Below are positions 1 through 64,000 of a stretch of DNA of 64,000 nt, one piece after another. The stretch's first letter is position 1. Each line of letters starts with the position of its first letter. Under the pieces are notes generated by a model, which was not told the DNA's origin, searched no databases, and saw only the letters and a list, made by a program, of their open reading frames with translations. The DNA is taken from IMG/VR virus record IMGVR_UViG_3300038463_000730, positions 1 to 64,000 of that record. The stretch is one strand, 5' to 3'. Both the position numbers and the translations under genes were made by a program.

Positions 1-252
1 TCATGAGATTCTCGATTCTGGAACGGTCTCACCCTCGAACATGACGTCCGGTCCCATGATCGATTCGGCGATATCTACTGCGTACTGTGGAATCTCCCAA
101 TCTCCCGGCCAACCGCCAACTCCCTCGGGACTGACGAGGTAGAGATCGTACACGCACGACACGGCGAAGTCGAACGCCGAGCCGAACGCACGGTCGTTTC
201 GATTCCGCGCCATCCACCGACGAACCAGCGCCTCGCGCTGGGCTTGGTTCAT
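1..252 (-). CDS. hypothetical protein
   Basis: ORF MNQAQREAL...; stop at 1-3; co-oriented with block. Confidence 0.6.
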   Translation of the reverse strand: MNQAQREALVRRWMARNRNDRAFGSAFDFAVSCVYDLYLVSPEGVGGWPGDWEIPQYAVDIAESIMGPDVMFEGETVPESRIS

Positions 253-317
253 TGCGTTCCGCTTATAATACACGCGCCGGAACCAACGTGCTCTCGGATT
301 GAATACTCGACGTTGGC

Positions 318-545
318 TCACAGCATCCTCCGACCATGGAAGTTGTTCGACATTCTCTTCAATGTCAACTTGGCTTGCTCGACCGGAACATTACCTCCGA
401 CGATAAACGAGCAACACGAACATTGCTCCTCGGGAAACTGCGTCGGAGGATCGGCAGCGGGTAACGCAACCCACTTGTGATCGCAATCGTAGGAGCGACG
501 AAGGAGAACAGTCTCTCGCACAAGGTGTCCAACGGTCGGATACAT
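318..545 (-). CDS. hypothetical protein (CSCC motif)
   Basis: 75 aa ORF tiling the minus-strand block. Confidence 0.55.
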   Translation of the reverse strand: MYPTVGHLVRETVLLRRSYDCDHKWVALPAADPPTQFPEEQCSCCSFIVGGNVPVEQAKLTLKRMSNNFHGRRML

Positions 546-550
546 GATTT

Positions 551-721
551 TTAGTTCTCCCGCATCGCCGCCTCCTCGGCGAGTGTGCGACCTAGTTGTT
601 TTTCGTAGGCTTCGAGTTTGTCCAGCATGATCCGTTCATCGATATGTAACGATGTAGCTTTACGAAGAGCTTGGAGATGCTCGTGCAACTCCCGCAACTC
701 GGCAGGACTTAGCCGGTGCAT
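551..721 (-). CDS. small hypothetical protein (not in ORF track)
   Basis: Hand-translated 56 aa MHRLSPAELRELHEHLQ...; start overlaps the stop of the upstream gene by 1 nt. Confidence 0.6.
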   Translation of the reverse strand: MHRLSPAELRELHEHLQALRKATSLHIDERIMLDKLEAYEKQLGRTLAEEAAMREN

Positions 722-999
722 TATTTCCTCTTGAACTCACCACGTGAGAAGCGTTGCCGGGCTTGCTCGATTGCTCGGGCCTCGACCTTTTTCATCTCTT
801 CGCGCCATGCCGTATCACCAGCTAACGCGCCATCCGCCGCGTAGATTGCGTTGATCTGGTCTTTACGAATCGAACTCATATCGACTGTCTCGTCGATATC
901 TGTTCCACGAACCCGGGCCGTAACGTAACCACGCCCGCTCATCTTGACGTCGAGCTGTTTGGTAAACGAAAGGCGGTTCTTATCGCGGTTCTTACTCAT
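721..999 (-). CDS. hypothetical protein
   Basis: 92 aa ORF, ATGA-type overlap with upstream gene. Confidence 0.65.
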   Translation of the reverse strand: MSKNRDKNRLSFTKQLDVKMSGRGYVTARVRGTDIDETVDMSSIRKDQINAIYAADGALAGDTAWREEMKKVEARAIEQARQRFSRGEFKRK

Positions 1000-1118
1000 G
1001 GATACTGATACTCAGGTTTGCTGATGTCCAAGTCGTATCGCCAAGCAATGTAAAAGCAGACTGCCATGACTAAAAGGGCCAGAACGAACCCGTTAACCGA
1101 TGCCTCTTTCCTAGCCAT
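996..1118 (-). CDS. small membrane protein
   Basis: MARKEASVNGFVLALLVMAVCFYIAW: single hydrophobic segment. Confidence 0.55.
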   Translation of the reverse strand: MARKEASVNGFVLALLVMAVCFYIAWRYDLDISKPEYQYP

Positions 1119-1158
1119 GGCAATCCTCACACGTCTACTACTCTCGTGGCGACTCGAT

Positions 1159-1689
1159 TCAGGCGTTCTTGCTGGCCTTGAACTCCGCCACCGCCTCGTC
1201 GTGACGAGGTAGCATCTCCGGGGCCGCTCCGTCCACCACGAGGATCGAACCGCCATAACTCCACACGGAACGCAGCACCTTCAGGAGCGCCTTCTTCTGC
1301 GCCACCGGAATGTACGTGCAGCCCTCGGCCTTCACGAAGTCGCGCTCGATGTTGGCCTCGGTGGCAAGCTTGAGAAAGCCCCCGGCGAACGGCGCTTCGA
1401 GACGGAGCACCTGGGCTCCGTTGCGCTCCACGGTGTCGAGCGTGAGGATCTTCCGCTCGGCCTTCTTCATCGTCTTCTCGACCGCCGCCTGCTCCTTCTT
1501 CGTGCCTCCCGTCGCCGCGACAGCCACCTTCGTCTCGCCGAGGAGCTGCGCGAGCAACCCCGTCACGATGGCCCGGCTGGCACCGGTACCGGCCGGAGCT
1601 GCCACGGTCGCGGGCGCCTCGACCGGCTTCGCCGCCACCTTCTGCTTCTTGTTGCTCGTCTTCTTCGCGTTCGTCTTCGTCGTGTTCAT
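1159..1689 (-). CDS. hypothetical protein, Lys/Ala-rich N-terminus
   Basis: ORF; start reassigned to MNTTKTNAKK. Confidence 0.65.
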   Translation of the reverse strand: MNTTKTNAKKTSNKKQKVAAKPVEAPATVAAPAGTGASRAIVTGLLAQLLGETKVAVAATGGTKKEQAAVEKTMKKAERKILTLDTVERNGAQVLRLEAPFAGGFLKLATEANIERDFVKAEGCTYIPVAQKKALLKVLRSVWSYGGSILVVDGAAPEMLPRHDEAVAEFKASKNA

Positions 1690-1853
1690 GTTGTCCGCAA
1701 TCCCTTCCATGTTCCTGATCTCGACTGGCTGCCTGATTGCTTCCAGCCGATTTCCTGAGCTGCGCTCCAGCATCTCACCGATCGATGCACTGAGACGCCC
1801 GCTACCTTCGTTCATCATGTTCGTGTGCTTTCTATTTAGGCTCCGGCACCTTC

Positions 1854-2036
1854 TCAATGAAGTAACCGAGGCATTGGTTGTGGGTAATCTCGTGATCCAA
1901 CATCAGTACACATGTATTGCCAGCGCTCACCATACTCGCTGTTGTAACAAGCAACGTCACCGTATTTGGCTTTGAGCTGTTCCCATGCCGCATTCCATTC
2001 TGGACTGTCCCGAACGATGATTGTGAAGTTGGTCAT
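1854..2036 (-). CDS. hypothetical protein
   Basis: 60 aa ORF. Confidence 0.55.
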   Translation of the reverse strand: MTNFTIIVRDSPEWNAAWEQLKAKYGDVACYNSEYGERWQYMCTDVGSRDYPQPMPRLLH

Positions 2037-2050
2037 GTTCTATCACCCAG

Positions 2051-2566
2051 TTAGAGCAGACTAGAACTTAACAATCTCACAATTCCACTATCCTCTTTGG
2101 AGGATGGGTATACGATGACGACGTTCATCAGATGCGATTTCCCGTCTTTAAGAACAGAGAAGAGTGCTTTAGCGTCGGTCTTTTTGATATAACCGTTTAG
2201 CTCTCCTTCTCCGGCACACATTCCATATTTGAATTCGTCTGCGTCACACAAGCGAATTGAGTAGTAGGCAGCTTTGCCCTCACTAAACTCGTAGTTGTAA
2301 TAGTCTGACAACTTACCAACCATTACGAAACTAGATTTCTCGGTTGGCATAGTTGCTTTGTAAACACTTACTGGCGAAGTGTTATACGTTTTGGGTACCG
2401 GATCGGGCTCCGGCACGGGATCCGCTACGGAAACTGCTGCAACGGTGCCATGATCGGCTTTGATGCTCGCTTCCGTCTTAGCATTCCCAATCACGATTCC
2501 AATTAGGATCACAAGTGGAATGATGTAGAACAAGTGCTTCGGATTTACCTTCGTGTCATTCGTCAT
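2051..2566 (-). CDS. membrane-anchored hypothetical protein
   Basis: N-terminal TM segment FYIIPLVILIGIVIG then Pro-rich linker. Confidence 0.7.
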   Translation of the reverse strand: MTNDTKVNPKHLFYIIPLVILIGIVIGNAKTEASIKADHGTVAAVSVADPVPEPDPVPKTYNTSPVSVYKATMPTEKSSFVMVGKLSDYYNYEFSEGKAAYYSIRLCDADEFKYGMCAGEGELNGYIKKTDAKALFSVLKDGKSHLMNVVIVYPSSKEDSGIVRLLSSSLL

Positions 2567-2570
2567 TACA

Positions 2571-3425
2571 TCACCATTGTGTTGTCGGGCCTGTAAATGG
2601 ACCGAGCTTCATCGCTTCGCGTGCCCAAGCGCAGTTGGCGTTGTGATAACCGATCCATGAATCGGTCTCACTATTCGGCAGCATCCGCATGTATTGCATT
2701 TGACGCCGAATCTTCTGAATCTTGCGAGCTTGTGTACCGATGATCTCGGCCATGTGCCCGACCATTCCGATTCTCGAATCGATCCGAAGGATGTTGTTCC
2801 GATCCTGCTCGCATTCCTTCTGAACCTTCCGAACATCATCGTAGGTTCGAGGGTCTTCCAACCGCTGCGACCAACGTGAATACGGAGGATGCGCCCGCTT
2901 CATCATGGCAAGCTCGTGCTCACCTGAACGATACTCGTTCCAGAACTCCGGAAGCCGATCGTAAGAACGATTCAACTCGCGCTCCGCTTCCCACAGCGGA
3001 ACGTGCCAGAACTCCGGCGCCATGTACCACTCGAACTTGCTCTCCGGACTCGGCGAACGACCGGTCTGTTCGATCGCTTCAACCAAGTCGATTCCGATCT
3101 TGATCTCCCGGGCCTCACCGATATGCTTCGGTTTGTATGGTTCGTTACTGATCGATACCCCGCACCACAAACCAGGGAACCAATCGTTCGTTACTTTGGC
3201 AGGCAGCGTCGCAACACAGCTCAAGTAGTGCGGATGAAACGGCGCCTGGGCCAAGCGGACCAGGAAGATACCCGTTTCACTGGTCCGCTCTTCCCACCAC
3301 GCCGCGCACTCGTATGAGTCGTTACGGTAAACGTGCGGTTGATTGACTCGCACGGCACCGATCACTGTTCCGACCACGACACTAGAATAGGATTCGGGAC
3401 GTAGCTCGGTAGGAATGTGGATCAT
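2571..3425 (-). CDS. hypothetical protein
   Basis: 284 aa ORF. Confidence 0.7.
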   Translation of the reverse strand: MIHIPTELRPESYSSVVVGTVIGAVRVNQPHVYRNDSYECAAWWEERTSETGIFLVRLAQAPFHPHYLSCVATLPAKVTNDWFPGLWCGVSISNEPYKPKHIGEAREIKIGIDLVEAIEQTGRSPSPESKFEWYMAPEFWHVPLWEAERELNRSYDRLPEFWNEYRSGEHELAMMKRAHPPYSRWSQRLEDPRTYDDVRKVQKECEQDRNNILRIDSRIGMVGHMAEIIGTQARKIQKIRRQMQYMRMLPNSETDSWIGYHNANCAWAREAMKLGPFTGPTTQW

Positions 3426-3437
3426 GTTGAACTCCGT

Positions 3438-3728
3438 TTATGCCTTCCATTGGCCGTAGCCATTAACGCTTCCGAGTTGATAGAAACCGGTGAACCAAAC
3501 TTGGCCCTGCCGTGGATCATCGTCGCTGCACTTCCAGCAAACGCTAATCTTATCGGCATCGGGAAACTCATCTACACTAGCGTGTGCTGCCTTGATCGCA
3601 TCCTCTTGCGTCGTGAAGGAACGCTCGTTGTTTCCGTCGATGTAGACCAGCCATTCGCCGGGGTATTCCACACACGGCTTCGTGCGATGCACCGTTCCGA
3701 GGTCAGCGTAGCGGGGAAGCGTGGTCAT
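3438..3728 (-). CDS. hypothetical protein
   Basis: 96 aa ORF. Confidence 0.65.
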   Translation of the reverse strand: MTTLPRYADLGTVHRTKPCVEYPGEWLVYIDGNNERSFTTQEDAIKAAHASVDEFPDADKISVCWKCSDDDPRQGQVWFTGFYQLGSVNGYGQWKA

Positions 3729-3730
3729 GT

Positions 3731-3785
3731 TCCGTCTTCCCGGACTCCGTCTTCCCGGACTCCGTCTTCCCGGACTCCGTCTTCC
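3731..3785. repeat. 15-nt tandem repeat (TCCGTCTTCCCGGAC)x3 plus partial
   Basis: Read directly; may encode (KTESG)x3 in a 55-aa minus-strand ORF at 3703-3870. Confidence 0.9.
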
Positions 3786-3866
3786 ACATCAATCGGTCCC
3801 CAGATCTGGTATTCGCAACCGATGCTTCCGGTATATTGAATGTCCAGTTCTTTGCATGCCGTGGGT

Positions 3867-4103
3867 TCATCGACATTGTTGGTCCAAGTATGCAACAACA
3901 TTGTTATTTACCGCATTGAGTGGAAGACCGTTCTTCATCAGCTCTTCCAATACATCGAGCTTCGCTTGTTGCGGTTTGCCTCGACCGTTCTCCCAGCGAT
4001 TGATCGTGACATAGTCAACGCCAATCAAGCTAGCGAGCGCCTTCTGTGTTATCGCATTCTTGCGTCGGAACTCGCGTAGCTTCCGAGGAAAGGCCTGATC
4101 CAT
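3867..4103 (-). CDS. XRE-family helix-turn-helix transcriptional regulator
   Basis: LREFRRKNAITQKALASLIGVDYVTINRWENGRGKP matches the HTH_3 pattern. Confidence 0.85.
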   Translation of the reverse strand: MDQAFPRKLREFRRKNAITQKALASLIGVDYVTINRWENGRGKPQQAKLDVLEELMKNGLPLNAVNNNVVAYLDQQCR

Positions 4104-4435
4104 TACCGCACCGTATACATCCGGACTCGGCCAGTATCGGAGTCTTCCCAAACGAGACCAAGTTCGAGAAGTTTCGCCACCGTGACTTCCATGATGTCGA
4201 GTGCCATCAAGGGTGGAACCGAATCACTCATCTCCGAAGCATAGGCAATCGGGCGAGCGATCCTGACCATCGTATGGATTCCGGGACGAACCAATGCGAT
4301 TTTCTCACCGATAGATGTAGTATTGGATGTGTCGATGATCGTTCCCATACTGTACGGGCCATCATCGAGCACTCCGAACATCCGAACCGGAACGCCGCGT
4401 TTGATCTCCTCAGCCTTGATTGCTCGCCACATCAC
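4103..4435 (-). CDS. hypothetical protein
   Basis: 110 aa ORF; TAATG coupling to downstream gene. Confidence 0.6.
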   Translation of the reverse strand: MMWRAIKAEEIKRGVPVRMFGVLDDGPYSMGTIIDTSNTTSIGEKIALVRPGIHTMVRIARPIAYASEMSDSVPPLMALDIMEVTVAKLLELGLVWEDSDTGRVRMYTVR

Positions 4436-5112
4436 GTATTCCTTTCGACCAGCTCCAACGCTTCTCCACCTGGAGCGTTATGGTTACGTGAAGGTTCAGA
4501 AACAACCTTCCGACTCACAAGTTCGGCATGTTCTCCGACCTTGATTACGAAACTGAATTCACCTCTGGTATCGTACTCGGCTTTCGGCACGAGAAAGATT
4601 CGTTCAGATGAGCGTTCGTAGTGACCACGTTCGTCACGTCCACCTTTGACCGCCGTACATTCCACCATTCCGGGGTGCATGGATGAGGTACTGGCGGCAA
4701 TGACGAGCATATCATTCAGGTGCTCGGAACGAAACTTGGCTTCGCGTTTCTTGAACGACTCGGCCAGCGGAATCTCGTAGTCCGGCTCCGGGTTTCGGCC
4801 GGTCCCGTCCTCACCTAGCATCCGCCGCCATGCTTCGTACAGATTCGGGTACCAAGTCTTGGCCGAACGATGCGCACGCTCGATTGCCTTGGCATCGAAG
4901 TGCTGTTGGAACACCAAGACAACCTTGGCATACTCACAGTCTTCTTCGTAATGTCGGTCTTCGTTATGGAAGCACGGAGCCTTGTTGAAAAGCTCACGAT
5001 TGCGACAAACCGACAAAACAAAACCGCCATGACTGGCCGTTGAGTATGACATGATACCACGCGCAATCTTTGTAGACTGTTGTGCTGGTCCCCATTTTGT
5101 TCTGGTTGACAT
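4432..5112 (-). CDS. DUF7007-like protein
   Basis: WGPAQ...GIMSYSTASHGGFVLS...YEEDCEYA resembles this family from memory. Confidence 0.6.
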   Translation of the reverse strand: MSTRTKWGPAQQSTKIARGIMSYSTASHGGFVLSVCRNRELFNKAPCFHNEDRHYEEDCEYAKVVLVFQQHFDAKAIERAHRSAKTWYPNLYEAWRRMLGEDGTGRNPEPDYEIPLAESFKKREAKFRSEHLNDMLVIAASTSSMHPGMVECTAVKGGRDERGHYERSSERIFLVPKAEYDTRGEFSFVIKVGEHAELVSRKVVSEPSRNHNAPGGEALELVERNT

Positions 5113-5148
5113 CGCAGTTTCCTTTCCACTGATATATAGTACCAGTAT

Positions 5149-5979
5149 GTGCCAAGAAGTAACAAAGCTGTAGTTAAAAAGAGCCTCGCCGGAAAACGTT
5201 TTGGAAAGCTAACCGTTGTCGCACCGATATTTCTAACCAAACGTAACCATTACGGATGGGAATGCAAGTGCGATTGCGGCGCTACCGTCTTGGCGTCAGC
5301 CTACGAACTGCGCTGCGGTAGCACAATCAGTTGCGGTTGCGCAAGACGAAAGCCAAAACCACCTCGAAAACCGCGAGTACTCAAAACCGATCCACCAATC
5401 AAACAACCAGATTCCTTTTGGGAAAAAGTTGATAAGACGGATGGATGTTGGCTTTGGGTCGCCGGAAAAGATTCGGGAGGATACGGTATATACCGTAAAC
5501 GTCCAGCTCATCGAGTTTCTTACGTTTTAGCGTATGGCAGCATCCCAGATGGACATATCATCTGTCACACGTGCGATCATCGTGGTTGCGTTAGACCGGA
5601 GCATCTATATGCCGGGACCGATGCTGACAATGCGCGCGACCGAAACATGTGTGGTAAGGGTGCGAGAAACTTCAGCGGTCCAGTAAAGAAAACTACACCG
5701 CTAGAGAAGTTTTGGGCGCGAGTAAATAAGAACCCTGATGGTTGCTGGGAATGGACAGCATCACTAAGTTCCAACGGTTACGGTCGTTTTAGTCCGACCT
5801 CTTGCTACCGTGATCGTGTTTTAGCTCACCGCTTCAGTTACGCACAATTCGTCGGAGCAATTCCAGACGGAATGATAATCTGCCATCACTGTGACAACAG
5901 AAAGTGCGTGCGACCAGATCACTTATTCGTTGGAACGAACGCTGACAATGCAAAAGATCGTATACTCAAAGGGCGATGA
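5149..5979 (+). CDS. HNH homing endonuclease with two HNH domains
   Basis: N-terminal GKRFGKLTV; two copies of FW.KV.K...CW.W...AHR.SY...ICH.CD...CVRP.HL..GT.ADNA.D; antisense to flanking genes. Confidence 0.9.
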   Translation: MPRSNKAVVKKSLAGKRFGKLTVVAPIFLTKRNHYGWECKCDCGATVLASAYELRCGSTISCGCARRKPKPPRKPRVLKTDPPIKQPDSFWEKVDKTDGCWLWVAGKDSGGYGIYRKRPAHRVSYVLAYGSIPDGHIICHTCDHRGCVRPEHLYAGTDADNARDRNMCGKGARNFSGPVKKTTPLEKFWARVNKNPDGCWEWTASLSSNGYGRFSPTSCYRDRVLAHRFSYAQFVGAIPDGMIICHHCDNRKCVRPDHLFVGTNADNAKDRILKGR

Positions 5980-6495
5980 TCAATTTCCCTTCAGCAAGTT
6001 GTGTTGACGAATGAACTTGCACGCAATCATGGCGCTGGTCCGGGCTTCTTCCGTTCCAGTATTGTGATGAAGCGCACGGTCCAGCAGGCTATTAACCTTA
6101 CCCATGGCTGCCGCATCGAATCGATGTGCGGCCGGAGAAGGACAGGCAGGTTGTGACGGGGCCTTCGGGGGCTTGGGCGTAGACTTGGGCTCGGCCTCGG
6201 GCTCGGCCTCGGGCTCGGCCTCGGGCTCGACCTCATGTTCGGGCTTTGCTTTCGGCTTTGGAGCACCGGGAGGGGTTTGGTTTCTTGCATGTGCCTTGGC
6301 TCGTTCACCGGGCGGACGACCACGCAACCGAACAAAGAGTTTCGGGTTACGTTCGGCATATCGATCGACTTCGTCGATTGACGGAAGCTGACGCCCCCAC
6401 CATTCTTTACGAATACGATTGACAGCTCGTTCGTCGGAACGGAAACCAAGTCGTTGCAGACACCACTTAAGGCGAACATTGAGTCCTGACGCCAT
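5980..6495 (-). CDS. protein with EAEP linker and C-terminal DUF2786-like helix pair
   Basis: KVNSLLDRALHHNTGTEEARTSAMIACKFIRQHNL; 12-nt repeat x4 at 6187-6234. Confidence 0.6.
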   Translation of the reverse strand: MASGLNVRLKWCLQRLGFRSDERAVNRIRKEWWGRQLPSIDEVDRYAERNPKLFVRLRGRPPGERAKAHARNQTPPGAPKPKAKPEHEVEPEAEPEAEPEAEPKSTPKPPKAPSQPACPSPAAHRFDAAAMGKVNSLLDRALHHNTGTEEARTSAMIACKFIRQHNLLKGN

Positions 6496-6524
6496 AGTTC
6501 ACCTCCCATCTCGGCATCCCATGT

Positions 6525-6770
6525 TCAGCTCGGCCCAGCGCTATCTACGGCTCGCATGGCGTAGACAATTACATATGCGAGATACTTCGCATCGTTCTCT
6601 TGTCCGAGCTTGCGATTGATCTCGGTGATGTTCGGTTCAATAACCTCTTTGGCAATCAGCTCGGCCCACTTGGCTTCGCCTGATTCCCAGTTCTGAACAA
6701 CGATGCGCTTGCACTGGGCAATCATATCGTCGGTCATGAAGTCGCCAATCGCTACTGTCTTGTTTGACAT
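6525..6770 (-). CDS. hypothetical protein
   Basis: 81 aa ORF. Confidence 0.65.
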   Translation of the reverse strand: MSNKTVAIGDFMTDDMIAQCKRIVVQNWESGEAKWAELIAKEVIEPNITEINRKLGQENDAKYLAYVIVYAMRAVDSAGPS

Positions 6771-6773
6771 GGT

Positions 6774-7163
6774 TTACTCCGGCAGCTTCTTGAAGCCAAC
6801 GCTATCGACCAGCCACAACACACCGGAGGCTCCGCCCATGATCTCGACAATGTCTCCCATACTCATGCTGGTATGAGTATCGAGCCTACGGATCATCATG
6901 TTGGCCTGGCCTTGCGGGCTCCACATCTCGCCTTGCATGGCGTGAAAAACGTCCTCGGGATGGTCCAGGTTGATCGTGCCGATCAAAACGTAGTTCTGAG
7001 TGAGCGTCGAACGGGTCGGAAGCAAGTTACGCTTGACCAACCAATCATGGCCCATCATGGCATCGGCAGCGAACGATCCTTTCCAGTAGTAGACCTTGGT
7101 TGTCCCGGCTCCGTAGACCGGGTTGCCTGTTACGATGGCGGCATCGGCGAGTGTCGTGTACAT
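6774..7163 (-). CDS. YodL-like domain protein
   Basis: EDVFHAMQ...HTSMSMGDIVEI...WLVDSVGF resembles the YodL HSLSVSDIV motif; GGAG RBS. Confidence 0.55.
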   Translation of the reverse strand: MYTTLADAAIVTGNPVYGAGTTKVYYWKGSFAADAMMGHDWLVKRNLLPTRSTLTQNYVLIGTINLDHPEDVFHAMQGEMWSPQGQANMMIRRLDTHTSMSMGDIVEIMGGASGVLWLVDSVGFKKLPE

Positions 7164-7330
7164 GATTATCTCCTTCGCTTAGGCTTCCAGCCAGGCCGGA
7201 GGCCGCTGAAAGATGCCACCTAGCCACGGGCTCGGTTCCCGGCTAACCACTACACCACGGTGCCGTTAGCTGAGCATTCGTGGTAGTGTATTTACCGTTT
7301 TAGGCTAGGTGACATCTTGCAACGAACGTT

Positions 7331-7792
7331 CTATTCCGGGTTCAATGCGTGAACCTTCCAGAACTCCGTGCAGCGGGCCAACTCTGAGCCGCCAGCCTTG
7401 ATCACATCCGGGTCGCCCGGCTCACGAGGGCTCGCAATCAATCCCCCGTATGCCGTGTAGAGAATGATTCCGCCTGGCCCGTCGGGTCCGGTAGGGCCAC
7501 TTTGTGGCCCCGCGATAACTACCATCTTCCGGACCATACGCGGGGCACGCCGAACCATTCTCGACACCCACGTCCGGGTGCCACGTCGCTCGTAGTAGAC
7601 CTCCGACTCCAGCACGGGCTCATCTCCCATTGTCGGACCATGCAACGCACTCGGAAGACTCGCCAAGTTCTCCGGGATGTCGATGACTTCCGCAAAGAAG
7701 CTGGTTCGTTCTCGGAAGGTTGACCGGATCAACTCCAAGTGACCGAGCGTCAGATTGTGATCGGTGTGACTCTCGCTAGTAATACGAAACAT
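7331..7792 (-). CDS. hypothetical protein
   Basis: 153 aa ORF with GGAG RBS. Confidence 0.7.
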   Translation of the reverse strand: MFRITSESHTDHNLTLGHLELIRSTFRERTSFFAEVIDIPENLASLPSALHGPTMGDEPVLESEVYYERRGTRTWVSRMVRRAPRMVRKMVVIAGPQSGPTGPDGPGGIILYTAYGGLIASPREPGDPDVIKAGGSELARCTEFWKVHALNPE

Positions 7793-7827
7793 TGTCTCGG
7801 CCCTCCGGGCTCCCCGCCCTTCAATGT

Positions 7828-8160
7828 CTATTCGTCTTCGCCGGTTGTCTCGAACCCGTCGTCACCGGCTGGATCATTACCAGCGGGACCGTCTTCTTCC
7901 TCCTCTTCCTCGTCTCGGTCCACCTCCCCATCCGACAGGACATCGAGCGGCTCGAACCCAACCAGCTTCCGCAGCTTGTTGTTCGATTCGACCGATACCG
8001 TGCCGCAATTCTGGCAACCTTCGGTCTCGAAGTCGTTGGCAACATCCGAGAGGATCGTTGGCAACTCGGTTGCCATGATGTTGGCGAGCGTGTTCCTGAG
8101 TAACTCGGGGTCCGTGATGGTCCGGGCTAGCGCGTCCTCAATCATGTCCTGAAGTTTCAT
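7828..8160 (-). CDS. hypothetical protein (CxxC, acidic tail)
   Basis: 110 aa ORF. Confidence 0.65.
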   Translation of the reverse strand: MKLQDMIEDALARTITDPELLRNTLANIMATELPTILSDVANDFETEGCQNCGTVSVESNNKLRKLVGFEPLDVLSDGEVDRDEEEEEEDGPAGNDPAGDDGFETTGEDE

Positions 8161-8399
8161 CCGGTCTCCTCGTTGCCATCTTGGAATTCACCAGTGAACG
8201 CACCGACGAGCATGAGGTTGGATTGAACCCGATCACTCATGTCATCCACGTCAGCCCAGAAGACGTTCTCACCCTTTGCCGGATCCATCTTGGCATACTC
8301 GGCCTTGGCAACTTCGTTGCGCTCCTTGAACGTATCGTACGGCCCGAGACTCTCCATCTCGCAACCGTTCACCAGACATAGAACGAAGTACTTTGCCAT
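8157..8399 (-). CDS. hypothetical protein
   Basis: 80 aa ORF; GGAGG RBS. Confidence 0.7.
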   Translation of the reverse strand: MAKYFVLCLVNGCEMESLGPYDTFKERNEVAKAEYAKMDPAKGENVFWADVDDMSDRVQSNLMLVGAFTGEFQDGNEETG

Positions 8400-8411
8400 G
8401 ATGTCCTCCTG

Positions 8412-8591
8412 TTAAAGACTGTTCCTCTTCCGGTGCTCGATCCATTCGATCGCTTCCTTGGCAACATCGTCGATCTGTTTCAGGTAAGCCTGCGCCGAGG
8501 TAACCTTCTGCCCTTCCTGAGCCAACTTCCGAATCTTCTCCAACGCTACCGTCAACCGTTCGACTTCCTTGATCTTGGCCGTGCTCACCAT
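8412..8591 (-). CDS. small helical protein (not in ORF track)
   Basis: Hand-translated 59 aa MVSTAKIKEVERLTVALEKIRK...; GGAGG RBS. Confidence 0.65.
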   Translation of the reverse strand: MVSTAKIKEVERLTVALEKIRKLAQEGQKVTSAQAYLKQIDDVAKEAIEWIEHRKRNSL

Positions 8592-8691
8592 TACCTCCGA
8601 CCTCCGGTTACCGGTCTGCCATGTCTTCCTGGCGCTTCTCTTCGTTCATTCGGGATATGGCATTCCCATATGCATATTCAGTCATCTTAGC

Positions 8692-9183
8692 ATGACCGAA
8701 GATGAAAGAAAAGAACGCCAACGGATCAGTAATCTCCGCTACAACAAGGAAAACAAAGCCAAACGTGCAGAACATCAGCGCAAGATTGCACCACAATTAC
8801 GGGCTTATCGCAAGGCTTGGCGTGCAAAGAACCGCGACAGATGCCACGCTGCGGAACAGAAACGAGCCACGAAGTTTGAGCGCAGACTCAACCACTCCAT
8901 TGGTGCGGCAAAAGTGCGTAACCTGGAATTTACTTTGAGCGAGGAGGAGTGCCGGAATCTTATCGAGATGCCCTGTTACTATTGTAATAATGAGCTTGGC
9001 GAGAAGACGATGACGAGTCTAGGGCTTGATAGGTTGGACCCAAAACTTGGCTATGTATCTGGAAACTGCGTTTCATGCTGTAAGATATGCAACTTCCTCA
9101 AGTCCGATCGGTTCACCCCCGAAGAGACAAAGGCTGCCGTTGATGCCATTTTGGCTCATCGTCGTTCTTGCATTGCCTCGTAA
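8692..9183 (+). CDS. HNH/His-Me finger endonuclease
   Basis: LEFTLS...PCYYC...GLDRLDPKLGYVSGNCVSCCKICNFLKS; antisense to block. Confidence 0.8.
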   Translation: MTEDERKERQRISNLRYNKENKAKRAEHQRKIAPQLRAYRKAWRAKNRDRCHAAEQKRATKFERRLNHSIGAAKVRNLEFTLSEEECRNLIEMPCYYCNNELGEKTMTSLGLDRLDPKLGYVSGNCVSCCKICNFLKSDRFTPEETKAAVDAILAHRRSCIAS

Positions 9184-9497
9184 CGAGCTTCCTCATTACT
9201 TTGGCACGTATCCCAGAACTCTTCGATCAACGCGGCATGAAGCAGCTTGTCATCTTTCAGCCGAAGCATGGCAGCCGGGTCCAGTACCCAATCTTGGACC
9301 GACTCGCTATACGTCTCGATCAACGTGATCTCGATCGATTCAGATCCGGCCTTCGGTACCGGAATCCCCTCATCGTCGAGCCGTTCCGGGATCGTAATGA
9401 CGCCGCAGATGTAGTAGTCCACGCCACCGAACTCGAACTCTTCGGCCTCGAAGTCACACTCGTCTCGGCTGGCACGGCTAGTCAGGTGCATGGTCAC
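9156..9497 (-). CDS. hypothetical acidic protein
   Basis: 113 aa ORF. Confidence 0.65.
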   Translation of the reverse strand: MTMHLTSRASRDECDFEAEEFEFGGVDYYICGVITIPERLDDEGIPVPKAGSESIEITLIETYSESVQDWVLDPAAMLRLKDDKLLHAALIEEFWDTCQSNEEARYEAMQERR

Positions 9498-9910
9498 GGC
9501 TCCTGTTCTACCTTGATCGTTTTGAGTGACTTGACGAACCGATTGTACGCGGCGATCGTCTGGGCATCAGTCAGTTCCAACGAAGATGAACCCTCGCGCA
9601 AACCAAGGTTGCCCCGCAGCCTACACAATGTTTCGTGCATCGCCTGTACGTGACTGTAAATATGCTGGACAGCCGTTGCTTCGGCCATGTTCTGCTCGGG
9701 ATATGTCGCGACGGTCACCTCGTCATCGGCATTCGTCTCGATCACTTTGAACCACCGACGCCTCGGAGCATTACCGTCAGGCCCCGTTCCATGACGCCAG
9801 CGCTGAAGGTTGGGGCAACGACAACCGCCAAGTTGAGGTTCGGTATATGGGTGAGCGATACCTTCGCAGTCACCGCATCGAACTATGTCAGGGTGATCAT
9901 TAGTAGTCAC
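9494..9910 (-). CDS. hypothetical protein with CxxC...CxC
   Basis: ORF; probable GTG start at MTTNDHP. Confidence 0.6.
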   Translation of the reverse strand: MTTNDHPDIVRCGDCEGIAHPYTEPQLGGCRCPNLQRWRHGTGPDGNAPRRRWFKVIETNADDEVTVATYPEQNMAEATAVQHIYSHVQAMHETLCRLRGNLGLREGSSSLELTDAQTIAAYNRFVKSLKTIKVEQEP

Positions 9911-10112
9911 GTTCCAGTCCTTCCAGTCCTTCCAGCACCGACTCCAGCGGCACGACCGTTTCGTTCTCGCAGCAGTTTTGGCGAGCATGTTTCTCGACCG
10001 TGAAGACCCGAGCCTTCTCCAGCTTGTCGGTATATGAATGTTCCTGGCCCGGTGGAGCGACGTACCGGCCTCGCTTCGTTTCTTTGTAGTCTTTCAGGAG
10101 GATGATGAACAT
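9900..10112 (-). CDS. hypothetical protein
   Basis: MFIILLKDYKETKRG...; GGAG RBS. Confidence 0.6.
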   Translation of the reverse strand: MFIILLKDYKETKRGRYVAPPGQEHSYTDKLEKARVFTVEKHARQNCCENETVVPLESVLEGLEGLERDY

Positions 10113-10114
10113 CG

Positions 10115-10336
10115 TTACTCCTTGCCGCTGTACCAATCCAAGATCGCTTGGAGCGTCTTGGGAGATACCTGAACGATGTTGTTCAAACCCGGCCTTGACG
10201 GGCAACCCTGCTCGATCTGGAGCGCCGGTTCGCCATCGTGCATCGAACCAGGGTCACGGTATGTCACGACCTCCACCCTTGGAGTCAGCTCACCGCCTCC
10301 GGTGATCATGATCTTGTCACCCGTTTTGCGCATCAT
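10115..10336 (-). CDS. hypothetical protein
   Basis: 73 aa ORF. Confidence 0.6.
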   Translation of the reverse strand: MMRKTGDKIMITGGGELTPRVEVVTYRDPGSMHDGEPALQIEQGCPSRPGLNNIVQVSPKTLQAILDWYSGKE

Positions 10337-10500
10337 CAGCTTCTATCCTCCAGTGAGAACCGGACCAGCATCTCTTGGAAGGTCTCGAAGTTGATTACCT
10401 TCGTCTTCACCCACTCGTAGACGATCTGGCGTCCCTTGATTTTGTTCAGCCGATAGTATTCGACTGCCGTGGCGACTCTGGTTAAGTCGAGGGTCATCAT
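10336..10500 (-). CDS. small hypothetical protein
   Basis: MMTLDLTRVATAVEYYRLNK... Confidence 0.5.
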   Translation of the reverse strand: MMTLDLTRVATAVEYYRLNKIKGRQIVYEWVKTKVINFETFQEMLVRFSLEDRS

Positions 10501-10507
10501 CGGACCG

Positions 10508-10720
10508 CTACTTCTCGTCGTTGAGTTTGGAATGCTGAACGAGCTGATGAAACTGCGTGTTGTCGCAGTTGTTTCCGAGGAGACGACGCCAAGCATCGGC
10601 AGCCGAGACAAGGTCACGACCGAACCGACGATAGACCAGCCACGCCATGTCGCAACTATCCTCGTAGGAGAAGCGCTCGCCCTTGGTTGTCGTGATGTCG
10701 ATGTCTTGCGCCATTGTCAT
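10508..10720 (-). CDS. hypothetical protein
   Basis: 70 aa ORF. Confidence 0.6.
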   Translation of the reverse strand: MTMAQDIDITTTKGERFSYEDSCDMAWLVYRRFGRDLVSAADAWRRLLGNNCDNTQFHQLVQHSKLNDEK

Positions 10721-10977
10721 ACCGCTCTCTTCCAGTTACCGTTGCGAACATCATCCGCCATCCCGGAATAGATACCCCGGCGCTCCGTCAGGGTAGCCCG
10801 CTCCTCCTTCGTAATGTTGAGACGAAGGGTTGACAGAAGAGTTGATTCGAGCCCGTCGAGATAGTCAGCAATCTTCTTGACGATCTCGGCCTCGGTCAAC
10901 TCACGAGGTCGGGTCACGAGACTCGGGTTGACTTGCGGAACGCGGAACATCGGTTTGACTCGAACTCGTTTCGGCAT
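10717..10977 (-). CDS. hypothetical protein
   Basis: 86 aa ORF. Confidence 0.6.
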   Translation of the reverse strand: MPKRVRVKPMFRVPQVNPSLVTRPRELTEAEIVKKIADYLDGLESTLLSTLRLNITKEERATLTERRGIYSGMADDVRNGNWKRAV

Positions 10978-11164
10978 CGTTTGCTCCAGATGTTCCTACC
11001 GGACCCGGCCCTGACGGGCAATGCTTCTCGGTGAAGTTGTTTTCCCGGTTTGACTTATCAGTCAGGATATGTAGCTCGTGGTCCGGGTAGAACCGGATGA
11101 TGAACGTGACATCTGCCACGTTGCATACGAACGGATTCCGAACCTCATCGCCCTTCTTACCCAT
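10901..11164 (-). CDS. hypothetical protein
   Basis: 87 aa ORF with GGAGG RBS; overlaps downstream gene. Confidence 0.5.
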   Translation of the reverse strand: MGKKGDEVRNPFVCNVADVTFIIRFYPDHELHILTDKSNRENNFTEKHCPSGPGPVGTSGANDAETSSSQTDVPRSASQPESRDPTS

Positions 11165-11187
11165 GACTGGCCTCCGCTACGACTCCC

Positions 11188-11871
11188 TTATGTTCCGTAC
11201 TCGAAGCAGTGAACGGTTGTCGCGGCGTTCGAGATGATCATCACGTCATCGTTGCGACGGTACAGTGACGAACCGTGGCTCCGATGGAAGTGACCACACA
11301 TGAGGAACTTGGGAAGGTACTCGTTATCGTAGTCGAGCCACGACGAGAGGTGCTGATTGCCAAGCTTCGAGCTAGGACGATTTGGATCCTCCTCGTCGCT
11401 CAGGATGCCGAACGGAGGACAGTGGGCGACCAGGATATCGACCTTGCTCTTCGGTATCTTCGCGACCGCTTCCCTCATCTGCTCGTGATCCAACTCACCA
11501 TTCCAATGACCTTGGATGCGGGGCACGTACGGGAACCCGTAGAATGCAATCCCGCAATACGTAGATAGGAACCCGTCGATGTTGATCGCTTGGATTCCGT
11601 TGGCCTGAAGTATCTCGGCCGTGTTGACGAAGGTATGGTTACCTCCCGATACAACATAGGTCCGGCCATCGAGCCATCGCTTGTAGTCTTCGATGTGCTC
11701 CCGAACCCATATCCGCTGAAACCGTTTCTCCTCTTCCACGTCCGCCGCGACCATGCTGGCCCGCGGTGCGTGATTCGGTAGGTCATCCCCCGAGTCGATG
11801 ACCATGATCGTGCGAGGAGAAAGGTCGGGGAACGAACCATGTCGGTCTGAACAATGATCAATACGAAACAT
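11188..11871 (-). CDS. calcineurin-like metallophosphoesterase
   Basis: Motifs SDRHG, SGDD, GGNH, AHCPP, CGHFH. Confidence 0.85.
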   Translation of the reverse strand: MFRIDHCSDRHGSFPDLSPRTIMVIDSGDDLPNHAPRASMVAADVEEEKRFQRIWVREHIEDYKRWLDGRTYVVSGGNHTFVNTAEILQANGIQAINIDGFLSTYCGIAFYGFPYVPRIQGHWNGELDHEQMREAVAKIPKSKVDILVAHCPPFGILSDEEDPNRPSSKLGNQHLSSWLDYDNEYLPKFLMCGHFHRSHGSSLYRRNDDVMIISNAATTVHCFEYGT

Positions 11872-11894
11872 GGTCGTCTCCTTTCTATTCCGGT

Positions 11895-12443
11895 TCACCC
11901 CGGTCCTTTGTAGACTTGGCTCATCCGCTCCTCCGCACCGAGCCGGAGGAAGTCCAACACCGTGCAACCCTGACCCGTTGCCGGGTTACGGTAGCGTTTT
12001 TCCGTACGAACGTAAAGCTCGCCGAGCCGTTCCCAGCTACCCAGGGCAGGAACGGACGCACTCCCGACGTAGAGCCGCTCAGGCGTCTTCGCCGCTACGA
12101 CCTCCGGTCCGGCTTGGCAACCCGGGAGCCCACGGTCGTTGGGCTCCGCCCCGACCAAAGGTCGCCACAGCTCGGCTCGGTAGAGAGCCCGGTGGTACCA
12201 ACCGGCAGCGTGCCAGAGATACTCCTCCGGCCCGGCCAGTGCGAACGGCGACATGCACGAGGCATAGTCAGAGTCTTTGGAACTGAACCGACCCAGGATC
12301 GAATCCTGGCACCAATAGATGTCGATCGTCCCGTACCCACCGAGGAATACGCAACACCGAGAGTCGTGGAGATGTTGTGAACCGGGGTAGTTCGGGTCAG
12401 GCTTCGCTACTGGATTGGGCTTGAAACTGAGTTGCTTGCTCAT
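11895..12443 (-). CDS. hypothetical protein
   Basis: 182 aa ORF. Confidence 0.6.
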   Translation of the reverse strand: MSKQLSFKPNPVAKPDPNYPGSQHLHDSRCCVFLGGYGTIDIYWCQDSILGRFSSKDSDYASCMSPFALAGPEEYLWHAAGWYHRALYRAELWRPLVGAEPNDRGLPGCQAGPEVVAAKTPERLYVGSASVPALGSWERLGELYVRTEKRYRNPATGQGCTVLDFLRLGAEERMSQVYKGPG

Positions 12444-12640
12444 TCGTCAACTGCCTTCTTGACCGACGTGATTCCCTCGAACGAATCGTCAATGACAAGG
12501 TCATCCCGGGCATCGAACGTCCCGGCCATGACTAGCTCACGGGCCTGCTCTTCCGACAGGAAACGTAGTTGTGTCGAAGGACTTGGCCAGAGGCTCGATC
12601 CCGTCACGCTTGTAGTCCTTGCAGTGCTACCGCTCCGCAA
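12440..12640 (-). CDS. hypothetical protein
   Basis: 66 aa ORF; start uncertain. Confidence 0.45.
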   Translation of the reverse strand: MRSGSTARTTSVTGSSLWPSPSTQLRFLSEEQARELVMAGTFDARDDLVIDDSFEGITSVKKAVDE

Positions 12641-12696
12641 GTCCTACCGGCACAACCACCCCGCATTCTCATACCTGGCCCGCGTTTGACCAGTTA

Positions 12697-12733
12697 GGAT
12701 GCGTTCGAGGTGGGACTCGAATCCCACGCATCC
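12697..12733 (-). ncRNA. degenerate tRNA T-arm-like hairpin
   Basis: Minus strand GGATGC-GTGGG-ATTCGAGT-CCCAC-CTCGAAC-GCATCC. Confidence 0.3.
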
Positions 12734-12788
12734 GGAACTTTCGGCCCGGCATGTCGGGCTACCTTTGAGGCGTTCGCTAGGGCGTTCG

Positions 12789-12980
12789 CTAGTGAACGTC
12801 TCTCGACTCTTCCAATCCCTTGCGATGACCACGGGCAAACCCGATGCTGAACGAACATCCCGAACAGGGACACTCGCAACATTCCTGCGGTTCGTCATCC
12901 GGGTTGCCACGCTCCTTGGCAGATAGATCCATCCGGTTACACCGGCCTCCGTCGCAATGATGCTTGTCTCGGCGTGCCAT
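12789..12980 (-). CDS. small Cys-rich protein
   Basis: 63 aa; HHC...C...CCECPCSGC. Confidence 0.5.
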   Translation of the reverse strand: MARRDKHHCDGGRCNRMDLSAKERGNPDDEPQECCECPCSGCSFSIGFARGHRKGLEESRDVH

Positions 12981-12986
12981 GCTTGC

Positions 12987-13109
12987 TTACTCCTCCTGCT
13001 CGGGCCGGGGCTCGGGTGGCTCCGGCGTCTCGAAGTCGATGATCGAACCGGGAGTGAATGCCCGAAACCATTGCTCGGCCGCTATCTCGATTACTTCGTG
13101 TGTTTGCAT
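12987..13109 (-). CDS. small hypothetical protein (not in ORF track)
   Basis: Hand-translated MQTHEVIEIAAEQWFRAF... Confidence 0.45.
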   Translation of the reverse strand: MQTHEVIEIAAEQWFRAFTPGSIIDFETPEPPEPRPEQEE

Positions 13110-13273
13110 GAGTCACACTGGTCTCCGGGGTTCTGCACCCCGAGATTGTTCTGGCACGTTCGACACTTGCGTCGAATCTCGACGGGAGGAAGTAACTCGT
13201 CCGAAACGAACGGGCGGCACGCAGGTCCGCGCCAAGGTTGGGTACAGGCGTCTTCGCCGCTAGGTTTGTTCAT
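13091..13273 (-). CDS. small Zn-ribbon-like protein
   Basis: CRTC...CDSC. Confidence 0.55.
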   Translation of the reverse strand: MNKPSGEDACTQPWRGPACRPFVSDELLPPVEIRRKCRTCQNNLGVQNPGDQCDSCKHTK

Positions 13274-13282
13274 CGTTTCCTC

Positions 13283-13633
13283 TCAGAACGCGGAGTTCGT
13301 TTCACCCCACGGCGTCTCGTTGTCCGAGCCCGACTCATCCGGCTCATCCGACTCGTTCTCATAGAAGCCGTTGGCAAACCCGACCAACGCACCTTCTACA
13401 ATGGCATGATCGTTCGGTGCCGGGCATTCGTTTCCCGATTCGATATCGAACCAGGTAAACCGGGGCGGACTTTCGACGGTCTTGCCTGGTTCGATATGTG
13501 TGAAGCCGATGTCGTCCAGGTTGCACCAACAGGTTCCCGTCTCCTCCCATGCCGAGAACCCTTCCGACATGATCCCGACGCCACGATCGGCAGGCTCGAC
13601 ACTGAAGACGATTCGTTTCTCCATCGGGCGCAT
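13283..13633 (-). CDS. hypothetical acidic protein
   Basis: 116 aa ORF; GGAGG RBS. Confidence 0.65.
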   Translation of the reverse strand: MRPMEKRIVFSVEPADRGVGIMSEGFSAWEETGTCWCNLDDIGFTHIEPGKTVESPPRFTWFDIESGNECPAPNDHAIVEGALVGFANGFYENESDEPDESGSDNETPWGETNSAF

Positions 13634-13636
13634 TGT

Positions 13637-13792
13637 CTACCTCCCTGATGCTTTGGATTCCGCTGCACCGATAGCGGCACAAGCCGCACATCCGACGCAA
13701 CTTGCAACAGGTAGAACAATGAAGAAAAAGACAACGGCTAACACGATGCCGAGAAATGTTCCTCCCGCACTCTTTACGACTTCGTTGCTCAT
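13637..13792 (-). CDS. small membrane protein (not in ORF track)
   Basis: MSNEVVKSAGGTFLGIVLAVVFFFIVLPVASCVGCAACAAIG; GGAG RBS. Confidence 0.6.
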   Translation of the reverse strand: MSNEVVKSAGGTFLGIVLAVVFFFIVLPVASCVGCAACAAIGAAESKASGR

Positions 13793-13887
13793 AACTTCTC
13801 CTGGTTACGGCTTGCGTTTGTTCTTTTCGTTTGCGGCAGCCATCCCGCAAACCACCAGGATGACGATGAAGATTAGCCAGCCCACCG

Positions 13888-14043
13888 TCAGACCTCCGTG
13901 TATGCAACAGAGATGTTTCGACCAGGGTTGGCCGGGCCGAGCTTCTTCTTCGCTTTGTCTTCCGCCGCGTTCTGACCAGCGGCCCGGACCCACTTGTCAC
14001 GGGGCTGCTCGACACCATCGACGTAGGTAATGTACGTTTTCAT
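13888..14043 (-). CDS. small hypothetical protein
   Basis: MKTYITYVDGVEQPRDKW...; GGAG RBS. Confidence 0.55.
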   Translation of the reverse strand: MKTYITYVDGVEQPRDKWVRAAGQNAAEDKAKKKLGPANPGRNISVAYTEV

Positions 14044-14189
14044 GTTGGTCTCCGGTTCGGATTGTTCTCGATCGCCACGACCACGCCGGTACGCTCGAAG
14101 ATCCGGCTCGCTGCTTTGGTCGCCTCCAGCATCGAGTCGAAGTATCGCCAACGTCGAGCCTTGACGACGTAGGGTTTCTTTGACTTCAT
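14040..14189 (-). CDS. small basic protein (not in ORF track)
   Basis: MKSKKPYVVKARRWRYFDSM...; ATGA overlaps on both sides. Confidence 0.6.
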   Translation of the reverse strand: MKSKKPYVVKARRWRYFDSMLEATKAASRIFERTGVVVAIENNPNRRPT

Positions 14190-14371
14190 CCCGCACCTCC
14201 GGTCTGAACTTTCGCGTTCTTGATACAGAAGCCAGTCTCGTCGCTAGCCTGGTCGATAGCTTCGTCTTCGCTTTCGGCCTCGACCGTCATGGTACTGGGG
14301 AGAGCCACGAGCTGAGTCACACCATCGGTCTCCCGGTCCCACTTGATGTTCGTGATTAGAAACTTGGGCAT
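14186..14371 (-). CDS. hypothetical protein
   Basis: MPKFLITNIKWD...AIDQASDETGFCI. Confidence 0.65.
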   Translation of the reverse strand: MPKFLITNIKWDRETDGVTQLVALPSTMTVEAESEDEAIDQASDETGFCIKNAKVQTGGAG

Positions 14372-14375
14372 AGCC

Positions 14376-14627
14376 TTACCCAGTCCTCTTCAGCGCAATC
14401 TTGGCAACCATCTCACGGCCCTTGTCCGTGATGGTCAAGAGATGGTTCGACTCTTCGATCAACTCGCCCGACTTGGCCAGGCTGATCAACATCTGGTACT
14501 CGTCCAGCGTCATACCTTTGCTGTTGAACGCGGCGTAGAGATACCCGTTCGGGGCTCCTGACTTGCCAGCCTTGGCAACCGTTTCGAGAATGACCGCGAG
14601 ATACTGGTTCGCTTCGTTCCTGGTCAT
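14376..14627 (-). CDS. winged-helix-like small protein
   Basis: 83 aa; ends LLTITDKGREM, a typical wHTH wing ending. Confidence 0.55.
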   Translation of the reverse strand: MTRNEANQYLAVILETVAKAGKSGAPNGYLYAAFNSKGMTLDEYQMLISLAKSGELIEESNHLLTITDKGREMVAKIALKRTG

Positions 14628-14630
14628 GGT

Positions 14631-14780
14631 TCAGCCCTCCTCCGCCTTCAACATGTAGCCCGACAACACCTTGCGGATCTGAGCCAGGTTCGCCTCGGTG
14701 AATCCGATCGTTCCATCCTGCGGAGTATCGTGACGACCGACGTTGTGAGGTTCGTTCGATTCGTTCGGATCATTTGACAT
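14631..14780 (-). CDS. small hypothetical protein
   Basis: MSNDPNESNEPH...; GGAG RBS. Confidence 0.5.
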   Translation of the reverse strand: MSNDPNESNEPHNVGRHDTPQDGTIGFTEANLAQIRKVLSGYMLKAEEG

Positions 14781-14800
14781 GATCGTCTCCGGGAAAAGGA

Positions 14801-14940
14801 AGCCCCTTGTCGGACTCGAACCGACATGATCTAATCCCACCAGAGTGCTCTGGAGCACCGAGGCTCTCGCCTTCGTTGCTTGTAGATTCGATCTCCCCCG
14901 TCTAGCACTCGACGGGTTGCCCGCCAACCGGGCAAGGGGC
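14801..14940 (-). ncRNA. tRNA-like RNA (acceptor stem plus T-arm, non-canonical 116-nt core)
   Basis: GCCCCTT...GTCGG-TTCGAGT-CCGAC-AAGGGGC-T; perfect 7-bp acceptor, no canonical anticodon arm, no CCA. Confidence 0.65.
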
Positions 14941-14949
14941 GTAGCGAAG

Positions 14950-15780
14950 GCGCCTGTATGTAAACTTACTACCACTATGAGAATTAGATGCGTGAGTTGG
15001 GTTCGACCCTAGCGTCTGTCCCAACGATGATCAGTCGTCGGTTCTGCGCCTCACGCAACGGCTTTCGGCCTGTGCATTGCCTGTCGCTCGGTCCCGTTAT
15101 GTTCGTTAGAAAGCCTTGCTTCTAACTATCGGCTACGCTTCTGAGAGGAACACGAAAGTCTACTGATCCGAGCTGGTCTCTGTTGCAACAGAGCCAGTCA
15201 CGTCAGCTAACGAGTGTTCAATCGTCATCGGCACGTGCCTAACCCGTTCGCTACTCGCCTTGCATCTCGGCGCAATGTTGAATCGGGCTGTTTGGTGGGA
15301 CGCAGGATACACTCAGGTTATGTAGGCTTCCCCGGAGCTACCTCTCATCACAATGAGAACTGGGTCGTAGTTGCAAAGGCGGTTCTTCTTTCCAGAGCGC
15401 TGGCCTTGCGGCGTTCTGGTAAAGCTAACCCGAGGCCCTTAGCAACGGGTCACGTCCTACTCACTATTCGGCGTGACCTTCTATAGACCGTTAGTAGCGT
15501 TGTATTACTACGGGGCCGTTGCCGCCTTACCGCGGCGCGGGCATACCCTTGGTCATTGGACACCTCTTTCGCTGCGAAGATGTTTGCCCGTTCACCCGCT
15601 GACCGTCATGGGTTAGTAGGGTCGCACTCTCTCACAAGGTTCGCGCAGACCATCATTGGGTATAAACTTAGTTCGCTGCTACACCATTGGAGCACCTCAC
15701 GTTTGAACCGGAGGATTCTTCGCGTCCTCCGTAGCTTGTACTGCCGAAAGGCACCGTGTCAACGGCGCCGGATCGGTAGA
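14950..15780 (-). ncRNA. candidate large structured ncRNA (~0.8 kb)
   Basis: No credible ORF; GNRA-capped hairpins on minus strand (15060, 15392, 15521); GAAUA/AGUA internal motif at 15448-15478. Confidence 0.6.
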
Positions 15781-15788
15781 GGTTCGTT

Positions 15789-16145
15789 TCACTCTCGTAG
15801 ACCACGCATCACGCCACGAACGAACGGGACAGTAAACGGAGCTGAGAGCAGCAGCCCTCCAAGTACACCCGGGTACATGGCGACGACAATCGCTGCGACG
15901 AATGCAACGATTGAACCAACACACTGAAAGGCAATGTTGCTGGCTTTCTCATTCGGTTGTTTGGTTGGTGGCTTTCGAGGTTGCACCGTAGGTGCTGGCC
16001 TAGGTGCTGGCCTGCTATCGGGAGAGAGCTTAGTCTCCTCGATCAATCTACACGCTTGGAAGGCAGCATTACGCGCTTCATCTTTTGGAGTATTAGGATG
16101 CGCGGCCAGAGCGATTAGCTTCCTTATCTTTTCGGCCTTATCCAT
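15789..16145 (-). CDS. DUF2786-like N-terminal domain protein with C-terminal TM segments
   Basis: MDKAEKIRKLIALAAHPNTPKDEARNAAFQACRLI. Confidence 0.65.
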   Translation of the reverse strand: MDKAEKIRKLIALAAHPNTPKDEARNAAFQACRLIEETKLSPDSRPAPRPAPTVQPRKPPTKQPNEKASNIAFQCVGSIVAFVAAIVVAMYPGVLGGLLLSAPFTVPFVRGVMRGLRE

Positions 16146-16186
16146 GTTTCAGCACACTCCGGGCCTAGGCCGATATATAGATCGGT

Positions 16187-16744
16187 ATGAAAGATTACGA
16201 TACCTGTCCAGGTTGCCGTGGAACGAAACGTAAAGTAGCGAAGCTATGTCGCCCTTGCCGCTACCCAGTCGGTAAAACTAAAGTATGCAAAGGCCCCTGC
16301 GGTCTCGACTTGCCTATTACGGCATTTCGTATCCGAACAAGGAAGACGCCAAAGCCTCGCTCACGTTGTATGGGATGTGAAAGTAAGGCAGAACGCAAGC
16401 GTTACAATGCCAGACCTATTGCAACCCGCAAGGTATCCACTCGCCGATGGGAGAAGAACAACCCAGAGAAGCATAAGGCGCAACTGCTACGCGCTCGGGT
16501 TCGCAAGCTCGGGTTAGCTTCTGATATGGATAGGATCATTGCGTTTGCCGCGCAGTATTCCGCCTGTCCATTGTGCGGCACTACTAAGAGTGACTTGGCT
16601 GGTTCTCGCATGTGCATTGACCACGACCACAAGACCGGCAAGTTTCGTGGTCTTATCTGCGAAGCATGTAACTTTGGCATCGGCCAATGCAAAGATAGCC
16701 CGGCAACATTACGTGCTGCGGCAGACTATCTCGAATCAGCCTAA
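16187..16744 (+). CDS. recombination endonuclease VII-like homing endonuclease
   Basis: CPLC...IDHDHKTGKFRGLICEACNFGIG...D...LRAAADYL; antisense to block. Confidence 0.9.
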   Translation: MKDYDTCPGCRGTKRKVAKLCRPCRYPVGKTKVCKGPCGLDLPITAFRIRTRKTPKPRSRCMGCESKAERKRYNARPIATRKVSTRRWEKNNPEKHKAQLLRARVRKLGLASDMDRIIAFAAQYSACPLCGTTKSDLAGSRMCIDHDHKTGKFRGLICEACNFGIGQCKDSPATLRAAADYLESA

Positions 16745-17199
16745 CGCCCGGCGCATTCTGGACCCAGGCCGATCAAAAGGCTGCTCGGGACGGTCAGAGC
16801 CCGACCACATCTCCCACACCGACCCTCATGCCATACCTCAACCTGAGGAGGCATCCGACCCGACACAAGATAGTTCCAAGCATATAAGAACGCTTGGATA
16901 CTCGGCGCTGTTACGGCGATCCTTGCTTTCCTACTATGACTGTAGGTTTGCCGATCGAAGATCGTTCCGACGAATTCGTATGCCGATTCATTATCAGGTC
17001 CGGTCAGGACCGATACAAAGTGCGGCGTTCGAGATCCAGGTTGTGAGCCGGGCCGGGTATCTTCCTTTTGCCGTAGTCGGTAAGTAAACCGAGTTCCGGT
17101 CTTCTCACTAACCAACGTGACCCGAGCGTTGCCAGCTAGGATGAAGTTGCGAGCCTGTTCGCCTTCCGTGATTCGAGACTCGCTTCCGGGCTTGGCCAT
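16741..17199 (-). CDS. DUF6011-like protein
   Basis: C-terminal WHEGRCGRCGRALTVPSSLLIGLGPECA. Confidence 0.75.
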   Translation of the reverse strand: MAKPGSESRITEGEQARNFILAGNARVTLVSEKTGTRFTYRLRQKEDTRPGSQPGSRTPHFVSVLTGPDNESAYEFVGTIFDRQTYSHSRKARIAVTAPSIQAFLYAWNYLVSGRMPPQVEVWHEGRCGRCGRALTVPSSLLIGLGPECAGR

Positions 17200-17474
17200 G
17201 TTCCGACTTCCTCCAGCGCAGTGAATGTCCGTTGCAAGATATCGAGCCGGTTCAGCATACGGACACGAGCCATACCGGCCCAACCCCACGCGTACCTGTT
17301 CTCCGGGCCAAGCTCGCCGTTCCAAACATCCAGGCAGTATACTAGACCGTAGACCAACATAGCTCGGTCAAACTGATCTCGGGTATGTTCCCCGGCCCAC
17401 CAACATAGCGCGGCTCGACTATCTCGATGCTCGGAGGCTCGGCTGAGCCATTCGATTGATTCGGCATTGATCAT
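17136..17474 (-). CDS. hypothetical protein
   Basis: 112 aa ORF. Confidence 0.55.
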   Translation of the reverse strand: MINAESIEWLSRASEHRDSRAALCWWAGEHTRDQFDRAMLVYGLVYCLDVWNGELGPENRYAWGWAGMARVRMLNRLDILQRTFTALEEVGTWPSPEASLESRKANRLATSS

Positions 17475-17496
17475 GTCGGGCCTCCTGCACTCGCCG

Positions 17497-17856
17497 CTAC
17501 CGAGCTATGTTGACAGGCTTGCCAGAGTCGAGACAAACCAATCGGTAAGATGAGTCCGGGCCACACAATCGCTTGCGAGGAACCTTGAATCGTTCGACAC
17601 CGATCATGAGGGTCGAACCTTGAAGCTGAGCATGCGGGCGTTCGAGCATGACCCACTGAGTATCATCATCGCTTCGGTCTTCGACGACAACGCAATCGGC
17701 GAACGCGGGAGAGATGGCGGTCCCGAACTTCGTTCCGGCATCAGCAGAGCGAACCTGGCCTTGACAGGCAACATAGCTAGACTTGCTGATCTCCCTCAGC
17801 ACGTTGCCAGGTTGAAAGTCGTCTTCCGTCAACTCGCACAACTTCCCATCCGGCAT
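17497..17856 (-). CDS. hypothetical protein
   Basis: 119 aa ORF. Confidence 0.6.
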   Translation of the reverse strand: MPDGKLCELTEDDFQPGNVLREISKSSYVACQGQVRSADAGTKFGTAISPAFADCVVVEDRSDDDTQWVMLERPHAQLQGSTLMIGVERFKVPRKRLCGPDSSYRLVCLDSGKPVNIAR

Positions 17857-17876
17857 GACTATGTTCCTTTCTTGAC

Positions 17877-18314
17877 CTACTTACGGAGCTGGTTGATCTC
17901 GTCCTTCGCGTCGTCGATGACGGTGCCGCCGAACTTCCGAGCGGCGGCGGCTTGCTCGGGCAGCTTATCCCGTTCTTGCTGCGCCGCCTCGCCCGTTTTG
18001 ATCGCCCCTTCGATCACGGCGTCTTTCGCGCTGGTCGCGAGACTCCGCACCTCTGCCGATGCGGCGTCGCAGTAGTGACGGAGACTCGGATGCTCCGTCG
18101 CGTCGATGCGAGAGCACGCCGGAAGCGGGATGACCAGCGTGGGCTGCTCGTTGCTCGGCTCGGGTTGAGCGGTTGACACGGGCTCGTTCGGTCGGGCCGG
18201 TTCTTCCTGGCTCGGAGCAATGCTACTCGGTCCCTTCGGTGCAAACTCGGAAGGGGTGCAGGCCAGACCGGCGACGGATGCGAGCGACACGGCGAGCAAC
18301 ATGATCAGCTTCAT
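17877..18314 (-). CDS. predicted lipoprotein
   Basis: Signal peptide ending in lipobox-like GLAC, then Pro-rich linker. Confidence 0.7.
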   Translation of the reverse strand: MKLIMLLAVSLASVAGLACTPSEFAPKGPSSIAPSQEEPARPNEPVSTAQPEPSNEQPTLVIPLPACSRIDATEHPSLRHYCDAASAEVRSLATSAKDAVIEGAIKTGEAAQQERDKLPEQAAAARKFGGTVIDDAKDEINQLRK

Positions 18315-18355
18315 TGTTCTAGTTCTCCTGGTTTGTTTCGTTCGTATTAGAAGAA

Positions 18356-18455
18356 TGGTGCCCGCCCAGGGGATCGAACCCCGGCATACTCCCGACCTTG
18401 TACTTCGGTAAGGGTACTTCCCAACCTATCCTACTCTACCTTCACCTGGCCAGGC
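18356..18455 (-). ncRNA. tRNA-like RNA with encoded CCA
   Basis: GCCTGGC...CGGGG-TTCGATC-CCCTG-GGCGGGC-A-CCA; interior is not a cloverleaf. Confidence 0.6.
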
Positions 18456-18536
18456 TTAGTAGAGTCCTTTCAAATTGGGTTCTCGGTAACTTGCCAGTCA
18501 CCGCCTGTTACGGGCTAACTTGGTCAACCAGTCGCG

Positions 18537-18833
18537 TTAGCCAGTGTACATGATACTGGCATCCGACATTGCTTTCTCGTACGAGTACGCCTTCTCGGGC
18601 TTGTCGGAATACCCGTATCGAAGACGCCACGTATCGGTCACGACGTTGTATTGGTAGATCGTGTCGAAGAACCGCTCGAAGTTATCCGAGACCTCGATCA
18701 CGTCTCCTTCCTGCCGTATGTATAGAAGCTTCTCGACGAAACCCTCGTCGTCCGGGCTATCCCACTTCGTTCGTGCGTTCGACAAGATTGCCTCGACGAA
18801 CGACTTGACCTGGGGCGATGTCTGCCAGTTCAT
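18537..18833 (-). CDS. hypothetical protein
   Basis: 98 aa ORF. Confidence 0.65.
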   Translation of the reverse strand: MNWQTSPQVKSFVEAILSNARTKWDSPDDEGFVEKLLYIRQEGDVIEVSDNFERFFDTIYQYNVVTDTWRLRYGYSDKPEKAYSYEKAMSDASIMYTG

Positions 18834-20120
18834 TCATCCCTCCGAATGGTTCTGGTTCGACTTGTTCGAACCGTTGATCAGCTTGTCGATGTCTTCGGCC
18901 GAACCTACCAGGCCCTTGCCGAACACCGCCTCCTGCAACATGGAAGCAAGCGACTTACCCTTACCCGAACGAGCGCCGGTCTTGGTGCTCTTCGTGTAGA
19001 CCCCGCTAGCCTTCGCTTCCTCACGAAGGATGTCACGAATCTCGTAAACGATCGGATCCTGGATCGTGAGGCCGAGCGCGGTCATGTTGACCACGTACCG
19101 CTTCGCGTCTTCGTAGGCGAGGAGCTTCTCCGTCGTCACGGCCCCCGGAATGGTACGCCGAGTCCAATCACGCACGTCCACCTTGTCTGCCAGCGGAACG
19201 CCGAGGAGATCCATGAACACCCGTCGAGCCGCTTCGATCATCTGGTACGCATTGATCTGGCAACGACGATACTGAAGCATGTAGCGAGTCGTGCCAGCGT
19301 GGGAGCTGAGTAGCTCGGAGTGAGTCTCGACGATGACCCGAGCGTCGATCCCACCCTTCTCGCGAGTCTGGCAGATCATCTGCCTACGAGCCTTGCGGTA
19401 CTCAGTAAGCAATGCGTTCGTGTCATCGACCTTGGCCTTGGAGTTACGACGCTGGCCGAGAACCGTATCACGATCCCCCGTGTTTGCCACGGCGCCGATG
19501 TTGCCACCGATCATCCTTCGCACATCGACGAAGAACGCTTCGATTGCCTGTTTCTGTTGAACCGTTCCCATGTGGACCGGCTTGACGTTGATCGTTGCGC
19601 TCGGCGTATACGCTTCGGGAACAATACCCTTTGCGTAGTTCAGCTCAGGGCGCGGAGCGATTTCCTTCGCTTGCGCCGCTTCGGCAGCTTTCGCCGCACG
19701 CCGCTCTTTACGTGACTTCGGTTGTTCCTCTTCCTTCAGCTTCGCGTTGACCTCCTTGATCAACCCGATCGCCTTGCGGAAGTTGCGACGCTCTTCCTGG
19801 TTGATCTGGCGATCACCGGGTTGCGCCGGGATCAGCTTGATCCGAACATTCTCACCGATGCGAACCGGCTCCGGCGTGGCCCGACCAGAGATCGGTTTGG
19901 CAGACTTCAGCAAGTCATCCAAGTCCATCCGCACGACCACGGCCAACGCCGTGTAGGCCGCTCTGATCTGATCGTTCGACTTCCCGGTCAAGATGCCGTT
20001 GATATACGGCTGGGCCTTGGGAAGCTGAGCCAACTCGTCCGCGTGTTCCTCAACGAACTTCCTCGCGGGCATGAACGTCGCGGCCTTCTGCAATTCCCTC
20101 AACATATCCGGTTTGAGCAT
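18834..20120 (-). CDS. hypothetical protein (428 aa, basic)
   Basis: Long ORF, GGAG RBS, no recognised domain. Confidence 0.8.
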   Translation of the reverse strand: MLKPDMLRELQKAATFMPARKFVEEHADELAQLPKAQPYINGILTGKSNDQIRAAYTALAVVVRMDLDDLLKSAKPISGRATPEPVRIGENVRIKLIPAQPGDRQINQEERRNFRKAIGLIKEVNAKLKEEEQPKSRKERRAAKAAEAAQAKEIAPRPELNYAKGIVPEAYTPSATINVKPVHMGTVQQKQAIEAFFVDVRRMIGGNIGAVANTGDRDTVLGQRRNSKAKVDDTNALLTEYRKARRQMICQTREKGGIDARVIVETHSELLSSHAGTTRYMLQYRRCQINAYQMIEAARRVFMDLLGVPLADKVDVRDWTRRTIPGAVTTEKLLAYEDAKRYVVNMTALGLTIQDPIVYEIRDILREEAKASGVYTKSTKTGARSGKGKSLASMLQEAVFGKGLVGSAEDIDKLINGSNKSNQNHSEG

Positions 20121-20225
20121 GTGATTGTCTCCCGTTGTGATTGACTACCATCGGTCCCGATCAATGCGGGATGATAGTCGGTTTGATAAGGAGAGTAAGT
20201 GTAACTAAGCTATGTTGCACGTGAA

Positions 20226-20279
20226 ACATTGGGTAGGGACTTATTGACATTGCCATCTTTACCGAACCGACCCCAATGT
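20226..20279 (-). promoter_or_regulatory. structured RNA motif, copy 1 (GGTAA...GTCAATAAGTCCC inside a stem)
   Basis: Stem ACATTGGGGT/ACCCAATGT enclosing a core shared with 21127-21186. Confidence 0.5.
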
Positions 20280-20286
20280 CGAAGCA

Positions 20287-20301
20287 CAATGGAATGGAGC
20301 C
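20287..20301 (-). promoter_or_regulatory. 15-nt motif copy 1 (GGCTCCATTCCATTG on minus strand)
   Basis: Exact repeat, five copies. Confidence 0.7.
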
Positions 20302-20315
20302 GTTACGTTGACCCG

Positions 20316-20651
20316 TTACTCCGCGGCCTTGTCTCCTGTACCGGCCAGGTTCTCCCAATGAGGAGATATATCCTCCGGATCAGCGAACATGGAGAACGCG
20401 CCGCCGTATCCGTACTGCGCATTGAGCGCCTGGCTCACCTCCGTCATCGCGTGCTCTTTCGACACCGTGTCACGCACGCTGAATGGTAGGTAGTCGATCT
20501 GAACCATCTCGATCGATTCCCTAACCATCAGCCGATCGATGTCACGTCGGAGCTTGTTGACTCGCCGCTTCTCCGTTCTGCGCTGGAGCATTCCTCCGCC
20601 GCTAGGTAGTTGGATCATGGCGTGCTTGTGTGCTTGACGGAGCTTGATCAT
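20316..20651 (-). CDS. hypothetical protein
   Basis: 111 aa ORF. Confidence 0.65.
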   Translation of the reverse strand: MIKLRQAHKHAMIQLPSGGGMLQRRTEKRRVNKLRRDIDRLMVRESIEMVQIDYLPFSVRDTVSKEHAMTEVSQALNAQYGYGGAFSMFADPEDISPHWENLAGTGDKAAE

Positions 20652-20654
20652 CGC

Positions 20655-21092
20655 TCAGTGAACCTCCTCAGTCGTTTCGATCTTCGTCTCTTCCTTCTTG
20701 GGCCAGCCGAATGCCACCTCCTCGATGTGAAGCCGGAAGTCCTCGTCCCACGAATGGCGAACGAGCGGCTCGATGTCGCCGAGGATCTTGATCAATCGGG
20801 CCTCCTCCTCATCCCGGAGCACGTGCCAGGCATCCGTCGCCCGACGATACTGCTCGCGCACAACATTGTGCGCCTCCTCTTCCGGTGACTCGGGGCGAGG
20901 GTTGGACTTGTACCACTCCTCGATCATCGCGTTCAGTGCATCACGCTTGCCGATTTCTCGACCGAGCCGCACGTACTCATGATCGCGGAAGTTCTCCGCG
21001 TCACGCTCTTCCTCGAACGCACGAAGCGTCTTCTCGAAACGATCGCAGCAACGACAACCCGAAACGAACGTAACAACGTGAATCGTCTTCAT
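20655..21092 (-). CDS. hypothetical protein
   Basis: 145 aa ORF; GGAG RBS. Confidence 0.7.
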   Translation of the reverse strand: MKTIHVVTFVSGCRCCDRFEKTLRAFEEERDAENFRDHEYVRLGREIGKRDALNAMIEEWYKSNPRPESPEEEAHNVVREQYRRATDAWHVLRDEEEARLIKILGDIEPLVRHSWDEDFRLHIEEVAFGWPKKEETKIETTEEVH

Positions 21093-21126
21093 GGTTGCAC
21101 TCCTGCGGGTTAGAGTAACTCGATAT

Positions 21127-21186
21127 GATTCGCAGGCGGGGACTTATTGACTTGGCCCTCTTACCTATGTATCGACTCTGCGAATC
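21127..21186 (-). promoter_or_regulatory. structured RNA motif, copy 2
   Basis: Stem GATTCGCAG/CTGCGAATC enclosing GGTAA...GTCAATAAGTCCC. Confidence 0.5.
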
Positions 21187-21193
21187 CCATTAG

Positions 21194-21235
21194 AGCGCGC
21201 CGGGGGAATCGAACCCCCGTATACCATAGCGCGCT
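21194..21235 (-). ncRNA. 42-nt tRNA minihelix-like element
   Basis: AGCGCGC-TATGGTATA-CGGGGG-TTCGATT-CCCCCG-GCGCGCT-C. Confidence 0.6.
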
Positions 21236-21246
21236 TGGCCGTATTA

Positions 21247-21696
21247 CTACGCGGCCTTCGTGATCGCTTCGAGACTCTTCTTCGCGTTCGCCACGAACGA
21301 CTTACCCATCGGCGTCTCCAGCACCGATCCGTACACGGCGAGGTAATCCTCGGCGAGCTTGAGGTAGTACCCGCTGAGCGGCGCACCCTCGACCGCATCG
21401 ATCCAACGCACCGGACCCTTGCCGCCGCGCCCCTTGGACTTGAACCCCTCCTTGCCGGTGAGCTTGTCCAGCGCCGAGTTGATTCGCCACGAAGTCACGG
21501 CGAGGAAGGTCTTGGACTTCACCCCGTTCGCATCGGCCTTCTGCGGAACGAGGCCCGACGCCATCATTCCGGCGAGCGCGGTGAACAGGATCTCCGTCGT
21601 CGTGAATACACGCGGTCCCGGCTTCGGAGCCGCAACCTTGGCAGGCGTGGTGTTGGTCTTGATCGAAATCGCAGCGAGAACCTTGTTCGTGTGCAT
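21247..21696 (-). CDS. hypothetical basic protein
   Basis: 149 aa from MHTNKVL; GGAG RBS. Confidence 0.7.
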   Translation of the reverse strand: MHTNKVLAAISIKTNTTPAKVAAPKPGPRVFTTTEILFTALAGMMASGLVPQKADANGVKSKTFLAVTSWRINSALDKLTGKEGFKSKGRGGKGPVRWIDAVEGAPLSGYYLKLAEDYLAVYGSVLETPMGKSFVANAKKSLEAITKAA

Positions 21697-21750
21697 GACT
21701 TGTTTCTCTCCTGGTTTGAGTAACCGTAACTCGCAACTACCGGCCCTCCA

Positions 21751-21765
21751 CAATGGAATGGAGCC
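21751..21765 (-). promoter_or_regulatory. 15-nt motif copy 2
   Basis: Exact CAATGGAATGGAGCC on plus strand. Confidence 0.7.
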
Positions 21766-21847
21766 GCTTGTGACATTGGATCGCACGACTGGATTCGATC
21801 CGTAGGAACATAGTCGCGTTGACTACTTCCGTCGTGCGAAGACTTGC

Positions 21848-22648
21848 TCAGCCACGTGAGAACGTGACACGGGTTTCCGAGACCTTGACTCCGAATCCCA
21901 AGGTAGCCCTCGGATTGTGAGTCTGGTGTGTGATCGGTCCCTTCTTCTCGCGGCTCGTTTGACTTGCCGCCGCCGATGCTGCTTCGACGTAGGTGACATG
22001 GATCACCTTCGGATTACCGCTCGGATAGTTCTGGCAGACGCGGATCGTACCCTCGTCCGTCTCCACGGGTTCCTGCTCTTCGTAACGAACCCGCATACCC
22101 TGATGCTGGCCTCGTTCGGACTTCAGGACCCACCAACGGCAACCCGCACGGTGAGCCTCGAACGCCTTGTCATAGTTCGCCGTACGAGTCTCCTCGCCCG
22201 GAATCTCGACAATGAGCTGAAACGGCTTGAATGCGCCGGAGTGTTTCACGACACGCTTCGCCGTGAAACCGCCGATGAAGTACACACCCCACTTCTCCCA
22301 GAGATCCGTATCGACGTTCTCTTGGAAGATAGCGGACTTCTCGTTCCGCTTCGCCGCCTCATAGGCAACGGCCACGTCCGGGTCTCCGAGCCCGATATCA
22401 CGAGCGAGTTTCCCGCATGAGAACACGGCCTTGTTCCGCGTCTCCAGATCCGTCTCGCACAACGCATTGTGCAGTTTGAACGCCAGGGTCTCCCCTTCGC
22501 TCGCATCCTTCGGAACGCTCACGCGCCCTTCGGGCTTTGCCTTCGCCGGAGCCTTTGCAGGTTTCGGCGCTTCTTTCGCGACGGGCTTACCGATCACCTT
22601 GATCGGGGTGATCGTACCCGTTTCACGGTTTCGCTTGATCACTTGCAT
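21848..22648 (-). CDS. hypothetical protein
   Basis: 266 aa from MQVIKRN; GGAGG RBS. Confidence 0.75.
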   Translation of the reverse strand: MQVIKRNRETGTITPIKVIGKPVAKEAPKPAKAPAKAKPEGRVSVPKDASEGETLAFKLHNALCETDLETRNKAVFSCGKLARDIGLGDPDVAVAYEAAKRNEKSAIFQENVDTDLWEKWGVYFIGGFTAKRVVKHSGAFKPFQLIVEIPGEETRTANYDKAFEAHRAGCRWWVLKSERGQHQGMRVRYEEQEPVETDEGTIRVCQNYPSGNPKVIHVTYVEAASAAASQTSREKKGPITHQTHNPRATLGFGVKVSETRVTFSRG

Positions 22649-22673
22649 TCGCGTCACCTCCGTTGTTGTTTCG

Positions 22674-22688
22674 CAATGGAATGGAGCC
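22674..22688 (-). promoter_or_regulatory. 15-nt motif copy 3
   Basis: Exact repeat. Confidence 0.7.
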
Positions 22689-22689
22689 A

Positions 22690-23955
22690 ATTGCTTAAGT
22701 TGCGAGTTTCCTCACATTCAAACCCACGTATCTAACACGGAGTCGTCATCATCGAACGGTAACTCCCATACTACAGCAATCAAGCGTAGATATGTTGTGT
22801 AGCAGATTCGTAGGCTTGAATGCGAAGGCCAGGGTTCTCACCGTATGGTTTAGCCGATACAGGAAAACCCTGGCTTCGCAAGTTTATGCTTAGAGACCAA
22901 CCTACCAACTAACCCGCTCGGTTCACATACACTTTACCCCATATGACACTGATAGGCGTCCGGCATTGCTCGCCGATGACTCTCTCCTACCTATGGCCGT
23001 GTTGAGATTACCACTAGACCTAGACGCCTGGCATTATCCCGCCAATGGCTTTCTTCTCGGTTTCGTGATCCGATGCACACATTCAAGTGTGACACTGGTA
23101 TCTAGTAACACGATGCAACCCGTAACAGCGAATTAGTAACTCACGTATCACCCGGCACAACCCACTAGGCTTGCGTACCTACTTCCTTTCACACGGCGTT
23201 TTTACACGCCTCACCATGTATGTAGCCTTTCGGCATCACGGCGAGTTTTCATGTTACTCGCTTTCGGCCCCTACACACTTACCCGGTCAACGATTCCAAT
23301 TCACGCTCAACCTACACACCAGGCCAAGGCCAAGTTTTCAGCTAATCATGTTTCGGTTTCTCGCGGGTTAGCATGTAGCTTTGCGCGCCCCTAGCAGATT
23401 GCGAAGACAATACGCTTTCGGTACGGCGCTTCGCATACGAAGAGCTATCTCCTGTCCCTTAGCGATACGGCTTACAAGGCCATACGGTATACCCCAATGT
23501 CAAAGGCGCCCGGTACTAACTCACCGATAGCTTTCTCCTTTGACCTTTCGGTCACTCCGCACCCTCTAACACTGGACTAGTCGCGACCCCTTGGCATCGC
23601 AACCCTATCCCGTAGAGTGAGAGTCATGGTTACTGTCCCTTTCGGAACGCCAACTAGTTAGCTGGCCCGACCTACTCGTTTCGGATATACTATCTCGCCT
23701 ACTCTAGGGAGACAGTCTCTCCGTTTCTTATAGTCGTCCTACTTGCAACGGGTTCCCATTCCCGATGCGTTCAGCATTAGCCCACCTCTCCCGTCAAGGA
23801 GCGAGGTCATATGATGGGCGCCACGTTATGCCCTAGAGGCTAGACTTACTCCGAGGACCCCGTAGGGTAGGCATACCGCCCGGAGGGAACTAGCCACCCT
23901 ACCAGCGAGCGGCTGATAGGTGGGTCGTGGGAGTCGGATTCGGCTCCACCCACTG
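22690..23955 (-). ncRNA. candidate giant structured ncRNA (~1.3 kb)
   Basis: ORF-free; many minus-strand GAAA/GNRA hairpins (23225, 23541, 23410s) and long stem at 22822-22879. Confidence 0.65.
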
Positions 23956-23959
23956 CAAG

Positions 23960-23974
23960 CAATGGAATGGAGCC
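23960..23974 (-). promoter_or_regulatory. 15-nt motif copy 4
   Basis: Exact repeat. Confidence 0.7.
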
Positions 23975-24059
23975 TAGTCATCTCGCGGAACCGAATCGCG
24001 AGACCGCGGCAACCCCGCTTTTCAGCGGGGCGGCATCGCTGCGGCTCAAACCCGGACCA

Positions 24060-24074
24060 CAATGGAATGGAGCC
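24060..24074 (-). promoter_or_regulatory. 15-nt motif copy 5
   Basis: Exact repeat; preceded on minus strand by palindrome GAGCCTACCGATCGGTAGGCTC. Confidence 0.7.
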
Positions 24075-24124
24075 TACCGATCGGTAGGCTCTGATTCTTG
24101 TGAGAGTAGATCGCGCGCCCGCGT

Positions 24125-24351
24125 TGCACGTACCATGCCAGCCCAATTTGACGCGAGACAGCAATGAGACGACGCGCTGCGTTATGGCATGTTTCGAGCT
24201 ATATAATGCATAAAAGATACCTACAATGTCTTTACAATAACATTGTAATTGATCTGGTATGATCTAAGCTATATATTGCACGGAACATACCAATCATACT
24301 CCAGGCCTGGCACGGAACTTGCCTGCCACCCGCCGCTGGCACGAATCTTGC
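24125..24351. promoter_or_regulatory. cluster of sigma54 (-24/-12)-like sites, both strands
   Basis: TGGCACG-N4-TTGC exact at 24308 and 24337 (+); GG-N10-GC variants at 24185 and 24255 (+), 24125 and 24277 (-). Confidence 0.6.
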
Positions 24352-24368
24352 CTGGATAGAGCGACAAA

Positions 24369-24442
24369 CTGGTGAAAACTCTGGCAGATAACCTGGCAGA
24401 TAACCTGGTGAAACTCTGGCGGTAAAACTTGGCGAAACTGGG
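24369..24442. repeat. phased 10-12-nt CTGG repeats
   Basis: CTGGTGAAAACT, CTGGCAGATAAC x2, CTGGTGAAACT, CTGGCGGTAAAA, CTTGGCGAAA, CTGGG. Confidence 0.75.
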
Positions 24443-24693
24443 ATCAACCCAGCTACGACTCCGATATTCCCCGGCATTGCCCAGCGCTACTGAATCAAAA
24501 CCAGATTAAGCACATCGGTTATTTCAATTTCTTTTGGGAAACTAAAGATCTGGACATAATTCTTGGTCTGGAACGGATCTCTAACCTCGTTTCTAGCCAG
24601 AAGCCAAACCGTTTCCAGTACTTAGCCGATAAAAAAGAAATTTTACGTATCTAGCTGGCCGTTCCTGCTCCCGAATCAGCATACCTTTGAGGA

Positions 24694-24936
24694 TTGATGA
24701 GTAAAGCTCAGGACAGGAGAATACGGCAGAAAAGGCTGCGATCGAAGCAGCTGGAAGAAGCTTTGATTCGCGGTGAGATTCGTTTCTATTCCTTCATGAC
24801 TGCGCGAGTTCTCAATACTATCGTCGGAATCGTTATCGGCTTTTTAGTCGTGACATTTCTCATCCTTCTATTCGTAAAAGGAATCGAATTAGAGAAGCTT
24901 CTAGAGTATATCTTTGACATCGATCCGGATGATTGA
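24694..24936 (+). CDS. small membrane protein
   Basis: Basic N-terminus and one TM segment; GAGG RBS. Confidence 0.6.
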   Translation: MMSKAQDRRIRQKRLRSKQLEEALIRGEIRFYSFMTARVLNTIVGIVIGFLVVTFLILLFVKGIELEKLLEYIFDIDPDD

Positions 24937-24966
24937 AACGTAGTTCGAAACGTAGTTCGAAACGTA
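24935..24966. repeat. 12-nt tandem repeat (GAAACGTAGTTC)x2 plus partial
   Basis: Read directly. Confidence 0.8.
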
Positions 24967-25284
24967 TTAGTCTGGTCATTACATTTGTTATCATTTGATA
25001 TTTGGATTCCTTCCTATTCTTTGATCTCCGGGCTTTGTTTTTGGGACGCCAGGAGAGGCAGCCGGAATCTAATCCTGGCTCCAATCCAATCCTCGCGGCA
25101 GGAACGTGGCAAAGAATAATGGTTCGGATCGGCTCTTGATAGGCCAGAACTAGATATTTCAGTCGAGCCAGCTCAATCTCCCGTTTAATAGAGCAAAACC
25201 TGAATCATTCGGGTCGTTCCGGTAGTCGAGTTCCCGGGCCGGTACAACAGGAGGGGAACGTGGAATCACGGGAAAAGATCTGGA

Positions 25285-26202
25285 ATGAAGTCCCTCCTAA
25301 AAGGCATGCCACCCGGAATCGTCGGGAAACCTATATTTGAAAACGGTCAGACTCGTTACAGGACAGCCGGGCCGGAGGGACCGGGATATTGGACCCGCAC
25401 GGAACAAGGCTATATGATCTGGGAAGGTGACCCGGCAAAACCTCAAGGAGAACTAAACCGAGCTAGTTTAGAAGACGCTCATCAGGAATTGATCCGGATG
25501 AAGCAACTACTTGATGAAAATTCTCCGCTTCCTCCTCTCCCGCCCATTCCACCGCTTCCAGTCTTGGATATGGATCCGATCCGGCCCACTCCTTACTTTG
25601 CGGAAGTTCTCCAGGCCAATCAGAATCGACTTAAAGAAGACCAGACGAACATGGAAAGGTTGGCTCGGAGCTATGAAAATTCTAGGCCTGAAATGAAATT
25701 GGAAGAAAACCCAAAACGTTTTTGCGAAACATGTTCGCAAGAATTACCAGTCTTGTTTACCGGTTCGTATCGAGATAATGCCAACCTGAATGCCAATCTG
25801 AATATTCGCGCAGTTAAAGAGTTAAAATCCATGTACCTGAAAAGTCTAGCACGAACCATCGGATTAACATTCCAGAAACGGATCATGATTCTCGGGCCAA
25901 ACGTTTGGTATTTTTTGATTGGGTTGTGGTTGTTGCTTCGTTGGGTATTTGTTCTCACGGTAGGAATTTGGTGCGCTGGAGATCTGGCGAACCAATTCTA
26001 CTTCCATTGGAACGTATCAGTATGGCATGAGGGAAACCTATCCATGCCGTATCTAGCTTGGTTTAGAACTTGGCTTCTTGGTTTGCCGGTTGTTGTTTTG
26101 TTCTTTGCCGGTTGGGGAATTTTCGGAGCCATTCATCATTTCGGGATGATGCATGTAAAATATCGGCACATCCAACTTCCGCCCGGACCGCCTCCCGGAT
26201 GA
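25285..26202 (+). CDS. membrane protein, Pro-rich N-terminal half, CxxC, two to three TM segments
   Basis: 305 aa ORF. Confidence 0.7.
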   Translation: MKSLLKGMPPGIVGKPIFENGQTRYRTAGPEGPGYWTRTEQGYMIWEGDPAKPQGELNRASLEDAHQELIRMKQLLDENSPLPPLPPIPPLPVLDMDPIRPTPYFAEVLQANQNRLKEDQTNMERLARSYENSRPEMKLEENPKRFCETCSQELPVLFTGSYRDNANLNANLNIRAVKELKSMYLKSLARTIGLTFQKRIMILGPNVWYFLIGLWLLLRWVFVLTVGIWCAGDLANQFYFHWNVSVWHEGNLSMPYLAWFRTWLLGLPVVVLFFAGWGIFGAIHHFGMMHVKYRHIQLPPGPPPG

Positions 26203-26639
26203 AGCCGGAACTTGACGAATGGGAAATTCCCGAGTCCGAACAGGTTAGACAATTGTTATCATTCCTTCAGTTTACCTCCGGTAAAAGTGCTCCAGTAATT
26301 AAGAAAATCGAGCGAGCCTTTTATTTACTAGGACATCGTATTCGATTCAACGAAGAAACCGTTCAAGCTAGTGGATGGTTCGGGTTTGAATTCGTTTGCG
26401 ATCGTTGTCATGTTTGGTTTTTCGTGCCGAGTTCGACATTGGAAAGTGACACGTTTAAAGGCAATAAGGTTTACTCCATCTATGCTTTGAATCGTTCGAT
26501 TCTTTCCGACGATCGTTCATTCGGCCCGCGAGTCTTTCGGGTTACGGATAAAGAAGAGGTCCTGACTCGTATTCCTCATCACAACATTGATTTCTTGAAA
26601 CCAAATTGGGTCTGTCATAAGTATCAGGTTATGGTATGA
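26199..26639 (+). CDS. family A (H-CxxC-C) paralogue
   Basis: LLGH...CDRC...CHKYQVMV-stop. Confidence 0.8.
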   Translation: MKPELDEWEIPESEQVRQLLSFLQFTSGKSAPVIKKIERAFYLLGHRIRFNEETVQASGWFGFEFVCDRCHVWFFVPSSTLESDTFKGNKVYSIYALNRSILSDDRSFGPRVFRVTDKEEVLTRIPHHNIDFLKPNWVCHKYQVMV

Positions 26640-26643
26640 TGGT

Positions 26644-26967
26644 ATGAGCGACGTTCCGATAAAAGTTCAGGAGCTATTCACAGCCAGATTACGAACCCTT
26701 GGTCATCGGGTCAACACATTCTATGAGTACGGTTATCATGATTTAATTGGTCAATGTTCTATTTGTTTGGCCAATTTTGCAATCGTACCGGGTGCCTCGA
26801 ATCGGCCCGGCATCCGTCATTTGTATTCTTTGCGCGAATTGCATCGACCTAGTTATCCTCGTTCTCTGGATATTTGGGGTTGTCGCGTTGAAGAAGGAAT
26901 CATAACCCGCGATATCAAGCTTCATTTCGCTCCATTGGTTTGTCCAAAGTTTGCGGCTTTTCTTTAG
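26644..26967 (+). CDS. family A paralogue
   Basis: TLGH...CSIC...CPKFAAFL-stop. Confidence 0.8.
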   Translation: MSDVPIKVQELFTARLRTLGHRVNTFYEYGYHDLIGQCSICLANFAIVPGASNRPGIRHLYSLRELHRPSYPRSLDIWGCRVEEGIITRDIKLHFAPLVCPKFAAFL

Positions 26968-26978
26968 ATAAGGTTCGG

Positions 26979-27361
26979 ATGCATCCCGAGTTCGTCATCT
27001 ATCGTCACGTCGGAGGAAAAAGTATCGTTCCGAAAGTTGAGCGGATCTTTCGTTTGCTCGGGCACCAAATCGAATGGAGTCCGTACATTCGTCATTTGCA
27101 TGTCGATGGTTACGATTTTCTTTGTAACCGGTGTTACGAGCGATTCTTTATGCCGAGTAAGAATTTCGCTCCTTTCTCGGTAGACATCGAGTATCCTCTT
27201 TATTTTGTTTGCGAATGAAATGGTCTTTCGATATCGGTGACTTCAAACTTGGGAATTGGATGTTCCAGGTCACGGATTTTGTTGGAGAGGATCTGACTTG
27301 GGATGGTCTAGCTTTTCTTCGGCCTCAGTATCTTTGCAAACGGTTTCATGTTCTTCTTTGA
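26979..27361 (+). pseudogene. family A paralogue split by a frameshift
   Basis: LLGH...CNRC ends at 27218; C-terminal ...YLCKRFHVLL-stop is in the -1 frame and ends at 27361. Confidence 0.7.
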
Positions 27362-27364
27362 CGA

Positions 27365-27805
27365 TTGCGCCGGATTTACATTTATAACCAGATCATGACT
27401 CCGGTTTTTCGCGCCTCTCAGATTGTTCTGGAGATCAACCGACATCTTCGAGTGTTTGGTCATCGGATTTCTCGTCTCGTAACCGATTCTGGAAAAGAGC
27501 TTGGAAGTCGTGGAGCACGGCGTTGGCGTCCCGGAACGGGCAGTCGCTTTGCCAATTGCGTTCATTGTCATGTTCGACTCGAAGCATTTTTGTTTCATTC
27601 CGGTTCTGGTGATGGAATTTCGAATATGTTTTGGGTTAGTAAAGTGGAGAAAGTTTATCGGCCCGGTGGATATATTACTCGATTCTTCCAGATAAAAGAA
27701 ACATCTTCCGGATTTGCTTTGGATGAACCGTATGCCAAATTACTAGAGCGACGTCAGAAGTATCCTGAGATATTGGTTTGTACCAGGATTGCTGCGTTCT
27801 TATGA
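27365..27805 (+). CDS. family A paralogue
   Basis: VFGH...CVHC...CTRIAAFL-stop. Confidence 0.8.
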   Translation: MRRIYIYNQIMTPVFRASQIVLEINRHLRVFGHRISRLVTDSGKELGSRGARRWRPGTGSRFANCVHCHVRLEAFLFHSGSGDGISNMFWVSKVEKVYRPGGYITRFFQIKETSSGFALDEPYAKLLERRQKYPEILVCTRIAAFL

Positions 27806-27966
27806 TCAGTACAATTCATGTTAGGTCGAACACATCGCATACTGGTTAAGCATCGGCCCGAGTTGGACTCAATCCATTGGAGTTTATTTGTTTTCGGAAT
27901 CAAATGTTCGATAGCGATCTGTCGAGATCTGCTTAGTGTCTTCTCCTACCGGTACCGAGGTGATGC

Positions 27967-28179
27967 ATGGCTCAAGATAGCGAAGAGGTTCTTGCGGCTC
28001 GATATCGGAGAGAAATAGACGCTTGGAAACGAATTCTGGAAGCTGGTGAGAAAACAATTGATCCGGATCGGGAACACGATTGGGAGGATATGTGTTACGG
28101 ATTCTTTCTTGCTTTAGCGCCGAATCAACAAGTCGCTGAAGAGTTGACGGTATATTGTTACGATCATAACTTACTGTGA
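27967..28179 (+). CDS. hypothetical protein
   Basis: 70 aa ORF; GAGG RBS. Confidence 0.6.
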   Translation: MAQDSEEVLAARYRREIDAWKRILEAGEKTIDPDREHDWEDMCYGFFLALAPNQQVAEELTVYCYDHNLL

Positions 28180-28198
28180 GGACCGAGGCGAAGCCAAG

Positions 28199-28483
28199 AT
28201 GAACGAATGTAAATACTGTTCTCCTACAGGTGCCGGAACGACTCGCTGCGATAATCCAAATTGTCGTGCTCCGACACTGGATGAGCTGAATCAGATGAAT
28301 GGGATCAGTCCTTATCGAAGTCCTCATGTTCCTGAGTACAAACTTCTCTCCAGCCATCACAGCATGAAAGACCTGGAGGAACATGTCAATTCTGCCTCCG
28401 GCGAAGGATTCGAGCCGCTCATGATGACCGGAACCGGTTCGGGCCACGGTGGGTACGTTTTCGTATTGATGGTTCGACGGTAA
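28199..28483 (+). CDS. Zn-ribbon plus DUF4177-like protein
   Basis: CKYC...C...C then EYKLL...LEEHVN...EGFE. Confidence 0.6.
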   Translation: MNECKYCSPTGAGTTRCDNPNCRAPTLDELNQMNGISPYRSPHVPEYKLLSSHHSMKDLEEHVNSASGEGFEPLMMTGTGSGHGGYVFVLMVRR

Positions 28484-28490
28484 CGAAGTC

Positions 28491-29108
28491 ATGATCGACG
28501 GGTTAACTTACATTCCCGGGTTCATCACGCCGGAGATCGAATCAGATCTGCTGACCGCGATCGATATGATGCCTTGGGATATGAGCTTGAAGCGTCGTAC
28601 CCAACATTATGGTTACCGTTACGATTACACTCAGAAGTCGATTGATCGATCTCAGTTTTTGGGTCCGTTTCCTTCTTCCTTTGATGATGTGGTCCGGTTA
28701 CTTAAACCGTACGGAACGTTTGATCAATGCATTATCAATGAATACATGCCTGGTCAAGGTATCGCGGCCCACGCCGATTGTATTCCGTGTTTCGGGCCAG
28801 TCATTTGTTCGGTTAGTCTCGGATCGACATGTACGATGGACTTTGCTAATTTTCGTAACGAGAAGCCTTACCGTCGAGCCGCGATCGAATCGTTGTTCCT
28901 CGATGCTCGTAGCTTGATCATTCTTGATGGTTCGGCTCGATACGATTGGACTCATGCCATTCCGGCTCGGAAGCACGACGAGATGATTGAGCGCGGTCGT
29001 CGGGTCTCGTTAACATTTCGCTCGGTCATACCCACGGTCATACCCACGGTCATACCCACGGTCATACCCACGGTCATACCCACGGTCATGCCTTCGGTAC
29101 AGAAATGA
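28491..29108 (+). CDS. alkB: AlkB-family 2OG-Fe(II) dioxygenase
   Basis: RRTQHYGYRYDY, NEYMPGQGIAAHAD (HxD), WTHAI, RVSLTFR. Confidence 0.9.
   Translation: MIDGLTYIPGFITPEIESDLLTAIDMMPWDMSLKRRTQHYGYRYDYTQKSIDRSQFLGPFPSSFDDVVRLLKPYGTFDQCIINEYMPGQGIAAHADCIPCFGPVICSVSLGSTCTMDFANFRNEKPYRRAAIESLFLDARSLIILDGSARYDWTHAIPARKHDEMIERGRRVSLTFRSVIPTVIPTVIPTVIPTVIPTVMPSVQK
29023..29090. repeat. 12-nt tandem repeat (CGGTCATACCCA)x5 encoding (VIPT)x5
   Basis: Read directly. Confidence 0.95.
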
Positions 29109-29114
29109 ACTCCG

Positions 29115-29474
29115 ATGAAATCCGATATCAAGAACCTTAAGCGCTTCCGAAGTCGGGTTAACAAAATGGCCAACCAATATGAGCTGGATAAAGCTCGCGA
29201 GTTGTTAACCATGTTCGAATGTGAAAGTTTGATTGACGTCGTATCTGCTTCATTGCCGCGATATCTTCTTCGTAACTGGAGGCTGGTCGAGTTTAAACAG
29301 CAAGAGACAGCGTACGATTCAACATCGTTTTGGAAGTTTCGTTATGGTCGTCGGAGGTTCTTTTGTCACTTAACCGTTAATTGCTACGATATTGTATCGT
29401 ACGTCAACTTCGAAGACCCGGAAAAGTACGAAGAAATCGAACGCCAGATTAAACGTTACGCGCAATACATGTAA
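29115..29474 (+). CDS. hypothetical protein
   Basis: 119 aa ORF. Confidence 0.65.
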   Translation: MKSDIKNLKRFRSRVNKMANQYELDKARELLTMFECESLIDVVSASLPRYLLRNWRLVEFKQQETAYDSTSFWKFRYGRRRFFCHLTVNCYDIVSYVNFEDPEKYEEIERQIKRYAQYM

Positions 29475-29481
29475 GCAACGT

Positions 29482-29778
29482 ATGAGTAATCAAGCTACCA
29501 AACTCGCGACCGTTCTTCTAGAACGCCTCGGCCACAAACCATCAGCTTGGACCGTGACCTCGCTCGGGTTCGATATTACGACTTGTACCGTATGCGATGC
29601 GCCGTTTCTCGTCGATAGCCGTGGTACTAAGATCATTCTCTCAACAACCGGCTTAATGAGTATTAGTGGTTGGGAGAAGACTTATACATTTAAACCAGAA
29701 GACGTTACATACTTTATTCGCCAGGTTGCTCGCCGGTTTCCTTGGGCTTTTTGCTTGAAGTTTCAGGTTATGGTATGA
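29482..29778 (+). CDS. family A paralogue
   Basis: RLGH...CTVC...CLKFQVMV-stop. Confidence 0.8.
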   Translation: MSNQATKLATVLLERLGHKPSAWTVTSLGFDITTCTVCDAPFLVDSRGTKIILSTTGLMSISGWEKTYTFKPEDVTYFIRQVARRFPWAFCLKFQVMV

Positions 29779-30152
29779 AACGCGATTCGATCAGCTTCTT
29801 TATTGAGAGGGACTCGGATCCATCTCATCAGAAATATGCCGAGCAGTTCATCCGTTTACTCGGCCATCGAACCAGTCCGTGGATCCTGGAACGCGCTCAT
29901 CCGAACTATGGTTCGTATTCCGGTATGTATCATCTTACTCGTTGCGCTCATTGTGACATGTTGTTCGACGTCAAGATCTATCATGATTCGGCCGATGTAA
30001 ATGCTGCCGATGGCTTAATGATATATTGGCGTAAGCACGAATATTCTGGCGAGAACGATGCCGATTTGGTCACTCGAATCAATAAAACGGCCAAAATGAT
30101 GCGCCAGCACCGAACCCAAGTCATCTGCCCGAGATTAACGGTATTGCTATAG
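29775..30152 (+). CDS. family A paralogue
   Basis: LLGH...CAHC...CPRLTVLL-stop. Confidence 0.8.
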   Translation: MKRDSISFFIERDSDPSHQKYAEQFIRLLGHRTSPWILERAHPNYGSYSGMYHLTRCAHCDMLFDVKIYHDSADVNAADGLMIYWRKHEYSGENDADLVTRINKTAKMMRQHRTQVICPRLTVLL

Positions 30153-30164
30153 AGTAGGTTACGC

Positions 30165-30575
30165 ATGAACATCAAGCCCGAAGCACTATTTAAGAAGTTT
30201 CTCGAACGAATGCAACACACATATTCGATTCAGAAGAAGAAACCGACATCAAAACCAAACATCCACTTTGATGATGCGGAACTTCGTTTCGAAGAGATCG
30301 TTCGTGCTCGGTGCCATACTTGTCTTCGTGAGTACCGCCTGCTACTTACGAAAGAGACCAACTATACCAAAGTAGGTAAGGTAGGTCACACGTACGAAAT
30401 CCGTGTCAACGGTAATAAACAAGACAATGTATCGTACAACCGTTTGTTGTTTGGATTCGAGGGAGAGTTCGTCGATAACGAGATCATCATCCCGGAAGAT
30501 TGGTTTACTTCGGCTTACAAGATTGCGATGGAAAAGAAGCTATCTACCTGTACTAAATTCGATGTGATGAAATGA
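30165..30575 (+). CDS. family A paralogue
   Basis: RMQH...CHTC...CTKFDVMK-stop. Confidence 0.75.
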   Translation: MNIKPEALFKKFLERMQHTYSIQKKKPTSKPNIHFDDAELRFEEIVRARCHTCLREYRLLLTKETNYTKVGKVGHTYEIRVNGNKQDNVSYNRLLFGFEGEFVDNEIIIPEDWFTSAYKIAMEKKLSTCTKFDVMK

Positions 30576-31030
30576 GAAAACCGACTCATCTTCAAGAACT
30601 TCGCGCTTGGGCTCACGAACGAGCTAGATTGATCGGGCATTCAATAACTATTCCGAACCGATATTCTTTTGAGCCCGGAAGGCATCTTGGTTATTTAAGT
30701 TCTTGCGCTCATTGTCCACAGAAGTTTGTATTGTGTTTGGAACGGCGCCAACTTCAAAAAGACATATCCTATTCCGGCAAGTTCTCGCTTGAGACCGGTC
30801 ATCTCCTGTACCTGACCGATCAATATACCGAGGTTAGGAATGTCACGGGTTACCTTCGATCGATCTTTGGGCAAGAACTAAACAAGAAACGTTTCTCCGA
30901 TCTGCCGAGCTACTTTCATATCATCGGTGTCCACTGCTATCATTTGGATCGAACCATATCGATGGATGAACCGATGAAGAAACCGAGGACGAAGAAGTTC
31001 TTGTGTCCTCGGTTGAAGACGTTTTTATGA
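30572..31030 (+). CDS. family A paralogue
   Basis: LIGH...CAHC...CPRLKTFL-stop. Confidence 0.8.
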   Translation: MRKPTHLQELRAWAHERARLIGHSITIPNRYSFEPGRHLGYLSSCAHCPQKFVLCLERRQLQKDISYSGKFSLETGHLLYLTDQYTEVRNVTGYLRSIFGQELNKKRFSDLPSYFHIIGVHCYHLDRTISMDEPMKKPRTKKFLCPRLKTFL

Positions 31031-31500
31031 AAAACTACCCTGAGTCATTTTCTCATTATCCATGGTACATGGCATTCGAATACATCATCAACATGATGCG
31101 AATTGCGTGCCATCATCGGATGCAAATAGACGATACACCGCTTGTACGCACGATCGGAACCGACCAAGCATTTCTTGCCAATTGCATTGCTTGTGAAGCA
31201 ACGTTTATTATTATGTATCGCGCTTATTCTGGTGGAGCGGCTTCCATATGGGTTATGCAAACAATGGATTACGAAACTTTACAAACCAAAACTGATGTAA
31301 ACTTGATGTCTATTAACGGAATAACCGATATACGTAACGCATTCGGCACAGATGTCGTGAATAGTCTGCCGAATCCATTAGATGGACATTGGGTTGTTCC
31401 GGTAATGGTTCTTTACCAAGATGGTCTGGTTATTACACGACGAGAGCAAGATTATACGGACCAGATCAACTGGTGTTCGAGATTCAAATCATTCTGGTAA
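31027..31500 (+). CDS. family A paralogue
   Basis: ACHH...CIAC...CSRFKSFW-stop. Confidence 0.75.
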   Translation: MKNYPESFSHYPWYMAFEYIINMMRIACHHRMQIDDTPLVRTIGTDQAFLANCIACEATFIIMYRAYSGGAASIWVMQTMDYETLQTKTDVNLMSINGITDIRNAFGTDVVNSLPNPLDGHWVVPVMVLYQDGLVITRREQDYTDQINWCSRFKSFW

Positions 31501-31589
31501 TCCGAAAACTATCTTGCATGAATTTAGTCGAGATCCATCGGAGTTATTCGTATAACCGAACTAACGTGTAAACCGCTGATAACACTCCG

Positions 31590-31880
31590 ATGTCATATTC
31601 CTACACAAATTCCGTTATACCGAGCAAGTCACGGCGTTATGCTTTGCCTTGGGAGTTGAAAAACGGTCAATATATCCGCAGACTTTTTGCCGGAGAGACC
31701 GAATTAACTCCAATTATTTTGACGTTTGATTCTTTCCGTTGTTCATGGACGAGTCGCCCCGAATCCGCCTATTACGTTGGAATGTGTACCAGTCTTGAAG
31801 GAGCCAAATCAACGGCCGAGCGGCGTTTGAAGAAAATGGGGTTCCTATTCATAAGCAAACGTTTGGTTTGTATGTTGTGA
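31590..31880 (+). CDS. family B (PW...AK...L..xG) paralogue
   Basis: YALPW...EGAKSTAERRLKKMGF...KRLVCML-stop. Confidence 0.75.
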   Translation: MSYSYTNSVIPSKSRRYALPWELKNGQYIRRLFAGETELTPIILTFDSFRCSWTSRPESAYYVGMCTSLEGAKSTAERRLKKMGFLFISKRLVCML

Positions 31881-31895
31881 TGACGTGAGGATCTG

Positions 31896-32084
31896 ATGTA
31901 CCGTTATCGCCAAATTGAAAACGTCGTTCCAACCGAACTTGAAAACTTACTGAATAAAGAAGCAAAGGATGGCTGGGAACTTGCCAGTACGTACAATATC
32001 ATGCAACGTGACCCGTGGTCTCACTACCACAATAAATTGAATGTCGTTCTGCGCCGTGATCGACGGTTAGATTCATTCGGATGA
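31896..32084 (+). CDS. DUF4177-like small protein
   Basis: YRYRQI...ELENLLNKEAKDGWELAS...VVLRR. Confidence 0.7.
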   Translation: MYRYRQIENVVPTELENLLNKEAKDGWELASTYNIMQRDPWSHYHNKLNVVLRRDRRLDSFG

Positions 32085-32404
32085 AGAACAGAGTTGCTTA
32101 TCCATGGGTAACCAATCCAATACCTTTGTTGCGCATGATTGTTATGTATCGTGACCTTTATTGCAATTGGCATGAAGAACCAGTTCATAAGTTTGCCACG
32201 ATAGCTATCTACTATGAAGAAGCGGGTACGTTCATTATCGAAGGTCCGATCGAACAATTTATTCACGGAGAAGAGAAGAATCTTTTCGGCCAATATATCC
32301 CGGAATCCGAGATGACGTGGGACGTTGGCAAAGCATACGTTGACCGATATCTCGTATTGAACGGATTTCGCCTGGTAGATCAACGAGCCGCAATCTTCGG
32401 ATGA
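32081..32404 (+). CDS. family B paralogue
   Basis: VAYPW...GKAYVDRYLVLNGF...RAAIFG-stop. Confidence 0.7.
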   Translation: MKNRVAYPWVTNPIPLLRMIVMYRDLYCNWHEEPVHKFATIAIYYEEAGTFIIEGPIEQFIHGEEKNLFGQYIPESEMTWDVGKAYVDRYLVLNGFRLVDQRAAIFG

Positions 32405-32436
32405 CGACCGGCGCTTCCTGACTTCCATCGAGTCTG

Positions 32437-33042
32437 ATGATCAAAGAAGGAACCCGAATCACAGACGATCAGCCCCGAACACCGCTCATCGGTCAGTACA
32501 AGCTTCGCCAGGATGTCGTTCGTGTCTCAAAACGAATCGTGCGTCGTCTTGGGCATCTCATGCCGAAAGGAGCATGGCTCGAAACCTTCTCCTATCCTGG
32601 CTCGAAACTAACGGCGCGGTGTCGTCATTGTTCTCGCATTTTCGTTCTCTCGGGGCGCCCCGATGTCGGGCAAGGTAAGTGGAAGGTCGCGCCACAGTAC
32701 ACGACATCCGACGAACCAGGATTCATTGCGCGCTTCGAGCTTGACCCGTGGATTATGTTTGAAGTTATTTCAAACGCGGCAGAGATCGAGACGTCAACGG
32801 CGTTTCAAAGCGGTCGCGCGGCAACTTCTTCCGAACGGATCACGGATGTTGGCCCGAGGGATTGGGAACTGAACGCTTTTCAGCGCAGTTTTCATACGCT
32901 CGTGCAATTAGCAGGCGGAACACCTCCAACGTTCGAGGACGAATCTCTTGACGAAGAGACGAAGGAAGCTCGGCTCATTGAAAAGAAGCTCAAACCAATC
33001 GATAAACGTTTTTACTGCGCGAAGGTAAAGACCTGGTTGTAG
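32437..33042 (+). CDS. family A paralogue (long insert)
   Basis: RLGH...CRHC...CAKVKTWL-stop. Confidence 0.8.
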   Translation: MIKEGTRITDDQPRTPLIGQYKLRQDVVRVSKRIVRRLGHLMPKGAWLETFSYPGSKLTARCRHCSRIFVLSGRPDVGQGKWKVAPQYTTSDEPGFIARFELDPWIMFEVISNAAEIETSTAFQSGRAATSSERITDVGPRDWELNAFQRSFHTLVQLAGGTPPTFEDESLDEETKEARLIEKKLKPIDKRFYCAKVKTWL

Positions 33043-33082
33043 TCGGAAGTCGAGAGTCCGGTTGGGGAATCGTCTACTCGGG

Positions 33083-33478
33083 ATGATCGATGACTCGAAT
33101 GAGAGTGCTTATCGCTCGTACATGTTGCTGACGCATTTGGTTCTGCGTGTCATGGGCCATCGAATCGGTCCGTTCGCAAAACTTCGGGATGGAACCAGCA
33201 CACCGGGCGAGGGGCTCGTAGTCACGGATGAAGCGAAGTGTTCCGCTTGTGGCCGTTATTTTCGAGCGACCATGACAAACCGAACGTATTTTCAGATTCG
33301 CATTTCTCACGTTCATAACAATGTCATGTATTCGCCTCGCTCGTTCTACTTCGTAGCCAGCTTTGAGCCAACCAGCCGGGAATTGCTCGATGCACCGGTC
33401 AGCCATGTTCGTCGGTTCTTAGCAGCGGAGTCAAACTACAAGGAATCTATCTGTACACGTTTTAAGGTGATGGCTTAA
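33083..33478 (+). CDS. family A paralogue
   Basis: VMGH...CSAC...CTRFKVMA-stop. Confidence 0.8.
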   Translation: MIDDSNESAYRSYMLLTHLVLRVMGHRIGPFAKLRDGTSTPGEGLVVTDEAKCSACGRYFRATMTNRTYFQIRISHVHNNVMYSPRSFYFVASFEPTSRELLDAPVSHVRRFLAAESNYKESICTRFKVMA

Positions 33479-33497
33479 AAAAGGTTCGGGCATTATT

Positions 33498-33809
33498 ATG
33501 AAAATTCTTTCCATTTTACCTTGGAACTCTTTCGGTAAGCTTAAGGCATTCAAGATTTTTCATACTCGTTCGTCGATGTACCCGACCCATACCCATTTCG
33601 CTCGGGCCGGTGTGATTCGTTCCTCTTCTTGGAAGAATAAAGTTGCCTACGTTTGCGAAGTGAAACGCTTTCGAAAGGAGAAGGTTGTTCTCTTTGGCAT
33701 CGCCTATTCGCTCAAAGCGGCGAAAGACAAAGTGGATGAGTTTCTGCGCCAGAATAACGTTCGCATCAAAACCCGTAAACAGATCGAGCGACTCCAGGTG
33801 ATGAAATGA
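33498..33809 (+). CDS. family B paralogue
   Basis: SILPW...AAKDKVDEFLRQN...ERLQVMK-stop. Confidence 0.75.
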   Translation: MKILSILPWNSFGKLKAFKIFHTRSSMYPTHTHFARAGVIRSSSWKNKVAYVCEVKRFRKEKVVLFGIAYSLKAAKDKVDEFLRQNNVRIKTRKQIERLQVMK

Positions 33810-34096
33810 ATCGTAAGACTGCTTTCCCTTGGCGTAAAGTGTTTGCTGTTTCGGAAGTCTATGCCAGGTTCGATCCGAAAGGCGTTAAGATTGCGCAGAT
33901 CATCGTTCGAAAAAGTGACGATGGTTCGTTCGCAATCTGGAATATCCTGGCGACCGAGATGATCGACGGTGATGCGATCACCGGGCGTTGCGAGACGTTG
34001 GACTACGCATTCGAATTAGTGGATGACACGTTAGAGATGCACGGCTGGACTCTTCTTTGCACGGATATGAAGTCGGAAACAGCAATCCGTTTGTAG
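33806..34096 (+). CDS. family B paralogue
   Basis: TAFPW...YAFELVDDTLEMHGW. Confidence 0.7.
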   Translation: MNRKTAFPWRKVFAVSEVYARFDPKGVKIAQIIVRKSDDGSFAIWNILATEMIDGDAITGRCETLDYAFELVDDTLEMHGWTLLCTDMKSETAIRL

Positions 34097-34097
34097 C

Positions 34098-34442
34098 ATG
34101 ATTACTCGGTATGTACTTCCTTGGACCGCCATTCCGAAGGCTCTACGAGCCCCGGATTATCGGTACTATTACTCACGAACAATCGTTTCCCCAACCATTC
34201 CGTATGGCATGGGGTTGTCTGCTGGTTCGGTTCATCTTCTTAATGGGAAATACAAAGGACAATGTGGTCCGAATGATTGGCAATGGGCCGTATGGAACTG
34301 GCAAGAGGAACCTCTTCGGCATTCAGTTGATTCATGGTCTGGAGTCGGTTGCACGGAAGAACAAGCTCGTCGTTATGTAGATAAAAAGCTACGTAAGCTT
34401 GGATTCAAATTCGTTACAAAAAAGTGTTTGGTGTTCCTATGA
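34098..34442 (+). CDS. family B paralogue
   Basis: YVLPW...QARRYVDKKLRKLGF...KKCLVFL-stop. Confidence 0.75.
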   Translation: MITRYVLPWTAIPKALRAPDYRYYYSRTIVSPTIPYGMGLSAGSVHLLNGKYKGQCGPNDWQWAVWNWQEEPLRHSVDSWSGVGCTEEQARRYVDKKLRKLGFKFVTKKCLVFL

Positions 34443-34891
34443 GCGAAGCTGCAACCAAACGCCCGGATGAAAACGACATCCTACGAATCGTACATAATAC
34501 CATTACAGGAGCTATTCGTCGGATTGGTCACCAGCTCGCCGAAAACAAATGGAAAGAAGGACCGGTCATTTACGGATATCATCACGGTCATGCGTGGTGG
34601 CAGGATTGTGCCCGTAAATGTAAATGGCGATTCGCAATCGAGAAACAGCTTGATATTGCCGGTCGCACCCGTTTCGATATACGAGCGGTCGTCGTTCATA
34701 ACGAGAATCCGTTCATGCAAGAGATCCTGGAAAGCCACTCGCTATTTGAAATCGTTCTAGGACCGGACTTGAACCTCATCGGAGATTACACAAAACAGAA
34801 CGTCATCATTCCACTAGACGAGAACGTGATGAGAACGTTTGTTCTCGGCAGTAAAGATTGTCTATGCAGTCGTTTAACAAATTTCATCTAG
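34439..34891 (+). CDS. family A paralogue
   Basis: RIGH...CARKC...CSRLTNFI-stop. Confidence 0.8.
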   Translation: MSEAATKRPDENDILRIVHNTITGAIRRIGHQLAENKWKEGPVIYGYHHGHAWWQDCARKCKWRFAIEKQLDIAGRTRFDIRAVVVHNENPFMQEILESHSLFEIVLGPDLNLIGDYTKQNVIIPLDENVMRTFVLGSKDCLCSRLTNFI

Positions 34892-35265
34892 AGTTCCCGC
34901 TCGTCACGGATGAAATCGTTGCGAAGGCGACGCTTATCCTGACCATGCTAGGACACAAAATTGATGAAACGTCATGGGAGATCGAATCATACGGCCACAC
35001 GTTTAAAGCAGCGGCTCCACGAGTGCGTTGCTTGATTCAGAACTGCACTCACGTTTTTGGATTGATGGAAATGAGGTTTCCACGAAGTGTCAAACTGATT
35101 CGATACTTTGAACTAAACAGTGATAAAATACCAGACATACTTCTACTTATTCCAGGTCCGAGCGTTTCGCTAGATCAACTTCGAGCTACGGTAAAAACGC
35201 ACCCTGACTTTAATACTAGAGAAGTAGAACAAGCTTATTGTGTTCGGTACCGGAACCTGAGATGA
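34858..35265 (+). CDS. family A paralogue
   Basis: MLGH...CLIQNC...CVRYRNLR-stop. Confidence 0.8.
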   Translation: MSMQSFNKFHLEFPLVTDEIVAKATLILTMLGHKIDETSWEIESYGHTFKAAAPRVRCLIQNCTHVFGLMEMRFPRSVKLIRYFELNSDKIPDILLLIPGPSVSLDQLRATVKTHPDFNTREVEQAYCVRYRNLR

Positions 35266-35540
35266 ACCGTGACCTGAGCAAAATGTTGTTTCCTTGGCAA
35301 CAGCTTCCACGTCATCGGCACGCCAACTACTCTGCTCGTTACGTTAGACGCGATCGTTACGGTGAAAATATCGCTTGGATTTGGTTAAGATCGGACAGGA
35401 AGGACTGGTTATGGGAAATCTCATCAACGGGCTTAACGGGTTTCGATATGGACTTGCAGGTAGCGATGACGAAAGTGAATATCTTGCTGATCTCCGCAGG
35501 GTATACGGAACTACCAAACCGACTAAAGGTTCTCCTATAA
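35262..35540 (+). CDS. family B paralogue
   Basis: MLFPW...VAMTKVNILLISAGY...NRLKVLL-stop. Confidence 0.75.
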   Translation: MNRDLSKMLFPWQQLPRHRHANYSARYVRRDRYGENIAWIWLRSDRKDWLWEISSTGLTGFDMDLQVAMTKVNILLISAGYTELPNRLKVLL

Positions 35541-35551
35541 TTCGGATCGCC

Positions 35552-35857
35552 ATGCCATGGCATCGCGACTATTGGGAGAATGGTTGGCCAGCACCGAGTC
35601 AACCGTGCAACGATAAACGAGTTCGTATGATGTCGATGCGGATGAATCCGGAACGATACATGCTCGGAACGATTGTTCAGAACCTCGGGCAGAAAGATTT
35701 CTCTTGGGAAGTTAACAGTCAGGTATTGACGGAGAATATACTAGACGAATGGAAAGGACGATGCCGTTCCGAACTCGACGCCACTTTAACGGTCGAACGT
35801 ATTCTCCGAGAGAATTGCTTCAAACTACTAGAAGAGAAGCACTTGTTACTAGGATGA
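35552..35857 (+). CDS. family B paralogue
   Basis: MPW...DATLTVERILRENCFKLL. Confidence 0.65.
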   Translation: MPWHRDYWENGWPAPSQPCNDKRVRMMSMRMNPERYMLGTIVQNLGQKDFSWEVNSQVLTENILDEWKGRCRSELDATLTVERILRENCFKLLEEKHLLLG

Positions 35858-36642
35858 AACCTGTCAGCACAAAGATGTCTCGAATCCAAGATCAGCTGAC
35901 CATTCTCAAAGAATGGAGAGCGTTCGAGTTCTTTGGCATTCGATTGATGGATAAACTTGCTCACGACATCTATCCGATGGAAGTGAAGCTTGAAGCTCGT
36001 CCAACCGACATCAATGCTTACACCGAATGTAGGCGTTGTCTCAAGAGCTTTCGCTTCCGTCTTATGCAAATGGCGAATGGTGACAAGTTCTGGCGACTGA
36101 CTGGCCGAGCCACAACTAATTCTCATCATTCATACGAACTACCTTGTTACGATCTTGACTATGATAGTCCGCAAGCCGGGATCGAGCTGTTAAGCGACAT
36201 CGATGACAACGGATTGTTCTGTTCAGAGGTTCGTGAATGTCACATCGATCGTAAAGAGTTCAAGAAGAAGCTCTATAAACTTGCGAAACTATCCTCTAAA
36301 TACTTCGAGCATTGTTTTTTGCATAAGGCTACGTTCAAACGGATCGTAGCCGGTTACATGACTCAAGGTGACATCACGTACACTCGGGCCCGAACTGCCG
36401 CGTTCGAGGGTCGATGCCGCGTTTGTAACATGACCTTCGGTATTCGTGTGGATGATCAGATTCACACATTCTTTCTTGGTGGGCCGAGCGGTAAATCGAT
36501 TCTGATTGAGAAAGCCGATGTACTAAATGTTGACGATTGGCTGGTCGATGCATCAAAACGCATAAGAAATGAAACGAACATCACCTTCAAAAACCAAGAC
36601 TATGCTCATTTCGCCTGTACTCGTCTCGAAATTCTTAAGTGA
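35854..36642 (+). CDS. family A double-domain protein
   Basis: KLAH...CRRC...LFC; then YFEH...CRVC...CTRLEILK-stop. Confidence 0.75.
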   Translation: MKPVSTKMSRIQDQLTILKEWRAFEFFGIRLMDKLAHDIYPMEVKLEARPTDINAYTECRRCLKSFRFRLMQMANGDKFWRLTGRATTNSHHSYELPCYDLDYDSPQAGIELLSDIDDNGLFCSEVRECHIDRKEFKKKLYKLAKLSSKYFEHCFLHKATFKRIVAGYMTQGDITYTRARTAAFEGRCRVCNMTFGIRVDDQIHTFFLGGPSGKSILIEKADVLNVDDWLVDASKRIRNETNITFKNQDYAHFACTRLEILK

Positions 36643-37075
36643 TCCAGATGAACCCGATTACTACAAAGCGGCTCGGATCGTTGCCAACTTAATGAAGCAT
36701 GACTTGGCTGAAAAGAATCCTTGGAAGAAACTGCAAGGGGAATACGGAACAGTCGTGGATGGCCACTGCCAATGCCTCTACCCAACGTGTCAACGGCATC
36801 TCTTTGTTTGCAAGGTGAATCTCCCGATCGATCCGACCTTCCTTAATAAACTAGGAATCATCGAGGAGAAAACAACCCACGCCTACTATCTCATTCAGCA
36901 GCATGAAGGACGGGAACAGACACTCTGCACGCTCGGCTACGGTCGCACGGATCGCCGGTATGCTAAATACCGACAGTATCATGCGTACGTATCGATCCCC
37001 AGGTTGTTAGCTGGTAAACAAATCATTCAAACTGACGATAAGTACTTGTGCGGTAGATTTAACATTCTCCGGTGA
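36569..37075 (+). CDS. family A paralogue (start uncertain)
   Basis: LMKH...CLYPTC...CGRFNILR-stop. Confidence 0.75.
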   Translation: MKRTSPSKTKTMLISPVLVSKFLSDPDEPDYYKAARIVANLMKHDLAEKNPWKKLQGEYGTVVDGHCQCLYPTCQRHLFVCKVNLPIDPTFLNKLGIIEEKTTHAYYLIQQHEGREQTLCTLGYGRTDRRYAKYRQYHAYVSIPRLLAGKQIIQTDDKYLCGRFNILR

Positions 37076-37078
37076 ATT

Positions 37079-37426
37079 ATGTCAGATTTTGACTTGGTAT
37101 TTCGAGACTCGATGTCGTTTATCAAACGATTGGGTCATCGTATCCCGCTCGGAGAATGGCGGGACATACGTGGTGGCACATTAGGATGGTGCTCGGCCTG
37201 TGAACGCGGATTCATGTTCAAACGTATTCCGGTAGAACAATTCATACTATTTGAGTGTACCGATTCGTACAATCATGGTGCATCTGCTGCGATAGCTTAT
37301 TGGTCCAGCAAATTACATTCTTTTCAAAAAGGTTACTACAAGATATTTAAAATTGGTGACCCCGTTGATTTCGTTTCTGCTACTCATACCAAATTCATGT
37401 GCTCCAGACTACGGGTAATGATGTAA
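37079..37426 (+). CDS. family A paralogue
   Basis: RLGH...CSAC...CSRLRVMM-stop. Confidence 0.8.
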   Translation: MSDFDLVFRDSMSFIKRLGHRIPLGEWRDIRGGTLGWCSACERGFMFKRIPVEQFILFECTDSYNHGASAAIAYWSSKLHSFQKGYYKIFKIGDPVDFVSATHTKFMCSRLRVMM

Positions 37427-37755
37427 TGCACCTAGAATATTTCTCTGCGTTCCTTCGTCATCTCGGTCATGAACTGGCTGACTGGAGAATGATCGAGTCC
37501 AAATATTGGAAAGAGTTCCATACCTATTGTCCGAAAGTTGGTTGTGGCAAAATGTTCAAGATCCACAACCACTCTAGTCAATGGACAATGGATCGAATCA
37601 TGGTTAATCAATACGGCCATGACCGTGAAGAGAAAGTTATGGATTTCCATGATCGTGAACTGAGCGCATGGAATGGTGAGCCGCTTAATTATCATCGGGA
37701 GAAAGCTACCATATACAAGCAACATCTGTGTTCGAAAGTGAAGGCTTTTCTATGA
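37426..37755 (+). CDS. family A paralogue
   Basis: HLGH...CPKVGC...CSKVKAFL-stop. Confidence 0.8.
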   Translation: MHLEYFSAFLRHLGHELADWRMIESKYWKEFHTYCPKVGCGKMFKIHNHSSQWTMDRIMVNQYGHDREEKVMDFHDRELSAWNGEPLNYHREKATIYKQHLCSKVKAFL

Positions 37756-38069
37756 GTTTCTATCACAACAAACGAGTTATCCTGATCACAACCAAACTAC
37801 TCCAGCATTTCGGCCATGAGCTTGACCCGGTCAACTGGCAGCCTGGGGAGGACTCGGATCTGGTCAACGCTTGCACGAATATGGAGTGTCGGAATCGGTT
37901 TACTTTGTTCACACCTTTTCCACACAACTACTCGGCCGATCGTATCTGGCGTATGATGAACATCGAATCATTCGAAGGCTTCCACTTCAATGAGAGCATG
38001 GAGTATCAGGAAGTAAAGAATCGTGTATTGCGCATTCGTAATAAGAACCTGTATTGTGGCTGTCACTAA
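37752..38069 (+). CDS. family A paralogue lacking the C-terminal tag
   Basis: HFGH...CTNMEC...LYCGCH-stop. Confidence 0.75.
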   Translation: MSFYHNKRVILITTKLLQHFGHELDPVNWQPGEDSDLVNACTNMECRNRFTLFTPFPHNYSADRIWRMMNIESFEGFHFNESMEYQEVKNRVLRIRNKNLYCGCH

Positions 38070-38398
38070 TGGCCCGTTCTTTGTACCATAGGAAAGCTGA
38101 ATCTGGCTTGCGTACCCTAGGTCATAAGATCGAGGTACGTGAGGTCATCCCGACTCTCAACGAATTGAACGCGCGAGCCGTGTTTACCGACTATGTGGTA
38201 AAACTGTGGGTATGTTTAAAATGCAAAAAAGTATTCATGCTACACAAAACGCCCAGCTCGCAGTACGTTACCAAGCACGTTGAACAATTCTACTCAACAT
38301 TCATGTTTACTGTCCTGCGTGGCGAGGTGTATGGTCAGACCTTCCTAAACAAGGTTGACAGGTATTTCATATGCGACCGACTGAAGAATCTAGCGTAG
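38069..38398 (+). CDS. family A paralogue
   Basis: TLGH...CLKC...CDRLKNLA-stop. Confidence 0.8.
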   Translation: MARSLYHRKAESGLRTLGHKIEVREVIPTLNELNARAVFTDYVVKLWVCLKCKKVFMLHKTPSSQYVTKHVEQFYSTFMFTVLRGEVYGQTFLNKVDRYFICDRLKNLA

Positions 38399-38772
38399 AA
38401 GAGTCCGGCATAAGAGAAGCTGAAATCGTCAGCTTCAATCTGGACTGGAGCATTTGCGAATCGAACGTGGCGAAGATTCTTACGAGCTGGGGTCACCAGA
38501 TCGACGAGCAATCCTGGGTCAAAAACAAAGCCGATGAAGGCCGATTAATTTGGTGCTCGAACGAATCTTGTCGAAAACTTTTCCAGGTCACTTTAATCGG
38601 TGGCACAAACATCGCCTGGAACATCGGACAGCTTATCGTGAAGGAAGATGAAGAGCATCTTTATCGACGCGGAATCATCATCTTGTTCAACGACATTTAC
38701 TACAATGTCAGCCACTTAAAACGGGGAGTTAAACCCGAATTCTTTTGTTCTCGGTACATTAACTTCAGGTGA
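38371..38772 (+). CDS. family A paralogue
   Basis: SWGH...CSNESC...CSRYINFR-stop. Confidence 0.8.
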   Translation: MRPTEESSVEESGIREAEIVSFNLDWSICESNVAKILTSWGHQIDEQSWVKNKADEGRLIWCSNESCRKLFQVTLIGGTNIAWNIGQLIVKEDEEHLYRRGIIILFNDIYYNVSHLKRGVKPEFFCSRYINFR

Positions 38773-38835
38773 CTTTCGCCATCCGCCGTAGTAAGCTGTC
38801 GGTGCTTCGGAAGAGCCGTTTAGAGCCTGGCGATA

Positions 38836-39267
38836 ATGAGACATTTTCTAAAGAGCAGAACAGTTTCTCGCGTCGAGATCCCGAATAAGGATCGTCTTCA
38901 GCTCTTTAGGATGGACTCTTTGACTAAAAACAAATCAATTGCACTCGACAGTGGTGATGATTCTTGCACCAGAATAAAAATTGCCGAACCGGAAGATACT
39001 CGGCATTGTGTCGCGCCACCGGCTCCGACAGAAAAAGAATCGGATGAAATGTTCGGGCTCGAAGCTGGATTGATTCGGCTGCCCGTCATGTCTGCGATTT
39101 CGGACCCGTACGTGCTGGAGGAACTAGTTCTATTCACACGTAGCGAGAAGCTTCATGAGATGGCGGAGGATTTAGGACTCTTTGACGAAGAGGAAGAAAA
39201 GTCCACCGTTGACAGCCACACGATCGCTCCCGGCAGGATTCGTCGGAAGCTTGATGACATTGCCTAA
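38836..39267 (+). CDS. hypothetical acidic protein
   Basis: 143 aa ORF. Confidence 0.6.
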   Translation: MRHFLKSRTVSRVEIPNKDRLQLFRMDSLTKNKSIALDSGDDSCTRIKIAEPEDTRHCVAPPAPTEKESDEMFGLEAGLIRLPVMSAISDPYVLEELVLFTRSEKLHEMAEDLGLFDEEEEKSTVDSHTIAPGRIRRKLDDIA

Positions 39268-39533
39268 TGGACGAGTGCCCTCTATGTGGGTCGTGCGTTC
39301 CGTCGCTGTGTGATTGCTCGGCAACCCTGAAACAAATTCACAACGATCTAGTCGAGATCAATCGGCGAATCGAAAGTGAACGACCTCGGAATACACCGAT
39401 CACGATCCTTCCAGTCCCGGATAAGAAAATCAAATACTCACCCGACCTCAGAACTCCTGCGGAACCAACCTCGAAACTAGCTCAGTTCTTTAGACGTATA
39501 AAGGATTGGTTTCGTGGTATATGGTCGTGGTGA
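39267..39533 (+). CDS. hypothetical protein (N-terminal CxxC...CxC)
   Basis: 88 aa ORF. Confidence 0.6.
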   Translation: MDECPLCGSCVPSLCDCSATLKQIHNDLVEINRRIESERPRNTPITILPVPDKKIKYSPDLRTPAEPTSKLAQFFRRIKDWFRGIWSW

Positions 39534-39904
39534 CATTAGCAGCAATTCAAGCGCCAATAATCAAACGAGCCGTTCGAGTCTTCCAGCACTTCGGTCATCA
39601 TTTCGATCTTCAGCGGGTCAAACTAAAACCAAACTTCCGTCCTATCTCTCGCTTTCCTGACCCGAACATCAATCTAGCTGTCGGACCGAACAAAGGACAG
39701 AAAGTCTATTGCGCAGGGTACGCTTCGGTTTGTACGGTGTGCAGCGTTAATCTAGGCATGCAAGAAAGCCCATTCGAACATGAGTGGGCTTTTTCAATTA
39801 ACGAGTTGGTACTTCGGGATTACTCAGAAGACGAGCAGCTAAACACCGAACTACACCGTAGATACCCAGGTCTGGTTTGTCCCCGTCTTAGGAATTTCTT
39901 ATGA
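39521..39904 (+). CDS. family A paralogue
   Basis: HFGH...CTVC...CPRLRNFL-stop. Confidence 0.8.
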   Translation: MVVVTLAAIQAPIIKRAVRVFQHFGHHFDLQRVKLKPNFRPISRFPDPNINLAVGPNKGQKVYCAGYASVCTVCSVNLGMQESPFEHEWAFSINELVLRDYSEDEQLNTELHRRYPGLVCPRLRNFL

Positions 39905-40284
39905 TCGTCAACACCGAGCAACAAGCCAAACTTCACAAAGTTGTCAGTGATTGTGTTACGGCTTTCGACTTCATTGACCATTCGTTCCCATTTAGACTTC
40001 TACGGCAAGCATCGATGGTAGCAGCCCACATTCCTGAGGTCAAAGAATATCCTCGAACAACTACAACACGATTCGTTGGTTATTGCCGAAACTGTTCTAT
40101 TGAAATAATGTTAACTGTCGGATCATTCCCAATGCGTACGTACACTCACTATGATTTGTTTTTCAATCGAGAACGGTCTTTCAATCTCGTTCTAGACCGC
40201 ACGTTCATTAAAGACCTGGGGTTTCGTACACACTCGAATGGTTTCACAATACCGATTTGCAAAAAGTTCGAGGCTTTCGTATGA
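39901..40284 (+). CDS. family A paralogue
   Basis: FIDH...CRNC...CKKFEAFV-stop. Confidence 0.75.
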   Translation: MIVNTEQQAKLHKVVSDCVTAFDFIDHSFPFRLLRQASMVAAHIPEVKEYPRTTTTRFVGYCRNCSIEIMLTVGSFPMRTYTHYDLFFNRERSFNLVLDRTFIKDLGFRTHSNGFTIPICKKFEAFV

Positions 40285-40619
40285 GAACGAAGATTCAGAT
40301 TGAACTGGAGACGTTAGCCCGAGCCATGAGTAAACGTTTTCTACACAAATTCTGGGGCAAAGAATACATCGGCTTAATCAAACGAGTCAAAGGGTACTGT
40401 AGTCACTGCGGCATTCAAATTCTATTGGTCAAAGGAAAGGGTGCCGAGCATTCGTTATTCCTTGGGACACGACACTTTCGCGTGGGCAATGAGCGGTTCG
40501 CTTCATCCGGAACTTATCCTAGCTTGATCGTTTCAAAAATGCTGATCATGCCATCAGATCCGATATCGAGAGAATTGCTTCTTGAGCACGGCTGTAAAAA
40601 GTTCGTAGCTTTACTATGA
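40281..40619 (+). CDS. family A paralogue
   Basis: RFLH...CSHC...CKKFVALL-stop. Confidence 0.75.
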   Translation: MRTKIQIELETLARAMSKRFLHKFWGKEYIGLIKRVKGYCSHCGIQILLVKGKGAEHSLFLGTRHFRVGNERFASSGTYPSLIVSKMLIMPSDPISRELLLEHGCKKFVALL

Positions 40620-40634
40620 CGAGAGATCCGGGTC

Positions 40635-40991
40635 ATGACAGCTGTAATTGGAATGGCGGAATTGAACCTGGAAACAAAGCAAACATTTGAGGAGCTGGTC
40701 CAGATTGCCCGTCCCTACGTTCGTAAATTAGGCCACACGATTGGCGAGTGGGAGCTTGGGCCTCGACCTCACATCAGCTTCCACATCTTCACAATTTGCA
40801 AAGCGTGCAAGAAGAAAATCAAATGCCAGAAGTGCCTTGTCGTTGGGACTGAAGACGAGATCACGTATCGCTGGGAGATTATCGTTGGTAACTACATAAG
40901 TGTCTCGTTGAGCCGTGAAGCCGAACTAGTCGAAAACATTAAAGACACGTGGGAACGATGTCTCTGTACTAGACTATCGGTGATGCTGTAA
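40635..40991 (+). CDS. family A paralogue
   Basis: KLGH...CKAC...CTRLSVML-stop. Confidence 0.8.
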   Translation: MTAVIGMAELNLETKQTFEELVQIARPYVRKLGHTIGEWELGPRPHISFHIFTICKACKKKIKCQKCLVVGTEDEITYRWEIIVGNYISVSLSREAELVENIKDTWERCLCTRLSVML

Positions 40992-40992
40992 C

Positions 40993-41319
40993 ATGAAATA
41001 TCTTACGGAAGATAAACTACAGGTCATCCACACTGGCCTCCGAAAGATGGGACATCGCATCGATTGGAAATCTCCAGATGAACCGGTGTTCAATCTAAAT
41101 GGGGAACTGATCCTGGTCGGAACATGCCAGAATTGTCATCAACTGCTTGAATGTTTTTATTCTGGAATGAGTTCGGTCTGTAACGTCTACGTTGACAAGG
41201 TTCGAACGATATACATTTCGAAAAAGGGTGACGTTCGAATAAGTGGGATGAATGGGATGAAATATTACCCCGTGAGTTACGGCTCGATTCAATGCCCGAA
41301 GCTTGTTGTCATGCTTTAG
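40993..41319 (+). CDS. family A paralogue
   Basis: KMGH...CQNC...CPKLVVML-stop. Confidence 0.8.
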   Translation: MKYLTEDKLQVIHTGLRKMGHRIDWKSPDEPVFNLNGELILVGTCQNCHQLLECFYSGMSSVCNVYVDKVRTIYISKKGDVRISGMNGMKYYPVSYGSIQCPKLVVML

Positions 41320-41327
41320 GATAATCT

Positions 41328-41606
41328 TTGGCAAATCCACAGACTCAATCAATCGCCAGCATTTTCGCAGCGATAAAAAAGAAAACGGGGCATAAAGTCG
41401 ATAGGCTCGATAATGAATTCGTTCGCGGTTGGCTCGTTTATACGGCCAGGTGTCGATACTGCAATTCAGAAATTGAGCTTTACACAGAGGGAAATCTAGT
41501 CGCGATCAATAAATTCATTGCCGGTTCGTTTGAAAACAATCGATGGCGAATCAATCCATTGGTCACGAAGATGCTCTTGTGTAAAAGATTGAAGGTGATG
41601 TTGTGA
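41328..41606 (+). CDS. family A paralogue
   Basis: KTGH...CRYC...CKRLKVML-stop. Confidence 0.8.
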   Translation: MANPQTQSIASIFAAIKKKTGHKVDRLDNEFVRGWLVYTARCRYCNSEIELYTEGNLVAINKFIAGSFENNRWRINPLVTKMLLCKRLKVML

Positions 41607-41929
41607 TGCCGCTGATCATTTGGCCGTTGATTCCAAAGCCTGTCCCATCCGGGACAATCGAACAAAAGACCGAGTGGTTTTTAGCAATGCTTTGCGAGGT
41701 CCGCCGCCGTGCAGGACATCGCTGGGCACCTCTAAAGGAGGGAGCCTTTGACGTGCCGAGGGTCATTTGCCTCTACACATTCTGCCTCTCGTGTGGCATA
41801 TACATTCACATGTACCCGGAGGAACCACACCTTTACTTCCAGAATGGAACTGGAGGCTTACAGTTCGGTTTTGACATCCCAGACGGTTGGAAACCAAAGG
41901 TTTGCGACAAGCTGGCGTCATTCGTTTAG
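41603..41929 (+). CDS. family A paralogue
   Basis: RAGH...CLSC...CDKLASFV-stop. Confidence 0.8.
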   Translation: MMPLIIWPLIPKPVPSGTIEQKTEWFLAMLCEVRRRAGHRWAPLKEGAFDVPRVICLYTFCLSCGIYIHMYPEEPHLYFQNGTGGLQFGFDIPDGWKPKVCDKLASFV

Positions 41930-42203
41930 TACCGGGTGACTTTCTCTCAATGCCACTTTTCTCGCTTCGAGTTCGGCCAATTCCATTGACTCTGGTCGTG
42001 CAGAATACATACTGACTACAGACACGACTTGAAAAGGTGGGGTATTCAACCACCAAGGACCGATGGTAGCGCTCCTTTGCGGCCGATGGCAAAGCTCTCG
42101 CTTTCGAGCCTCAGACCAGCCTATCGTCAGGTGTTTTCAACCAGTTGTAAGTTGTTGAATTCACACAGGATCTAACCGCTACTACGAGTACACGCCGGAC
42201 CTT

Positions 42204-42219
42204 TGGCACCCGGTTTGCA
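42204..42219 (+). promoter_or_regulatory. sigma54-type promoter
   Basis: TGGCACCCGGTTTGCA fits TGGCAC-N5-TTGCA; intergenic, about 80 nt upstream of a gene. Confidence 0.65.
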
Positions 42220-42301
42220 AAGTGTTTTCGTAGGCAGCCCGATAAGAGTTGGATCTCCGTTCCTCACGAACTCAACCAAGGGAGCCCAGGCCAAACCCCA
42301 A

Positions 42302-42724
42302 AGGATGGATCAGATGACAACGACTCGTAACACAGCCAGTACTTCGCCCCCTGTGACGCCGATGACTCCTGCAACTCCTGGATTGGCCGATGCAAATGCG
42401 CTGATCAAGAGGGTGTTCGACGCCACGGAACACGCGATCGAAAACCTCACGATCGGCGAACGCATCTCCTTGAAAGGCTTGACCGAAAGGGTTTCGGCCT
42501 TTCTAGCTCTACCGCAGTCAACTGTTTCACCTTTCGTCTCGCTCTGGACGAAAAACAACAGTGACAAATGCACAGTGATGAAAGGACGAAAAGGAGGAAT
42601 CTATCGCGGCAAGCCCGTGAGAAAAGAAGACCTCGTCCCACGTTGCTCGCATTGCGGTCAAAAGCTACGCGCTGGAAAAGGCGCGGCAGCGAAGAAGCAG
42701 GAAACGACGCCGAAGGCTGCGTAA
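42302..42724 (+). CDS. basic, putative DNA-binding protein (wHTH-like core plus CxxC)
   Basis: LKGLTERVSAFL...VMKGRKGGIYRG...CSHC; Lys-rich tail. Confidence 0.65.
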   Translation, partial: RMDQMTTTRNTASTSPPVTPMTPATPGLADANALIKRVFDATEHAIENLTIGERISLKGLTERVSAFLALPQSTVSPFVSLWTKNNSDKCTVMKGRKGGIYRGKPVRKEDLVPRCSHCGQKLRAGKGAAAKKQETTPKAA

Positions 42725-42760
42725 CCATTCGTCAAATCATCATCTGTCCGGCCTAGAACG

Positions 42761-42797
42761 AGGCCCGGCGCGAAAGCGTTCGGGCCTTTTTCTTTTG
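42761..42797 (+). terminator. Rho-independent terminator
   Basis: AGGCCCGGCGC-GAAA-GCGTTCGGGCCT followed by a T-tract. Confidence 0.85.
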
Positions 42798-42906
42798 TCA
42801 CAAATGTACGCCATTACCGCCTCACACTGGCAAAACGCCACGCCTCAAGCGAAAGCTACGACTCATCGTTTGACGATGGACTGAGAACGAATCGATCCCC
42901 GTTGGC

Positions 42907-43362
42907 ATGGTTGATCACACCGTACCGCGCTTCGTCGAGCTGGCATTCGGCAAACTTCAGCCCTTCGATCGATGCCCGCTGTGTGAGTCGAAAGCTCCGG
43001 CATGCTTTTATCTTCGAGAGTCGAACAGCACACGGTATTTTATTGATCCGAAGGATGACTCCCGAACCATCATCTCGGATCAAATCCTGCACTTTAGCTG
43101 CCGTACTCAGTCAATCCAGATCGTTCAGAAGGTTGAAGCAAATAGAAGACTTGTTACCTCGTCATGTCAGGTAGAACGTAATGGTTCCCTGTACATAGCG
43201 GTGATCGACTTCGCACAAAACAACACTTCTTTTCGGAAGACACGCGCAAAGCATGAAGATGGCTACCAGTTCAGTGTAACGGGGTGCCGCAAACGCCTGT
43301 TCCTCTCTGAGAGCGTAGATGAATGGTGTGACTCACTAGACCGCTTCTTTAACTTCGCATGA
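42907..43362 (+). CDS. hypothetical protein (CPLC)
   Basis: 151 aa ORF. Confidence 0.6.
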   Translation: MVDHTVPRFVELAFGKLQPFDRCPLCESKAPACFYLRESNSTRYFIDPKDDSRTIISDQILHFSCRTQSIQIVQKVEANRRLVTSSCQVERNGSLYIAVIDFAQNNTSFRKTRAKHEDGYQFSVTGCRKRLFLSESVDEWCDSLDRFFNFA

Positions 43363-43431
43363 TCTCAATGCTTAGCGACTTTCGGTGGTCGGGCCATTGA
43401 CACGAGCTACAGGTGAGCTACTGTAATAGAC

Positions 43432-44043
43432 ATGATACCGGACCTGACCCAAGCGCTCGCCAATGCCGCGATCGGCATGAAACGCATTCATTTCACGCCC
43501 GGTGACGAAAACTCGTACCAGAAGTCGTACGTCGAGGGAGAAGAGTTGATCATCAACGATGATCGAAATCGCGCTCATAATGGATTCCGGATGAACATCC
43601 GAACATTGGTTTTTACCGAACTCGCGAAGGTTCGTAACGAAACCAAACTATTCAGGCCAACGTTCGAGCCTGCAACACGAGCCACTGGGATCCGACCGAT
43701 CGCTATTCAAATCAATGACAGCTCGGTCATGAACGATCATTGGGAAGCTAGTTTGATCTATCGCTGCGCATTGAACTTGGAGCGGCGGTACTTGATGGAC
43801 ACCGTACTCTATTACATGTCGCGGCGAATCAAAACTGCCAACTCTGAACTGCGGATTGAATGGGAAGCACACAACCATAACTGCCGCATTACAGAGTACC
43901 CGATTCTCACAGAGGAGAACCCGAGCGTCGAAGCAATTCGGGCGGCACGGACCGGGAAACTAAAGCACACGTTTAAAAACGTGAATCGTGAATTCTTTGA
44001 AACGATCGGTTCAAAAATCGAGCGATTACAAACGTGGCTCTAA
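43432..44043 (+). CDS. hypothetical protein with C-terminal tag ERLQTWL
   Basis: 203 aa ORF. Confidence 0.7.
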   Translation: MIPDLTQALANAAIGMKRIHFTPGDENSYQKSYVEGEELIINDDRNRAHNGFRMNIRTLVFTELAKVRNETKLFRPTFEPATRATGIRPIAIQINDSSVMNDHWEASLIYRCALNLERRYLMDTVLYYMSRRIKTANSELRIEWEAHNHNCRITEYPILTEENPSVEAIRAARTGKLKHTFKNVNREFFETIGSKIERLQTWL

Positions 44044-44194
44044 CGGTCTAATGGTTTCCAGTCGCCAAAATCATTGGTTTCTGCACTATCAAACATCGTC
44101 CTTTTCTGGTACACTTCCGTGATAAATCAGTGGTTACGGCCACTTGAGGGTTTGTTCAGAGTTCAGCCGTACGCTGAAATAAAAGGGGGATTCA

Positions 44195-45256
44195 ATGCTC
44201 AGTGCATTCATCTTGAGCAATCGACGTGAAATCATTGCAAATTCGTGTAGAACGATCGCATTGAGATCTGGTTTGATTCCAGACGAAACTCCTGCCGCAG
44301 TGCCGGTATTCCTGAATTTTTTTCTCAGCCAATTGGTCAATATTCTTTCGTATTCGTGTCCTGATGACGGAATGAAACGAACGGCTGCCATCCACGGCGG
44401 CTCGATGCTGGGTCTCGGTTATTCCGTTTCACATGTCGTCCACGACTATGGAGACATTGGTAAGGCTATTATCTGTTTGGCTTTGAAATGTGAAATAGTC
44501 TTCACTGTCCAAGACTTTTACCAGCTATGTCGATGCATCGATTCAGCAGTTTCGGCAGCCGTTACAGAATACGAACGTCTTCGAGACCAGAACGTTGCTC
44601 GGGCCGAGACAGAGCGCATCGGTATATTCGCCCACGAATTACGAAACAAGATGAGTGCCGCAACACTCGCCTACCAATCCATCGTTTCGGGACGCTCACC
44701 TGTTAAAGGCGGAGTCTCGGCAGTCGTTACAAGGAACCTGATCAACGTTAATGATCTGATCGAACGAGAAATCAATCAGGTTCGAGTTGACTCGGGGAAT
44801 TGTCACCAGAAACGAATCCATCTTTACCAGTTTATGGAAGAAGCCGGATCGGATGGAATGGTTTCGGCAAATGCTCGCGGTATCTCGCTTAAGGTAAGCC
44901 CGACTCCACGCGAGATCGACATCGACGTCGATCAACAGATTCTTGCTGGAGCTGTTTCGAATCTATTGCAGAATGCATTCAAATTCACACCTCAAGGCGG
45001 ACAAGTGCTGCTGCGTACGTCTGTCTTGGACCACCGCGTTTTGATCGATGTGGCGGATGAATGCGGCGGTTTGCCAATTGGCAAGAATGAGGAATTGTTT
45101 CGAGCGTTCGAGCAACGCGGAACGAATCGCTCCGGACTCGGGCTCGGATTGTTCATCAGCCGAAAAGGCGTTGAGGCTAATAATGGCTCGATCCATGTTC
45201 AAGACATTCCCGGATCAGGATGCGTTTTCACGATCGATTTGCCATTGGCTTCGTAG
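44195..45256 (+). CDS. orphan cytoplasmic sensor histidine kinase
   Basis: H-box FAHELRN, N-box NLLQNAFKFT, DECGG, F-box LFRAF, GLGLGL, G2 GSG; no TM segments. Confidence 0.9.
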   Translation: MLSAFILSNRREIIANSCRTIALRSGLIPDETPAAVPVFLNFFLSQLVNILSYSCPDDGMKRTAAIHGGSMLGLGYSVSHVVHDYGDIGKAIICLALKCEIVFTVQDFYQLCRCIDSAVSAAVTEYERLRDQNVARAETERIGIFAHELRNKMSAATLAYQSIVSGRSPVKGGVSAVVTRNLINVNDLIEREINQVRVDSGNCHQKRIHLYQFMEEAGSDGMVSANARGISLKVSPTPREIDIDVDQQILAGAVSNLLQNAFKFTPQGGQVLLRTSVLDHRVLIDVADECGGLPIGKNEELFRAFEQRGTNRSGLGLGLFISRKGVEANNGSIHVQDIPGSGCVFTIDLPLAS

Positions 45257-45304
45257 CACTGTTCTGATTTGTCGAGGCGTTCATTCGGCGGTCATTCCTC
45301 ATGA

Positions 45305-45841
45305 ATGGCCCAAGGTAATTACGATCCGAATGTCACCGACGTCGATAAGCTCGAAGGTATCCGGCTTCATGAGGCTGCCGAGACCGAACGCAAACTCATC
45401 TCCGAACGCGAGCTGACCAAACGCGAAGAGTTGAAACAACGAGACACGGGCGGATTCATTGCCGGTCGTGTCGGAATGATTATCGTTGGCGTCGGAGCAA
45501 TCATTGCGATTGCGATCAGCGCAAACAGTTACATCGACAAGATCCCGCCTGGCGGCGCCCGTAGTCCGATCGTGCTCGAACCAGCGAAGATCATTACGCC
45601 TCCAGCACCGGAGAAGATGAAATGCGCAGATGAATTCTGGCGTGTCTCGGGAGCCCAGGCTTACATGCATGCCTCGTGTTCGCACGAGACACACCAGGCT
45701 CGCACGGAGCACATGATCGGTAACGGTGAGCCGATGGACATTATGTTCTGTCTATGTCCGGGTAATCCGATGGCAAAGGCTCCAGAACCAACACCAGCAG
45801 TGCCCGCACCGACTCCGACAGCTACAACAGAGAAGAAATAA
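45305..45841 (+). CDS. single-pass membrane protein with Cys-containing exported domain
   Basis: TM segment GMIIVGVGAIIAIAI; Pro/Thr-rich tail. Confidence 0.7.
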   Translation: MAQGNYDPNVTDVDKLEGIRLHEAAETERKLISERELTKREELKQRDTGGFIAGRVGMIIVGVGAIIAIAISANSYIDKIPPGGARSPIVLEPAKIITPPAPEKMKCADEFWRVSGAQAYMHASCSHETHQARTEHMIGNGEPMDIMFCLCPGNPMAKAPEPTPAVPAPTPTATTEKK

Positions 45842-45967
45842 GTTTCGAGGGTGCATAAGCTCAGGGGTCCAGTCCCGCCGATGTTGTATGTAGCGCTGCT
45901 ACAACGTTGGAAGGTAGAGCTAGGTCGTCAAAGGCCTGGTCGTCGGTCCGAATCCGGCTGCATCCAC

Positions 45968-46678
45968 TTATTCTCCAGCTTCACGCTCAGTATCGGGGAC
46001 AGGTTCTCGCCTCGTTTGAGGTTGAATCTCGAACGGCTCCGCTGGTAACTCGGGAGGTTCGGCCTCACCGTAATTCCATTGCTGTTCGTATGGCTCTGGT
46101 TCTTCTTTTGGTTCCGTTGGTAAGACGGGTGCAATATCAACTGCGGCAACCCCGTTCTCCTGAATACGAGCCAACCTATGAAGCTCCTTAATTGAGAATA
46201 ACGACTGAAACAGTATTCGTACATTGTGACGGTCAGCTTGCGAATCGATCGCATCTAGTTCGTAGATGATCTTCGCTACATCCAATCGCGCCTTCGTCAC
46301 CGGATTATCCGGGATTTCGAATTCCGGATCAATATCGAGCGGAGGAGCCTCGGTTTGCAGATCTGCAATCAGATCATCAAGCCATGGCTTATAGTAGTTC
46401 GGAATGAACGAATCAGCAAGATAACGGTACTGACTAAGTGATCTAGTAACCTGCTTTCTTGCTTCCGGCCTTCCGCCAACTTCTAGGTATTCAGATTCAT
46501 ATCGAGCGATCATTACCTGGATATTGGCTAGGTCATTAGGAATCGAATCTCGAATACCTTCAAGAGCCGAGATCATTTGTTCCTTCGACAGCAAAGGAGC
46601 TCGAACGGCTGAGTAATCCTGACCTCGTTTAATTGCCAAGCGATTGGCTAATTCGAATGTTTTTGTGAATCTAGACAT
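45968..46678 (-). CDS. hypothetical protein, Pro/Glu-rich C-terminus
   Basis: 236 aa ORF. Confidence 0.7.
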   Translation of the reverse strand: MSRFTKTFELANRLAIKRGQDYSAVRAPLLSKEQMISALEGIRDSIPNDLANIQVMIARYESEYLEVGGRPEARKQVTRSLSQYRYLADSFIPNYYKPWLDDLIADLQTEAPPLDIDPEFEIPDNPVTKARLDVAKIIYELDAIDSQADRHNVRILFQSLFSIKELHRLARIQENGVAAVDIAPVLPTEPKEEPEPYEQQWNYGEAEPPELPAEPFEIQPQTRREPVPDTEREAGE

Positions 46679-46774
46679 ATCAAATACATGCTATAACAGT
46701 GGCATCTAAATTGTTCGAACGATCGCCGATGTCGAGCTGTACTTTGGCTTGTTCTTTTCTCTAAAGGTATTTGT

Positions 46775-47308
46775 GTGCATATCTTCCTTAGCGTAATTGG
46801 TTTGCTTTGTTCGATCGGGACAACCATCCTGTTCAACCAAATCATTCTTCCAGGTTACTTTCGGACACGAAAGTTTAACTACATTCTGGAAGACATAATT
46901 AACGAGGACGTTGCATCCATTATCTTTCGATTGGAAATGAACAATTGGTATGAAGCATTCGATCGTATGGCTACGAAGAACGTTCGTAATCAACTTCTGC
47001 GAACTCTTCAGCGCGGGTTTCGCCTGGGCAGCTCGGTCGAGCAAAGACCGCTCATCGTCGGTCAGGCGCTCGGCAATCTAGCCCGTATGAGCGGCAAGGC
47101 CCGGCAACGTGCAATCAAGATAACGATCATGCTTTCACTTCGCCATCAGAACTACGATTTCATCGTTGGATTATTGGACCGTAACAAAACGATCAAGACT
47201 AAGATCTTTCTTTCTACGATCAAAACAATCAACAACCCGAACCGTGAACTTGTATTCAAATACATGAACCGAGATCACGATACAGCAAAGCTATTAGTCA
47301 TGCTTTAG
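46775..47308 (+). CDS. membrane-anchored helical protein with C-terminal tag KLLVML
   Basis: N-terminal hydrophobic segment; 177 aa. Confidence 0.65.
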   Translation: MHIFLSVIGLLCSIGTTILFNQIILPGYFRTRKFNYILEDIINEDVASIIFRLEMNNWYEAFDRMATKNVRNQLLRTLQRGFRLGSSVEQRPLIVGQALGNLARMSGKARQRAIKITIMLSLRHQNYDFIVGLLDRNKTIKTKIFLSTIKTINNPNRELVFKYMNRDHDTAKLLVML

Positions 47309-47310
47309 TT

Positions 47311-47733
47311 ATGATTAACATTACAGATAAAGAATTCAAACTGTTTCGGGCTGCGTGTCCGAAATGCAACAACTCACTTTTCCCCACAAGGCTTGAGGCG
47401 AATTACGATCGGTATTGCAAGAAGTGTAATTACCGCGCCGCATTCTATCTTGACACGAGCAAGCGTACCACCTTCCTGAACTACGAGCAAATCTACGGCA
47501 CCCGGGAACACGGTATCAAAACTGTATTGGTCCGAATCGATTACACCGAACAAGCCGCGATAATCACCGTGTTGAATAAAGGATTGTTCATTCCCTCTTC
47601 TCTGGATCGAGAGTCTCGTGAGGAATACAAAATGCCATTGAAAGATGAGTACTTTGACGACAACTGCTTGATACGAATGGACGCATTAGACGAGATCGTA
47701 ACCAGATTCAAAAAATTGGGTATCATGCGCTAA
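47311..47733 (+). CDS. Zn-ribbon protein with C-terminal tag KKLGIMR
   Basis: CPKC...CKKC. Confidence 0.7.
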   Translation: MINITDKEFKLFRAACPKCNNSLFPTRLEANYDRYCKKCNYRAAFYLDTSKRTTFLNYEQIYGTREHGIKTVLVRIDYTEQAAIITVLNKGLFIPSSLDRESREEYKMPLKDEYFDDNCLIRMDALDEIVTRFKKLGIMR

Positions 47734-47763
47734 ACATGCGGATGGCCCGTTATATCGAGGAAT

Positions 47764-48150
47764 ATGAGTAAGTCTAATTCTGCCACCCGCTTAGAATCTT
47801 TGAAATGCTTGCTTCGGAATTCGCTTCCGAAAAAAGACGCCTCAGCAAAAGCTTCAGTTGCTCCATTGTTGTCAGATGACGATCTGAAGGTCTTTCTTGA
47901 ACACGGAGAGAACGCAACCAAAACTGCGATGAACATCTCGGAAGTGCCGGACCACTATTCTGATCTAGTCATCGAGTACGCGATGTATATGGCATTGATG
48001 TCTAACTCTCTTATTGAGAAGGGTCGCGAGTTTGCGTTCCTCGACAGCGGAGTGACGTTTACTCCTCCCGCTCTCGCAGACCACATGATGCAAGTAGCTC
48101 GTGCGGTGATCGACGGTTGGTTCAAGAAGGTCGCGTTCTACAAGAGCTAA
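47764..48150 (+). CDS. conserved-looking phage protein, possibly head-tail adaptor-like
   Basis: LIEKGREFAFLDSGVTFTPP motif recalled from large-phage proteins; function is a guess. Confidence 0.5.
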   Translation: MSKSNSATRLESLKCLLRNSLPKKDASAKASVAPLLSDDDLKVFLEHGENATKTAMNISEVPDHYSDLVIEYAMYMALMSNSLIEKGREFAFLDSGVTFTPPALADHMMQVARAVIDGWFKKVAFYKS

Positions 48151-48151
48151 G

Positions 48152-48691
48152 TTGTACATACCGTACAACAATTTCTATCTGAAGAACGTCTTCATCGTAG
48201 ATAACGTGCCATACGGCGCGATGGCGTCCTACCCTGGTGATCCCGGGTTACCACGAGTCTTGGTCACGCGAAACCTTCGACAGACCAACCATCTCATTGG
48301 AGGTCCGCAGATCGAGATTCAGGACTTCGGTGACCATTTCTACATCGAACCATTCGAGATGGAATCGGAAGACCAGTTCAACAAACTGGCCCTACTCGCT
48401 ATTTGTGAAGCTCACAAACTAACACGTCAAACGGCAGATAATCACAAAGATGCCGAGTACATGCTACTGCGATGGGACATGGATATCGGTGTTTCGGTCC
48501 CGGATCCACATAATCTCAACGACTACTTTCTCTTAGCTAACAAAGAATACTTCGGCTGCGTAGCTATTCGTGACCTATCTAACTTTGACCAGCTGTACGC
48601 TCTCGCGATAGCCAATCCACGTGGCGTAGTCAAAGTGACAAACCGGTCCGTGCCAACGTGCGAATCTCATTTAGGCCCGTTGAAGTTTTAG
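48152..48691 (+). CDS. hypothetical protein
   Basis: 179 aa ORF (TTG start). Confidence 0.6.
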   Translation: MYIPYNNFYLKNVFIVDNVPYGAMASYPGDPGLPRVLVTRNLRQTNHLIGGPQIEIQDFGDHFYIEPFEMESEDQFNKLALLAICEAHKLTRQTADNHKDAEYMLLRWDMDIGVSVPDPHNLNDYFLLANKEYFGCVAIRDLSNFDQLYALAIANPRGVVKVTNRSVPTCESHLGPLKF

Positions 48692-49104
48692 TACATCACT
48701 GGATAAACTACACGCCCACCATCTAGGTCGATCGTAGTTACAGGCTTGTTCATACCGAGCATGTACTTCACCGTATTCTCGCTGCCACCCGTTCGGTCGG
48801 GCATGACCAGCGCGTACAGATGATCCGAGTCACGCGCAATCTTCTTATTCCGAGCGTAGAACCGCTTCGTTGCTTCAGAGTACGATGCAGCCTTCGGTTC
48901 CTTTGCAGGGTAATGGACCAGCATCGACACACCGAAGTAATCGGCAGCTTGCTCGGTGAAACCATCTGCCCCTTGCGGACACCCGCCCGACACCAGGACC
49001 AGTTCGTCCCCGTGCTTCGCGATCATCTCTTTCACGAGATCGAATACGAGTTGACGATCGACTGCACTGGTACGCCTTCTGCTTCCTACGATACCGATTT
49101 TCAT
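48688..49104 (-). CDS. SLOG-family (DprA/YspA-like) nucleotide-binding protein
   Basis: IGIVGSR, VSGGCPQGAD, RNKKIA, GGSENT. Confidence 0.8.
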   Translation of the reverse strand: MKIGIVGSRRRTSAVDRQLVFDLVKEMIAKHGDELVLVSGGCPQGADGFTEQAADYFGVSMLVHYPAKEPKAASYSEATKRFYARNKKIARDSDHLYALVMPDRTGGSENTVKYMLGMNKPVTTIDLDGGRVVYPVMY

Positions 49105-49277
49105 TCGTGTTCCTCTTCCTTACGTACAGGGTGTACATAGCCAGAACGTGCGACCGGCTTCTTCTCTATCGGAAAGCACTTGACCGGATGGATCGGTCTC
49201 GACTCGTTCTCCAGCTCAGTATAAGGGTAGTACAAATTTCGGTGGATAGCAAAGTCTTTCGGGTCGATCACGTTCAC
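49101..49277 (-). CDS. small hypothetical protein (not in ORF track)
   Basis: Hand-translated 58 aa; 4-nt overlaps with both neighbours. Confidence 0.5.
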   Translation of the reverse strand: MNVIDPKDFAIHRNLYYPYTELENESRPIHPVKCFPIEKKPVARSGYVHPVRKEEEHE

Positions 49278-49537
49278 TCCATAATGTGTCCGATTAGCTC
49301 GGTCTCTTCAACATCCAATCGAAATACTTCTTTGGCAAATTTGATTGCCAGCTCGTCTTTACCACTACGTACAAGTTCCTCAAGAACTTCGAGGTAGATT
49401 TTCTCGGGAGAGTATCCGATCAATTCCTGTGTATTTCCACCACAAATAGAAAGGATGAATCGATCCGCAGCCTGATTGTTACAAAACGATTTACTTTTGC
49501 CGCTGTAACCTCGGCACTTAACAGTAATGATCTTCAT
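49274..49537 (-). CDS. family C paralogue
   Basis: MKIITV...ELIGHIME-stop. Confidence 0.75.
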   Translation of the reverse strand: MKIITVKCRGYSGKSKSFCNNQAADRFILSICGGNTQELIGYSPEKIYLEVLEELVRSGKDELAIKFAKEVFRLDVEETELIGHIME

Positions 49538-49538
49538 C

Positions 49539-49802
49539 TTATTCCATCACATGTCCAGTAAGATCGGAGGCCATGATATCAACGTTCTTTTTGAAATGCC
49601 GATAAAGCGCTAGTGCAATATCGTATTGCTTTAGCTCAACCAACTTCTTGTAAGCTAGTTCAGCTGCTTGCGGCATGAAGTCGCCATAGCTAGTGAGATG
49701 GTTGTTAATAAACTTGATTGCTCGTTTCTGAGCAAGAAGTTCAGTTGAAAACGACTCAACGTTATGACACGGTTCCCCGAAAACAACTGTCCAGATTTTC
49801 AT
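49539..49802 (-). CDS. family C paralogue
   Basis: MKIWTV...DLTGHVME-stop. Confidence 0.8.
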   Translation of the reverse strand: MKIWTVVFGEPCHNVESFSTELLAQKRAIKFINNHLTSYGDFMPQAAELAYKKLVELKQYDIALALYRHFKKNVDIMASDLTGHVME

Positions 49803-50062
49803 TCGAGTGCATGCCCGGTCAAATCTGATTCGTGGATTGTTCCGACCTCTATCTCAAGGTTGGCCAACCTCAATGCCTCGCGATACTCCTCATGTTGCAT
49901 CAGAATATCAAACGTAGGTTTCAACCGCCCCATACTTGGGGCGCATGTAAGAACATGCTTCAGCGCTTCTTTCTCTGTAGCAAACGAAGTCACTCGCTTT
50001 ATCTTAGCCGAACCACTTGAGTTACTTCTATAGTCCCAAACGATAGCTGTCCAGATTTTCAT
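49799..50062 (-). CDS. family C paralogue
   Basis: MKIWTA...DLTGHALE-stop. Confidence 0.8.
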   Translation of the reverse strand: MKIWTAIVWDYRSNSSGSAKIKRVTSFATEKEALKHVLTCAPSMGRLKPTFDILMQHEEYREALRLANLEIEVGTIHESDLTGHALE

Positions 50063-50328
50063 TCCATCACATGACCGAGTAGGTCATTCTCCTTGATACT
50101 AATTCCTGAGTGTGACTTATACTTCTCATAGAACTCATAAGCCAGTTTGTATTCTTTCTCGCGGACAAGAATGTTTAGCACGAGATTGAACGGATCTTTT
50201 GGATCATACCGATAGGCGCTACGATCATTGATTAGCTCGATCAGCAGCGTTGCTACGTACTGGTAAGCCAGTTGTTCAGTCGCGTACGAGACTATCTTTG
50301 CCCTGTGCTCTATTGTCCATATCTTCAT
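50059..50328 (-). CDS. family C paralogue
   Basis: MKIWTI...DLLGHVME-stop. Confidence 0.8.
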   Translation of the reverse strand: MKIWTIEHRAKIVSYATEQLAYQYVATLLIELINDRSAYRYDPKDPFNLVLNILVREKEYKLAYEFYEKYKSHSGISIKENDLLGHVME

Positions 50329-50591
50329 TCTAGCGGATGTCCTTTCAGGACAGTGGACTCAACACAAATCTGAGCATCCTTATTGGATGAGTTAAACAAA
50401 TCCAACATGAATTTGTACTGTTCCTCGTCCTTTAAGTAATGAAGGAGCCCAAGAAGTCGCCTTGGGACATTATGGCGTCGAATCATAACTAGTTCGGCCG
50501 CTCGCTTCAGCGCAATGGCCTCGGTCGCATAAGCCTCGACTTCAGGAGAATCTTCTTCATGCTGGGAAAACACGACAGACCAAATCATCAT
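50325..50591 (-). CDS. family C paralogue
   Basis: MMIWSV...VLKGHPLE-stop. Confidence 0.8.
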   Translation of the reverse strand: MMIWSVVFSQHEEDSPEVEAYATEAIALKRAAELVMIRRHNVPRRLLGLLHYLKDEEQYKFMLDLFNSSNKDAQICVESTVLKGHPLE

Positions 50592-50602
50592 GAAACGTTG
50601 AT

Positions 50603-51034
50603 TTGACGATCGAACCGGATCTCGTCAAGTTCTCGTTAGACTGGCTGCCAATAAAATCGAATCGATATATGCTAAAAGTTTCTGTTATGCTAGACGTATG
50701 GGAAAAGATGCTCTCCAAAGCCCAGATGCCATCTGCTCAATCTGGAGACATTGAAGATGTCCTAAAATCTTCTGGGCTATTCGATGTAGCCCAGCAGGTA
50801 TCTCCATTACTGGATCAGGCTGGGGTTCCTGGAAACGCATCGGTTGAAATCGGATTAACAATAGATCGTGGTCTTAACCCGAGTTTTCCCGTTATAACAA
50901 ATCCTCCGAGCCCGACAGCCAGGGCATTATCCGGGCTGCTAAAACAGCACTTTGCGGGTCCGATCAAGAAAGCGTTAACAAACGCTAAACTGAACGTAAC
51001 GGATACGGTCAGCCTAAAATGGCTGAAGTTCTGA
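50603..51034 (+). CDS. hypothetical protein
   Basis: 143 aa ORF, start uncertain. Confidence 0.55.
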   Translation: MTIEPDLVKFSLDWLPIKSNRYMLKVSVMLDVWEKMLSKAQMPSAQSGDIEDVLKSSGLFDVAQQVSPLLDQAGVPGNASVEIGLTIDRGLNPSFPVITNPPSPTARALSGLLKQHFAGPIKKALTNAKLNVTDTVSLKWLKF

Positions 51035-51136
51035 GAGATCCAGTAGTTAACTGATCTTAACAGATCAAGATCTAATCCCTCCCCCTAATATCCCCCTCAG
51101 TGAGAGACGATATCGTCAGAGATCGATCCTGGCTAT

Positions 51137-52393
51137 TTAGTACGTGCCAGAAGAATTGATCAGTTCGTTAATCTGCTGTAAGAACTGGGCTGCCTTTGGA
51201 TTCTGGCGACCATTTCCTTCGTAGAATTTCTTCCGCCATTGAAGTGCCGGTAGATAAGTTTTGTTCCACTTGTCCTGCGACTGCTTCCGTTTCGGATCTT
51301 GACTCTGTCGAGAGTTCTGAAGGTATTGAACGAGCTTCTTTGAAGCATCGATAATGTTCTGTGCGATCTGATCGTCACTCTGTGTATTTTGTTTTGGCGC
51401 CTGAGTAGCTGCTTCACCGACGTTTTTGTTTTTGATCGCGGTAGCAACGTCCGGCATCAGCCGGATAGCTTGAATCAATGGCTCAACTTTGACAGCTTGC
51501 TCACTTAGACGTTTATCTGTATCGACTGCCTGCGGAGACTGACCGGCCTGTACGAGCTGGTTAGCGAGTTTCTCTGCATTCTGAAGGCCCAAGGCCAGGG
51601 CCGAACCAAACTGTTCTTTCGGCAACTGATTGGCTTCGTAAATAGTTTGAGCCAAATCATTTGCTGTATCGGTGATGTCTTTTTTACCAAGAACATTTGC
51701 CAAGACGCCGATCTGCTTCAGCAAATCTTTCAAGCTAACAATGTTGTTCCACTCATTCGTACCACCGGCCTCTTGCGCTTTCTTGCGCAACTTCAAATCA
51801 GCCAACTTATTGAATGTTGCGGCCAACGATGCGACGTTCGAAATAGGTTTCGAAACCGGACTCGATGGGCTTGGAGTCGGAGCCTGTTTTTGTTTTGGTG
51901 ATTGAATAACCGGTGTCGAATCAATAATTCGAACGACTTCAGGATCGGTCAAGATACCGTTGATGTACGATATGTTTACCAGAGCGTTCGGATCCTGTGC
52001 TCCGGCCGTTGCATAGTAATGCTGACGCCATTGAAGTGCCGGTAGCCACTTACGTACGAATTGATCGTAGAGTGGTTTCTGAGCTGCCGTGAGTCGGGTC
52101 GGGTCTGCGCCTTGTAGATTGGCAAGAATCTTTTTCGATTCATCGATGATGTGCTGCACAATCCGATTTTCACCCGCCGAGTCAACCGTTTTTGGAGCAA
52201 GACGATTGGTAATATTCGGATCTACCGGTCCACCGGTACCGGCCGATTCAGACGGTCCACCGCGAGTCTGCGTAGGAATGCTGTGTTCAGCTTTTTCCTG
52301 AGCGATAGTCTTGTTCGTATGCTCGTAGCCAGGCTGAATCGGTCCGCCCGTACCGGCAGCCGGAGAGACAACATCAGAACGCTGACTTAGTAC
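51137..52393 (-). CDS. Gln/Ala-rich repeat-domain protein; -1-frame continuation of 52387..53028
   Basis: Frame is open from 52435 to 51137; two PAL(Q/V)WR domains; no strong independent start. Confidence 0.7.
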   Translation of the reverse strand, partial: VLSQRSDVVSPAAGTGGPIQPGYEHTNKTIAQEKAEHSIPTQTRGGPSESAGTGGPVDPNITNRLAPKTVDSAGENRIVQHIIDESKKILANLQGADPTRLTAAQKPLYDQFVRKWLPALQWRQHYYATAGAQDPNALVNISYINGILTDPEVVRIIDSTPVIQSPKQKQAPTPSPSSPVSKPISNVASLAATFNKLADLKLRKKAQEAGGTNEWNNIVSLKDLLKQIGVLANVLGKKDITDTANDLAQTIYEANQLPKEQFGSALALGLQNAEKLANQLVQAGQSPQAVDTDKRLSEQAVKVEPLIQAIRLMPDVATAIKNKNVGEAATQAPKQNTQSDDQIAQNIIDASKKLVQYLQNSRQSQDPKRKQSQDKWNKTYLPALQWRKKFYEGNGRQNPKAAQFLQQINELINSSGTY

Positions 52394-53028
52394 TTTTTTT
52401 TTACGTTGAGTCTTCCAGCTTTTTGCTGAGCTGCTTCACCCGTATTTGTCGGTGGCGCTGCGGGACCAGGCTTTGGTGCCGTGCCGTTCGGCATCGGAGC
52501 CGGTGTACCAGATCCCATATTCTTGTAACCATTGGTGATGGTGTAGAAAGTCTTGTCATCAGCCATGATGCCGTTAATTTCAGACATCAACAGAATCGCG
52601 TCCTGATCGTTCAATCCGGCCGCACCCTTAGCAAGCCAGTTACGACGCCAAACGAGAGCTGGATATAATTTCTTCATGAACTCATCAATCTGTTTACGCT
52701 GAGCATCCGTGACGCTCTGCATATTGATGCCGCTCAAGCTAGCCAAGATACTCTTAGACTGGCTGATGATGTTCTCGGTGATCTGTTTCTCACGAGCCCA
52801 ATCTTGTTTTGGCTGTGGCTTCGCTTCACCCGTGCCAGGTTCGGCGTGACCAGATGGTGTTGGTCGGAAACCAGAATCAATATTTACATTGGTCGGGTCA
52901 ATAGACTGTGCCGCGACCGGGTCAGTTGGGGTTGCATTTGGTTCAGCAGGCGTTTGCTGTGCCAGAACCCGACGCAAACGTTGCTCGGCCATTTTTTCAA
53001 ACACGTTAGCTTTTTCAAGAATTTTCAT
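52387..53028 (-). CDS. repeat-domain protein, N-terminal part
   Basis: 213 aa; NIISQSK...LYPALVWRR domain. Confidence 0.8.
   Translation of the reverse strand: MKILEKANVFEKMAEQRLRRVLAQQTPAEPNATPTDPVAAQSIDPTNVNIDSGFRPTPSGHAEPGTGEAKPQPKQDWAREKQITENIISQSKSILASLSGINMQSVTDAQRKQIDEFMKKLYPALVWRRNWLAKGAAGLNDQDAILLMSEINGIMADDKTFYTITNGYKNMGSGTPAPMPNGTAPKPGPAAPPTNTGEAAQQKAGRLNVKKKY
52393..52402 (-). other. slippery site A_AAA_AAG (A9G run), candidate -1 frameshift
   Basis: GTA AAA AAA AAG TAC TAA in frame 0; -1 frame continues V-L-S-Q-R... Confidence 0.65.
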
Positions 53029-53079
53029 TTTACCTTATCCCAAGTTGATATCGAATTATTGCCACGGCTTTACAACGAA

Positions 53080-53832
53080 TTATGGTAGAGGACCCTTTTT
53101 CCACCAAGGAATGAATGGATCATGGAATTGAGCTGCCGAACCAGAAGGAGGTCCGATATTTCCATTAAGTGCCATTTTCTGATGATAATATAGCGTCCCC
53201 ATTGTTAATCGTTCCAAAGGAAATGTAGGACCGGCATGATGGTGGTCTGGCGTCATGATCCCGGCTTGCCCGAACGGGCTCAAGGCCGAGCCTCCTTGCC
53301 AAGCCGATTGCCATGGATATGTGCGAACAATGTGATGATCCCAGTCCCATTGCTCAATCATCTCCCGATGAAAAGGCCCGAACGGCGGTGCTCCCTCAGG
53401 AATATGATCGATGAACGGGTTTTCTCTTGGCCCTTCCTCAATTAGTACGTGAGGGCGAACGTCTCTCTCTGGTTTGAAATGAAGCCCTGGTTCATGCCAG
53501 CAGCCATGTTCTGCGCGATAGCCATCGTAACCGTCAACTCGTTGCGCATACGGATCCGATTCGCTACGACGAACATAATTTACCGAAACCAAACCATTTC
53601 GTAAATCCAGGATAAAATCTACGTTTTTACGATCACATGAATAGATATCCTGGCGAATTACAAGTACACGACGACCTAACATATACACTTGACGATGGTA
53701 GGTCGGGTCCACTGTGACTCGATCATCGAATTCTTCGCCTGTAATGATCTCTGATAGATCAAGCTGAGTCTTCAAAGACAACAAATCTTGCTGAGTCATT
53801 TCAGGATTGATAACAATGATGCCAGGAATCAT
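53080..53832 (-). CDS. hypothetical protein, His/Pro-rich C-terminal half
   Basis: 250 aa ORF. Confidence 0.7.
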   Translation of the reverse strand: MIPGIIVINPEMTQQDLLSLKTQLDLSEIITGEEFDDRVTVDPTYHRQVYMLGRRVLVIRQDIYSCDRKNVDFILDLRNGLVSVNYVRRSESDPYAQRVDGYDGYRAEHGCWHEPGLHFKPERDVRPHVLIEEGPRENPFIDHIPEGAPPFGPFHREMIEQWDWDHHIVRTYPWQSAWQGGSALSPFGQAGIMTPDHHHAGPTFPLERLTMGTLYYHQKMALNGNIGPPSGSAAQFHDPFIPWWKKGPLP

Positions 53833-53840
53833 GTCGTTCC

Positions 53841-54062
53841 TTATGGGATCGGAGTAGTAGCGCCGAGGACCGCAGCTATACGGTCAATAGCTTCTTGAAC
53901 AGTCTTTGGTGGAGTTCCGGCCCATTTCGTATGATCGGCAGGAGTGTAACAAATATCAATTGGAGGTGGTTCGACAACAATCACCTTCTTCGGATCCCTA
54001 TCAAACAATGGATAGGGGGACGGGTAGTGATGTCTATGATCATAATCGTCTCGGTCAGTCAT
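53841..54062 (-). CDS. small hypothetical protein
   Basis: YTP...W...P.TVQEAIDRIA motif of the kind seen in phage virion/fibre proteins. Confidence 0.6.
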   Translation of the reverse strand: MTDRDDYDHRHHYPSPYPLFDRDPKKVIVVEPPPIDICYTPADHTKWAGTPPKTVQEAIDRIAAVLGATTPIP

Positions 54063-54167
54063 ACCGGTATGTCTTTTTATGGCTAACCGGGCTTGTCGAG
54101 ATCGACGGTTTCGTCTGTTTCGTATCTCACACCAGCTATTTCTTACGAATTACATGGAGCACAAATC

Positions 54168-54689
54168 ATGAGCGACTGGAATCCTCCGACATATCGGTTC
54201 GCCTTACGTGAAGGTCTTAAGGACGAGAAGATTTTCCTTCCCCGAAAAGGGGAGCCGTTGGCTACAGGGTGGGATGTTCGGGCTGCTTTTAAGTTTCCTA
54301 CAGGGGAAACAGATCGGGAACCGCTTAAACTGCGCCCGGGACAGTTCTTTAAGATACCGCTCGGATTCCGAGTCTTTTGCCCACCGGGCTGGTGGTACAG
54401 CCTTCACCCTCGATCTAGTTCGTTCATTAAGAAGTCGATGCACTGTCTTATCGGAGTGATTGATGAGACGTATCCTGACGAACTTGTTTTCGCTGGTCAA
54501 TATATTCCGGATGTCAGTTCGTTAGGAAACGATCTAGTTATTAACTTCGGGGATGCGATCGGGCAAATCATTCCGGTGCGCAGACAAGAAATGGTGATCG
54601 AGGAAATCTCGAACGAAACGATGGAGCAGATGCTCGTCAACAGAAATGCCGTACGCCAGGGCGGGATCGGCTCGACGGATAAGAAATGA
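54168..54689 (+). CDS. dut: dUTPase (trimeric type)
   Basis: ATGWDV, PLG, PRSS, GVIDETY, QII, C-terminal RQGGIGSTD. Confidence 0.9.
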   Translation: MSDWNPPTYRFALREGLKDEKIFLPRKGEPLATGWDVRAAFKFPTGETDREPLKLRPGQFFKIPLGFRVFCPPGWWYSLHPRSSSFIKKSMHCLIGVIDETYPDELVFAGQYIPDVSSLGNDLVINFGDAIGQIIPVRRQEMVIEEISNETMEQMLVNRNAVRQGGIGSTDKK

Positions 54690-54967
54690 ATAAGACTGGA
54701 AACTTCGAAACTACAGATGAAAAGGTGTCAGAGGCCAAGCAAAAACCTTTGCACGTTTACGAAATAAAGATCGAGGCAGATGTTCCGTCGATCTTGACGT
54801 ACCGAATTACCGCCGAGTCGCCAGAGAAAGCGCTTGAACGAGCGCTCAAAAGCCAACCTTCGGGGGTTCGACCGAATCTTGCGCGTAGACGGAACCTCAA
54901 AGCCTCGGTTGTTGAAGCCGGTACTTCAATCATTCGGCTTGTGCGTGACCTTAAGAAATCTTGGTGA
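54686..54967 (+). CDS. hypothetical protein
   Basis: 93 aa ORF. Confidence 0.65.
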   Translation: MNKTGNFETTDEKVSEAKQKPLHVYEIKIEADVPSILTYRITAESPEKALERALKSQPSGVRPNLARRRNLKASVVEAGTSIIRLVRDLKKSW

Positions 54968-54973
54968 GGCCTG

Positions 54974-55615
54974 ATGTCAGACATTGAATTCTATATTCTC
55001 GACACTGAAACGAACGGACTTAGAGTAAACTATCACGAGTTGACACAAATCTGTGTCATTCGACGACGTGATCGAATGCGTTATGATTGCACGATTCGTG
55101 CGTTATTCCCCCAGCGTTCGGAGCCGATGGCGCTAAGGATCACAGGTAAAACGCATGACGACCTCCGCAAAGGTGTCGAGCAGATCGAAGCAGTCGATAC
55201 CTTCGAAAAGTTTCTAGCAACGGATGGTTCGAAACCCTCACACCGATGCATCGTCGCTCATAACCGATCATTCGATCAACGCTTCATGCATGCACTATGG
55301 ATTCAACATAAACGGGATTTTCCAGCGGATTTGTGGGTCGATACGATTCCAATGTTCAAATCGTGGGCAAAGAAACAAGGGATGGTTAAACCATCGGCCA
55401 AGCTAGAAGCCGTAGCGGCAGCGATCGGAGCACGTAAGGTTCCGGGCCTGCACAATGCTGTTGATGATTCGAAGAACCTTTACTTCATCTTTCAAAAACT
55501 AGAAGAGCTTGGCGAAGATTTTTTGAGCTTTGCAAAACTGATCCCTTGTCGTTCATCCATCTCTAAAGGAGATGAGGAGAACGATCTGATGAAAGAAGCT
55601 GCCGAGGATGAATAA
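54974..55615 (+). CDS. DEDDh 3'-5' exonuclease (Pol III epsilon-like)
   Basis: LDTETNG, VAHNRSFD, WVDT, HNAVDD. Confidence 0.9.
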   Translation: MSDIEFYILDTETNGLRVNYHELTQICVIRRRDRMRYDCTIRALFPQRSEPMALRITGKTHDDLRKGVEQIEAVDTFEKFLATDGSKPSHRCIVAHNRSFDQRFMHALWIQHKRDFPADLWVDTIPMFKSWAKKQGMVKPSAKLEAVAAAIGARKVPGLHNAVDDSKNLYFIFQKLEELGEDFLSFAKLIPCRSSISKGDEENDLMKEAAEDE

Positions 55616-56009
55616 CGTATTCTGGGTTTCGCTTATCTATACATGTTTTTGGGTCGTGATGATCTTCGTTACGAAGATCGCAATGCAATCTTTCAAGATT
55701 AAGGTCTCGTTCAAGAGTGTCGTGGCGATCATTGTTCAGAACGTCATGACCGCTTTTGGCTGGGTCGTACTGGTAGCGTTGATCAAAACGTATGCGCTGG
55801 CTGCCTGTATTAACGCGGCCTATTTCATTACGAAAGAGTTGCTTTTTACCAAAGCATACCAGAAGCAAACGACCTCTGCCATGATCGGCACACTGACAAT
55901 TGCTTGGCTTTTCTGGCCCCAGTATTTGGGGTTCAATCTATTCTCATCTTTTCATACGAAAGAATTTGACGCAGTTCGGACTGCGGCCCAGTCCGGATCG
56001 GATGAATAA
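55608..56009 (+). CDS. multi-pass membrane protein
   Basis: Several hydrophobic segments. Confidence 0.65.
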   Translation: MNNVFWVSLIYTCFWVVMIFVTKIAMQSFKIKVSFKSVVAIIVQNVMTAFGWVVLVALIKTYALAACINAAYFITKELLFTKAYQKQTTSAMIGTLTIAWLFWPQYLGFNLFSSFHTKEFDAVRTAAQSGSDE

Positions 56010-56718
56010 GGTCGGGATAGATAAGTTTTACGATCGACATCGTGGCTACGTCAATGTCACAGCGGGCTATCTCAGTGAAAAACGTATTCCGTTTATTCTC
56101 AAGTCTTGTAGATTGCGGCCTTATGCTTCTCTTAGTGCTCCTCTACCAACTACTCCGCAACTCGAAAGGTGGTGGGTGGATGAATTCGGTAATTCGTTTA
56201 TGGTTGGTAAGAATAAGCGAGTATCGCTCCGATACGGAGATTTGAAAATTGAGCGCTCCAAGCTACAGACTACAGATCTATACGCGAATGTCAGCATTAG
56301 AGACCTATACACGATCAGTAGGTTTCTTTACATATGTGTGGCTGAGTTTGACGTGGTCAGAGATGCGTTGGTTCAAACGATTCCATCGCCAGTTACTTCA
56401 GGAAATGGGCAAGGCAATAACCTGATATATATTTTGAGCTTCCTTGGTCGGGATAATTTTTTTCGAACCAGACTCCTATACCGGGACCAGGAAGACAAGA
56501 TTTCTACGTTGTATCTAGGCTACAAACTTCTGAAGATGATCGCTACTTACACAGACATTCGTTACTATCACAAGTTGACTGCTAGATCTATACTACCGAA
56601 CCTCCCGCTGGTGAATGTGCGCCAGTGGGTTTCTTTTTTACCATCACATACCAAGTTGGCATCTGAAATAGAATCCGAGTGCCCGCTTGCAACAAAAATC
56701 ATCGGGTTGGAGAAATAA
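55900..56718 (+). CDS. hypothetical protein
   Basis: 272 aa ORF; true start probably near 56002. Confidence 0.65.
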   Translation: MLGFSGPSIWGSIYSHLFIRKNLTQFGLRPSPDRMNKVGIDKFYDRHRGYVNVTAGYLSEKRIPFILKSCRLRPYASLSAPLPTTPQLERWWVDEFGNSFMVGKNKRVSLRYGDLKIERSKLQTTDLYANVSIRDLYTISRFLYICVAEFDVVRDALVQTIPSPVTSGNGQGNNLIYILSFLGRDNFFRTRLLYRDQEDKISTLYLGYKLLKMIATYTDIRYYHKLTARSILPNLPLVNVRQWVSFLPSHTKLASEIESECPLATKIIGLEK

Positions 56719-56724
56719 CAGATA

Positions 56725-56949
56725 ATGGTTTCGAACAAGCGTGATCGATTGGAATTTGAAGGCGAAGTGGTTGAGGAGAACAAGGGCAAATTCCTTGTGA
56801 AGGTTACGGAGACCCACTCCGTGCGTTGCACTCTGGCCGGGAAGGTCCGTCAGAATCAGGTGCATATCCTACCCGGTGACAAAGTAAAGATTGAAGTTAG
56901 TCTTTACGATACGACTCAGGGTCGTATCACGTTCCGTATGAAGAAGTAA
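56725..56949 (+). CDS. infA: translation initiation factor IF-1
   Basis: LEFEGEVVE...F.V...CTLAGKVRQN.VHILPGDKVKIEVS.YD...GRITFR. Confidence 0.92.
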   Translation: MVSNKRDRLEFEGEVVEENKGKFLVKVTETHSVRCTLAGKVRQNQVHILPGDKVKIEVSLYDTTQGRITFRMKK

Positions 56950-56955
56950 AACCGA

Positions 56956-57096
56956 ATGTCAAGCTGGTCGAAGCTGCGAAAGTTTACTTTCGTCGAGATA
57001 GATCTGTGCAAGAAGTGCTACCGCGCTATCTTCGTCCATGCGTCAGACGAAATGGATGCGCGGAACCAACTTAAGGTATCGTGGGCTGTGGATTGA
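56956..57096 (+). CDS. small protein with CxxC (not in ORF track)
   Basis: Hand-translated 46 aa MSSWSKLRKFTFVEIDLCKKCY... Confidence 0.4.
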   Translation: MSSWSKLRKFTFVEIDLCKKCYRAIFVHASDEMDARNQLKVSWAVD

Positions 57097-57116
57097 TCAA
57101 TGTTTCCACCTCGAAA

Positions 57117-57150
57117 GCAAAAAAGCGCGGATACAAATACGCGCTTTTGC
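57117..57150. terminator. hairpin between convergent genes, possible bidirectional terminator
   Basis: GCAAAAAAGCGCG...CGCGCTTTTGC. Confidence 0.55.
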
Positions 57151-57237
57151 GAACACAAGTTGAACTTGATAATCTGCTAGACCGATTCTTGTTGACCAAG
57201 AAAGATCTTGATATTCTGATTAACCTATCGTATTAGT

Positions 57238-58047
57238 TTATGGAACGAGCGCTTCGACCCGCGTCGGAACCCATAAGTCGTTGGTCATATCGGCAGCAAT
57301 ATAGGCCGAACTAAACCATGCGTGTCCTGGGTAGTTCGTATCTCCCCATCCCGTTCCCCACGAATTACGAACGAGGAACTGAATGTCCGGGTTACGACGA
57401 ACACCAACGATGCACTGCGCGTGGCCACCGGCCGGATTGGTTGGTGGTTGCCACACATTCGTGCCACCGGTCCAGCTTTCATACTGTTGCGAAACCTGAG
57501 TTCCGAACACGACCGGGTGATTGGCGCGAATCGCCATTTCAACATCGGCAATTCTCTGGTCACCGGTTGAGTCGATTCGGTAGAAGTTCGACAATGGAAC
57601 TTCGTTATCGCTGGCTACTTTGTAAGCCTGTGTTGGTGGTTGGGTAAATACAGCAGCTTCGACATACGGCCACTCCGACTCCGGACAAATACCGAAGCGC
57701 ATTAGAGAGTCAAAAGCATTGTGAATGAATGTGCCCTGGTCTACATTCGTATCATGATCGTATGAACGAGCATTCCAATAAACGAACAAACGTGACAACG
57801 GTGTAATCGTTACGCCTTCGACACCCTGTAGAATCTCCAACGCGCCACATGTTGAGTTGGCAACACACGAGCCGAGCTGACCCTGATCAAAACATGGAAC
57901 CTTTTCAGAGATGATGTACGGGTTGGCTGCTGGAGTCGCGGCCATCCTAGCAAACGCGAGCTTCGTCATGCCGCCGCGCATGACTGAGAATTTGTTGTAA
58001 GGAACCCAGCTTGGTGTTGGTCGGTATCCATTGATATTGTAAGGCAT
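57238..58047 (-). CDS. papain-like C1 family cysteine peptidase
   Basis: DQGQLGSCVAN, GGHA, VRNSWGTGWGD. Confidence 0.9.
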   Translation of the reverse strand: MPYNINGYRPTPSWVPYNKFSVMRGGMTKLAFARMAATPAANPYIISEKVPCFDQGQLGSCVANSTCGALEILQGVEGVTITPLSRLFVYWNARSYDHDTNVDQGTFIHNAFDSLMRFGICPESEWPYVEAAVFTQPPTQAYKVASDNEVPLSNFYRIDSTGDQRIADVEMAIRANHPVVFGTQVSQQYESWTGGTNVWQPPTNPAGGHAQCIVGVRRNPDIQFLVRNSWGTGWGDTNYPGHAWFSSAYIAADMTNDLWVPTRVEALVP

Positions 58048-58059
58048 CGTATCCCCTAG

Positions 58060-58368
58060 TTACTTAGTTGGTTTGTTACAAAGATTTGCCGATTCACAAT
58101 CCGTGATTCCGGCGAGACATTTCGGATCGATTTCGATGCCGTTGTTTTGCGTCTGACGACAAAAATCTCCGAATGACAGGCCCTTCGCGGTTGGCTGACC
58201 CAACGCGCAATTGAGCTTCAATAGGTTCTTTTGGGCCGCATCACAGGAATCTGTATCGGTTACGAGCGGCGTCGGATGTGGCGGCGCATACGAACTACCG
58301 CAATGAATCGATGACAACGCAATCGAGCCAACAATCACAACGAATATCCCTTTAAGTAGTTTACTCAT
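58060..58368 (-). CDS. secreted/lipoprotein, Cys-rich
   Basis: Signal peptide ending IHC; five further Cys residues. Confidence 0.65.
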   Translation of the reverse strand: MSKLLKGIFVVIVGSIALSSIHCGSSYAPPHPTPLVTDTDSCDAAQKNLLKLNCALGQPTAKGLSFGDFCRQTQNNGIEIDPKCLAGITDCESANLCNKPTK

Positions 58369-58440
58369 AACAATAAGATGTATGAAAAATGATAGAAGGA
58401 TCAGGTGTCGATATCCTGCTTGTTTTACCCTTCGAACGAT

Positions 58441-59451
58441 ATGCTTCCTCTGATTAAAGAAGGGCTTACGTTCGATGATGTTCTGTTGGTACCGAGGCAT
58501 TCGAAAGTGAAAAGCCGATCGGATATCAAACTGAACGTGAATCTGTCCGGTTTCAGATTCAACACGCCAATCATCCCGGCAAACATGAAGAGTGTTTCGG
58601 GAGAAGCGATGCTCCACACCATGCAAGCTCGTGGAGGAATGGGACTACTTCACCGGTTCATGCCATTCGGCGAACAACTAACGATCATGAGTCAACCGAA
58701 TGTATTGTTCGGTCACGTTGGTGTTTCACTAGGTGTGAATGAAATCGACCTGATTCACCTGGAACAGTTCTATAAGATCGGTGTTCGGATCTTCTGTATC
58801 GACGTTGCTCATGGCGACTCGGATGCTTGTATCGAGATGACTAAGGCGGTCGCGGCCAAAACCGGAACATTGGTCATCTCAGGTAATGTAGCGACAGGAG
58901 ACGGAGCGAGCCGTTTGTGGGCGGCTGGTGCGGATGTTGTAAAGGTTGGGGTCGGACCAGGAAGCCTTTGTACGACCCGGATTGAGACCGGAAACGGTGT
59001 CCCGCAACTTACTGCATTGATGGAAATAGCGGCGGTTCGCGACCACATGAATTACAAAGGTCGTAAATTCATCATCGCGGATGGCGGTATCAAAAACGCT
59101 GGCGATTGTGTCAAGGCTCTCTGTTTCTCAGATATGGTGATGGTCGGTAATCTGCTGGCTGGAACAGACGAGACGCCTGGCGACTTCATCAAACTTACCG
59201 GCGCAAACTACAAACGATATGATGGTAGCTCGACGCACAAAACTAATCGTGTTGAGGGCGTTACAGCCCTTGTTCCATCGAAGGGTCCGGTGGAACATAT
59301 TCTTACCAAATTGGAAGAAGGAATACAGTCAGGATGTTCCTACCAAGGCGCGAGTAATCTAGCCGAGCTGAAACTGTACGTACATATGATTCGCATTACC
59401 AATGCTGGGCTGCAAGAGAGTCATCCTCATGATGTGGCGGTCATCAAATGA
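58441..59451 (+). CDS. IMP dehydrogenase / GMP reductase family protein (no CBS subdomain)
   Basis: [41 protein letters not shown]. Confidence 0.9.
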
Positions 59452-59834
59452 AGGTTATTGATCCGGGACACGAGTATGAGTTGAAAACGTTGGATGTTCC
59501 TGAGAACACGATCTCAGATCCGCTTTTAATAGCGTTTGTTAAACGCACCGGGGATAACTATCCCGGCAACATCGAGCCTGCTCATTCCGGAACGACTTCG
59601 CAAGAAGTCATGCGCATGTTGATTGAACGGGCAAAATACGTCAACCATCAGAAACCGCACGAAGCTAATGAGCTTATCATCAAGCATCTGCGCGACTGCA
59701 TTTGGATGTTGGAAGAACGAGCTGCTCAACAACACAATCGCAAACTGCCAGAGCGGCACACGGTTCGATATGCAATCGAGTATATTGAAACGTGTCCACA
59801 GTGTGGCCACATCTACTGTGAGCATGCGGAGTGA
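59448..59834 (+). CDS. conserved phage hypothetical protein
   Basis: FVKR.G..YPGN...GTTSQEV.R.LI.R pattern; CPQC near the end. Confidence 0.65.
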   Translation: MKVIDPGHEYELKTLDVPENTISDPLLIAFVKRTGDNYPGNIEPAHSGTTSQEVMRMLIERAKYVNHQKPHEANELIIKHLRDCIWMLEERAAQQHNRKLPERHTVRYAIEYIETCPQCGHIYCEHAE

Positions 59835-59969
59835 GACAGCATTTCATTATCATTCAGCTGATCATTCTGACTCTGATGGTTGCTAAAACAGAGTTCAGCT
59901 CTGACTACGGACTAGGTCAGAAGGTCAGTACTACTATATGTGCTTTGTTCATCTTCCATGCACTGATTT

Positions 59970-60347
59970 ATGTGTTCCATAAAATCAACTATGAACCTAT
60001 CAAAAGAAACGATCGATATCGGCATCCATCGCGGGAAGAGAATTATCGAAGGAGTTGGGCATCGGATTCCTTGGATTGAAGCGTATCAAGATGCTTTTCA
60101 GAAATACGAAGGCAATCAGGTACTAATCAACGGGTTATGCAAACATTGCTCACAGCGATTCAAAGTAGTTCATTGGGGTTCACAGGCCATAATCGTCTAC
60201 TATACCGATCGCTGGAACCAATTATGTAAGTTCGATTTGAACGAACGTTGGTTTTCGAATCGAACGGCAAACAAAAAAGAGGACCAAGAACGGATTCGGG
60301 CGTTGTTAAAAACAAACGTCTGTAGACGTCTTCAGGTCATGTTATAA
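59970..60347 (+). CDS. family A paralogue outside the main array
   Basis: GVGH...CKHC...CRRLQVML-stop. Confidence 0.8.
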   Translation: MCSIKSTMNLSKETIDIGIHRGKRIIEGVGHRIPWIEAYQDAFQKYEGNQVLINGLCKHCSQRFKVVHWGSQAIIVYYTDRWNQLCKFDLNERWFSNRTANKKEDQERIRALLKTNVCRRLQVML

Positions 60348-60515
60348 ATGGCCCGTTTATCGTGGTTTCGATACAGAATAACGATTATGAATAGTAAACG
60401 ACGTGTGGAGTACAACTATTTCTACGACCATTTGTATGAAGCACTGATTGCGATCGGGCTCTATGGAGCAATGGGTAATGTCATACGTATAGGTATGAAC
60501 AGAAATGAATACTGA
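60348..60515 (+). CDS. small protein, paralogue of downstream gene (not in ORF track)
   Basis: 55 aa; FYDHLYEALIAIGLYGAMG. Confidence 0.55.
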   Translation: MARLSWFRYRITIMNSKRRVEYNYFYDHLYEALIAIGLYGAMGNVIRIGMNRNEY

Positions 60516-60732
60516 GGCTATCACTAGGCTGCCTAGATTCGCAAGAATCACGGTCGAACATTGGCGTCGGTACGATGGTAGGCGGTTCAAATACCGAATC
60601 TGTTACTACAGTAATCAAGAAGATGATGGGGATGGTGGGTTTGTCGGATTGATCTATCAGAATTTGTTCGAGGCGCTTTTGGCCGTTGCGATCTTTGGAA
60701 TGTTCGGAAGGGTAAGAATAGGTAACAAATGA
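60505..60732 (+). CDS. small protein
   Basis: 75 aa; IYQNLFEALLAVAIFGMFG. Confidence 0.6.
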   Translation: MNTEAITRLPRFARITVEHWRRYDGRRFKYRICYYSNQEDDGDGGFVGLIYQNLFEALLAVAIFGMFGRVRIGNK

Positions 60733-61049
60733 ATATCAATGTCATTACTTCACGTATCATCTTGGCTTGTTTTGTTGGCCCGATGCTTTTCGCATTGGCA
60801 TGCGAGGATTCTCCCAAGACAACAGATGGAAAACCGAATCTGGATTGGGCCGGTGATGCTTCGAAAGAATGGGTGAAAGACGTAAAGACCGAAATCCGTG
60901 GCGTTAGCTGTATGTACCACAGCTCGTACGCACTCTGTGATCTTCTTTACCCGAGTGGTGCGACGGATCAGCTAAAATGTTATCCTGGAAAGAATGACGA
61001 GACGCCTCGTGGTTGTTTCCGTGTAGAACCGGTGAAGGCATCAGAATGA
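60729..61049 (+). CDS. predicted lipoprotein
   Basis: Signal peptide with ALAC lipobox. Confidence 0.6.
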   Translation: MNINVITSRIILACFVGPMLFALACEDSPKTTDGKPNLDWAGDASKEWVKDVKTEIRGVSCMYHSSYALCDLLYPSGATDQLKCYPGKNDETPRGCFRVEPVKASE

Positions 61050-61570
61050 GAATATTACTAGGATCGGAACTGGACGCGACGAACAAGTGGTTCGAAATGG
61101 TTCGTCAAGAAGCGATCAAATCACCCTGCAAACGAGCCAGATGTGGAACGGTGATCGCTCGGATGTATGGCGACGAAATTGCGCTCGGCTGGGGCTGGAA
61201 TCAACCGGCCGGTGGAGTCAATCCGCGTTGTGAAAACCTAGCTCTTCGATCAGGTTTCAAGTCAGACAAGACTTGCTGCATTCATGCCGAGCAAGTCGCG
61301 ATCATGCACGCTCTCTCCCGTGGGCGAGAGTATGATTCACATTATGCCAGACTCTATTTCGCACGAGTTGATGACGATGGTCAGCTGAAACCATCGGGAC
61401 AACCCTATTGCACGATCTGTAGCAAAATGGCTTTGCATGCTGGAATCAAAGAATGGTGTTTGATTCATAAAGCAGGCGTGACGGTTTACGATGCAACAGA
61501 ATACAATGAACTAAGTTATGATTACGGTGACCCGGTTACGACCGGCCCAATGGGAGCGTACAATGGCTAA
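61046..61570 (+). CDS. dCMP deaminase-like (cytidine deaminase fold)
   Basis: GWNQP, IHAEQ, PYCTICSK. Confidence 0.85.
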   Translation: MRILLGSELDATNKWFEMVRQEAIKSPCKRARCGTVIARMYGDEIALGWGWNQPAGGVNPRCENLALRSGFKSDKTCCIHAEQVAIMHALSRGREYDSHYARLYFARVDDDGQLKPSGQPYCTICSKMALHAGIKEWCLIHKAGVTVYDATEYNELSYDYGDPVTTGPMGAYNG

Positions 61571-62129
61571 ACGAATCAGCATGATTGCGGCAGTGGCTCA
61601 GAATGGTGTCATGGGGGACGCGGATACAAACAAGCTTCCGTGGCATTACCCCGAGGACTTCAAGCGTTTCAAGGCTGTTACGACAGCCGGATTCGAGCCA
61701 GAGGTTCAGGGCACGATCATCATGGGTCGTAAAACATGGGAATCGATCGGTTCGCGTCCGCTTCCGAAGCGTCGCAATATCATTGTGTCCAGCACAATGG
61801 GTCGCCTCGGTAATGACCCGGCCAAGCCGGATGTCGTCTACGTCAGTACGCTCGAAGACGCGATCGAGAACGGCACAGACAATATCTGGATCTGCGGAGG
61901 TTCGTCAGTTTACGAGCAATCGATGAAGTATGCCGGGTTGATCGACTTGACGATCGTTCCGGATGCTCCGCAGCTAAAGAATCCTGTGCGGTTTCCGTGG
62001 ATCAATCCTCTTCTGTTCAAGCTCGTGTCAGAAGAATCGACTTCATACACGAAAGGTGACATAACGGGTAAATTGATTCATGTACAGTATGAACGCATCG
62101 ACGATACATTGGAAGCGTTTACTCATTGA
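61563..62129 (+). CDS. folA: dihydrofolate reductase
   Basis: MIAAVAQNGVMG, LPW.YPED...F, IMGRKTWESI, PLPKRRNIIVS, ICGGSSVY. Confidence 0.92.
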   Translation: MAKRISMIAAVAQNGVMGDADTNKLPWHYPEDFKRFKAVTTAGFEPEVQGTIIMGRKTWESIGSRPLPKRRNIIVSSTMGRLGNDPAKPDVVYVSTLEDAIENGTDNIWICGGSSVYEQSMKYAGLIDLTIVPDAPQLKNPVRFPWINPLLFKLVSEESTSYTKGDITGKLIHVQYERIDDTLEAFTH

Positions 62130-62572
62130 GCACTGTGATGTTGATCGGCCAGGCTGCTGTTGGGTATGATACCGGCATGCTGACTATGAACGTGAAGCTA
62201 TGCTCAGTAATCATCGTGACCGATTCAATCTGTCAACTGATAGGTGAGCCGGATAACGTAACTATTCCAGGCCCACCGAGAACAATACTCGCTCATGGTG
62301 ATGGTGGCGTCATTGCTGCGTTCTACGATGACGGTAGATTAGAACTGGTCGATACAGCAAGAGAAACCGGGCTTGCTTTGTATCGGCTAACGAAACAATT
62401 CAAGATATCATCAATGAGTGAGAGCCCGGTTGTCATTCGTATCTCGATGGCTCAACACACCATCACGATCATGGATGACATGAAGCTAAGTTGGACTGGT
62501 AACCAATCTCTAGAGTTAAAACTAGTACAAGATTACATGAAGCATTTTGCTAACGCGGAGGTGATGGCATGA
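62126..62572 (+). CDS. hypothetical protein
   Basis: 148 aa ORF. Confidence 0.6.
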   Translation: MSTVMLIGQAAVGYDTGMLTMNVKLCSVIIVTDSICQLIGEPDNVTIPGPPRTILAHGDGGVIAAFYDDGRLELVDTARETGLALYRLTKQFKISSMSESPVVIRISMAQHTITIMDDMKLSWTGNQSLELKLVQDYMKHFANAEVMA

Positions 62573-63000
62573 GCGCAAGTGAAACAGATGCGGCAAACGA
62601 GGAAATCAAAGCTCTTCAGGCTCGGGTCATAGACTTGGAGACAAAGTATTCCTATGCGATCGAACAGATTCATGATCTAGGTGTTCGGTGCAAACTTAAC
62701 CGAGACAATGATCATCCTTCGTTCAAGATCGATCCTGAACATGTCTTCAAAGTAGAAGAGGCGCTTACGAAGATCTATAAGGGACCGACCAGCCCGTCTC
62801 GGTTCCGGCTTAGTCCAGAGGCCGAAGCGAAGGCCGGTGCATTCATTACGAAACATAACGAGTTGCACCGGGGTAAATACCAAGGCGCGATCGGCGGAGC
62901 GCTAACATTTACTTTCACCGATACAAGCATCGGCCAGATCCAAAACGTCGAATGCTATTGTGGCGATAAAGAGTGCATCAACGCCGATGAGGTATGGTAA
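62569..63000 (+). CDS. hypothetical protein
   Basis: 143 aa; GAIGG.LTFTF..TSIG...C.CG. Confidence 0.65.
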   Translation: MSASETDAANEEIKALQARVIDLETKYSYAIEQIHDLGVRCKLNRDNDHPSFKIDPEHVFKVEEALTKIYKGPTSPSRFRLSPEAEAKAGAFITKHNELHRGKYQGAIGGALTFTFTDTSIGQIQNVECYCGDKECINADEVW

Positions 63001-63299
63001 TGGCTGCTAGAAAAACAGCCAAGCCTGAGAAACGGTATGTTGTAATATGTATGCATGATGGTGGATTGCGCCAGGTCTATACACAGAAGTCTTACGATTA
63101 CGCTATCGCCATTGCCGGGCTCTATTGGATGAGCCGTGACCTGATGTTCGATCCGAATTCAAAAGAAGTATTTTTAGTGGACCCAAAATACTTCGATCCT
63201 GACGATCTCGTTCTAACTCGTAAGAGAGGCAAAATCGCTTACGTATCTTACAGCGATACTCAGATCTGGATTGTTCAGGAAGGTAACCACTGCCTATGA
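63000..63299 (+). CDS. hypothetical protein
   Basis: 99 aa ORF. Confidence 0.6.
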   Translation: MAARKTAKPEKRYVVICMHDGGLRQVYTQKSYDYAIAIAGLYWMSRDLMFDPNSKEVFLVDPKYFDPDDLVLTRKRGKIAYVSYSDTQIWIVQEGNHCL

Positions 63300-63724
63300 A
63301 GGCTACGTTTCATCCCAACGGTTTCTTCGTTCGTGTACTGCACCAGTTCAGTAACGGGATGCGACTTCGTCTACACACATGGCCCGCAGATCGCTCGGAC
63401 AGATCGGATCCACATGACCATCGCACGTGGTTCATATCACTCCCACTCTGTGGCAGATTCATTGAACATCGTTATCGGGAGGTTCCGGGCTCGATACCTA
63501 TTTACAAATGTCGCGTTACAACTGGAGCTGAACGATTGGATGTTCATCGTGATGGGCAGTCCGGTCTTGAACGTATCGAGACGAAAATTCGGTATCCCGG
63601 TATTCCGTATTATTGTTCGAAGGAAGTGATTCACTCGTACAGCCCAGCACGGAAGCGATTCGCTGCATCACTTGTGTTGTTTGGACCAACGATCGGAAAG
63701 ATACCGAAGGCTTGGATTATTTGA
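63296..63724 (+). CDS. cupin-like protein
   Basis: LRLHTW, PHDHRTWFISLPLCG.F.E, IHS: His-rich double-stranded beta-helix motifs. Confidence 0.65.
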   Translation: MKATFHPNGFFVRVLHQFSNGMRLRLHTWPADRSDRSDPHDHRTWFISLPLCGRFIEHRYREVPGSIPIYKCRVTTGAERLDVHRDGQSGLERIETKIRYPGIPYYCSKEVIHSYSPARKRFAASLVLFGPTIGKIPKAWII

Positions 63725-64000
63725 AACTTATTAGTTTTTCAATGCTTAGAAGGCTAGTTCGCGCACGTCTTAATGCATCATCAAATGAGATAGTATCTCA
63801 ACATTACAATGTCTCATTGAGCTAAATGTAATTGACGTGCTGTTGCCATGAATTTTGGCATGCTCCATCAGTCTATTTGTTGGTACGAACAATTGAATAG
63901 TTTCGTTAACTACGCTGGTCCCAAGCATAGTTACACAATATTCGCACTTTAAACATCCATAAAGTTTATATGGAGCGGGTAGCCAACTTCACTTAATTCT

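What the first reader, a model, noticed from the sequence alone, without database searches (positions are those of the whole stretch)
22690..23955. Candidate ~1.3-kb giant structured non-coding RNA
Seen: 1.3 kb with no credible ORF in an otherwise tightly packed genome. GNRA-capped hairpins read correctly on the minus strand: TGACC-GAAA-GGTCA (23541-23554), GCC-GAAA-GGC (23225-23234), TAC(C)-GAAA-(GC)GTA (~23411-23423) and a long stem at 22822-22879. The region is bracketed by copies of the 15-nt motif (22674 and 23960) and lies just downstream of sigma54-like sites. Established: phages carry large ornate RNAs such as GOLLD and ROOL (about 0.6-0.8 kb). Inference: this is longer than those and shows no group I/II intron, RNase P or tmRNA hallmark I can recognise, so it may be a new class.
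Basis: partly seen in the sequence, partly recalled or inferred. Interest (0 to 1): 0.82.

Follow-up and report, generated by a model that had tools for sequence, protein, structure and literature searches.

The report
Large structured non-coding RNA in megaphage
A 1.3-kb stretch of a half-megabase peat phage encodes no protein, folds unusually well on one strand, turns up in peat RNA libraries and matches no known RNA family, so it is probably a new large structured RNA, though with no diverged relatives its structure cannot yet be confirmed by covariation.

Summary
Window 22689-23959 has no credible ORF, and no frame has gene-like codon usage even with stops ignored. The 15-nt motif brackets the region. 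Sigma54-type promoters lie just upstream; I found three in tandem. The minus strand folds far better than shuffles (z = -7.9) and the plus strand does not (z = -2.3). Three peat metatranscriptome runs hold pieces of this region and nothing from the flanking genes. No Rfam family matches, at gathering score or at E up to 10. The 19 nt after the upstream motif copy are complementary to the motif, so the two ends of the RNA can pair.

The weak point is covariation. Every other copy found is 100% identical, so it cannot be tested. The two downstream protein families form a conserved gene pair in uncultured phages. Several of those relatives carry their own ~1-kb RNA with compensatory changes, but profile and covariance-model searches do not link it to the window RNA.

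Verdict: probably a real, previously undescribed large structured RNA at the head of a sigma54-driven operon. Function is unknown. My best guess is a processed stand-alone RNA that works with the operon's proteins. Interest is moderately high.

The parts
24278..24292 (-). Sigma54-type promoter P1, TGGTATGTTCCGTGC (GG-N10-GC), pointing at the RNA
   Evidence: pattern match; 4 of the window's 6 matches cluster here, 1.2 expected by chance. (sequence).
24208..24222 (-). Sigma54-like promoter P2, aGGTATCTTTTATGC (GG-N10-GC), inside a 37-nt repeat unit
   Evidence: Read from the sequence. The repeat unit is family D3. This site lacks the T before GG, so the pattern did not pick it up.
24126..24140 (-). 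Sigma54-type promoter P3, TGGCATGGTACGTGC. Inferred transcription start near 24115
   Evidence: The start site is inferred from the usual distance between the -12 element and +1; it was not measured.
24060..24093 (-). Leader hairpin (GAGCCUACC-GAUC-GGUAGGCUC) overlapping motif copy 1 (24060-24074)
   Evidence: helix probability 1.00.
23975..24059 (-). 85-nt spacer between motif copies 1 and 2. It holds two 8-bp hairpins, one capped by GAAA (24012-24031) and one at 23980-24004
   Evidence: RNA-library contigs reach up to 24029 and 24009.
23960..23974 (-). Motif copy 2, GGCUCCAUUCCAUUG
   Evidence: Crossed by metatranscriptome contigs 23800-24029 and 23845-24009.
23940..23958 (-). Anti-motif, UUGCAGUGGGUGGAGCCGA. 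It is complementary to the motif. It can form a local hairpin with copy 2 or a 19-bp end-to-end stem with copy 3
   Evidence: helices 23958-23949/22680-22671 and 23948-23940/22690-22682. (duplex energy -30.7 kcal/mol against -20.7 +/- 2.1 for shuffled bodies; the best site lies exactly at the 5' end).
22689..23959 (-). Body of the candidate structured RNA (1,271 nt)
   Evidence: non-coding; strand-specific folding signal. (RNA contig 23283-23525). (no Rfam family).
22674..22688 (-). Motif copy 3, at the 3' end of the RNA and 25 nt before the start codon of the next gene
21848..22648 (-). 266-aa protein with a Lys/Pro/Ala-rich N-terminal tail. First protein gene of the operon and member of a family conserved in uncultured phages
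   Evidence: No Pfam, PHROG or PADLOC match. Model pLDDT 69.5 with no structural neighbour.
18834..20120 (-). 428-aa protein, second conserved member of the gene pair, preceded by motif copy 5 (20287-20301)
   Evidence: homologues next to the 266-aa family in L006 and L034. (model pLDDT 53, not usable).
21751..21765 (-). Motif copy 4, ahead of the 149-aa gene

Best explanation
The region is the template for a large, highly structured non-coding RNA read from the minus strand.

**Transcription (inferred from sequence).** Three tandem sigma54-type promoters at 24292-24126 start a leftward transcript near 24115.

**Layout of the transcript (shown by sequence).** It runs through a short hairpin leader, two copies of a 15-nt motif with an 85-nt spacer between them, the 1.27-kb RNA body, and a third motif copy. 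It then continues into a conserved phage gene pair encoding proteins of 266 aa and 428 aa.

**End pairing (shown by sequence).** The 19 nt that open the body are complementary to the motif, so the 5' end of the body can pair with the motif copy at its 3' end.

**Processing (inferred).** I infer that this end-to-end stem works like the processing stems that flank ribosomal RNA precursors. A double-strand-specific nuclease would release a stable ~1.27-kb RNA from the operon transcript.

**Function (inferred, weakest step).** I infer that the released RNA acts as a folded scaffold together with the operon's proteins. One of these proteins has a Lys/Pro/Ala-rich tail of the kind that binds nucleic acids.

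The 0.5 confidence applies to this whole chain. That the region is a functional structured RNA of some kind, whether acting in cis or in trans, I put at about 0.7.
For: **Non-coding**
- Stops in all frames.
- No coding-like frame even with stops ignored.
- No protein-family or six-frame match.

**Strand-specific structure**
- Minimum free energy -510.6 kcal/mol on the minus strand (z = -7.9) against -385.6 on the plus strand (z = -2.3).
- Every 400-nt window from 22400 to 24399 has a minus-strand z of -2.6 to -4.5. Most coding windows give 0 to -1.9 on that strand; window 22000-22399 gives -2.5.
- GNRA hairpins number 8 against 3.3 expected, and none on the plus strand.

**Transcription**
- Contigs from three independent peat RNA libraries lie at 23283-23525, 23800-24029 and 23845-24009 (word depth 17).
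- The same runs hold nothing from the flanking genes within 20100-26000.
- The three natural variants seen there fall in predicted loops, or change a C-G pair to U-G.

**Promoters**.

**End pairing**. All non-Watson-Crick positions are G-U on the minus sense only.

**Context**
- The 266-aa and 428-aa families travel together in other phage contigs.
- In those contigs three tandem sigma54-type sites head the module.
- Several lineages carry a ~1-kb ORF-free RNA nearby with compensatory base changes.
Against: - **No covariation.** Every other copy is 100% identical over up to 11.5 kb. A single-sequence fold is not proof of a conserved structure.
- **Biased run choice.** The RNA-library runs were chosen because they contain this sequence. 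Their contigs cover only about 470 nt of the roughly 1,450-nt predicted transcript (24115-22674), some of it upstream of the body.
- **Contigs cross copy 2.** Either the precursor is abundant or no cut is made there.
- **Ambiguous anti-motif.** It can pair equally well with the adjacent motif copy as a plain local hairpin.
- **No terminator.** None separates the RNA from the next gene, which fits a leader as well as a separate RNA.
- **No link to the relatives' RNA.** It is not detectably related to the window RNA and sits at a different place in the module.
- **Unknown proteins.** The proteins have no recognisable fold or family, so the RNA-protein partnership is inference only.
- **Weak analogy in L006.** The analogous end pairing there is not above chance.
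Confidence: 0.5

Rival explanations
1. It is a very long structured 5' leader acting in cis. The 1.4 kb between the sigma54 promoters and the 266-aa gene stays attached to the mRNA and controls its stability, translation or read-through. It does not work as a separate RNA.
For: No intrinsic terminator lies between the RNA and the gene. Motif copy 3 ends 25 nt before the start codon, and its CUCC could pair with the GGAGG ribosome-binding site. The RNA is the first element after the promoters.
Against: A 1.3-kb leader would be several times longer than typical bacterial leaders (my general knowledge; not checked here). The same motif also precedes genes that have no such leader. In relatives the large RNA sits after the module's genes, not in front of them. 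The body can close on itself through the end-to-end stem.
Confidence: 0.2
2. It is not one giant RNA but a string of smaller RNAs or processing products, for example a ~170-230-nt 5' species and other fragments, cut from one precursor.
For: The RNA-library contigs are short and separate. The best covered one (165 nt, depth 17) spans 23845-24009, across motif copy 2 and not within the body proper. The fold contains self-contained domains, such as 22696-22886 and 23838-23895.
Against: Short contigs are what low coverage gives in any case. The fold nests the 5' half onto 22895-23019 through several helices with probability 0.8-0.99. The full-length z-score exceeds that of any 400-nt piece.
Confidence: 0.15
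3. It is non-functional spacer DNA: a remnant of a lost gene or mobile element that happens to fold well because of its composition, and is transcribed only by read-through.
For: No homologue has been found anywhere. No covariation is available. Chance alone gives about three 9-bp complementary pairs in 1.27 kb (my own calculation).
Against: The z-score of -7.9 was computed against dinucleotide-preserving shuffles, so composition is controlled for, and the signal is specific to one strand. The GNRA hairpin excess is also strand-specific. There is no trace of a coding frame or protein similarity. The anti-motif and motif complementarity sits exactly at the two ends. The region has its own promoters.
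Confidence: 0.1
4. It is a DNA-level element tied to replication or packaging, since it lies beside the point where gene orientation, GC content and cumulative GC skew all switch (about 24.2-24.6 kb).
For: The strand switch, the GC drop from 0.56 to 0.46 and the cumulative skew minimum near 24.5 kb. Short tandem repeats lie in 24376-24429 and 24935-24958.
Against: Those features lie to the right of the RNA, not inside it. The RNA body has no iterons or AT-rich tract. The strand asymmetry of folding and the G-U-only mismatches argue for selection at the RNA level.
Confidence: 0.05

Closest known systems
GOLLD (Rfam RF01998) and ROOL (RF03087), large ornate RNAs often carried by phages
   Same: Phage-borne, several hundred nucleotides or more, no coding capacity, many hairpins, function unknown. 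Cryo-EM shows that these RNAs are scaffolds forming RNA-only assemblies (PMC12286853).
   Different: No match to either covariance model, even at E up to 10. The window RNA is about 1.6 to 2 times longer. There are no tRNA genes nearby. It is driven by sigma54-type promoters and embedded at the head of a protein-coding operon.
The unnamed ~1-kb RNA found here next to the same gene pair in relatives (L034:8660-9560, L041:4120-5000, L044:1872-2794)
   Same: It is associated with the same two protein families and with tandem sigma54-type promoters. It is of similar size, ORF-free, on the same strand as the genes, and has no Rfam match.
   Different: Neither a profile search nor a covariance model of its best-conserved domain finds anything in the window RNA. 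It lies after the genes and after a small ...ADAFLAKHG... protein that the window lacks. Unlike the window RNA, it has comparative support.
Processing stems of ribosomal RNA precursors
   Same: Sequences at the two ends of a long structured RNA pair with each other, forming a duplex long enough (19 bp) for a double-strand-specific nuclease. That rRNA stems work this way is established knowledge.
   Different: No cleavage has been shown here. The 3' arm is a repeated motif that also occurs ahead of protein genes. There is no rRNA similarity.
Oriented short intergenic repeats of mycobacteriophages (stoperators; start-associated sequences)
   Same: The 15-nt motif is asymmetric, always in the direction of transcription, and sits in front of genes. 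This resemblance is recalled from memory and is a lead only.
   Different: There are only five copies, confined to one 4-kb operon. The motif is transcribed and has a complementary partner at the start of the RNA.

Membership tests
GOLLD / ROOL / HEARO / OLE / raiA (known large bacterial and phage RNAs in Rfam 15) | Match to the family's covariance model | tested here: not met
   No match at gathering score in the whole window. Only three chance-level matches to unrelated families at E up to 10 in 22500-24300.
GOLLD / ROOL | Frequent neighbourhood of tRNA genes in phage genomes | tested here: not met
   ARAGORN finds no tRNA or tmRNA in the 64-kb window.
Group I / group II introns, RNase P, tmRNA, rRNA | Match to the Rfam models. 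For group II, also domain V and usually an intron-encoded protein | tested here: not met
   No such match at E up to 10. No ORF with any Pfam match inside the region.
Relatives' ~1-kb RNA (L034 / L041 / L044 type) | Sequence similarity to the family profile | tested here: not met
   nhmmer with the family profile, filters off, finds nothing in 22.6-24.2 kb.
Relatives' ~1-kb RNA (L034 / L041 / L044 type) | Presence of the conserved 98-nt domain ending in AAGGCGGAAACGC (sequence and structure) | tested here: not met
   Model R1 with filters off scores 71-115 bits in the known members. The best window hits score 11.6 bits or less and lie elsewhere.
Relatives' ~1-kb RNA (L034 / L041 / L044 type) | Collinear short-word similarity | tested here: inconclusive
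   Collinear against reversed-order chains: 32 vs 25 (L034, k=6) and 19 vs 15 (L044, k=7). True homologues give 32 vs 20 and 62 vs 25.
Relatives' ~1-kb RNA (L034 / L041 / L044 type) | Association with the 266-aa-like and 428-aa-like gene pair and tandem sigma54-type promoters | tested here: met
Structured non-coding RNA (generic criteria) | No coding capacity | tested here: met
Structured non-coding RNA (generic criteria) | Folding energy beyond shuffled controls, on one strand | tested here: met
   z = -7.9 on the minus strand, -2.3 on the plus strand. Window-by-window values.
Structured non-coding RNA (generic criteria) | Transcribed as a discrete RNA | tested here: inconclusive
   Pieces occur in three RNA libraries and the flanking genes are absent. 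However, the runs were selected by this sequence, contigs carry no strand information, and no full-length species is shown.
Structured non-coding RNA (generic criteria) | Compensatory base changes among homologues | not testable with these tools
   The only other copies are 100% identical. No diverged homologue turned up in the phage, IMG/VR, metagenome or genome scans.

The most novel reading that the evidence does not exclude
This would be the founding member of a new class of giant (~1.3 kb) phage RNAs. It would be made from sigma54-dependent promoters, cut out of its operon through a stem formed with a repeated 15-nt motif, and assembled with two phage proteins of unknown fold into a ribonucleoprotein particle. 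The unrelated-looking ~1-kb RNAs beside the same gene pair in other phages would be its fast-evolving counterparts. The conserved thing would then be a protein-RNA machine whose RNA part has diverged beyond the reach of sequence searches.
Probability: 0.25. Interest if true: 0.85.

Novelty: new variant of a known kind. Interest (0 to 1): 0.62.

Why it matters
- **Few large RNAs are known.** Bacteria and phages have only a handful of large non-ribosomal structured RNAs, and the function of almost all of them is unknown. If this candidate is confirmed as one RNA, it would be longer than GOLLD and ROOL.
- **This one comes with handles for experiments.** It has defined promoters, a repeated motif with a complementary partner at the RNA's start, and two conserved partner genes.
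- **It points to a second family.** That ~1-kb RNA family has comparative support and lies in related phages.
- **Sigma54-type promoters in a phage are unusual.** I know of few phage operons with tandem sigma54-type promoters, and a brief literature search surfaced none. Such promoters imply dependence on a host or phage enhancer-binding activator.

Tried and rejected
- **Stop-codon recoding.** Rejected: all three stops occur in every frame, and no frame has gene-like codon usage even with stops skipped.
- **Decayed gene.** Rejected as far as it could be tested.
- **Known RNA families.** None match.
- **Similar DNA in GenBank phages.** None found.
- **Close relatives through the flanking proteins.**
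  - IMG/VR holds only the source contig.
  - The metagenome scan found nothing.
  - The 5.8-billion-protein search gave only identical copies plus relatives at 51% identity or less, on short contigs.
  - The divergent 305-aa neighbour has no homologue at all.
- **The motif as a general phage promoter.** Rejected: there are five copies in 434 kb, all in this operon.
- **The motif as a sigma54 site.** Rejected: the GG-to-GC spacing is 12, not 10.
- **Scans for more members of the relatives' RNA family.** Short or gapped patterns returned only chance matches.
- **Structure prediction of the two proteins.**
  - The 428-aa model is too poor to use (pLDDT 53).
  - The 266-aa model (pLDDT 69.5) has no significant neighbour in PDB or BFVD.
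  - The Atlas look-ups gave nothing.
- **A shared 13-mer with L006.** Not collinear with the other shared word, so it is probably chance.
- **End pairing in L006.** Not above shuffles.
- **The L043 upstream gap.** It is AT-rich and does not look like an equivalent of the window RNA.
- **The ORF-free stretch 49398-50602.** No folding signal.

Full report
**Where the window comes from.** The window is the first 64 kb of IMG/VR contig IMGVR_UViG_3300038463_000730. That contig is 434,688 bp and was cut from a 502,994-bp JGI contig of a peat metagenome. The gene content fits a very large phage. Most ORFs are small and unknown, and among them are HNH endonucleases, a GMP-reductase-like gene, a histidine-kinase-like gene and a papain-like protease. 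No similar DNA or protein exists in 50,697 GenBank phage records.

**The observation.**
- Window 22689-23959 has no ORF over 85 codons, and all three stop codons occur in every frame.
- A codon-usage log-odds score trained on the window's own genes puts all six frames in the out-of-frame range even when stops are skipped, so a recoded gene is excluded.
- The small internal ORFs match no Pfam or PHROG family at E up to 1.
- Six-frame translations match nothing in the relatives' loci or in the rest of the window.
- The 15-nt motif occurs at 22674 and 23960 as stated, and also at 24060, 21751 and 20287, always in the same orientation.
- These five are the only copies in the entire 434-kb contig.

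**Evidence for a structured RNA on the minus strand.**
- The 1,270-nt minus-strand sequence folds to -510.6 kcal/mol, against -436 +/- 9 for 40 dinucleotide-preserving shuffles (z = -7.9). The plus strand gives -385.6 (z = -2.3).
- In 400-nt windows, every window from 22400 to 24399 has a minus-strand z of -2.6 to -4.5. Most coding windows to the left and all windows to the right give 0 to -1.9 on that strand; window 22000-22399 gives -2.5.
- The transcribed strand is G-rich (GC skew of the plus strand about -0.2), and many predicted pairs are G-U, which exist only on that strand.
- GNRA-capped hairpins are enriched on the minus strand (8 against 3.3 +/- 1.8; 7 of 500 shuffles reach 8) and absent on the plus strand.

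**Transcription.**
- The index of public runs finds the sequence in many peat DNA runs and in three peat metatranscriptome runs.
- Laid on 20100-26000, the three RNA runs give contigs at 23283-23525, 23800-24029 and 23845-24009 (word depth 17).
- They give nothing on the flanking genes apart from a 34-nt spurious match from another organism. A DNA run covers the whole stretch evenly.
- A depth of 17 on 165 nt with zero on the neighbouring 5 kb is hard to explain by DNA carry-over.
- Caveats: the runs were selected by this very sequence, contigs carry no strand information, and only about 470 nt of the predicted transcript are covered.
- Two contigs cross motif copy 2, so the motif lies inside an RNA.
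- The three natural variants seen in these contigs fall in predicted loops (23321, 23492) or turn a C-G pair into U-G (23909). That fits the structure, but three variants are too few to weigh much.

**Promoters.**
- Four of the window's six matches to TGGYAY-N6-TGC lie within 24126-24351, against 1.2 expected per 64 kb.
- Two of them are on the minus strand and point at the RNA (24292-24278 and 24140-24126). Two are on the plus strand and point the other way.
- A third minus-strand site with correct GG-N10-GC spacing lies at 24222-24208, inside a 37-nt repeat.
- The RNA therefore sits directly behind three tandem sigma54-type promoters 70 and 82 nt apart. The last one predicts a transcription start near 24115. 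That start is an inference.

**Anatomy of the transcript.** In order, the transcript contains:
1. a leader hairpin overlapping motif copy 1
2. an 85-nt spacer with two 8-bp hairpins
3. motif copy 2
4. the body
5. motif copy 3
6. a ribosome-binding site and the 266-aa gene

No terminator-like site separates the RNA from that gene.

**End pairing.** The first 19 nt of the body (23958-23940) are complementary to the motif. In the full-length fold they pair with copy 3 at the far end, forming 19 bp with one bulge. The duplex energy is -30.7 kcal/mol, against -20.7 +/- 2.1 for the motif region paired with shuffled bodies, and the best site lies exactly at the 5' end. All non-Watson-Crick positions are G-U on the minus sense. 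The same 19 nt could instead form a local hairpin with the adjacent copy 2, and sequence alone cannot tell which forms.

**The motif.** Its GG-to-GC spacing of 12 nt does not fit a sigma54 site. Each copy is preceded by a different hairpin, and nothing else around the copies is conserved. What the motif is remains open.

**Relatives.**
- *Identical copies.* The 266-aa protein downstream has identical copies in two independent Logan assemblies, and the DNA there is 100% identical over 7.8-11.5 kb. This gives no variation to use.
- *Distant family members.* A profile search finds eleven more distant family members at 30-53% identity.
- *The gene pair.* Their contigs show that this family travels with homologues of the window's 428-aa protein, at 29% identity (E = 2e-34) in L006 and 23% (E = 3e-10) in L034.
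- *Shared promoter layout.* In L034, L036, L041 and L047, three tandem TGGCACG-N4-TTG sites about 100 nt apart head the pair, the same promoter arrangement as in the window.
- *The closest relative with upstream DNA.* L006 (37% identity) has a 500-nt ORF-free stretch before the gene (z = -4.9). It is bracketed by its own 19-nt repeat at places analogous to the window's motif copies. It has no detectable similarity to the window RNA.

**A second RNA family in the relatives.**
- L034/L035/L037/L038, L041, L044 and L045 each carry a ~1-kb ORF-free stretch just after a small conserved protein.
- These stretches are homologous to one another, with profile E-values from 4e-26 down to 1e-240 and beyond (first seen; alignments).
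- In a 433-column core, 20 of 86 predicted pairs keep pairing through changes on both sides.
- In one 98-nt domain, 92.5% of cells are paired and four pairs have double changes, a level reached by 4 of 500 shuffles and by none of the slid controls.
- One member has a GAAA-capped hairpin inserted in a loop.
- No Rfam family matches it.

**Is the window RNA a member of that family?**
- The family profile, with filters off, finds nothing in the region.
- A covariance model of the conserved domain scores 71-115 bits in known members and at most 11.6 bits in the window, at other places.
- A collinear short-word test gives a small excess that is not convincing.
- Membership is therefore not met.

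What is shared is the company the two RNAs keep: the same gene pair and the same promoter type.

**The proteins.** Neither protein matches Pfam, PHROGs or PADLOC. The 428-aa model is unusable (pLDDT 53). The 266-aa model (pLDDT 69.5) has no significant neighbour in PDB or BFVD, and the Atlas look-ups gave nothing. The only functional hint is the Lys/Pro/Ala-rich N-terminal tail of the 266-aa family, a feature common in nucleic-acid-binding proteins.

**Interpretation.**
- The most likely reading is a large structured RNA, transcribed from sigma54-type promoters as the first element of an operon.
- It is possibly released through the end-to-end stem, and possibly works with the operon's proteins.
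- The transcript layout and the strand-specific folding signal are shown by sequence. Processing and partnership are inferred.
- The main rival is a giant cis-acting leader.
- Less likely rivals are a string of smaller RNAs, inert spacer DNA, and a DNA-level element tied to the nearby switch in strand and composition.

**Novelty.** The RNA belongs to the known kind 'large ornate non-coding RNA carried by phages' but to none of its described families, and it is longer than GOLLD or ROOL. Literature searches found no description of such an RNA or of this module. I call it a new variant of a known kind. Confidence is limited by the lack of covariation.

Noticed in passing
L034:8660-9560; L041:4120-5000; L044:1872-2794; partial copies in L045:2807-3089 and L037:3911-4213: A ~1-kb ORF-free, mutually alignable RNA-like region lies beside the same gene pair in other uncultured phages. 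It has compensatory base changes and no Rfam match, and looks like an undescribed large RNA family in its own right.
   Followed up: partly
L034:5468-5740; L036:4401-4647; L047:286-535; L041:1325-1712: Three tandem repeat units about 100 nt apart head the module in relatives. Each begins with a near-consensus sigma54 promoter (TGGCACG-N4-TTG) followed by ...TTTTCCATCCCGAG.... The window has the same triple arrangement at 24292-24126.
   Followed up: partly
L036:5013-5073, 6192-6252, 7184-7244; L007:about 900-970: A 61-nt repeat follows each of three module genes. It looks like the T-arm plus the acceptor 3' strand of a tRNA (CCTAGGTTCGACTCCTAGG...GTGCGCC). ARAGORN was run on L007 and called no tRNA there; it was not run on L036. 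These may be tRNA-like processing signals.
   Followed up: no
window 24126-24351 and 24185-24291: A divergent promoter region. Two plus-strand sigma54-type sites (24308-24322, 24337-24351) face away from the RNA. Two 37-nt units each carry a -24-like TGGYAT at both ends, on opposite strands.
   Followed up: partly
window about 24200-24600: GC content drops from about 0.56 (left arm, minus-strand genes) to about 0.46 (right arm, plus-strand genes). Cumulative GC skew reaches its minimum near 24.5 kb. This may be a replication origin or a junction of two genome modules.
   Followed up: no
window 24376-24429 and 24935-24958: Short tandem repeats: CTGGCAGATAACCT-like three times, and GAAACGTAGTTC twice. 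They lie in the ORF-poor, AT-richer stretch upstream of the promoters and may be activator-binding sites.
   Followed up: no
window 24232-24477 (minus strand): The 81-aa gene called here by the source annotation overlaps promoter P1 and has an odd, repetitive, low-complexity sequence. It is probably not a real gene.
   Followed up: partly
window 49398-50602: Another 1.2-kb stretch without ORFs of 90 aa or more. It has no folding signal on either strand (z between -0.7 and -1.9) and no Rfam match.
   Followed up: partly
L006:6-40, 68-102, 600-634: The closest relative with upstream DNA has its own repeat (GCTTTATTCATCTTCGGTC). Two copies lie 62 nt apart, and a third lies just before the 266-aa-like gene. 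This mirrors the layout of the window's motif although the sequence is unrelated.
   Followed up: partly
window 5149-5979; 44195-45256; 57238-58047; 58405-59451: Recognisable genes elsewhere in the window: a double HNH endonuclease, a histidine-kinase-type ATPase, a papain-family protease and a GMP-reductase/IMPDH-family enzyme.
   Followed up: no

Follow-up and report, generated by a model that had tools for sequence, protein, structure and literature searches.

The analyzed window of 64,000 nucleotides is the first part of the 434,688-bp IMG/VR virus record IMGVR_UViG_3300038463_000730 (class "provirus," CheckV 100%). The genome encodes a baseplate-J protein, a tail sheath, a DnaE-type polymerase, an SbcC-like nuclease, a head protease, and 24 tRNAs and therefore belongs to a jumbo myovirus-like phage with no close cultured relative. 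The same sequence was found in several peat metagenome runs, in other peat runs only as contigs at low depth, and in no RNA run. Genes run leftward from about 22.7 kb to position 1, rightward from 24.7 to about 64–88 kb, and leftward again from 88 kb to the end of the record. The GC content, which is about 47% for the phage, drops from about 55% in the leftward block to about 46% in the rightward block of small genes exactly at the cluster described below, which sits in a roughly 2-kb ORF-poor region between them. This region is the only large divergent junction and a local minimum of cumulative GC skew, although the skew follows gene orientation and is not independent evidence of an origin.

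The left part of the region, 22691–24123, contains no ORF above 112 amino acids, is C-rich on the plus strand (GC skew of −0.15), and carries two copies of CAATGGAATGGAGCCTA (at 23960 and 24060). Its last 300 nt (23820–24114) fold far better than shuffled sequences on both strands (z of −4.9 for the minus strand and −4.2 for the plus strand). No Rfam match was obtained at E ≤ 1, and no tRNA was found in the region. At 24068–24103 (+), a perfect 12-bp-arm palindrome (an 11-pair stem) is followed by the T-rich tail ATTCTTGTGA, forming a terminator-like hairpin for a rightward transcript that would end just before a cluster of sequences resembling −24/−12 elements of sigma-54 promoters.

The cluster begins with a leftward site, TGGCATGgtacGTGCAA, at 24126–24140 (−). 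It has two mismatches to the TGGCACG-N4-TTGC core, both of the commonest kinds, with Y before and A after. Next is the first copy of a 37-nt repeat, D2 (24185–24221, 73% identity to the second copy), which holds a weak plus-strand site (TGGCATGtttcGAGC, 24185–24199) running into TATATAAT, with TATAAT at 24202–24207. A perfect inverted repeat, TACAATGT-N10-ACATTGTA, lies at 24222–24247, midway between the two D2 copies; it is the only such pair in the genome, contains TGT-N10-ACA (24227–24242), and is a candidate site for a dimeric regulator. The segment 24249–24292 holds the second D2 copy (24255–24291), a face-to-face pair composed of a weak plus-strand site (24255–24269) and the minus-strand site TGGTATGttccGTGCAA (24278–24292, three mismatches). 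Over it lies a sigma-70–like TTGATC-17-TATATT (24249–24277). The plus-strand sites at 24185 and 24255 have three and four mismatches, respectively; both lose the T of the −12 TGC and run into a TATATAAT or TATATATT element. The D2 motif occurs nowhere else in the genome, which led us to reject the idea that D2 is a general promoter of this phage.

Two perfect matches to the sigma-54 consensus follow on the plus strand, cCTGGCACGgaacTTGCc at 24308–24322 and, 29 bp further, gCTGGCACGaatcTTGCc at 24337–24351; the expected start sites are near 24334 and 24363. Both also have Y before TGG and R after CACG. They share all 11 core bases but differ in two of the four spacer bases and in their flanks. 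Downstream, at 24366–24440 (+), there are six CTGG(C/T)(A/G) units at 11- to 13-bp spacing, including CTGGCAGATAAC twice, an iteron-like array that is unique in the genome. The putative leader (24334–24700) folds no better than shuffles (z of +0.7). The first rightward ORF (24697–24936; 80 amino acids, ATG preceded by GAGG, one predicted membrane helix, no Pfam or PHROG match) lies about 345 bp downstream of the perfect pair and heads the block of small plus-strand genes that runs to about 64 kb. The nearest sizeable leftward ORF starts at 22690, 1.4 kb away from the cluster. Ten ORFs flanking the cluster had no Pfam match and only one weak PHROG hit of unknown function.

The sequence-only reading had noted six sigma-54–like elements within 230 bp, pointing into both gene blocks. 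We confirmed this observation: all six elements exist, although the two minus-strand ones start one base later than it placed them. "Six" overstates the case, since two sites are excellent, two are plausible, and two are weak, and the claim that they point into both gene blocks is only roughly right given the distances to the nearest ORFs. The pattern TGGYAYG-N4-DWGC gave seven hits in the window against 0.64 expected (the largest value in shuffles was 3), six of them within 24126–24351. In the whole record it gave 14 hits; apart from one at 318851, the others lie inside ORFs. Since this pattern was fitted after the fact, we also used the fixed a priori core TGGCACG-N4-TTGC. With no mismatches, it occurs twice in the genome, both times in the cluster (Poisson P of 7e-7). 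With up to two mismatches, there are 5 sites in 24100–24360 against 0.083 expected (P of 3e-8). With up to three mismatches, there are 12 against 0.71 expected, partly because each site also scores on the opposite strand; the densest other window has 5. The bare GG-N10-GC spacing occurs 10 times against 1.6 expected. Further single good sites are located at 42204–42218 (+) (TTGGCACCcggtTTGCAA, one mismatch), in an intergenic gap and codirectional with the plus-strand genes, and at 318851 (+); the former may be a further site of the same class.

Sigma-54 holoenzyme binds its promoters as a stable closed complex and cannot start without an AAA+ enhancer-binding protein (PMC3844500), which usually acts from an enhancer 80 to 150 bp upstream. 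We therefore searched the phage genome for both partners, as the sequence-only reading had proposed. Neither was found: there was no match to PF00158 (Sigma54_activat), PF04552 (Sigma54_DBD), or PF04963 (Sigma54_CBD) at E ≤ 1, and no GAFTGA motif, only two loose GSYTGA matches that we judged uninformative. A host activator cannot be excluded on this basis, and palindromes that might serve as upstream sites are present at 24222–24247 and in the D2 repeats.

No relative of this phage that covers the region was found. A blastn search against cultured phages returned nothing, the flanking proteins have no relatives in IMG/VR, and sheath relatives at about 48% identity exist only on short contigs. 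Two metagenome scans, with a 42-mer of the left structured stretch and with the D2 motif, were also negative, and the window-specific version of the tandem pattern, with C after TTGC in both sites, found one unrelated contig.

We next asked whether tandem sites of this kind occur in other viruses. Two perfect sites 5 to 30 bp apart form a 22-base pattern that is present in at least 120 IMG/VR viral contigs, while the same pattern read backward occurs in none. Three or more tandem sites are present in 45 contigs, 19 of which were among the 120, which suggests a total of a few hundred contigs. In 596 Gb of species-representative prokaryote genomes, only 85 stretches match. Those inspected were coding repeats, exact tandem duplications, short phage-like MAG contigs, or ordinary duplicated promoters upstream of operons in sigma-54–bearing taxa; a few hits lie in Actinobacteria, although these are exact tandem duplications. 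The 120 viral loci fall into 66 nucleotide-similarity groups with GC content from 35 to 67%. Arrays reach nine perfect sites, and spacings cluster at 24–28 and 37–46 bp. Adjacent sites differ in their N4 in 73 of 101 pairs, so the core is maintained by selection rather than by recent duplication.

Positions not fixed by the search follow the sigma-54 consensus: Y before TGG in 85%, R after CACG in 72%, and W after TTGC in 82%. Imperfect neighbors vary most at the positions that vary in real promoters, namely, TGGCAC to TGGCAT and the first T of TTGC. The GTGCAA and TGGCATG variants carried by the minus-strand sites of the window occur in ChIP-bound Salmonella sigma-54 promoters such as glmZ, yeaG, and pspG (PMC3844500). 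No neighboring protein family is common to the arrays, and no protein is shared between this phage and the genes next to the other arrays, which argues for a host reader. None of 50 other array-bearing viral records, 17 of them at least 90% complete, carries PF00158, and none carries PF04552 above its cut-off. Together, these results point to a universal host reader, and sigma-54 holoenzyme is the only one known with this specificity.

Arrays sit in long intergenic gaps (median of 714 bp between flanking ORFs of at least 90 amino acids), most often with a divergent layout, as in the window, and face the downstream gene in 56 cases against 30. In some phages, perfect sites are scattered over a few kilobases of ORF-poor DNA and occur nowhere else; one example has 12 sites within 3–16 kb of a 147-kb contig. 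Phage-specific iteron-like repeats often accompany the arrays. Perfect DnaA boxes are 36-fold enriched within 300 bp (15 against 5, P of about 1e-18), though only in 8 of 108 arrays. Several arrays (the loci designated L075, L122, and L069) are face-to-face palindromes, like the second D2 copy of the window. No Rfam family was associated with 19 array loci.

A cultured example is Vibrio phage VCPH, a T5-like phage (Demerecviridae) that infects Vibrio harveyi, a host that uses sigma-54 through LuxO. It has a 1.27-kb ORF-free divergent gap upstream of the pre-early genes A2-A3, A1, and dmp, which holds three perfect DnaA boxes interleaved with five perfect sigma-54 sites, including two face-to-face pairs, followed by strong sigma-70 promoters. 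A second group of DnaA boxes and sites lies about 2.5 kb away, and seven of the eight best sites of this 120-kb genome fall within 3 kb. Vibrio phage 1.235.O likewise has strong sigma-70 promoters downstream of its sites. In T5 itself, the corresponding untranslated regions of the terminal repeat are the classic "injection stop signal" regions, described as carrying numerous repeats and palindromes with eight ordered DnaA boxes that are not thought to serve replication (Davison, bioRxiv 10.1101/866236). T5 has nine copies of a different 15-bp repeat there, TGTGCAAATCCGACA, and no sigma-54–like sites, and the paper does not mention sigma-54. The window resembles this region in that 22.7–24.7 kb has no ORF above 112 amino acids, contains many repeat families and palindromes, and heads the block of small plus-strand genes. 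It differs in having no strict or relaxed DnaA box within 20–30 kb, no terminal repeat detected in the record, and no recognized A1/A2 homologs. The comparison suggests a general design, a noncoding region at the head of the early genes loaded with sites for abundant host DNA binding proteins, with the choice of protein varying by phage.

[quoted passage not shown] The analysis itself establishes that the sites exist, are far beyond chance, and belong to a recurrent class of phage arrays whose free positions follow the sigma-54 consensus; that sigma-54 binds them, in a host that has not been identified, and what they do once bound are inferences from sequence. The sites would work either as promoters that stay silent until a host activator, or an unrecognized phage activator, fires them, or as nonfiring anchors that hold polymerase on this part of the genome, for example, as a roadblock or insulator, as a tether for the entering DNA, or as a sink for sigma-54. 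We consider the two about equally likely and could not separate them. Working promoters are suggested by the consensus-grade sites, the orientation bias of arrays toward the downstream gene, the position of the perfect pair ahead of the rightward genes, and the leftward sites facing the structured region. Anchors are suggested by the absence of an activator in 51 phages, arrays far denser than any promoter needs, face-to-face pairs that could not both fire, sigma-70 promoters already serving the early genes in the Vibrio phages, and the association with DnaA boxes in a region whose proposed role in T5 is to hold DNA.

The interpretation offered by the sequence-only reading is partly supported. 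The sites are of the sigma-54 type well beyond chance, and its alternative, that the cluster titrates sigma-54 holoenzyme, remains live, being favored by the face-to-face pairs, the arrays of up to nine sites, and the lack of activator genes. Its inference that early transcription may use host sigma-54 is unproven, since no RNA run contains this phage and sigma-70–like elements also lie in the region. Its suggestion of a myxobacterial host has no support: the phage has about 47% GC and comes from peat, its moderate SD-like motifs and 24 tRNAs did not identify a host, and the same arrays occur in contigs of 35 to 67% GC and in a Vibrio phage.

Several considerations weaken the sigma-54 reading, and the most serious, though less likely, rival is that the repeats are operators for another sequence-specific protein, either an unrecognized phage early protein or another host protein. 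Both perfect sites have C rather than A/T after TTGC, as do only 8% of array sites, which makes them GGCA-N7-TGCC palindromes with 4-bp arms that a dimeric protein could also read, along with the TGGYATG...CATRCCA palindromes. The second D2 copy and 24124–24140 read as sites on both strands, the CTGGYR array repeats the left half-site alone, nearly all flanking proteins are of unknown function, and T5 uses a different repeat in its analogous region. In one array family (family B), the sites sit where cosB or small-terminase sites would be, and Synechococcus phage MinM1 keeps one perfect site at the homologous position, while the Synechococcus elongatus control genome gives no Sigma54_DBD match; at least in that family, a terminase-binding or cos role is a serious alternative. 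However, the same core with sigma-54–like free positions recurs in 66 unrelated groups, no shared neighboring protein was found, the reversed control gives 0, and most arrays have W after TTGC and are therefore not palindromic.

The remaining alternatives appear less likely. The region could be the replication origin, with the AT-rich core (24195–24300, 69% A+T) as the unwinding element and the CTGGYR array and TGGCA-type repeats as initiator iterons; the sigma-54 likeness would then be secondary or would serve transcriptional activation or priming of the origin. The uniqueness of the array, the divergent junction, the DnaA box enrichment, and the iterons and/or DnaA boxes next to the sites at loci L231, L068, L081, and L098 agree with this doubtful possibility, but there is no DnaA box near the cluster of the window, no initiator or helicase-loader gene is recognizable beside it, only 8 of 108 arrays have a strict DnaA box, and in T5-like phages the DnaA-box regions are not the origins (Davison, bioRxiv 10.1101/866236). 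It is unlikely that the region consists of ordinary sigma-70 early promoters plus local duplications. While sigma-70–like elements lie inside the D2 repeats and the perfect pair could be a recent 29-bp duplication, sigma-70–like matches are at chance level (3 in 22.5–25.5 kb against 2.9 expected, one of them in the cluster), and the perfect copies keep all 11 core bases while their spacers and flanks differ. A chance 11-base match is expected about 0.2 times in this genome but occurs twice, 29 bp apart, and the class-wide enrichment stands. Least likely is action at the RNA or single-strand level, with hairpins in a transcript or in displaced DNA serving, for example, as processing or termination signals. 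Face-to-face units (24255–24292 in the window, L075, L122, L069, and VCPH) would fold as hairpins, and the 23820–24114 stretch is strongly structured, but most arrays are direct repeats without a partner arm, the putative leader is unstructured, and no Rfam family is associated with the arrays.

Compared to bacterial sigma-54 promoters such as glnAp2, pspA, glmZ, and nifH, the core and the exact GG-N10-GC spacing are identical, and rare tandem duplicates upstream of operons exist in sigma-54–bearing bacteria. The sites described here differ in being in a phage, in being clustered four to six deep and on both strands, including a face-to-face pair, in having no activator gene or recognized enhancer, and in lying 1.4 kb from the nearest leftward gene. 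Transcriptionally inactive and intragenic sigma-54 sites in Escherichia coli and Salmonella (PMC4591121; PMC3844500) give a precedent for holoenzyme sitting on DNA without firing and for proposed roles in interference or regulation, but they are single, scattered, and often weaker sites inside genes rather than consensus-grade tandem arrays in noncoding DNA of a virus. Clusters of strong host promoters at the entering end of phage genomes (T7 A1-A2-A3) and the T7 primary origin with tandem promoters also place several polymerase sites in a noncoding leader ahead of early genes, where they serve for DNA entry or priming as well as for expression; those are sigma-70 or phage-polymerase promoters that fire spontaneously.

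Phage transcription is normally described through sigma-70, phage sigma factors, or phage polymerases, and our literature searches returned no paper describing tandem sigma-54 consensus arrays in phage genomes, judging from titles and abstracts and with most subscription journals outside the searched collection. If sigma-54 is the reader, either a whole class of phages gates part of its program on host enhancer-binding proteins, which would be a direct line from host physiology to phage development, or these phages use parked polymerase as a structural or decoy element. A more far-reaching and only tentative version of the latter is that many unrelated phages, this one among them, exploit the one bacterial polymerase form that parks stably in a closed complex, using the arrays not as promoters but as protein-DNA anchors to hold or brake the entering genome (as proposed for DnaA boxes in the T5 injection-stop region), to insulate the early region, or to soak up sigma-54 and blunt sigma-54–dependent host responses. 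Both possibilities are open to direct testing, since VCPH and V. harveyi are a cultured phage-host pair carrying the same arrays, and the link to the T5-type untranslated region could bear on the long-open question of which host proteins act at the injection-stop region.

Other readings were considered and rejected. The left 24 kb could be a host flank of a provirus, in which case these would be host promoters, but its content is phage-like and mostly ORFan (an HNH endonuclease, DUFs), and GC rises gradually toward the other end of the record. Cultured relatives of another array family (family A), Caulobacter phage RLK and a spring siphovirus, do not carry arrays. A packaging signal was rejected for the cluster, as the likely large terminase gene lies at 203.8–205.6 kb, 180 kb away. 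Many other arrays do lie next to packaging genes: a Terminase_6-like large subunit is nearby in 20 loci and a GpA type in 13, and in one family the sites lie between a primase module and the small terminase.

The window region 22691-24114 comprises about 1.4 kb without credible ORFs. This stretch is C-rich on the + strand (and would thus be G-rich if transcribed leftward), and its last 300 nt are strongly structured on both strands (z −4.9 and −4.2). No Rfam match was found. The region may represent a long non-coding RNA downstream of the leftward sigma-54-like site, although this possibility is inferred from sequence alone. When contigs of one other peat run were examined, short contigs of much higher depth (28x and 44x, compared to about 3x for the phage) were found to match two non-coding stretches of this region, 23131-23301 and 23951-24083, exactly and then to continue into unrelated sequence. 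A third stretch (23310-23343) behaves in the same way at 74x in another run. Therefore, pieces of this structured region seem to be shared with a more abundant entity. A search of JGI metagenome contigs with a 42-mer from the region returned no match.

The GC content of the window falls from about 55-58% (1-24 kb) to about 45-48% (24-64 kb) at position 24000, exactly at the cluster. At the other end of the record, GC climbs to about 52%, as if the high-GC block continues across the record's ends. Within the leftward block, an HNH homing endonuclease (PF13392, E 1e-27) is located on the opposite strand at 5149-5979. On the other side of the cluster, a perfect 12-bp tandem repeat, GAAACGTAGTTC x2.7, lies at 24935-24966, just after the first rightward ORF, and is followed by a 10-bp repeat at 24982-25001. 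Outside the window, at 373599-374804 of the phage genome, ARAGORN reports three tRNA-like genes with two-base anticodon calls and a CTA-anticodon (amber-reading) tRNA, within a set of 24 tRNAs at 267-420 kb.

In phage T5 (AY587007, 9672-10409), the nine annotated "direct repeat D" copies of the untranslated region are a 15-bp motif, TGTGCAAATCCGACA, spaced 25-46 bp in places. The size and spacing of this motif are the same as those of the sigma-54 arrays, but the sequence is different; no protein is known to bind it. In the cultured cyanophage Synechococcus phage MinM1 (ON981384), a single perfect TGGCACGcggcTTGC (positions 3312-3326 of the locus) lies about 110 bp upstream of the small-terminase-like gene and is homologous to the tandem pair of a metagenomic phage family, which is odd for a host group without sigma-54. 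In Vibrio phage 1.235.O (MG592599), a lone perfect sigma-54 site (positions 230-244 of the locus) lies about 230 bp from the genome end, at the start of a 1.65-kb ORF-free leader that also holds several sigma-70-like promoters. Finally, one viral contig that carries a sigma-54 array (L112) also contains two Pistol ribozymes (Rfam RF02679, 53 and 60 bits), at 71-133 and 351-416.

What the first reader, a model, noticed from the sequence alone, without database searches (positions are those of the whole stretch)
26199..41929. Array of ~27 hypervariable paralogues with an H...CxxC...C 'zinc clasp' (family A)
Seen: 27 tandem, often ATGA-coupled ORFs, mostly 90-200 aa, plus one outlier at 59970. 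They share almost nothing except (i) an N-terminal helix ending in (L/M/F)GH, often followed by a Trp, (ii) a CxxC or Cx3-4C pair roughly 10-35 aa later, and (iii) a lone Cys 8 residues from the C-terminus. The segment between CxxC and the last Cys differs in length and sequence in every copy. Established: His+3Cys is a standard structural Zn site. Inference: one Zn ion ties the N-terminus to the C-terminus, giving a constant scaffold that displays a variable binding surface. That would be an antibody-like repertoire of phage binders or effectors (anti-defence or host takeover) built by gene amplification rather than by a DGR. I recognise no described family with this architecture.
Basis: partly seen in the sequence, partly recalled or inferred. 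Interest (0 to 1): 0.92.

Follow-up and report, generated by a model that had tools for sequence, protein, structure and literature searches.

The report
Huge-phage array of small zinc-clasp proteins
A roughly 0.5-Mb uncultivated phage carries 27 very old, individually conserved copies of an undescribed small protein with an invariant His plus three Cys, and the C-terminal tail of these proteins turns out to be shared by unrelated neighbouring gene families, which hints at a common partner or sorting signal.

Summary
There are 27 same-strand genes in 26199-41929, plus one at 59970. All share an N-terminal helix ending in G-H, a CxxC or Cx3-4C knuckle, and a Cys seven residues from the C-terminus. 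These four residues are invariant in 51 sequences from at least five phages, at 12% mean column identity. No Pfam, PHROG, PADLOC, PDB-sequence or Foldseek match exists. The window is the start of a 435-503 kb phage contig.

A structural His+3Cys metal site fits the data, but its geometry could not be measured because the tools return no coordinates. The "hypervariable, antibody-like" reading is not supported:
- Each copy has its own orthologue in related phages.
- Those orthologues are under purifying selection.
- Only 3 of 325 paralogue pairs are BLAST-detectable.
- There are no DNA repeats among the copies.

Two new points emerged. The last six residues, (K/R)-hydrophobic-x-x-hydrophobic-x, also end unrelated small proteins of the same gene block (10/19, P=2e-13) and of related phages. 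The constant part also carries a conserved basic patch.

Best reading: a fixed set of Zn-stapled small binders in an accessory block, sharing a C-terminal module. The closest analogue, the phage G Zn-ribbon expansion, is not homologous.

The parts
26199..26639 (+). family A member 1 (146 aa)
   Evidence: GH, CxxC and tail Cys. AF2 model has pLDDT 64, with the scaffold at 81-89.
26644..26967 (+). family A member 2 (107 aa)
26940..27361 (+). family A member 3, split into two ORFs by a frameshift (26940-27218 carries GH and CxxC; 27209-27361 carries the tail)
   Evidence: The same split (79 aa + 48 aa) is called in independent assemblies L005, L006 and L008. Not read through.
27395..27805 (+). 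family A member 4 (136 aa)
29482..29778 (+). family A member 5 (98 aa)
29775..30152 (+). family A member 6 (125 aa), ATGA-coupled
30165..30575 (+). family A member 7 (136 aa; QH instead of GH)
30572..31030 (+). family A member 8 (152 aa), ATGA-coupled
31027..31500 (+). family A member 9 (157 aa; weakest in the leave-one-out test)
32437..33042 (+). family A member 10 (201 aa), with orthologues in four phages
   Evidence: 62%, 29% and 33% identity; L011 orthologue at 34%
33083..33478 (+). family A member 11 (131 aa)
34439..34891 (+). family A member 12 (150 aa; Cx3C knuckle)
34864..35265 (+). family A member 13 (133 aa; Cx4C knuckle)
35854..36642 (+). double-length member 14 (262 aa). The first half has AH and CxxC but no tail. 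The second half has H, CxxC and a full tail.
   Evidence: A 256-aa relative, P0022, has the same layout.
36602..37075 (+). family A member 15 (157 aa; KH, Cx4C)
37079..37426 (+). family A member 16 (115 aa)
37426..37755 (+). family A member 17 (109 aa; Cx4C)
37752..38069 (+). family A member 18 (105 aa) with a truncated tail: only 3 residues follow the aligned Cys
38069..38398 (+). family A member 19 (109 aa)
38371..38772 (+). family A member 20 (133 aa; Cx4C)
39521..39904 (+). family A member 21 (127 aa)
   Evidence: orthologue in L004, 49% identity
39901..40284 (+). family A member 22 (127 aa; AH)
40281..40619 (+). family A member 23 (112 aa; LH)
40635..40991 (+). family A member 24 (118 aa)
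   Evidence: orthologue at 72% identity
40993..41319 (+). family A member 25 (108 aa), the best-modelled member
   Evidence: AF2 with 51 sequences: pLDDT 75.9, pTM 0.66. Order is helix 6-18, His21, strands, CxxC 45-48 in a hairpin turn, strands, Cys101, helix 102-107. Orthologue at 76% identity.
41328..41606 (+). family A member 26 (92 aa, TTG start)
41606..41929 (+). family A member 27 (107 aa), the last of the array. It keeps the tail although no gene is coupled downstream.
59970..60347 (+). solitary family A member 28, among nucleotide-metabolism genes
   Evidence: Closest paralogue is 40993-41316 (E 1.5e-5).
31590..35857 (+). interspersed family B genes (31590-31880, 32081-32404, 33498-33809, 33806-34096, 34098-34442, 35238-35540, 35375-35857). 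They have no Cys motif, and most end in the same C-terminal hexapeptide.
   Evidence: Alignment A5 of 16 sequences. No profile relation to family A.
42907..47733 (+). further non-family genes that carry the shared tail (42907-43362, 43432-44043, 46775-47308, 47311-47733). They mark the extent of the tail-bearing block.

Best explanation
The region encodes 27 (plus 1) true paralogues of a previously undescribed family of small, mostly basic alpha/beta proteins from a clade of uncultivated huge phages.

Shown:
- Each protein has an amphipathic N-terminal helix ending in (R/K)(R/K)-hydrophobic-G-H-(K/R)-hydrophobic.
- A beta-hairpin follows, whose turn carries CxxC or Cx3-4C.
- Next comes a member-specific, mostly beta insert of 37-129 aa.
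- The protein ends with a Cys followed by a seven-residue helix, x-(K/R)-hydrophobic-x-x-hydrophobic-hydrophobic.
- The copies are ancient, and each is kept as an orthologue under purifying selection.
- Array content differs between phages by whole-gene gain and loss.
- The last six residues are shared with unrelated small-protein families of the same gene block.

Inferred:
- The invariant His and three Cys bind one structural Zn ion. It staples the two terminal helices to the knuckle, so a very small constant scaffold can carry very different inserts.
- The proteins are non-enzymatic binders made from an accessory block, for host takeover, counter-defence or regulation.
- The insert gives each copy its own target.
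- The constant basic patch around the metal site, together with the shared C-terminal helix, engages something common to all. That could be a polyanion such as nucleic acid, or one partner or sorting machine.
For: Homology and invariance:
- H, C, C and C are invariant in 26 of 26 window members and 51 of 51 sequences overall.
- The leave-one-out HMM supports one coherent family.
- A profile search of 1.84 billion representatives returned only 41 hits. About 24 are the window's own proteins. About 17 are relatives that keep all four residues. The remaining 7 are long multi-stretch hits that look spurious.
- The tail is conserved at the protein level with varied synonymous codons.

Structure:
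- Two AF2 models agree on the order helix, hairpin knuckle, sheet, Cys-helix.
- The ligand-bearing segments score pLDDT 78-90 and the inserts 43-59.
- No known fold or family matches.

Evolution:
- Orthologues are syntenic in L003 and L004, with dN 0.17-0.9 and dS at least 1.9 or saturated.
- Other phages carry about 10 (L011), at least 17 (L015) and 2 (L018) members.

Charge: median pI is 9.0. Basic residues are conserved at His-4, His-3, His+1 and tailCys+2, and the tail contains almost no acidic residues.

Block-wide tail: present in 10 of 19 non-family genes in 26.2-48 kb (P=2e-13), 0 of 19 in 48-64 kb, 1 of 57 on the minus strand, and 13 of 29 in L011 (P=3e-16).

Context: a 435-503 kb phage contig. 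The genes are small, tightly packed and on one strand, next to a strand-switch region.
Against: - Metal binding and ligand geometry were not measured.
- The models are of moderate confidence (pLDDT 64 and 76).
- There are no expression, localisation or interaction data, and the host is unknown.
- No sigma-70 promoter enrichment marks the block as early.
- A basic pI fits nucleic-acid binding at least as well as protein binding.
- The shared tail could be a purely structural C-terminal helix that arose repeatedly, with no common partner.
Confidence: 0.5

Rival explanations
1. The proteins are sequence-specific or structural nucleic-acid-binding proteins, such as transcription factors, RNA binders or DNA-packing proteins. 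The Zn-stabilised basic scaffold contacts the backbone and the insert reads the sequence. Iyer et al. proposed this for the roughly 35-copy Zn-ribbon expansion of Bacillus phage G.
For: Median pI is 9.0, and 19 of 26 members exceed 8. A basic cluster is conserved next to the putative metal site and the tail lacks acidic residues. There is a published precedent for this reading of a Zn-ribbon expansion in a roughly 500-kb phage (PMC7824862).
Against: No match to any DNA- or RNA-binding family in Pfam, PDB or Foldseek. There are no repeated candidate operator motifs in the block. Seven window members are neutral or acidic. The family is not homologous to the phage G family (at most 5.5 bits).
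Confidence: 0.2
2. The shared C-terminal hexapeptide is a sorting signal, for example for loading into the very large capsid for co-injection, or for handing proteins to one protease or chaperone. Family A would be the largest class of cargo. This would be a C-terminal counterpart of the N-terminal capsid-targeting sequence shared by the polymorphic internal proteins of T-even phages (my own knowledge of that system).
For: The tail ends unrelated families A and B, a CPxC family and several singletons, but not enzymes or the other arm of the window. It persists where no downstream gene is coupled, and the codons vary.
Against: The tail is predicted as a confident helix (pLDDT 78-85), not as a disordered peptide. 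That favours packing onto the protein's own core. No virion proteomics exists and no candidate receptor was identified. The block sits beside metabolic and replication-type genes, not structural genes.
Confidence: 0.12
3. One reading: a rapidly diversifying, antibody-like repertoire generated by recent gene amplification, with the insert under diversifying selection.
For: Inserts differ completely between paralogues, and array content varies between phages.
Against: Orthologous inserts are conserved (47% identity overall, up to 73%), with dN far below dS. Paralogues are almost undetectable by BLAST, and adjacent copies are never the closest. There are no DNA repeats and no template/variable repeat pair.
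Confidence: 0.05
4. The His plus three Cys bind an Fe-S cluster or act as redox or catalytic residues, not as a structural Zn site.
For: 3Cys+1His ligation of Fe-S clusters exists in other protein families (my own knowledge). The tools cannot tell which metal is bound.
Against: No match to Fe-S or thiol-enzyme families. The knuckle-in-a-hairpin plus helix-end ligands are typical of structural Zn sites. Knuckle spacing varies (CxxC to Cx4C).
Confidence: 0.05
5. The conserved tail is a nucleotide-level by-product: a ribosome-binding site or re-initiation signal for the overlapping downstream gene.
For: Twelve of 27 members overlap the next start. Some tails read AAG GTG ATG, which resembles a Shine-Dalgarno sequence.
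Against: Synonymous codons vary at every conserved position. Tails occur on genes with no close downstream start. Met at -2 is not associated with coupling (24/38 against 43/85, p=0.24). Residues -3 and -2 co-vary as amino acids, as V-M or N/A/S-F.
Confidence: 0.03

Closest known systems
Lineage-specific expansion (about 35 copies) of a Zn ribbon in Bacillus phage G (e.g. YP_009015343.1 = gp32), described by Iyer et al. 2021, PMC7824862
   Same: Both are roughly 0.5-Mb phages. Both carry dozens of small (about 90-130 aa) Cys-bearing paralogues clustered on one strand. Both combine a constant metal-binding element and a conserved C-terminal motif with a variable middle. Function is unknown in both.
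   Different: The phage G copies have an N-terminal C4 ribbon (CPIC...CxxxC) and a C-terminal YWKENDRYL-type motif. Family A has His...CxxC...Cys spread over the whole chain. The family A HMM scores the phage G copies at 5.5 bits or less. tblastn of two family A members against all GenBank phages finds nothing.
Classical zinc ribbon and treble-clef zinc fingers
   Same: A CxxC knuckle sits in a beta-hairpin turn. One further ligand sits at the start of a helix.
   Different: There is only one knuckle. The other two ligands are a His just after the N-terminal helix and a single Cys before the C-terminal helix, separated by 37-129 aa. No Pfam zinc-finger model reaches its threshold.
Polymorphic internal-protein locus of T-even phages, with its shared capsid-targeting sequence (my own knowledge; reviews PMC3012670 and PMC9026906 were found but not read)
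   Same: Unrelated small proteins encoded side by side share only a short terminal peptide.
   Different: The T4 signal is N-terminal and is cleaved by the prohead protease. Here the shared peptide is C-terminal, is predicted helical, and nothing shows virion association.
Host-takeover and early small-gene modules of large phages (SPO1 terminal-redundancy module, T4 and T5 early ORFs; my own knowledge)
   Same: Blocks of many small, tightly packed, same-strand genes without database matches, near a genome end or strand switch.
   Different: Those modules consist of mostly unrelated genes, not a 27-member family. Early timing is not shown here.

Membership tests
Zinc ribbon (two CxxC knuckles) | Two knuckles, each giving two Cys ligands | tested here: not met
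   Only one CxxC/Cx3-4C knuckle is conserved. The other invariant residues are a single His and a single Cys.
Zinc ribbon (two CxxC knuckles) | Match to a curated zinc-ribbon profile | tested here: not met
   No Pfam model at or above its cut-off in 51 members.
Treble-clef zinc finger | Knuckle in a hairpin plus two ligands from the first turn of one helix | tested here: inconclusive
   The knuckle in a hairpin turn and a Cys just before a helix are predicted. The fourth ligand, however, is a His after a different helix. No coordinates were available.
Phage G Zn-ribbon expansion (Iyer et al. 2021) | Sequence homology to gp32-type proteins (CPIC ribbon, C-terminal YWKENDRYL motif) | tested here: not met
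   The family A HMM against 14 phage G proteins of the cluster gives 5.5 bits or less. The motifs differ.
Zinc-binding anti-sigma factors (ZAS) | H-x3-C-x2-C motif | tested here: not met
   His to first Cys is 17-45 residues.
WhiB-like Fe-S proteins | Four conserved Cys, including C-x2-C-x5-C | tested here: not met
   Three invariant Cys plus one His. There is no Cys five residues after the knuckle and no Pfam hit.
Diversity-generating retroelement targets | Template/variable repeat pair and a reverse transcriptase nearby | tested here: not met
   No long direct repeats in 26000-42100. No reverse transcriptase appeared among the window proteins scanned.
   51 of 51 sequences at 12% mean column identity.
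   Structure prediction returns no coordinates. No metal analysis is possible.
Known anti-defence or defence proteins | Match to PADLOC or PHROG annotated models | tested here: not met
   0 PADLOC hits in 51 members. Only single sub-threshold PHROG hits, all of unknown function.

The most novel reading that the evidence does not exclude
The C-terminal hexapeptide (K/R)-hydrophobic-x-x-hydrophobic-x is a sorting or docking signal used by a whole clade of huge phages. It would mark 40 or more unrelated small proteins (families A, B, a CPxC family and singletons) for one destination. That destination could be loading into the giant capsid for co-injection, or docking on one host or phage machine. 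Family A would then be a Zn-stapled minimal scaffold evolved to present many different inserts to that system.
Probability: 0.15. Interest if true: 0.85.

Novelty: new variant of a known kind. Interest (0 to 1): 0.55.

Why it matters
Huge phages owe much of their size to blocks of small genes that nobody can read. This block gives a concrete handle on one:
- a coherent 27-member family with four invariant putative metal ligands;
- a compact predicted fold with no match in PDB or BFVD;
- clear orthologues in several uncultivated phages;
- a C-terminal peptide shared across unrelated families.

If the scaffold is a Zn-stapled minimal domain that tolerates inserts of 37-129 aa, it is a natural display scaffold worth solving. 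If the tail proves to be a common docking or sorting signal, it would label a whole functional class of huge-phage proteins directly from sequence. If neither holds, the case is still a second, independent example of a large Zn-protein expansion in a 0.5-Mb phage, after phage G.

Tried and rejected
- The search for related loci with the family alignment failed, because no stretch was conserved enough. Scans with single neighbouring proteins and with the A3 orthologue alignment found only the source contig in IMG/VR.
- Megablast of the array against GenBank phages found no match. tblastn of two members found no match even at E up to 10.
- The word-indexed protein search with the alignment added little, only 6 hits.
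- Foldseek of both models gave nothing below E 0.03. The best PDB hits were polo-box and frataxin-like alpha/beta sandwiches with TM at most 0.36.
- The PDB sequence profile, PADLOC, Pfam and PHROGs on all 51 members gave nothing consistent.
- Seven long multi-stretch hits of the profile search look spurious: several have low-complexity or zinc-finger/Cys-rich Pfam matches, but others match unrelated domains (fn3, HTH) or nothing.
- hhalign of family A against family B showed no relation, probability 1.2%.
- The idea that the tail is a ribosome-binding site for the coupled downstream gene was rejected.
- The sigma-70 promoter and terminator scan was not above shuffles. Rfam and tRNA scans were empty.
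- Host inference from the histidine-kinase-like gene found no close cellular relative.
- Three literature searches found no description of this family. They did turn up the phage G precedent.
- The frameshifted member was not read through. Its two pieces were examined separately.

Full report
**What the window is.** The window is the first 64 kb of IMG/VR contig IMGVR_UViG_3300038463_000730 (434,688 bp), with the same coordinates. The same phage also appears as a 502,994-bp JGI contig. Recognisable genes fit a very large phage:
- an AlkB-like 2OG-Fe(II) oxygenase;
- an HNH endonuclease;
- a DEDDh exonuclease;
- a GMP reductase/IMPDH-type gene;
- DHFR;
- a papain-like peptidase;
- a histidine-kinase-like ATPase.

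No GenBank phage resembles it at the DNA level. A left arm (1-23 kb) has GC 0.55-0.58 and genes mostly on the minus strand. It meets a right arm (GC 0.44-0.51, mostly 0.45-0.49; genes mostly on the plus strand) at an ORF-poor stretch, 22.8-25.3 kb.

**The observation.** It is correct.
- Twenty-seven plus-strand genes between 26199 and 41929, and one at 59970, share an N-terminal helix ending in G-H, a CxxC (or Cx3C/Cx4C) pair, and a Cys exactly eight residues from the end.
- The strict tail pattern occurs 27 times on the plus strand and never on the minus strand.
- In 26 window members, and in 51 sequences once relatives are added, the only invariant residues are the initiator Met, one His and three Cys. 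Mean column identity is 12-15%.
- Measured spacings: His to Cys 17-45 aa, and knuckle to last Cys 37-129 aa.
- In the leave-one-out profile test, no true decoy outscored the left-out member in most runs. In five runs it ranked third, and that extra higher-scoring entry was not identified. In 20 of 26 cases E was below 0.01 for a nominal million-sequence database.

This is a homologous family, not a coincidental pattern. The exceptions are a frameshift-split member (26940-27361), a member with a truncated tail (37752-38069) and a double-length member (35854-36642). The split member is called identically in three independent assemblies. About 15 unrelated genes interrupt the array.

**Is it known?** No.
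- Pfam, PHROGs, PADLOC and a PDB sequence profile give nothing consistent.
- A profile search of 1.84 billion cluster representatives returned 41 hits. About 24 are the window's own proteins. Seven long multi-stretch hits look spurious. About 17 are relatives from other metagenomes, and all of these keep the four residues.

**Structure.**
- AlphaFold2 with the 26-sequence alignment gave pLDDT 64 for member 1.
- With 51 sequences it gave pLDDT 75.9 and pTM 0.66 for 40993-41316.
- Both models show an N-terminal helix, then the His. The knuckle sits in the turn of a beta-hairpin and further strands follow. The last Cys comes immediately before a short C-terminal helix.
- The ligand-bearing segments are the most confident (78-90) and the inserts the least (43-59).
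- Foldseek found nothing significant in PDB or BFVD. The best PDB hits (E 0.43) were polo-box and frataxin-like alpha/beta sandwiches with TM at most 0.36.
- The tool returns no coordinates. The key test, whether the four side chains meet, could not be run.
- Invariance of exactly His+3Cys, together with this topology, makes a structural Zn site the most economical reading. It remains an inference.

**Evolution.** Short contigs from other samples are syntenic with parts of the array: L003 with 32437-35857 and L004 with 38836-41929.
- Orthologue identity is 29-76%. dN is 0.17-0.9, while dS is at least 1.9 or saturated.
- The member-specific insert is only somewhat less conserved than the scaffold (47% against 58% identity).
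- Within the window, only 3 of 325 paralogue pairs, and none of 25 adjacent pairs, reach BLASTP E<1e-3.
- No nucleotide repeats link the copies.
- More distant phages carry about 10 (L011, a 122-kb contig), at least 17 on both strands (L015) and 2 (L018, GC 0.35) members.

The family is therefore old and each copy is individually maintained. Arrays change by whole-gene gain and loss. For example, L003 has an extra member where the window has a family B gene. This contradicts a rapidly diversifying, antibody-like repertoire.

First, the last six residues are not specific to the family.
- The pattern (K/R)-hydrophobic-x-x-hydrophobic-x also ends 10 of 19 non-family plus-strand genes between 26.2 and 48 kb. 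The background frequency per position is 0.018, giving P=2e-13.
- It ends 0 of 19 further right and 1 of 57 on the minus strand.
- Carriers include family B, with seven copies in the window and 16 sequences aligned. Family B has an LPW motif and no Cys, and no profile relation to family A.
- In L011 and L015 the pattern also ends an array of a third family with an N-terminal CPxC. In L011 it ends 13 of 29 non-family genes, P=3e-16.
- The motif is protein-level. Codons vary. It persists without a coupled downstream gene. Met at -2 is not linked to coupling. Positions -3 and -2 co-vary as amino acids.

Second, the constant part is not only hydrophobic packing plus ligands.
- Basic residues are conserved at His-4 (65%), His-3 (51%), His+1 (59%) and tail-Cys+2 (96%).
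- The tail contains almost no acidic residues.
- Median pI is 9.0.
- This suggests a constant positively charged surface next to the putative metal site.

**Most likely mechanism.** Confidence is about 0.5 for the whole statement, and higher for the structural part. A single Zn ion ties the end of the N-terminal helix, the hairpin knuckle and the start of the C-terminal helix together. This gives a minimal scaffold that tolerates very different inserts. The proteins are non-enzymatic binders of an accessory block. The insert sets the target. The constant basic patch and the C-terminal helix engage something common to all members.

The rivals are:
- nucleic-acid-binding regulators, favoured by charge and by the published guess for phage G;
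- cargo marked by a C-terminal sorting peptide;
- a diversifying repertoire, contradicted here;
- an Fe-S or redox site;
- a ribosome-binding-site artefact, rejected here.

**Closest known.** Iyer et al. 2021 (PMC7824862) report a roughly 35-copy Zn-ribbon expansion in the 498-kb Bacillus phage G. They guessed it encodes transcription factors or structural DNA-binding proteins. I fetched that cluster. Its copies have an N-terminal CPIC...CxxxC ribbon, a variable middle and a conserved C-terminal motif. The design is the same, but there is no homology: the family A HMM scores 5.5 bits or less.

**Verdict.** The feature is real and the family is new. It represents an independent variant of a known kind, a large expansion of small Zn-type proteins in a huge phage. 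The block-wide C-terminal motif is unexplained and deserves follow-up. Function remains inferred.

Noticed in passing
window 26200-48000 (+ strand); L011:208-17671; L015; L018:8471-10815: A C-terminal hexapeptide, (K/R)-hydrophobic-x-x-hydrophobic-x, ends many unrelated small proteins of one gene block. It does not end enzymes or genes elsewhere in the window. Counts are 10/19 against 0/19 and 1/57 in the window, and 13/29 in L011.
   Followed up: partly
window 31590-31880, 32081-32404, 33498-33809, 33806-34096, 34098-34442, 35238-35540, 35375-35857: A second undescribed small-protein family ('B') is interspersed in the array. It has an N-terminal LPW, a central Trp, a C-terminal A-x3-VD-x2-L-x3-GFK-x-L and the shared tail. 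It co-occurs with family A in L003, L009, L011, L015 and L018. It has no Pfam, PHROG or PDB match. One member gives a weak sub-threshold hit to PF16857, an RNA polymerase inhibitor (E 0.004).
   Followed up: partly
L011:208-5569 and L015:6275-7955: In more distant relatives there is a third tandem family, with an N-terminal CPxC ribbon-like motif and the same C-terminal tail. Its layout resembles the phage G Zn-ribbon expansion. It was not seen in this window.
   Followed up: no
window 26940-27361: One family member is split into two overlapping ORFs by a frameshift near a T-rich stretch. The same two-ORF call (79 aa + 48 aa) appears in independent assemblies L005, L006 and L008. It may be a pseudogene or a frameshift-dependent gene. 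No canonical slippery heptamer was seen.
   Followed up: partly
window 29023-29089: A perfect 12-nt tandem repeat (5.6 copies) encodes (PTVI)n at the C-terminal end of the AlkB-like 2OG-Fe(II) oxygenase gene (28491-29108), which sits inside the array.
   Followed up: no
window 22800-25285: An ORF-poor stretch lies where strand bias, GC content (0.55-0.58 on the left, 0.44-0.51 on the right) and GC skew all change. It contains two 37-nt direct repeats 70 nt apart (24185-24221 and 24255-24291), each with a TATAAT/TATATT box. These are possibly tandem rightward promoters feeding the array.
   Followed up: partly
window 44195-45256: A phage gene has a HATPase_c domain whose best tblastn matches are bacterial sensor histidine kinases (24-28% identity). 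No close cellular relative was found in GTDB genomes.
   Followed up: partly
window 49539-49802, 50059-50328, 50325-50591 (minus strand): Three small minus-strand ORFs of 87-89 aa end in a similar C-terminal motif (…L-x-G-H-V/P-x-E). They look like another small paralogous family.
   Followed up: no
window 57238-58047 (minus strand): A papain-family (Peptidase_C1) cysteine protease gene sits in a phage genome (E 2e-13).
   Followed up: no
window 5149-5979: An HNH endonuclease gene with two HNH_3 stretches lies on the opposite strand to its neighbours in the GC-rich left arm.
   Followed up: no
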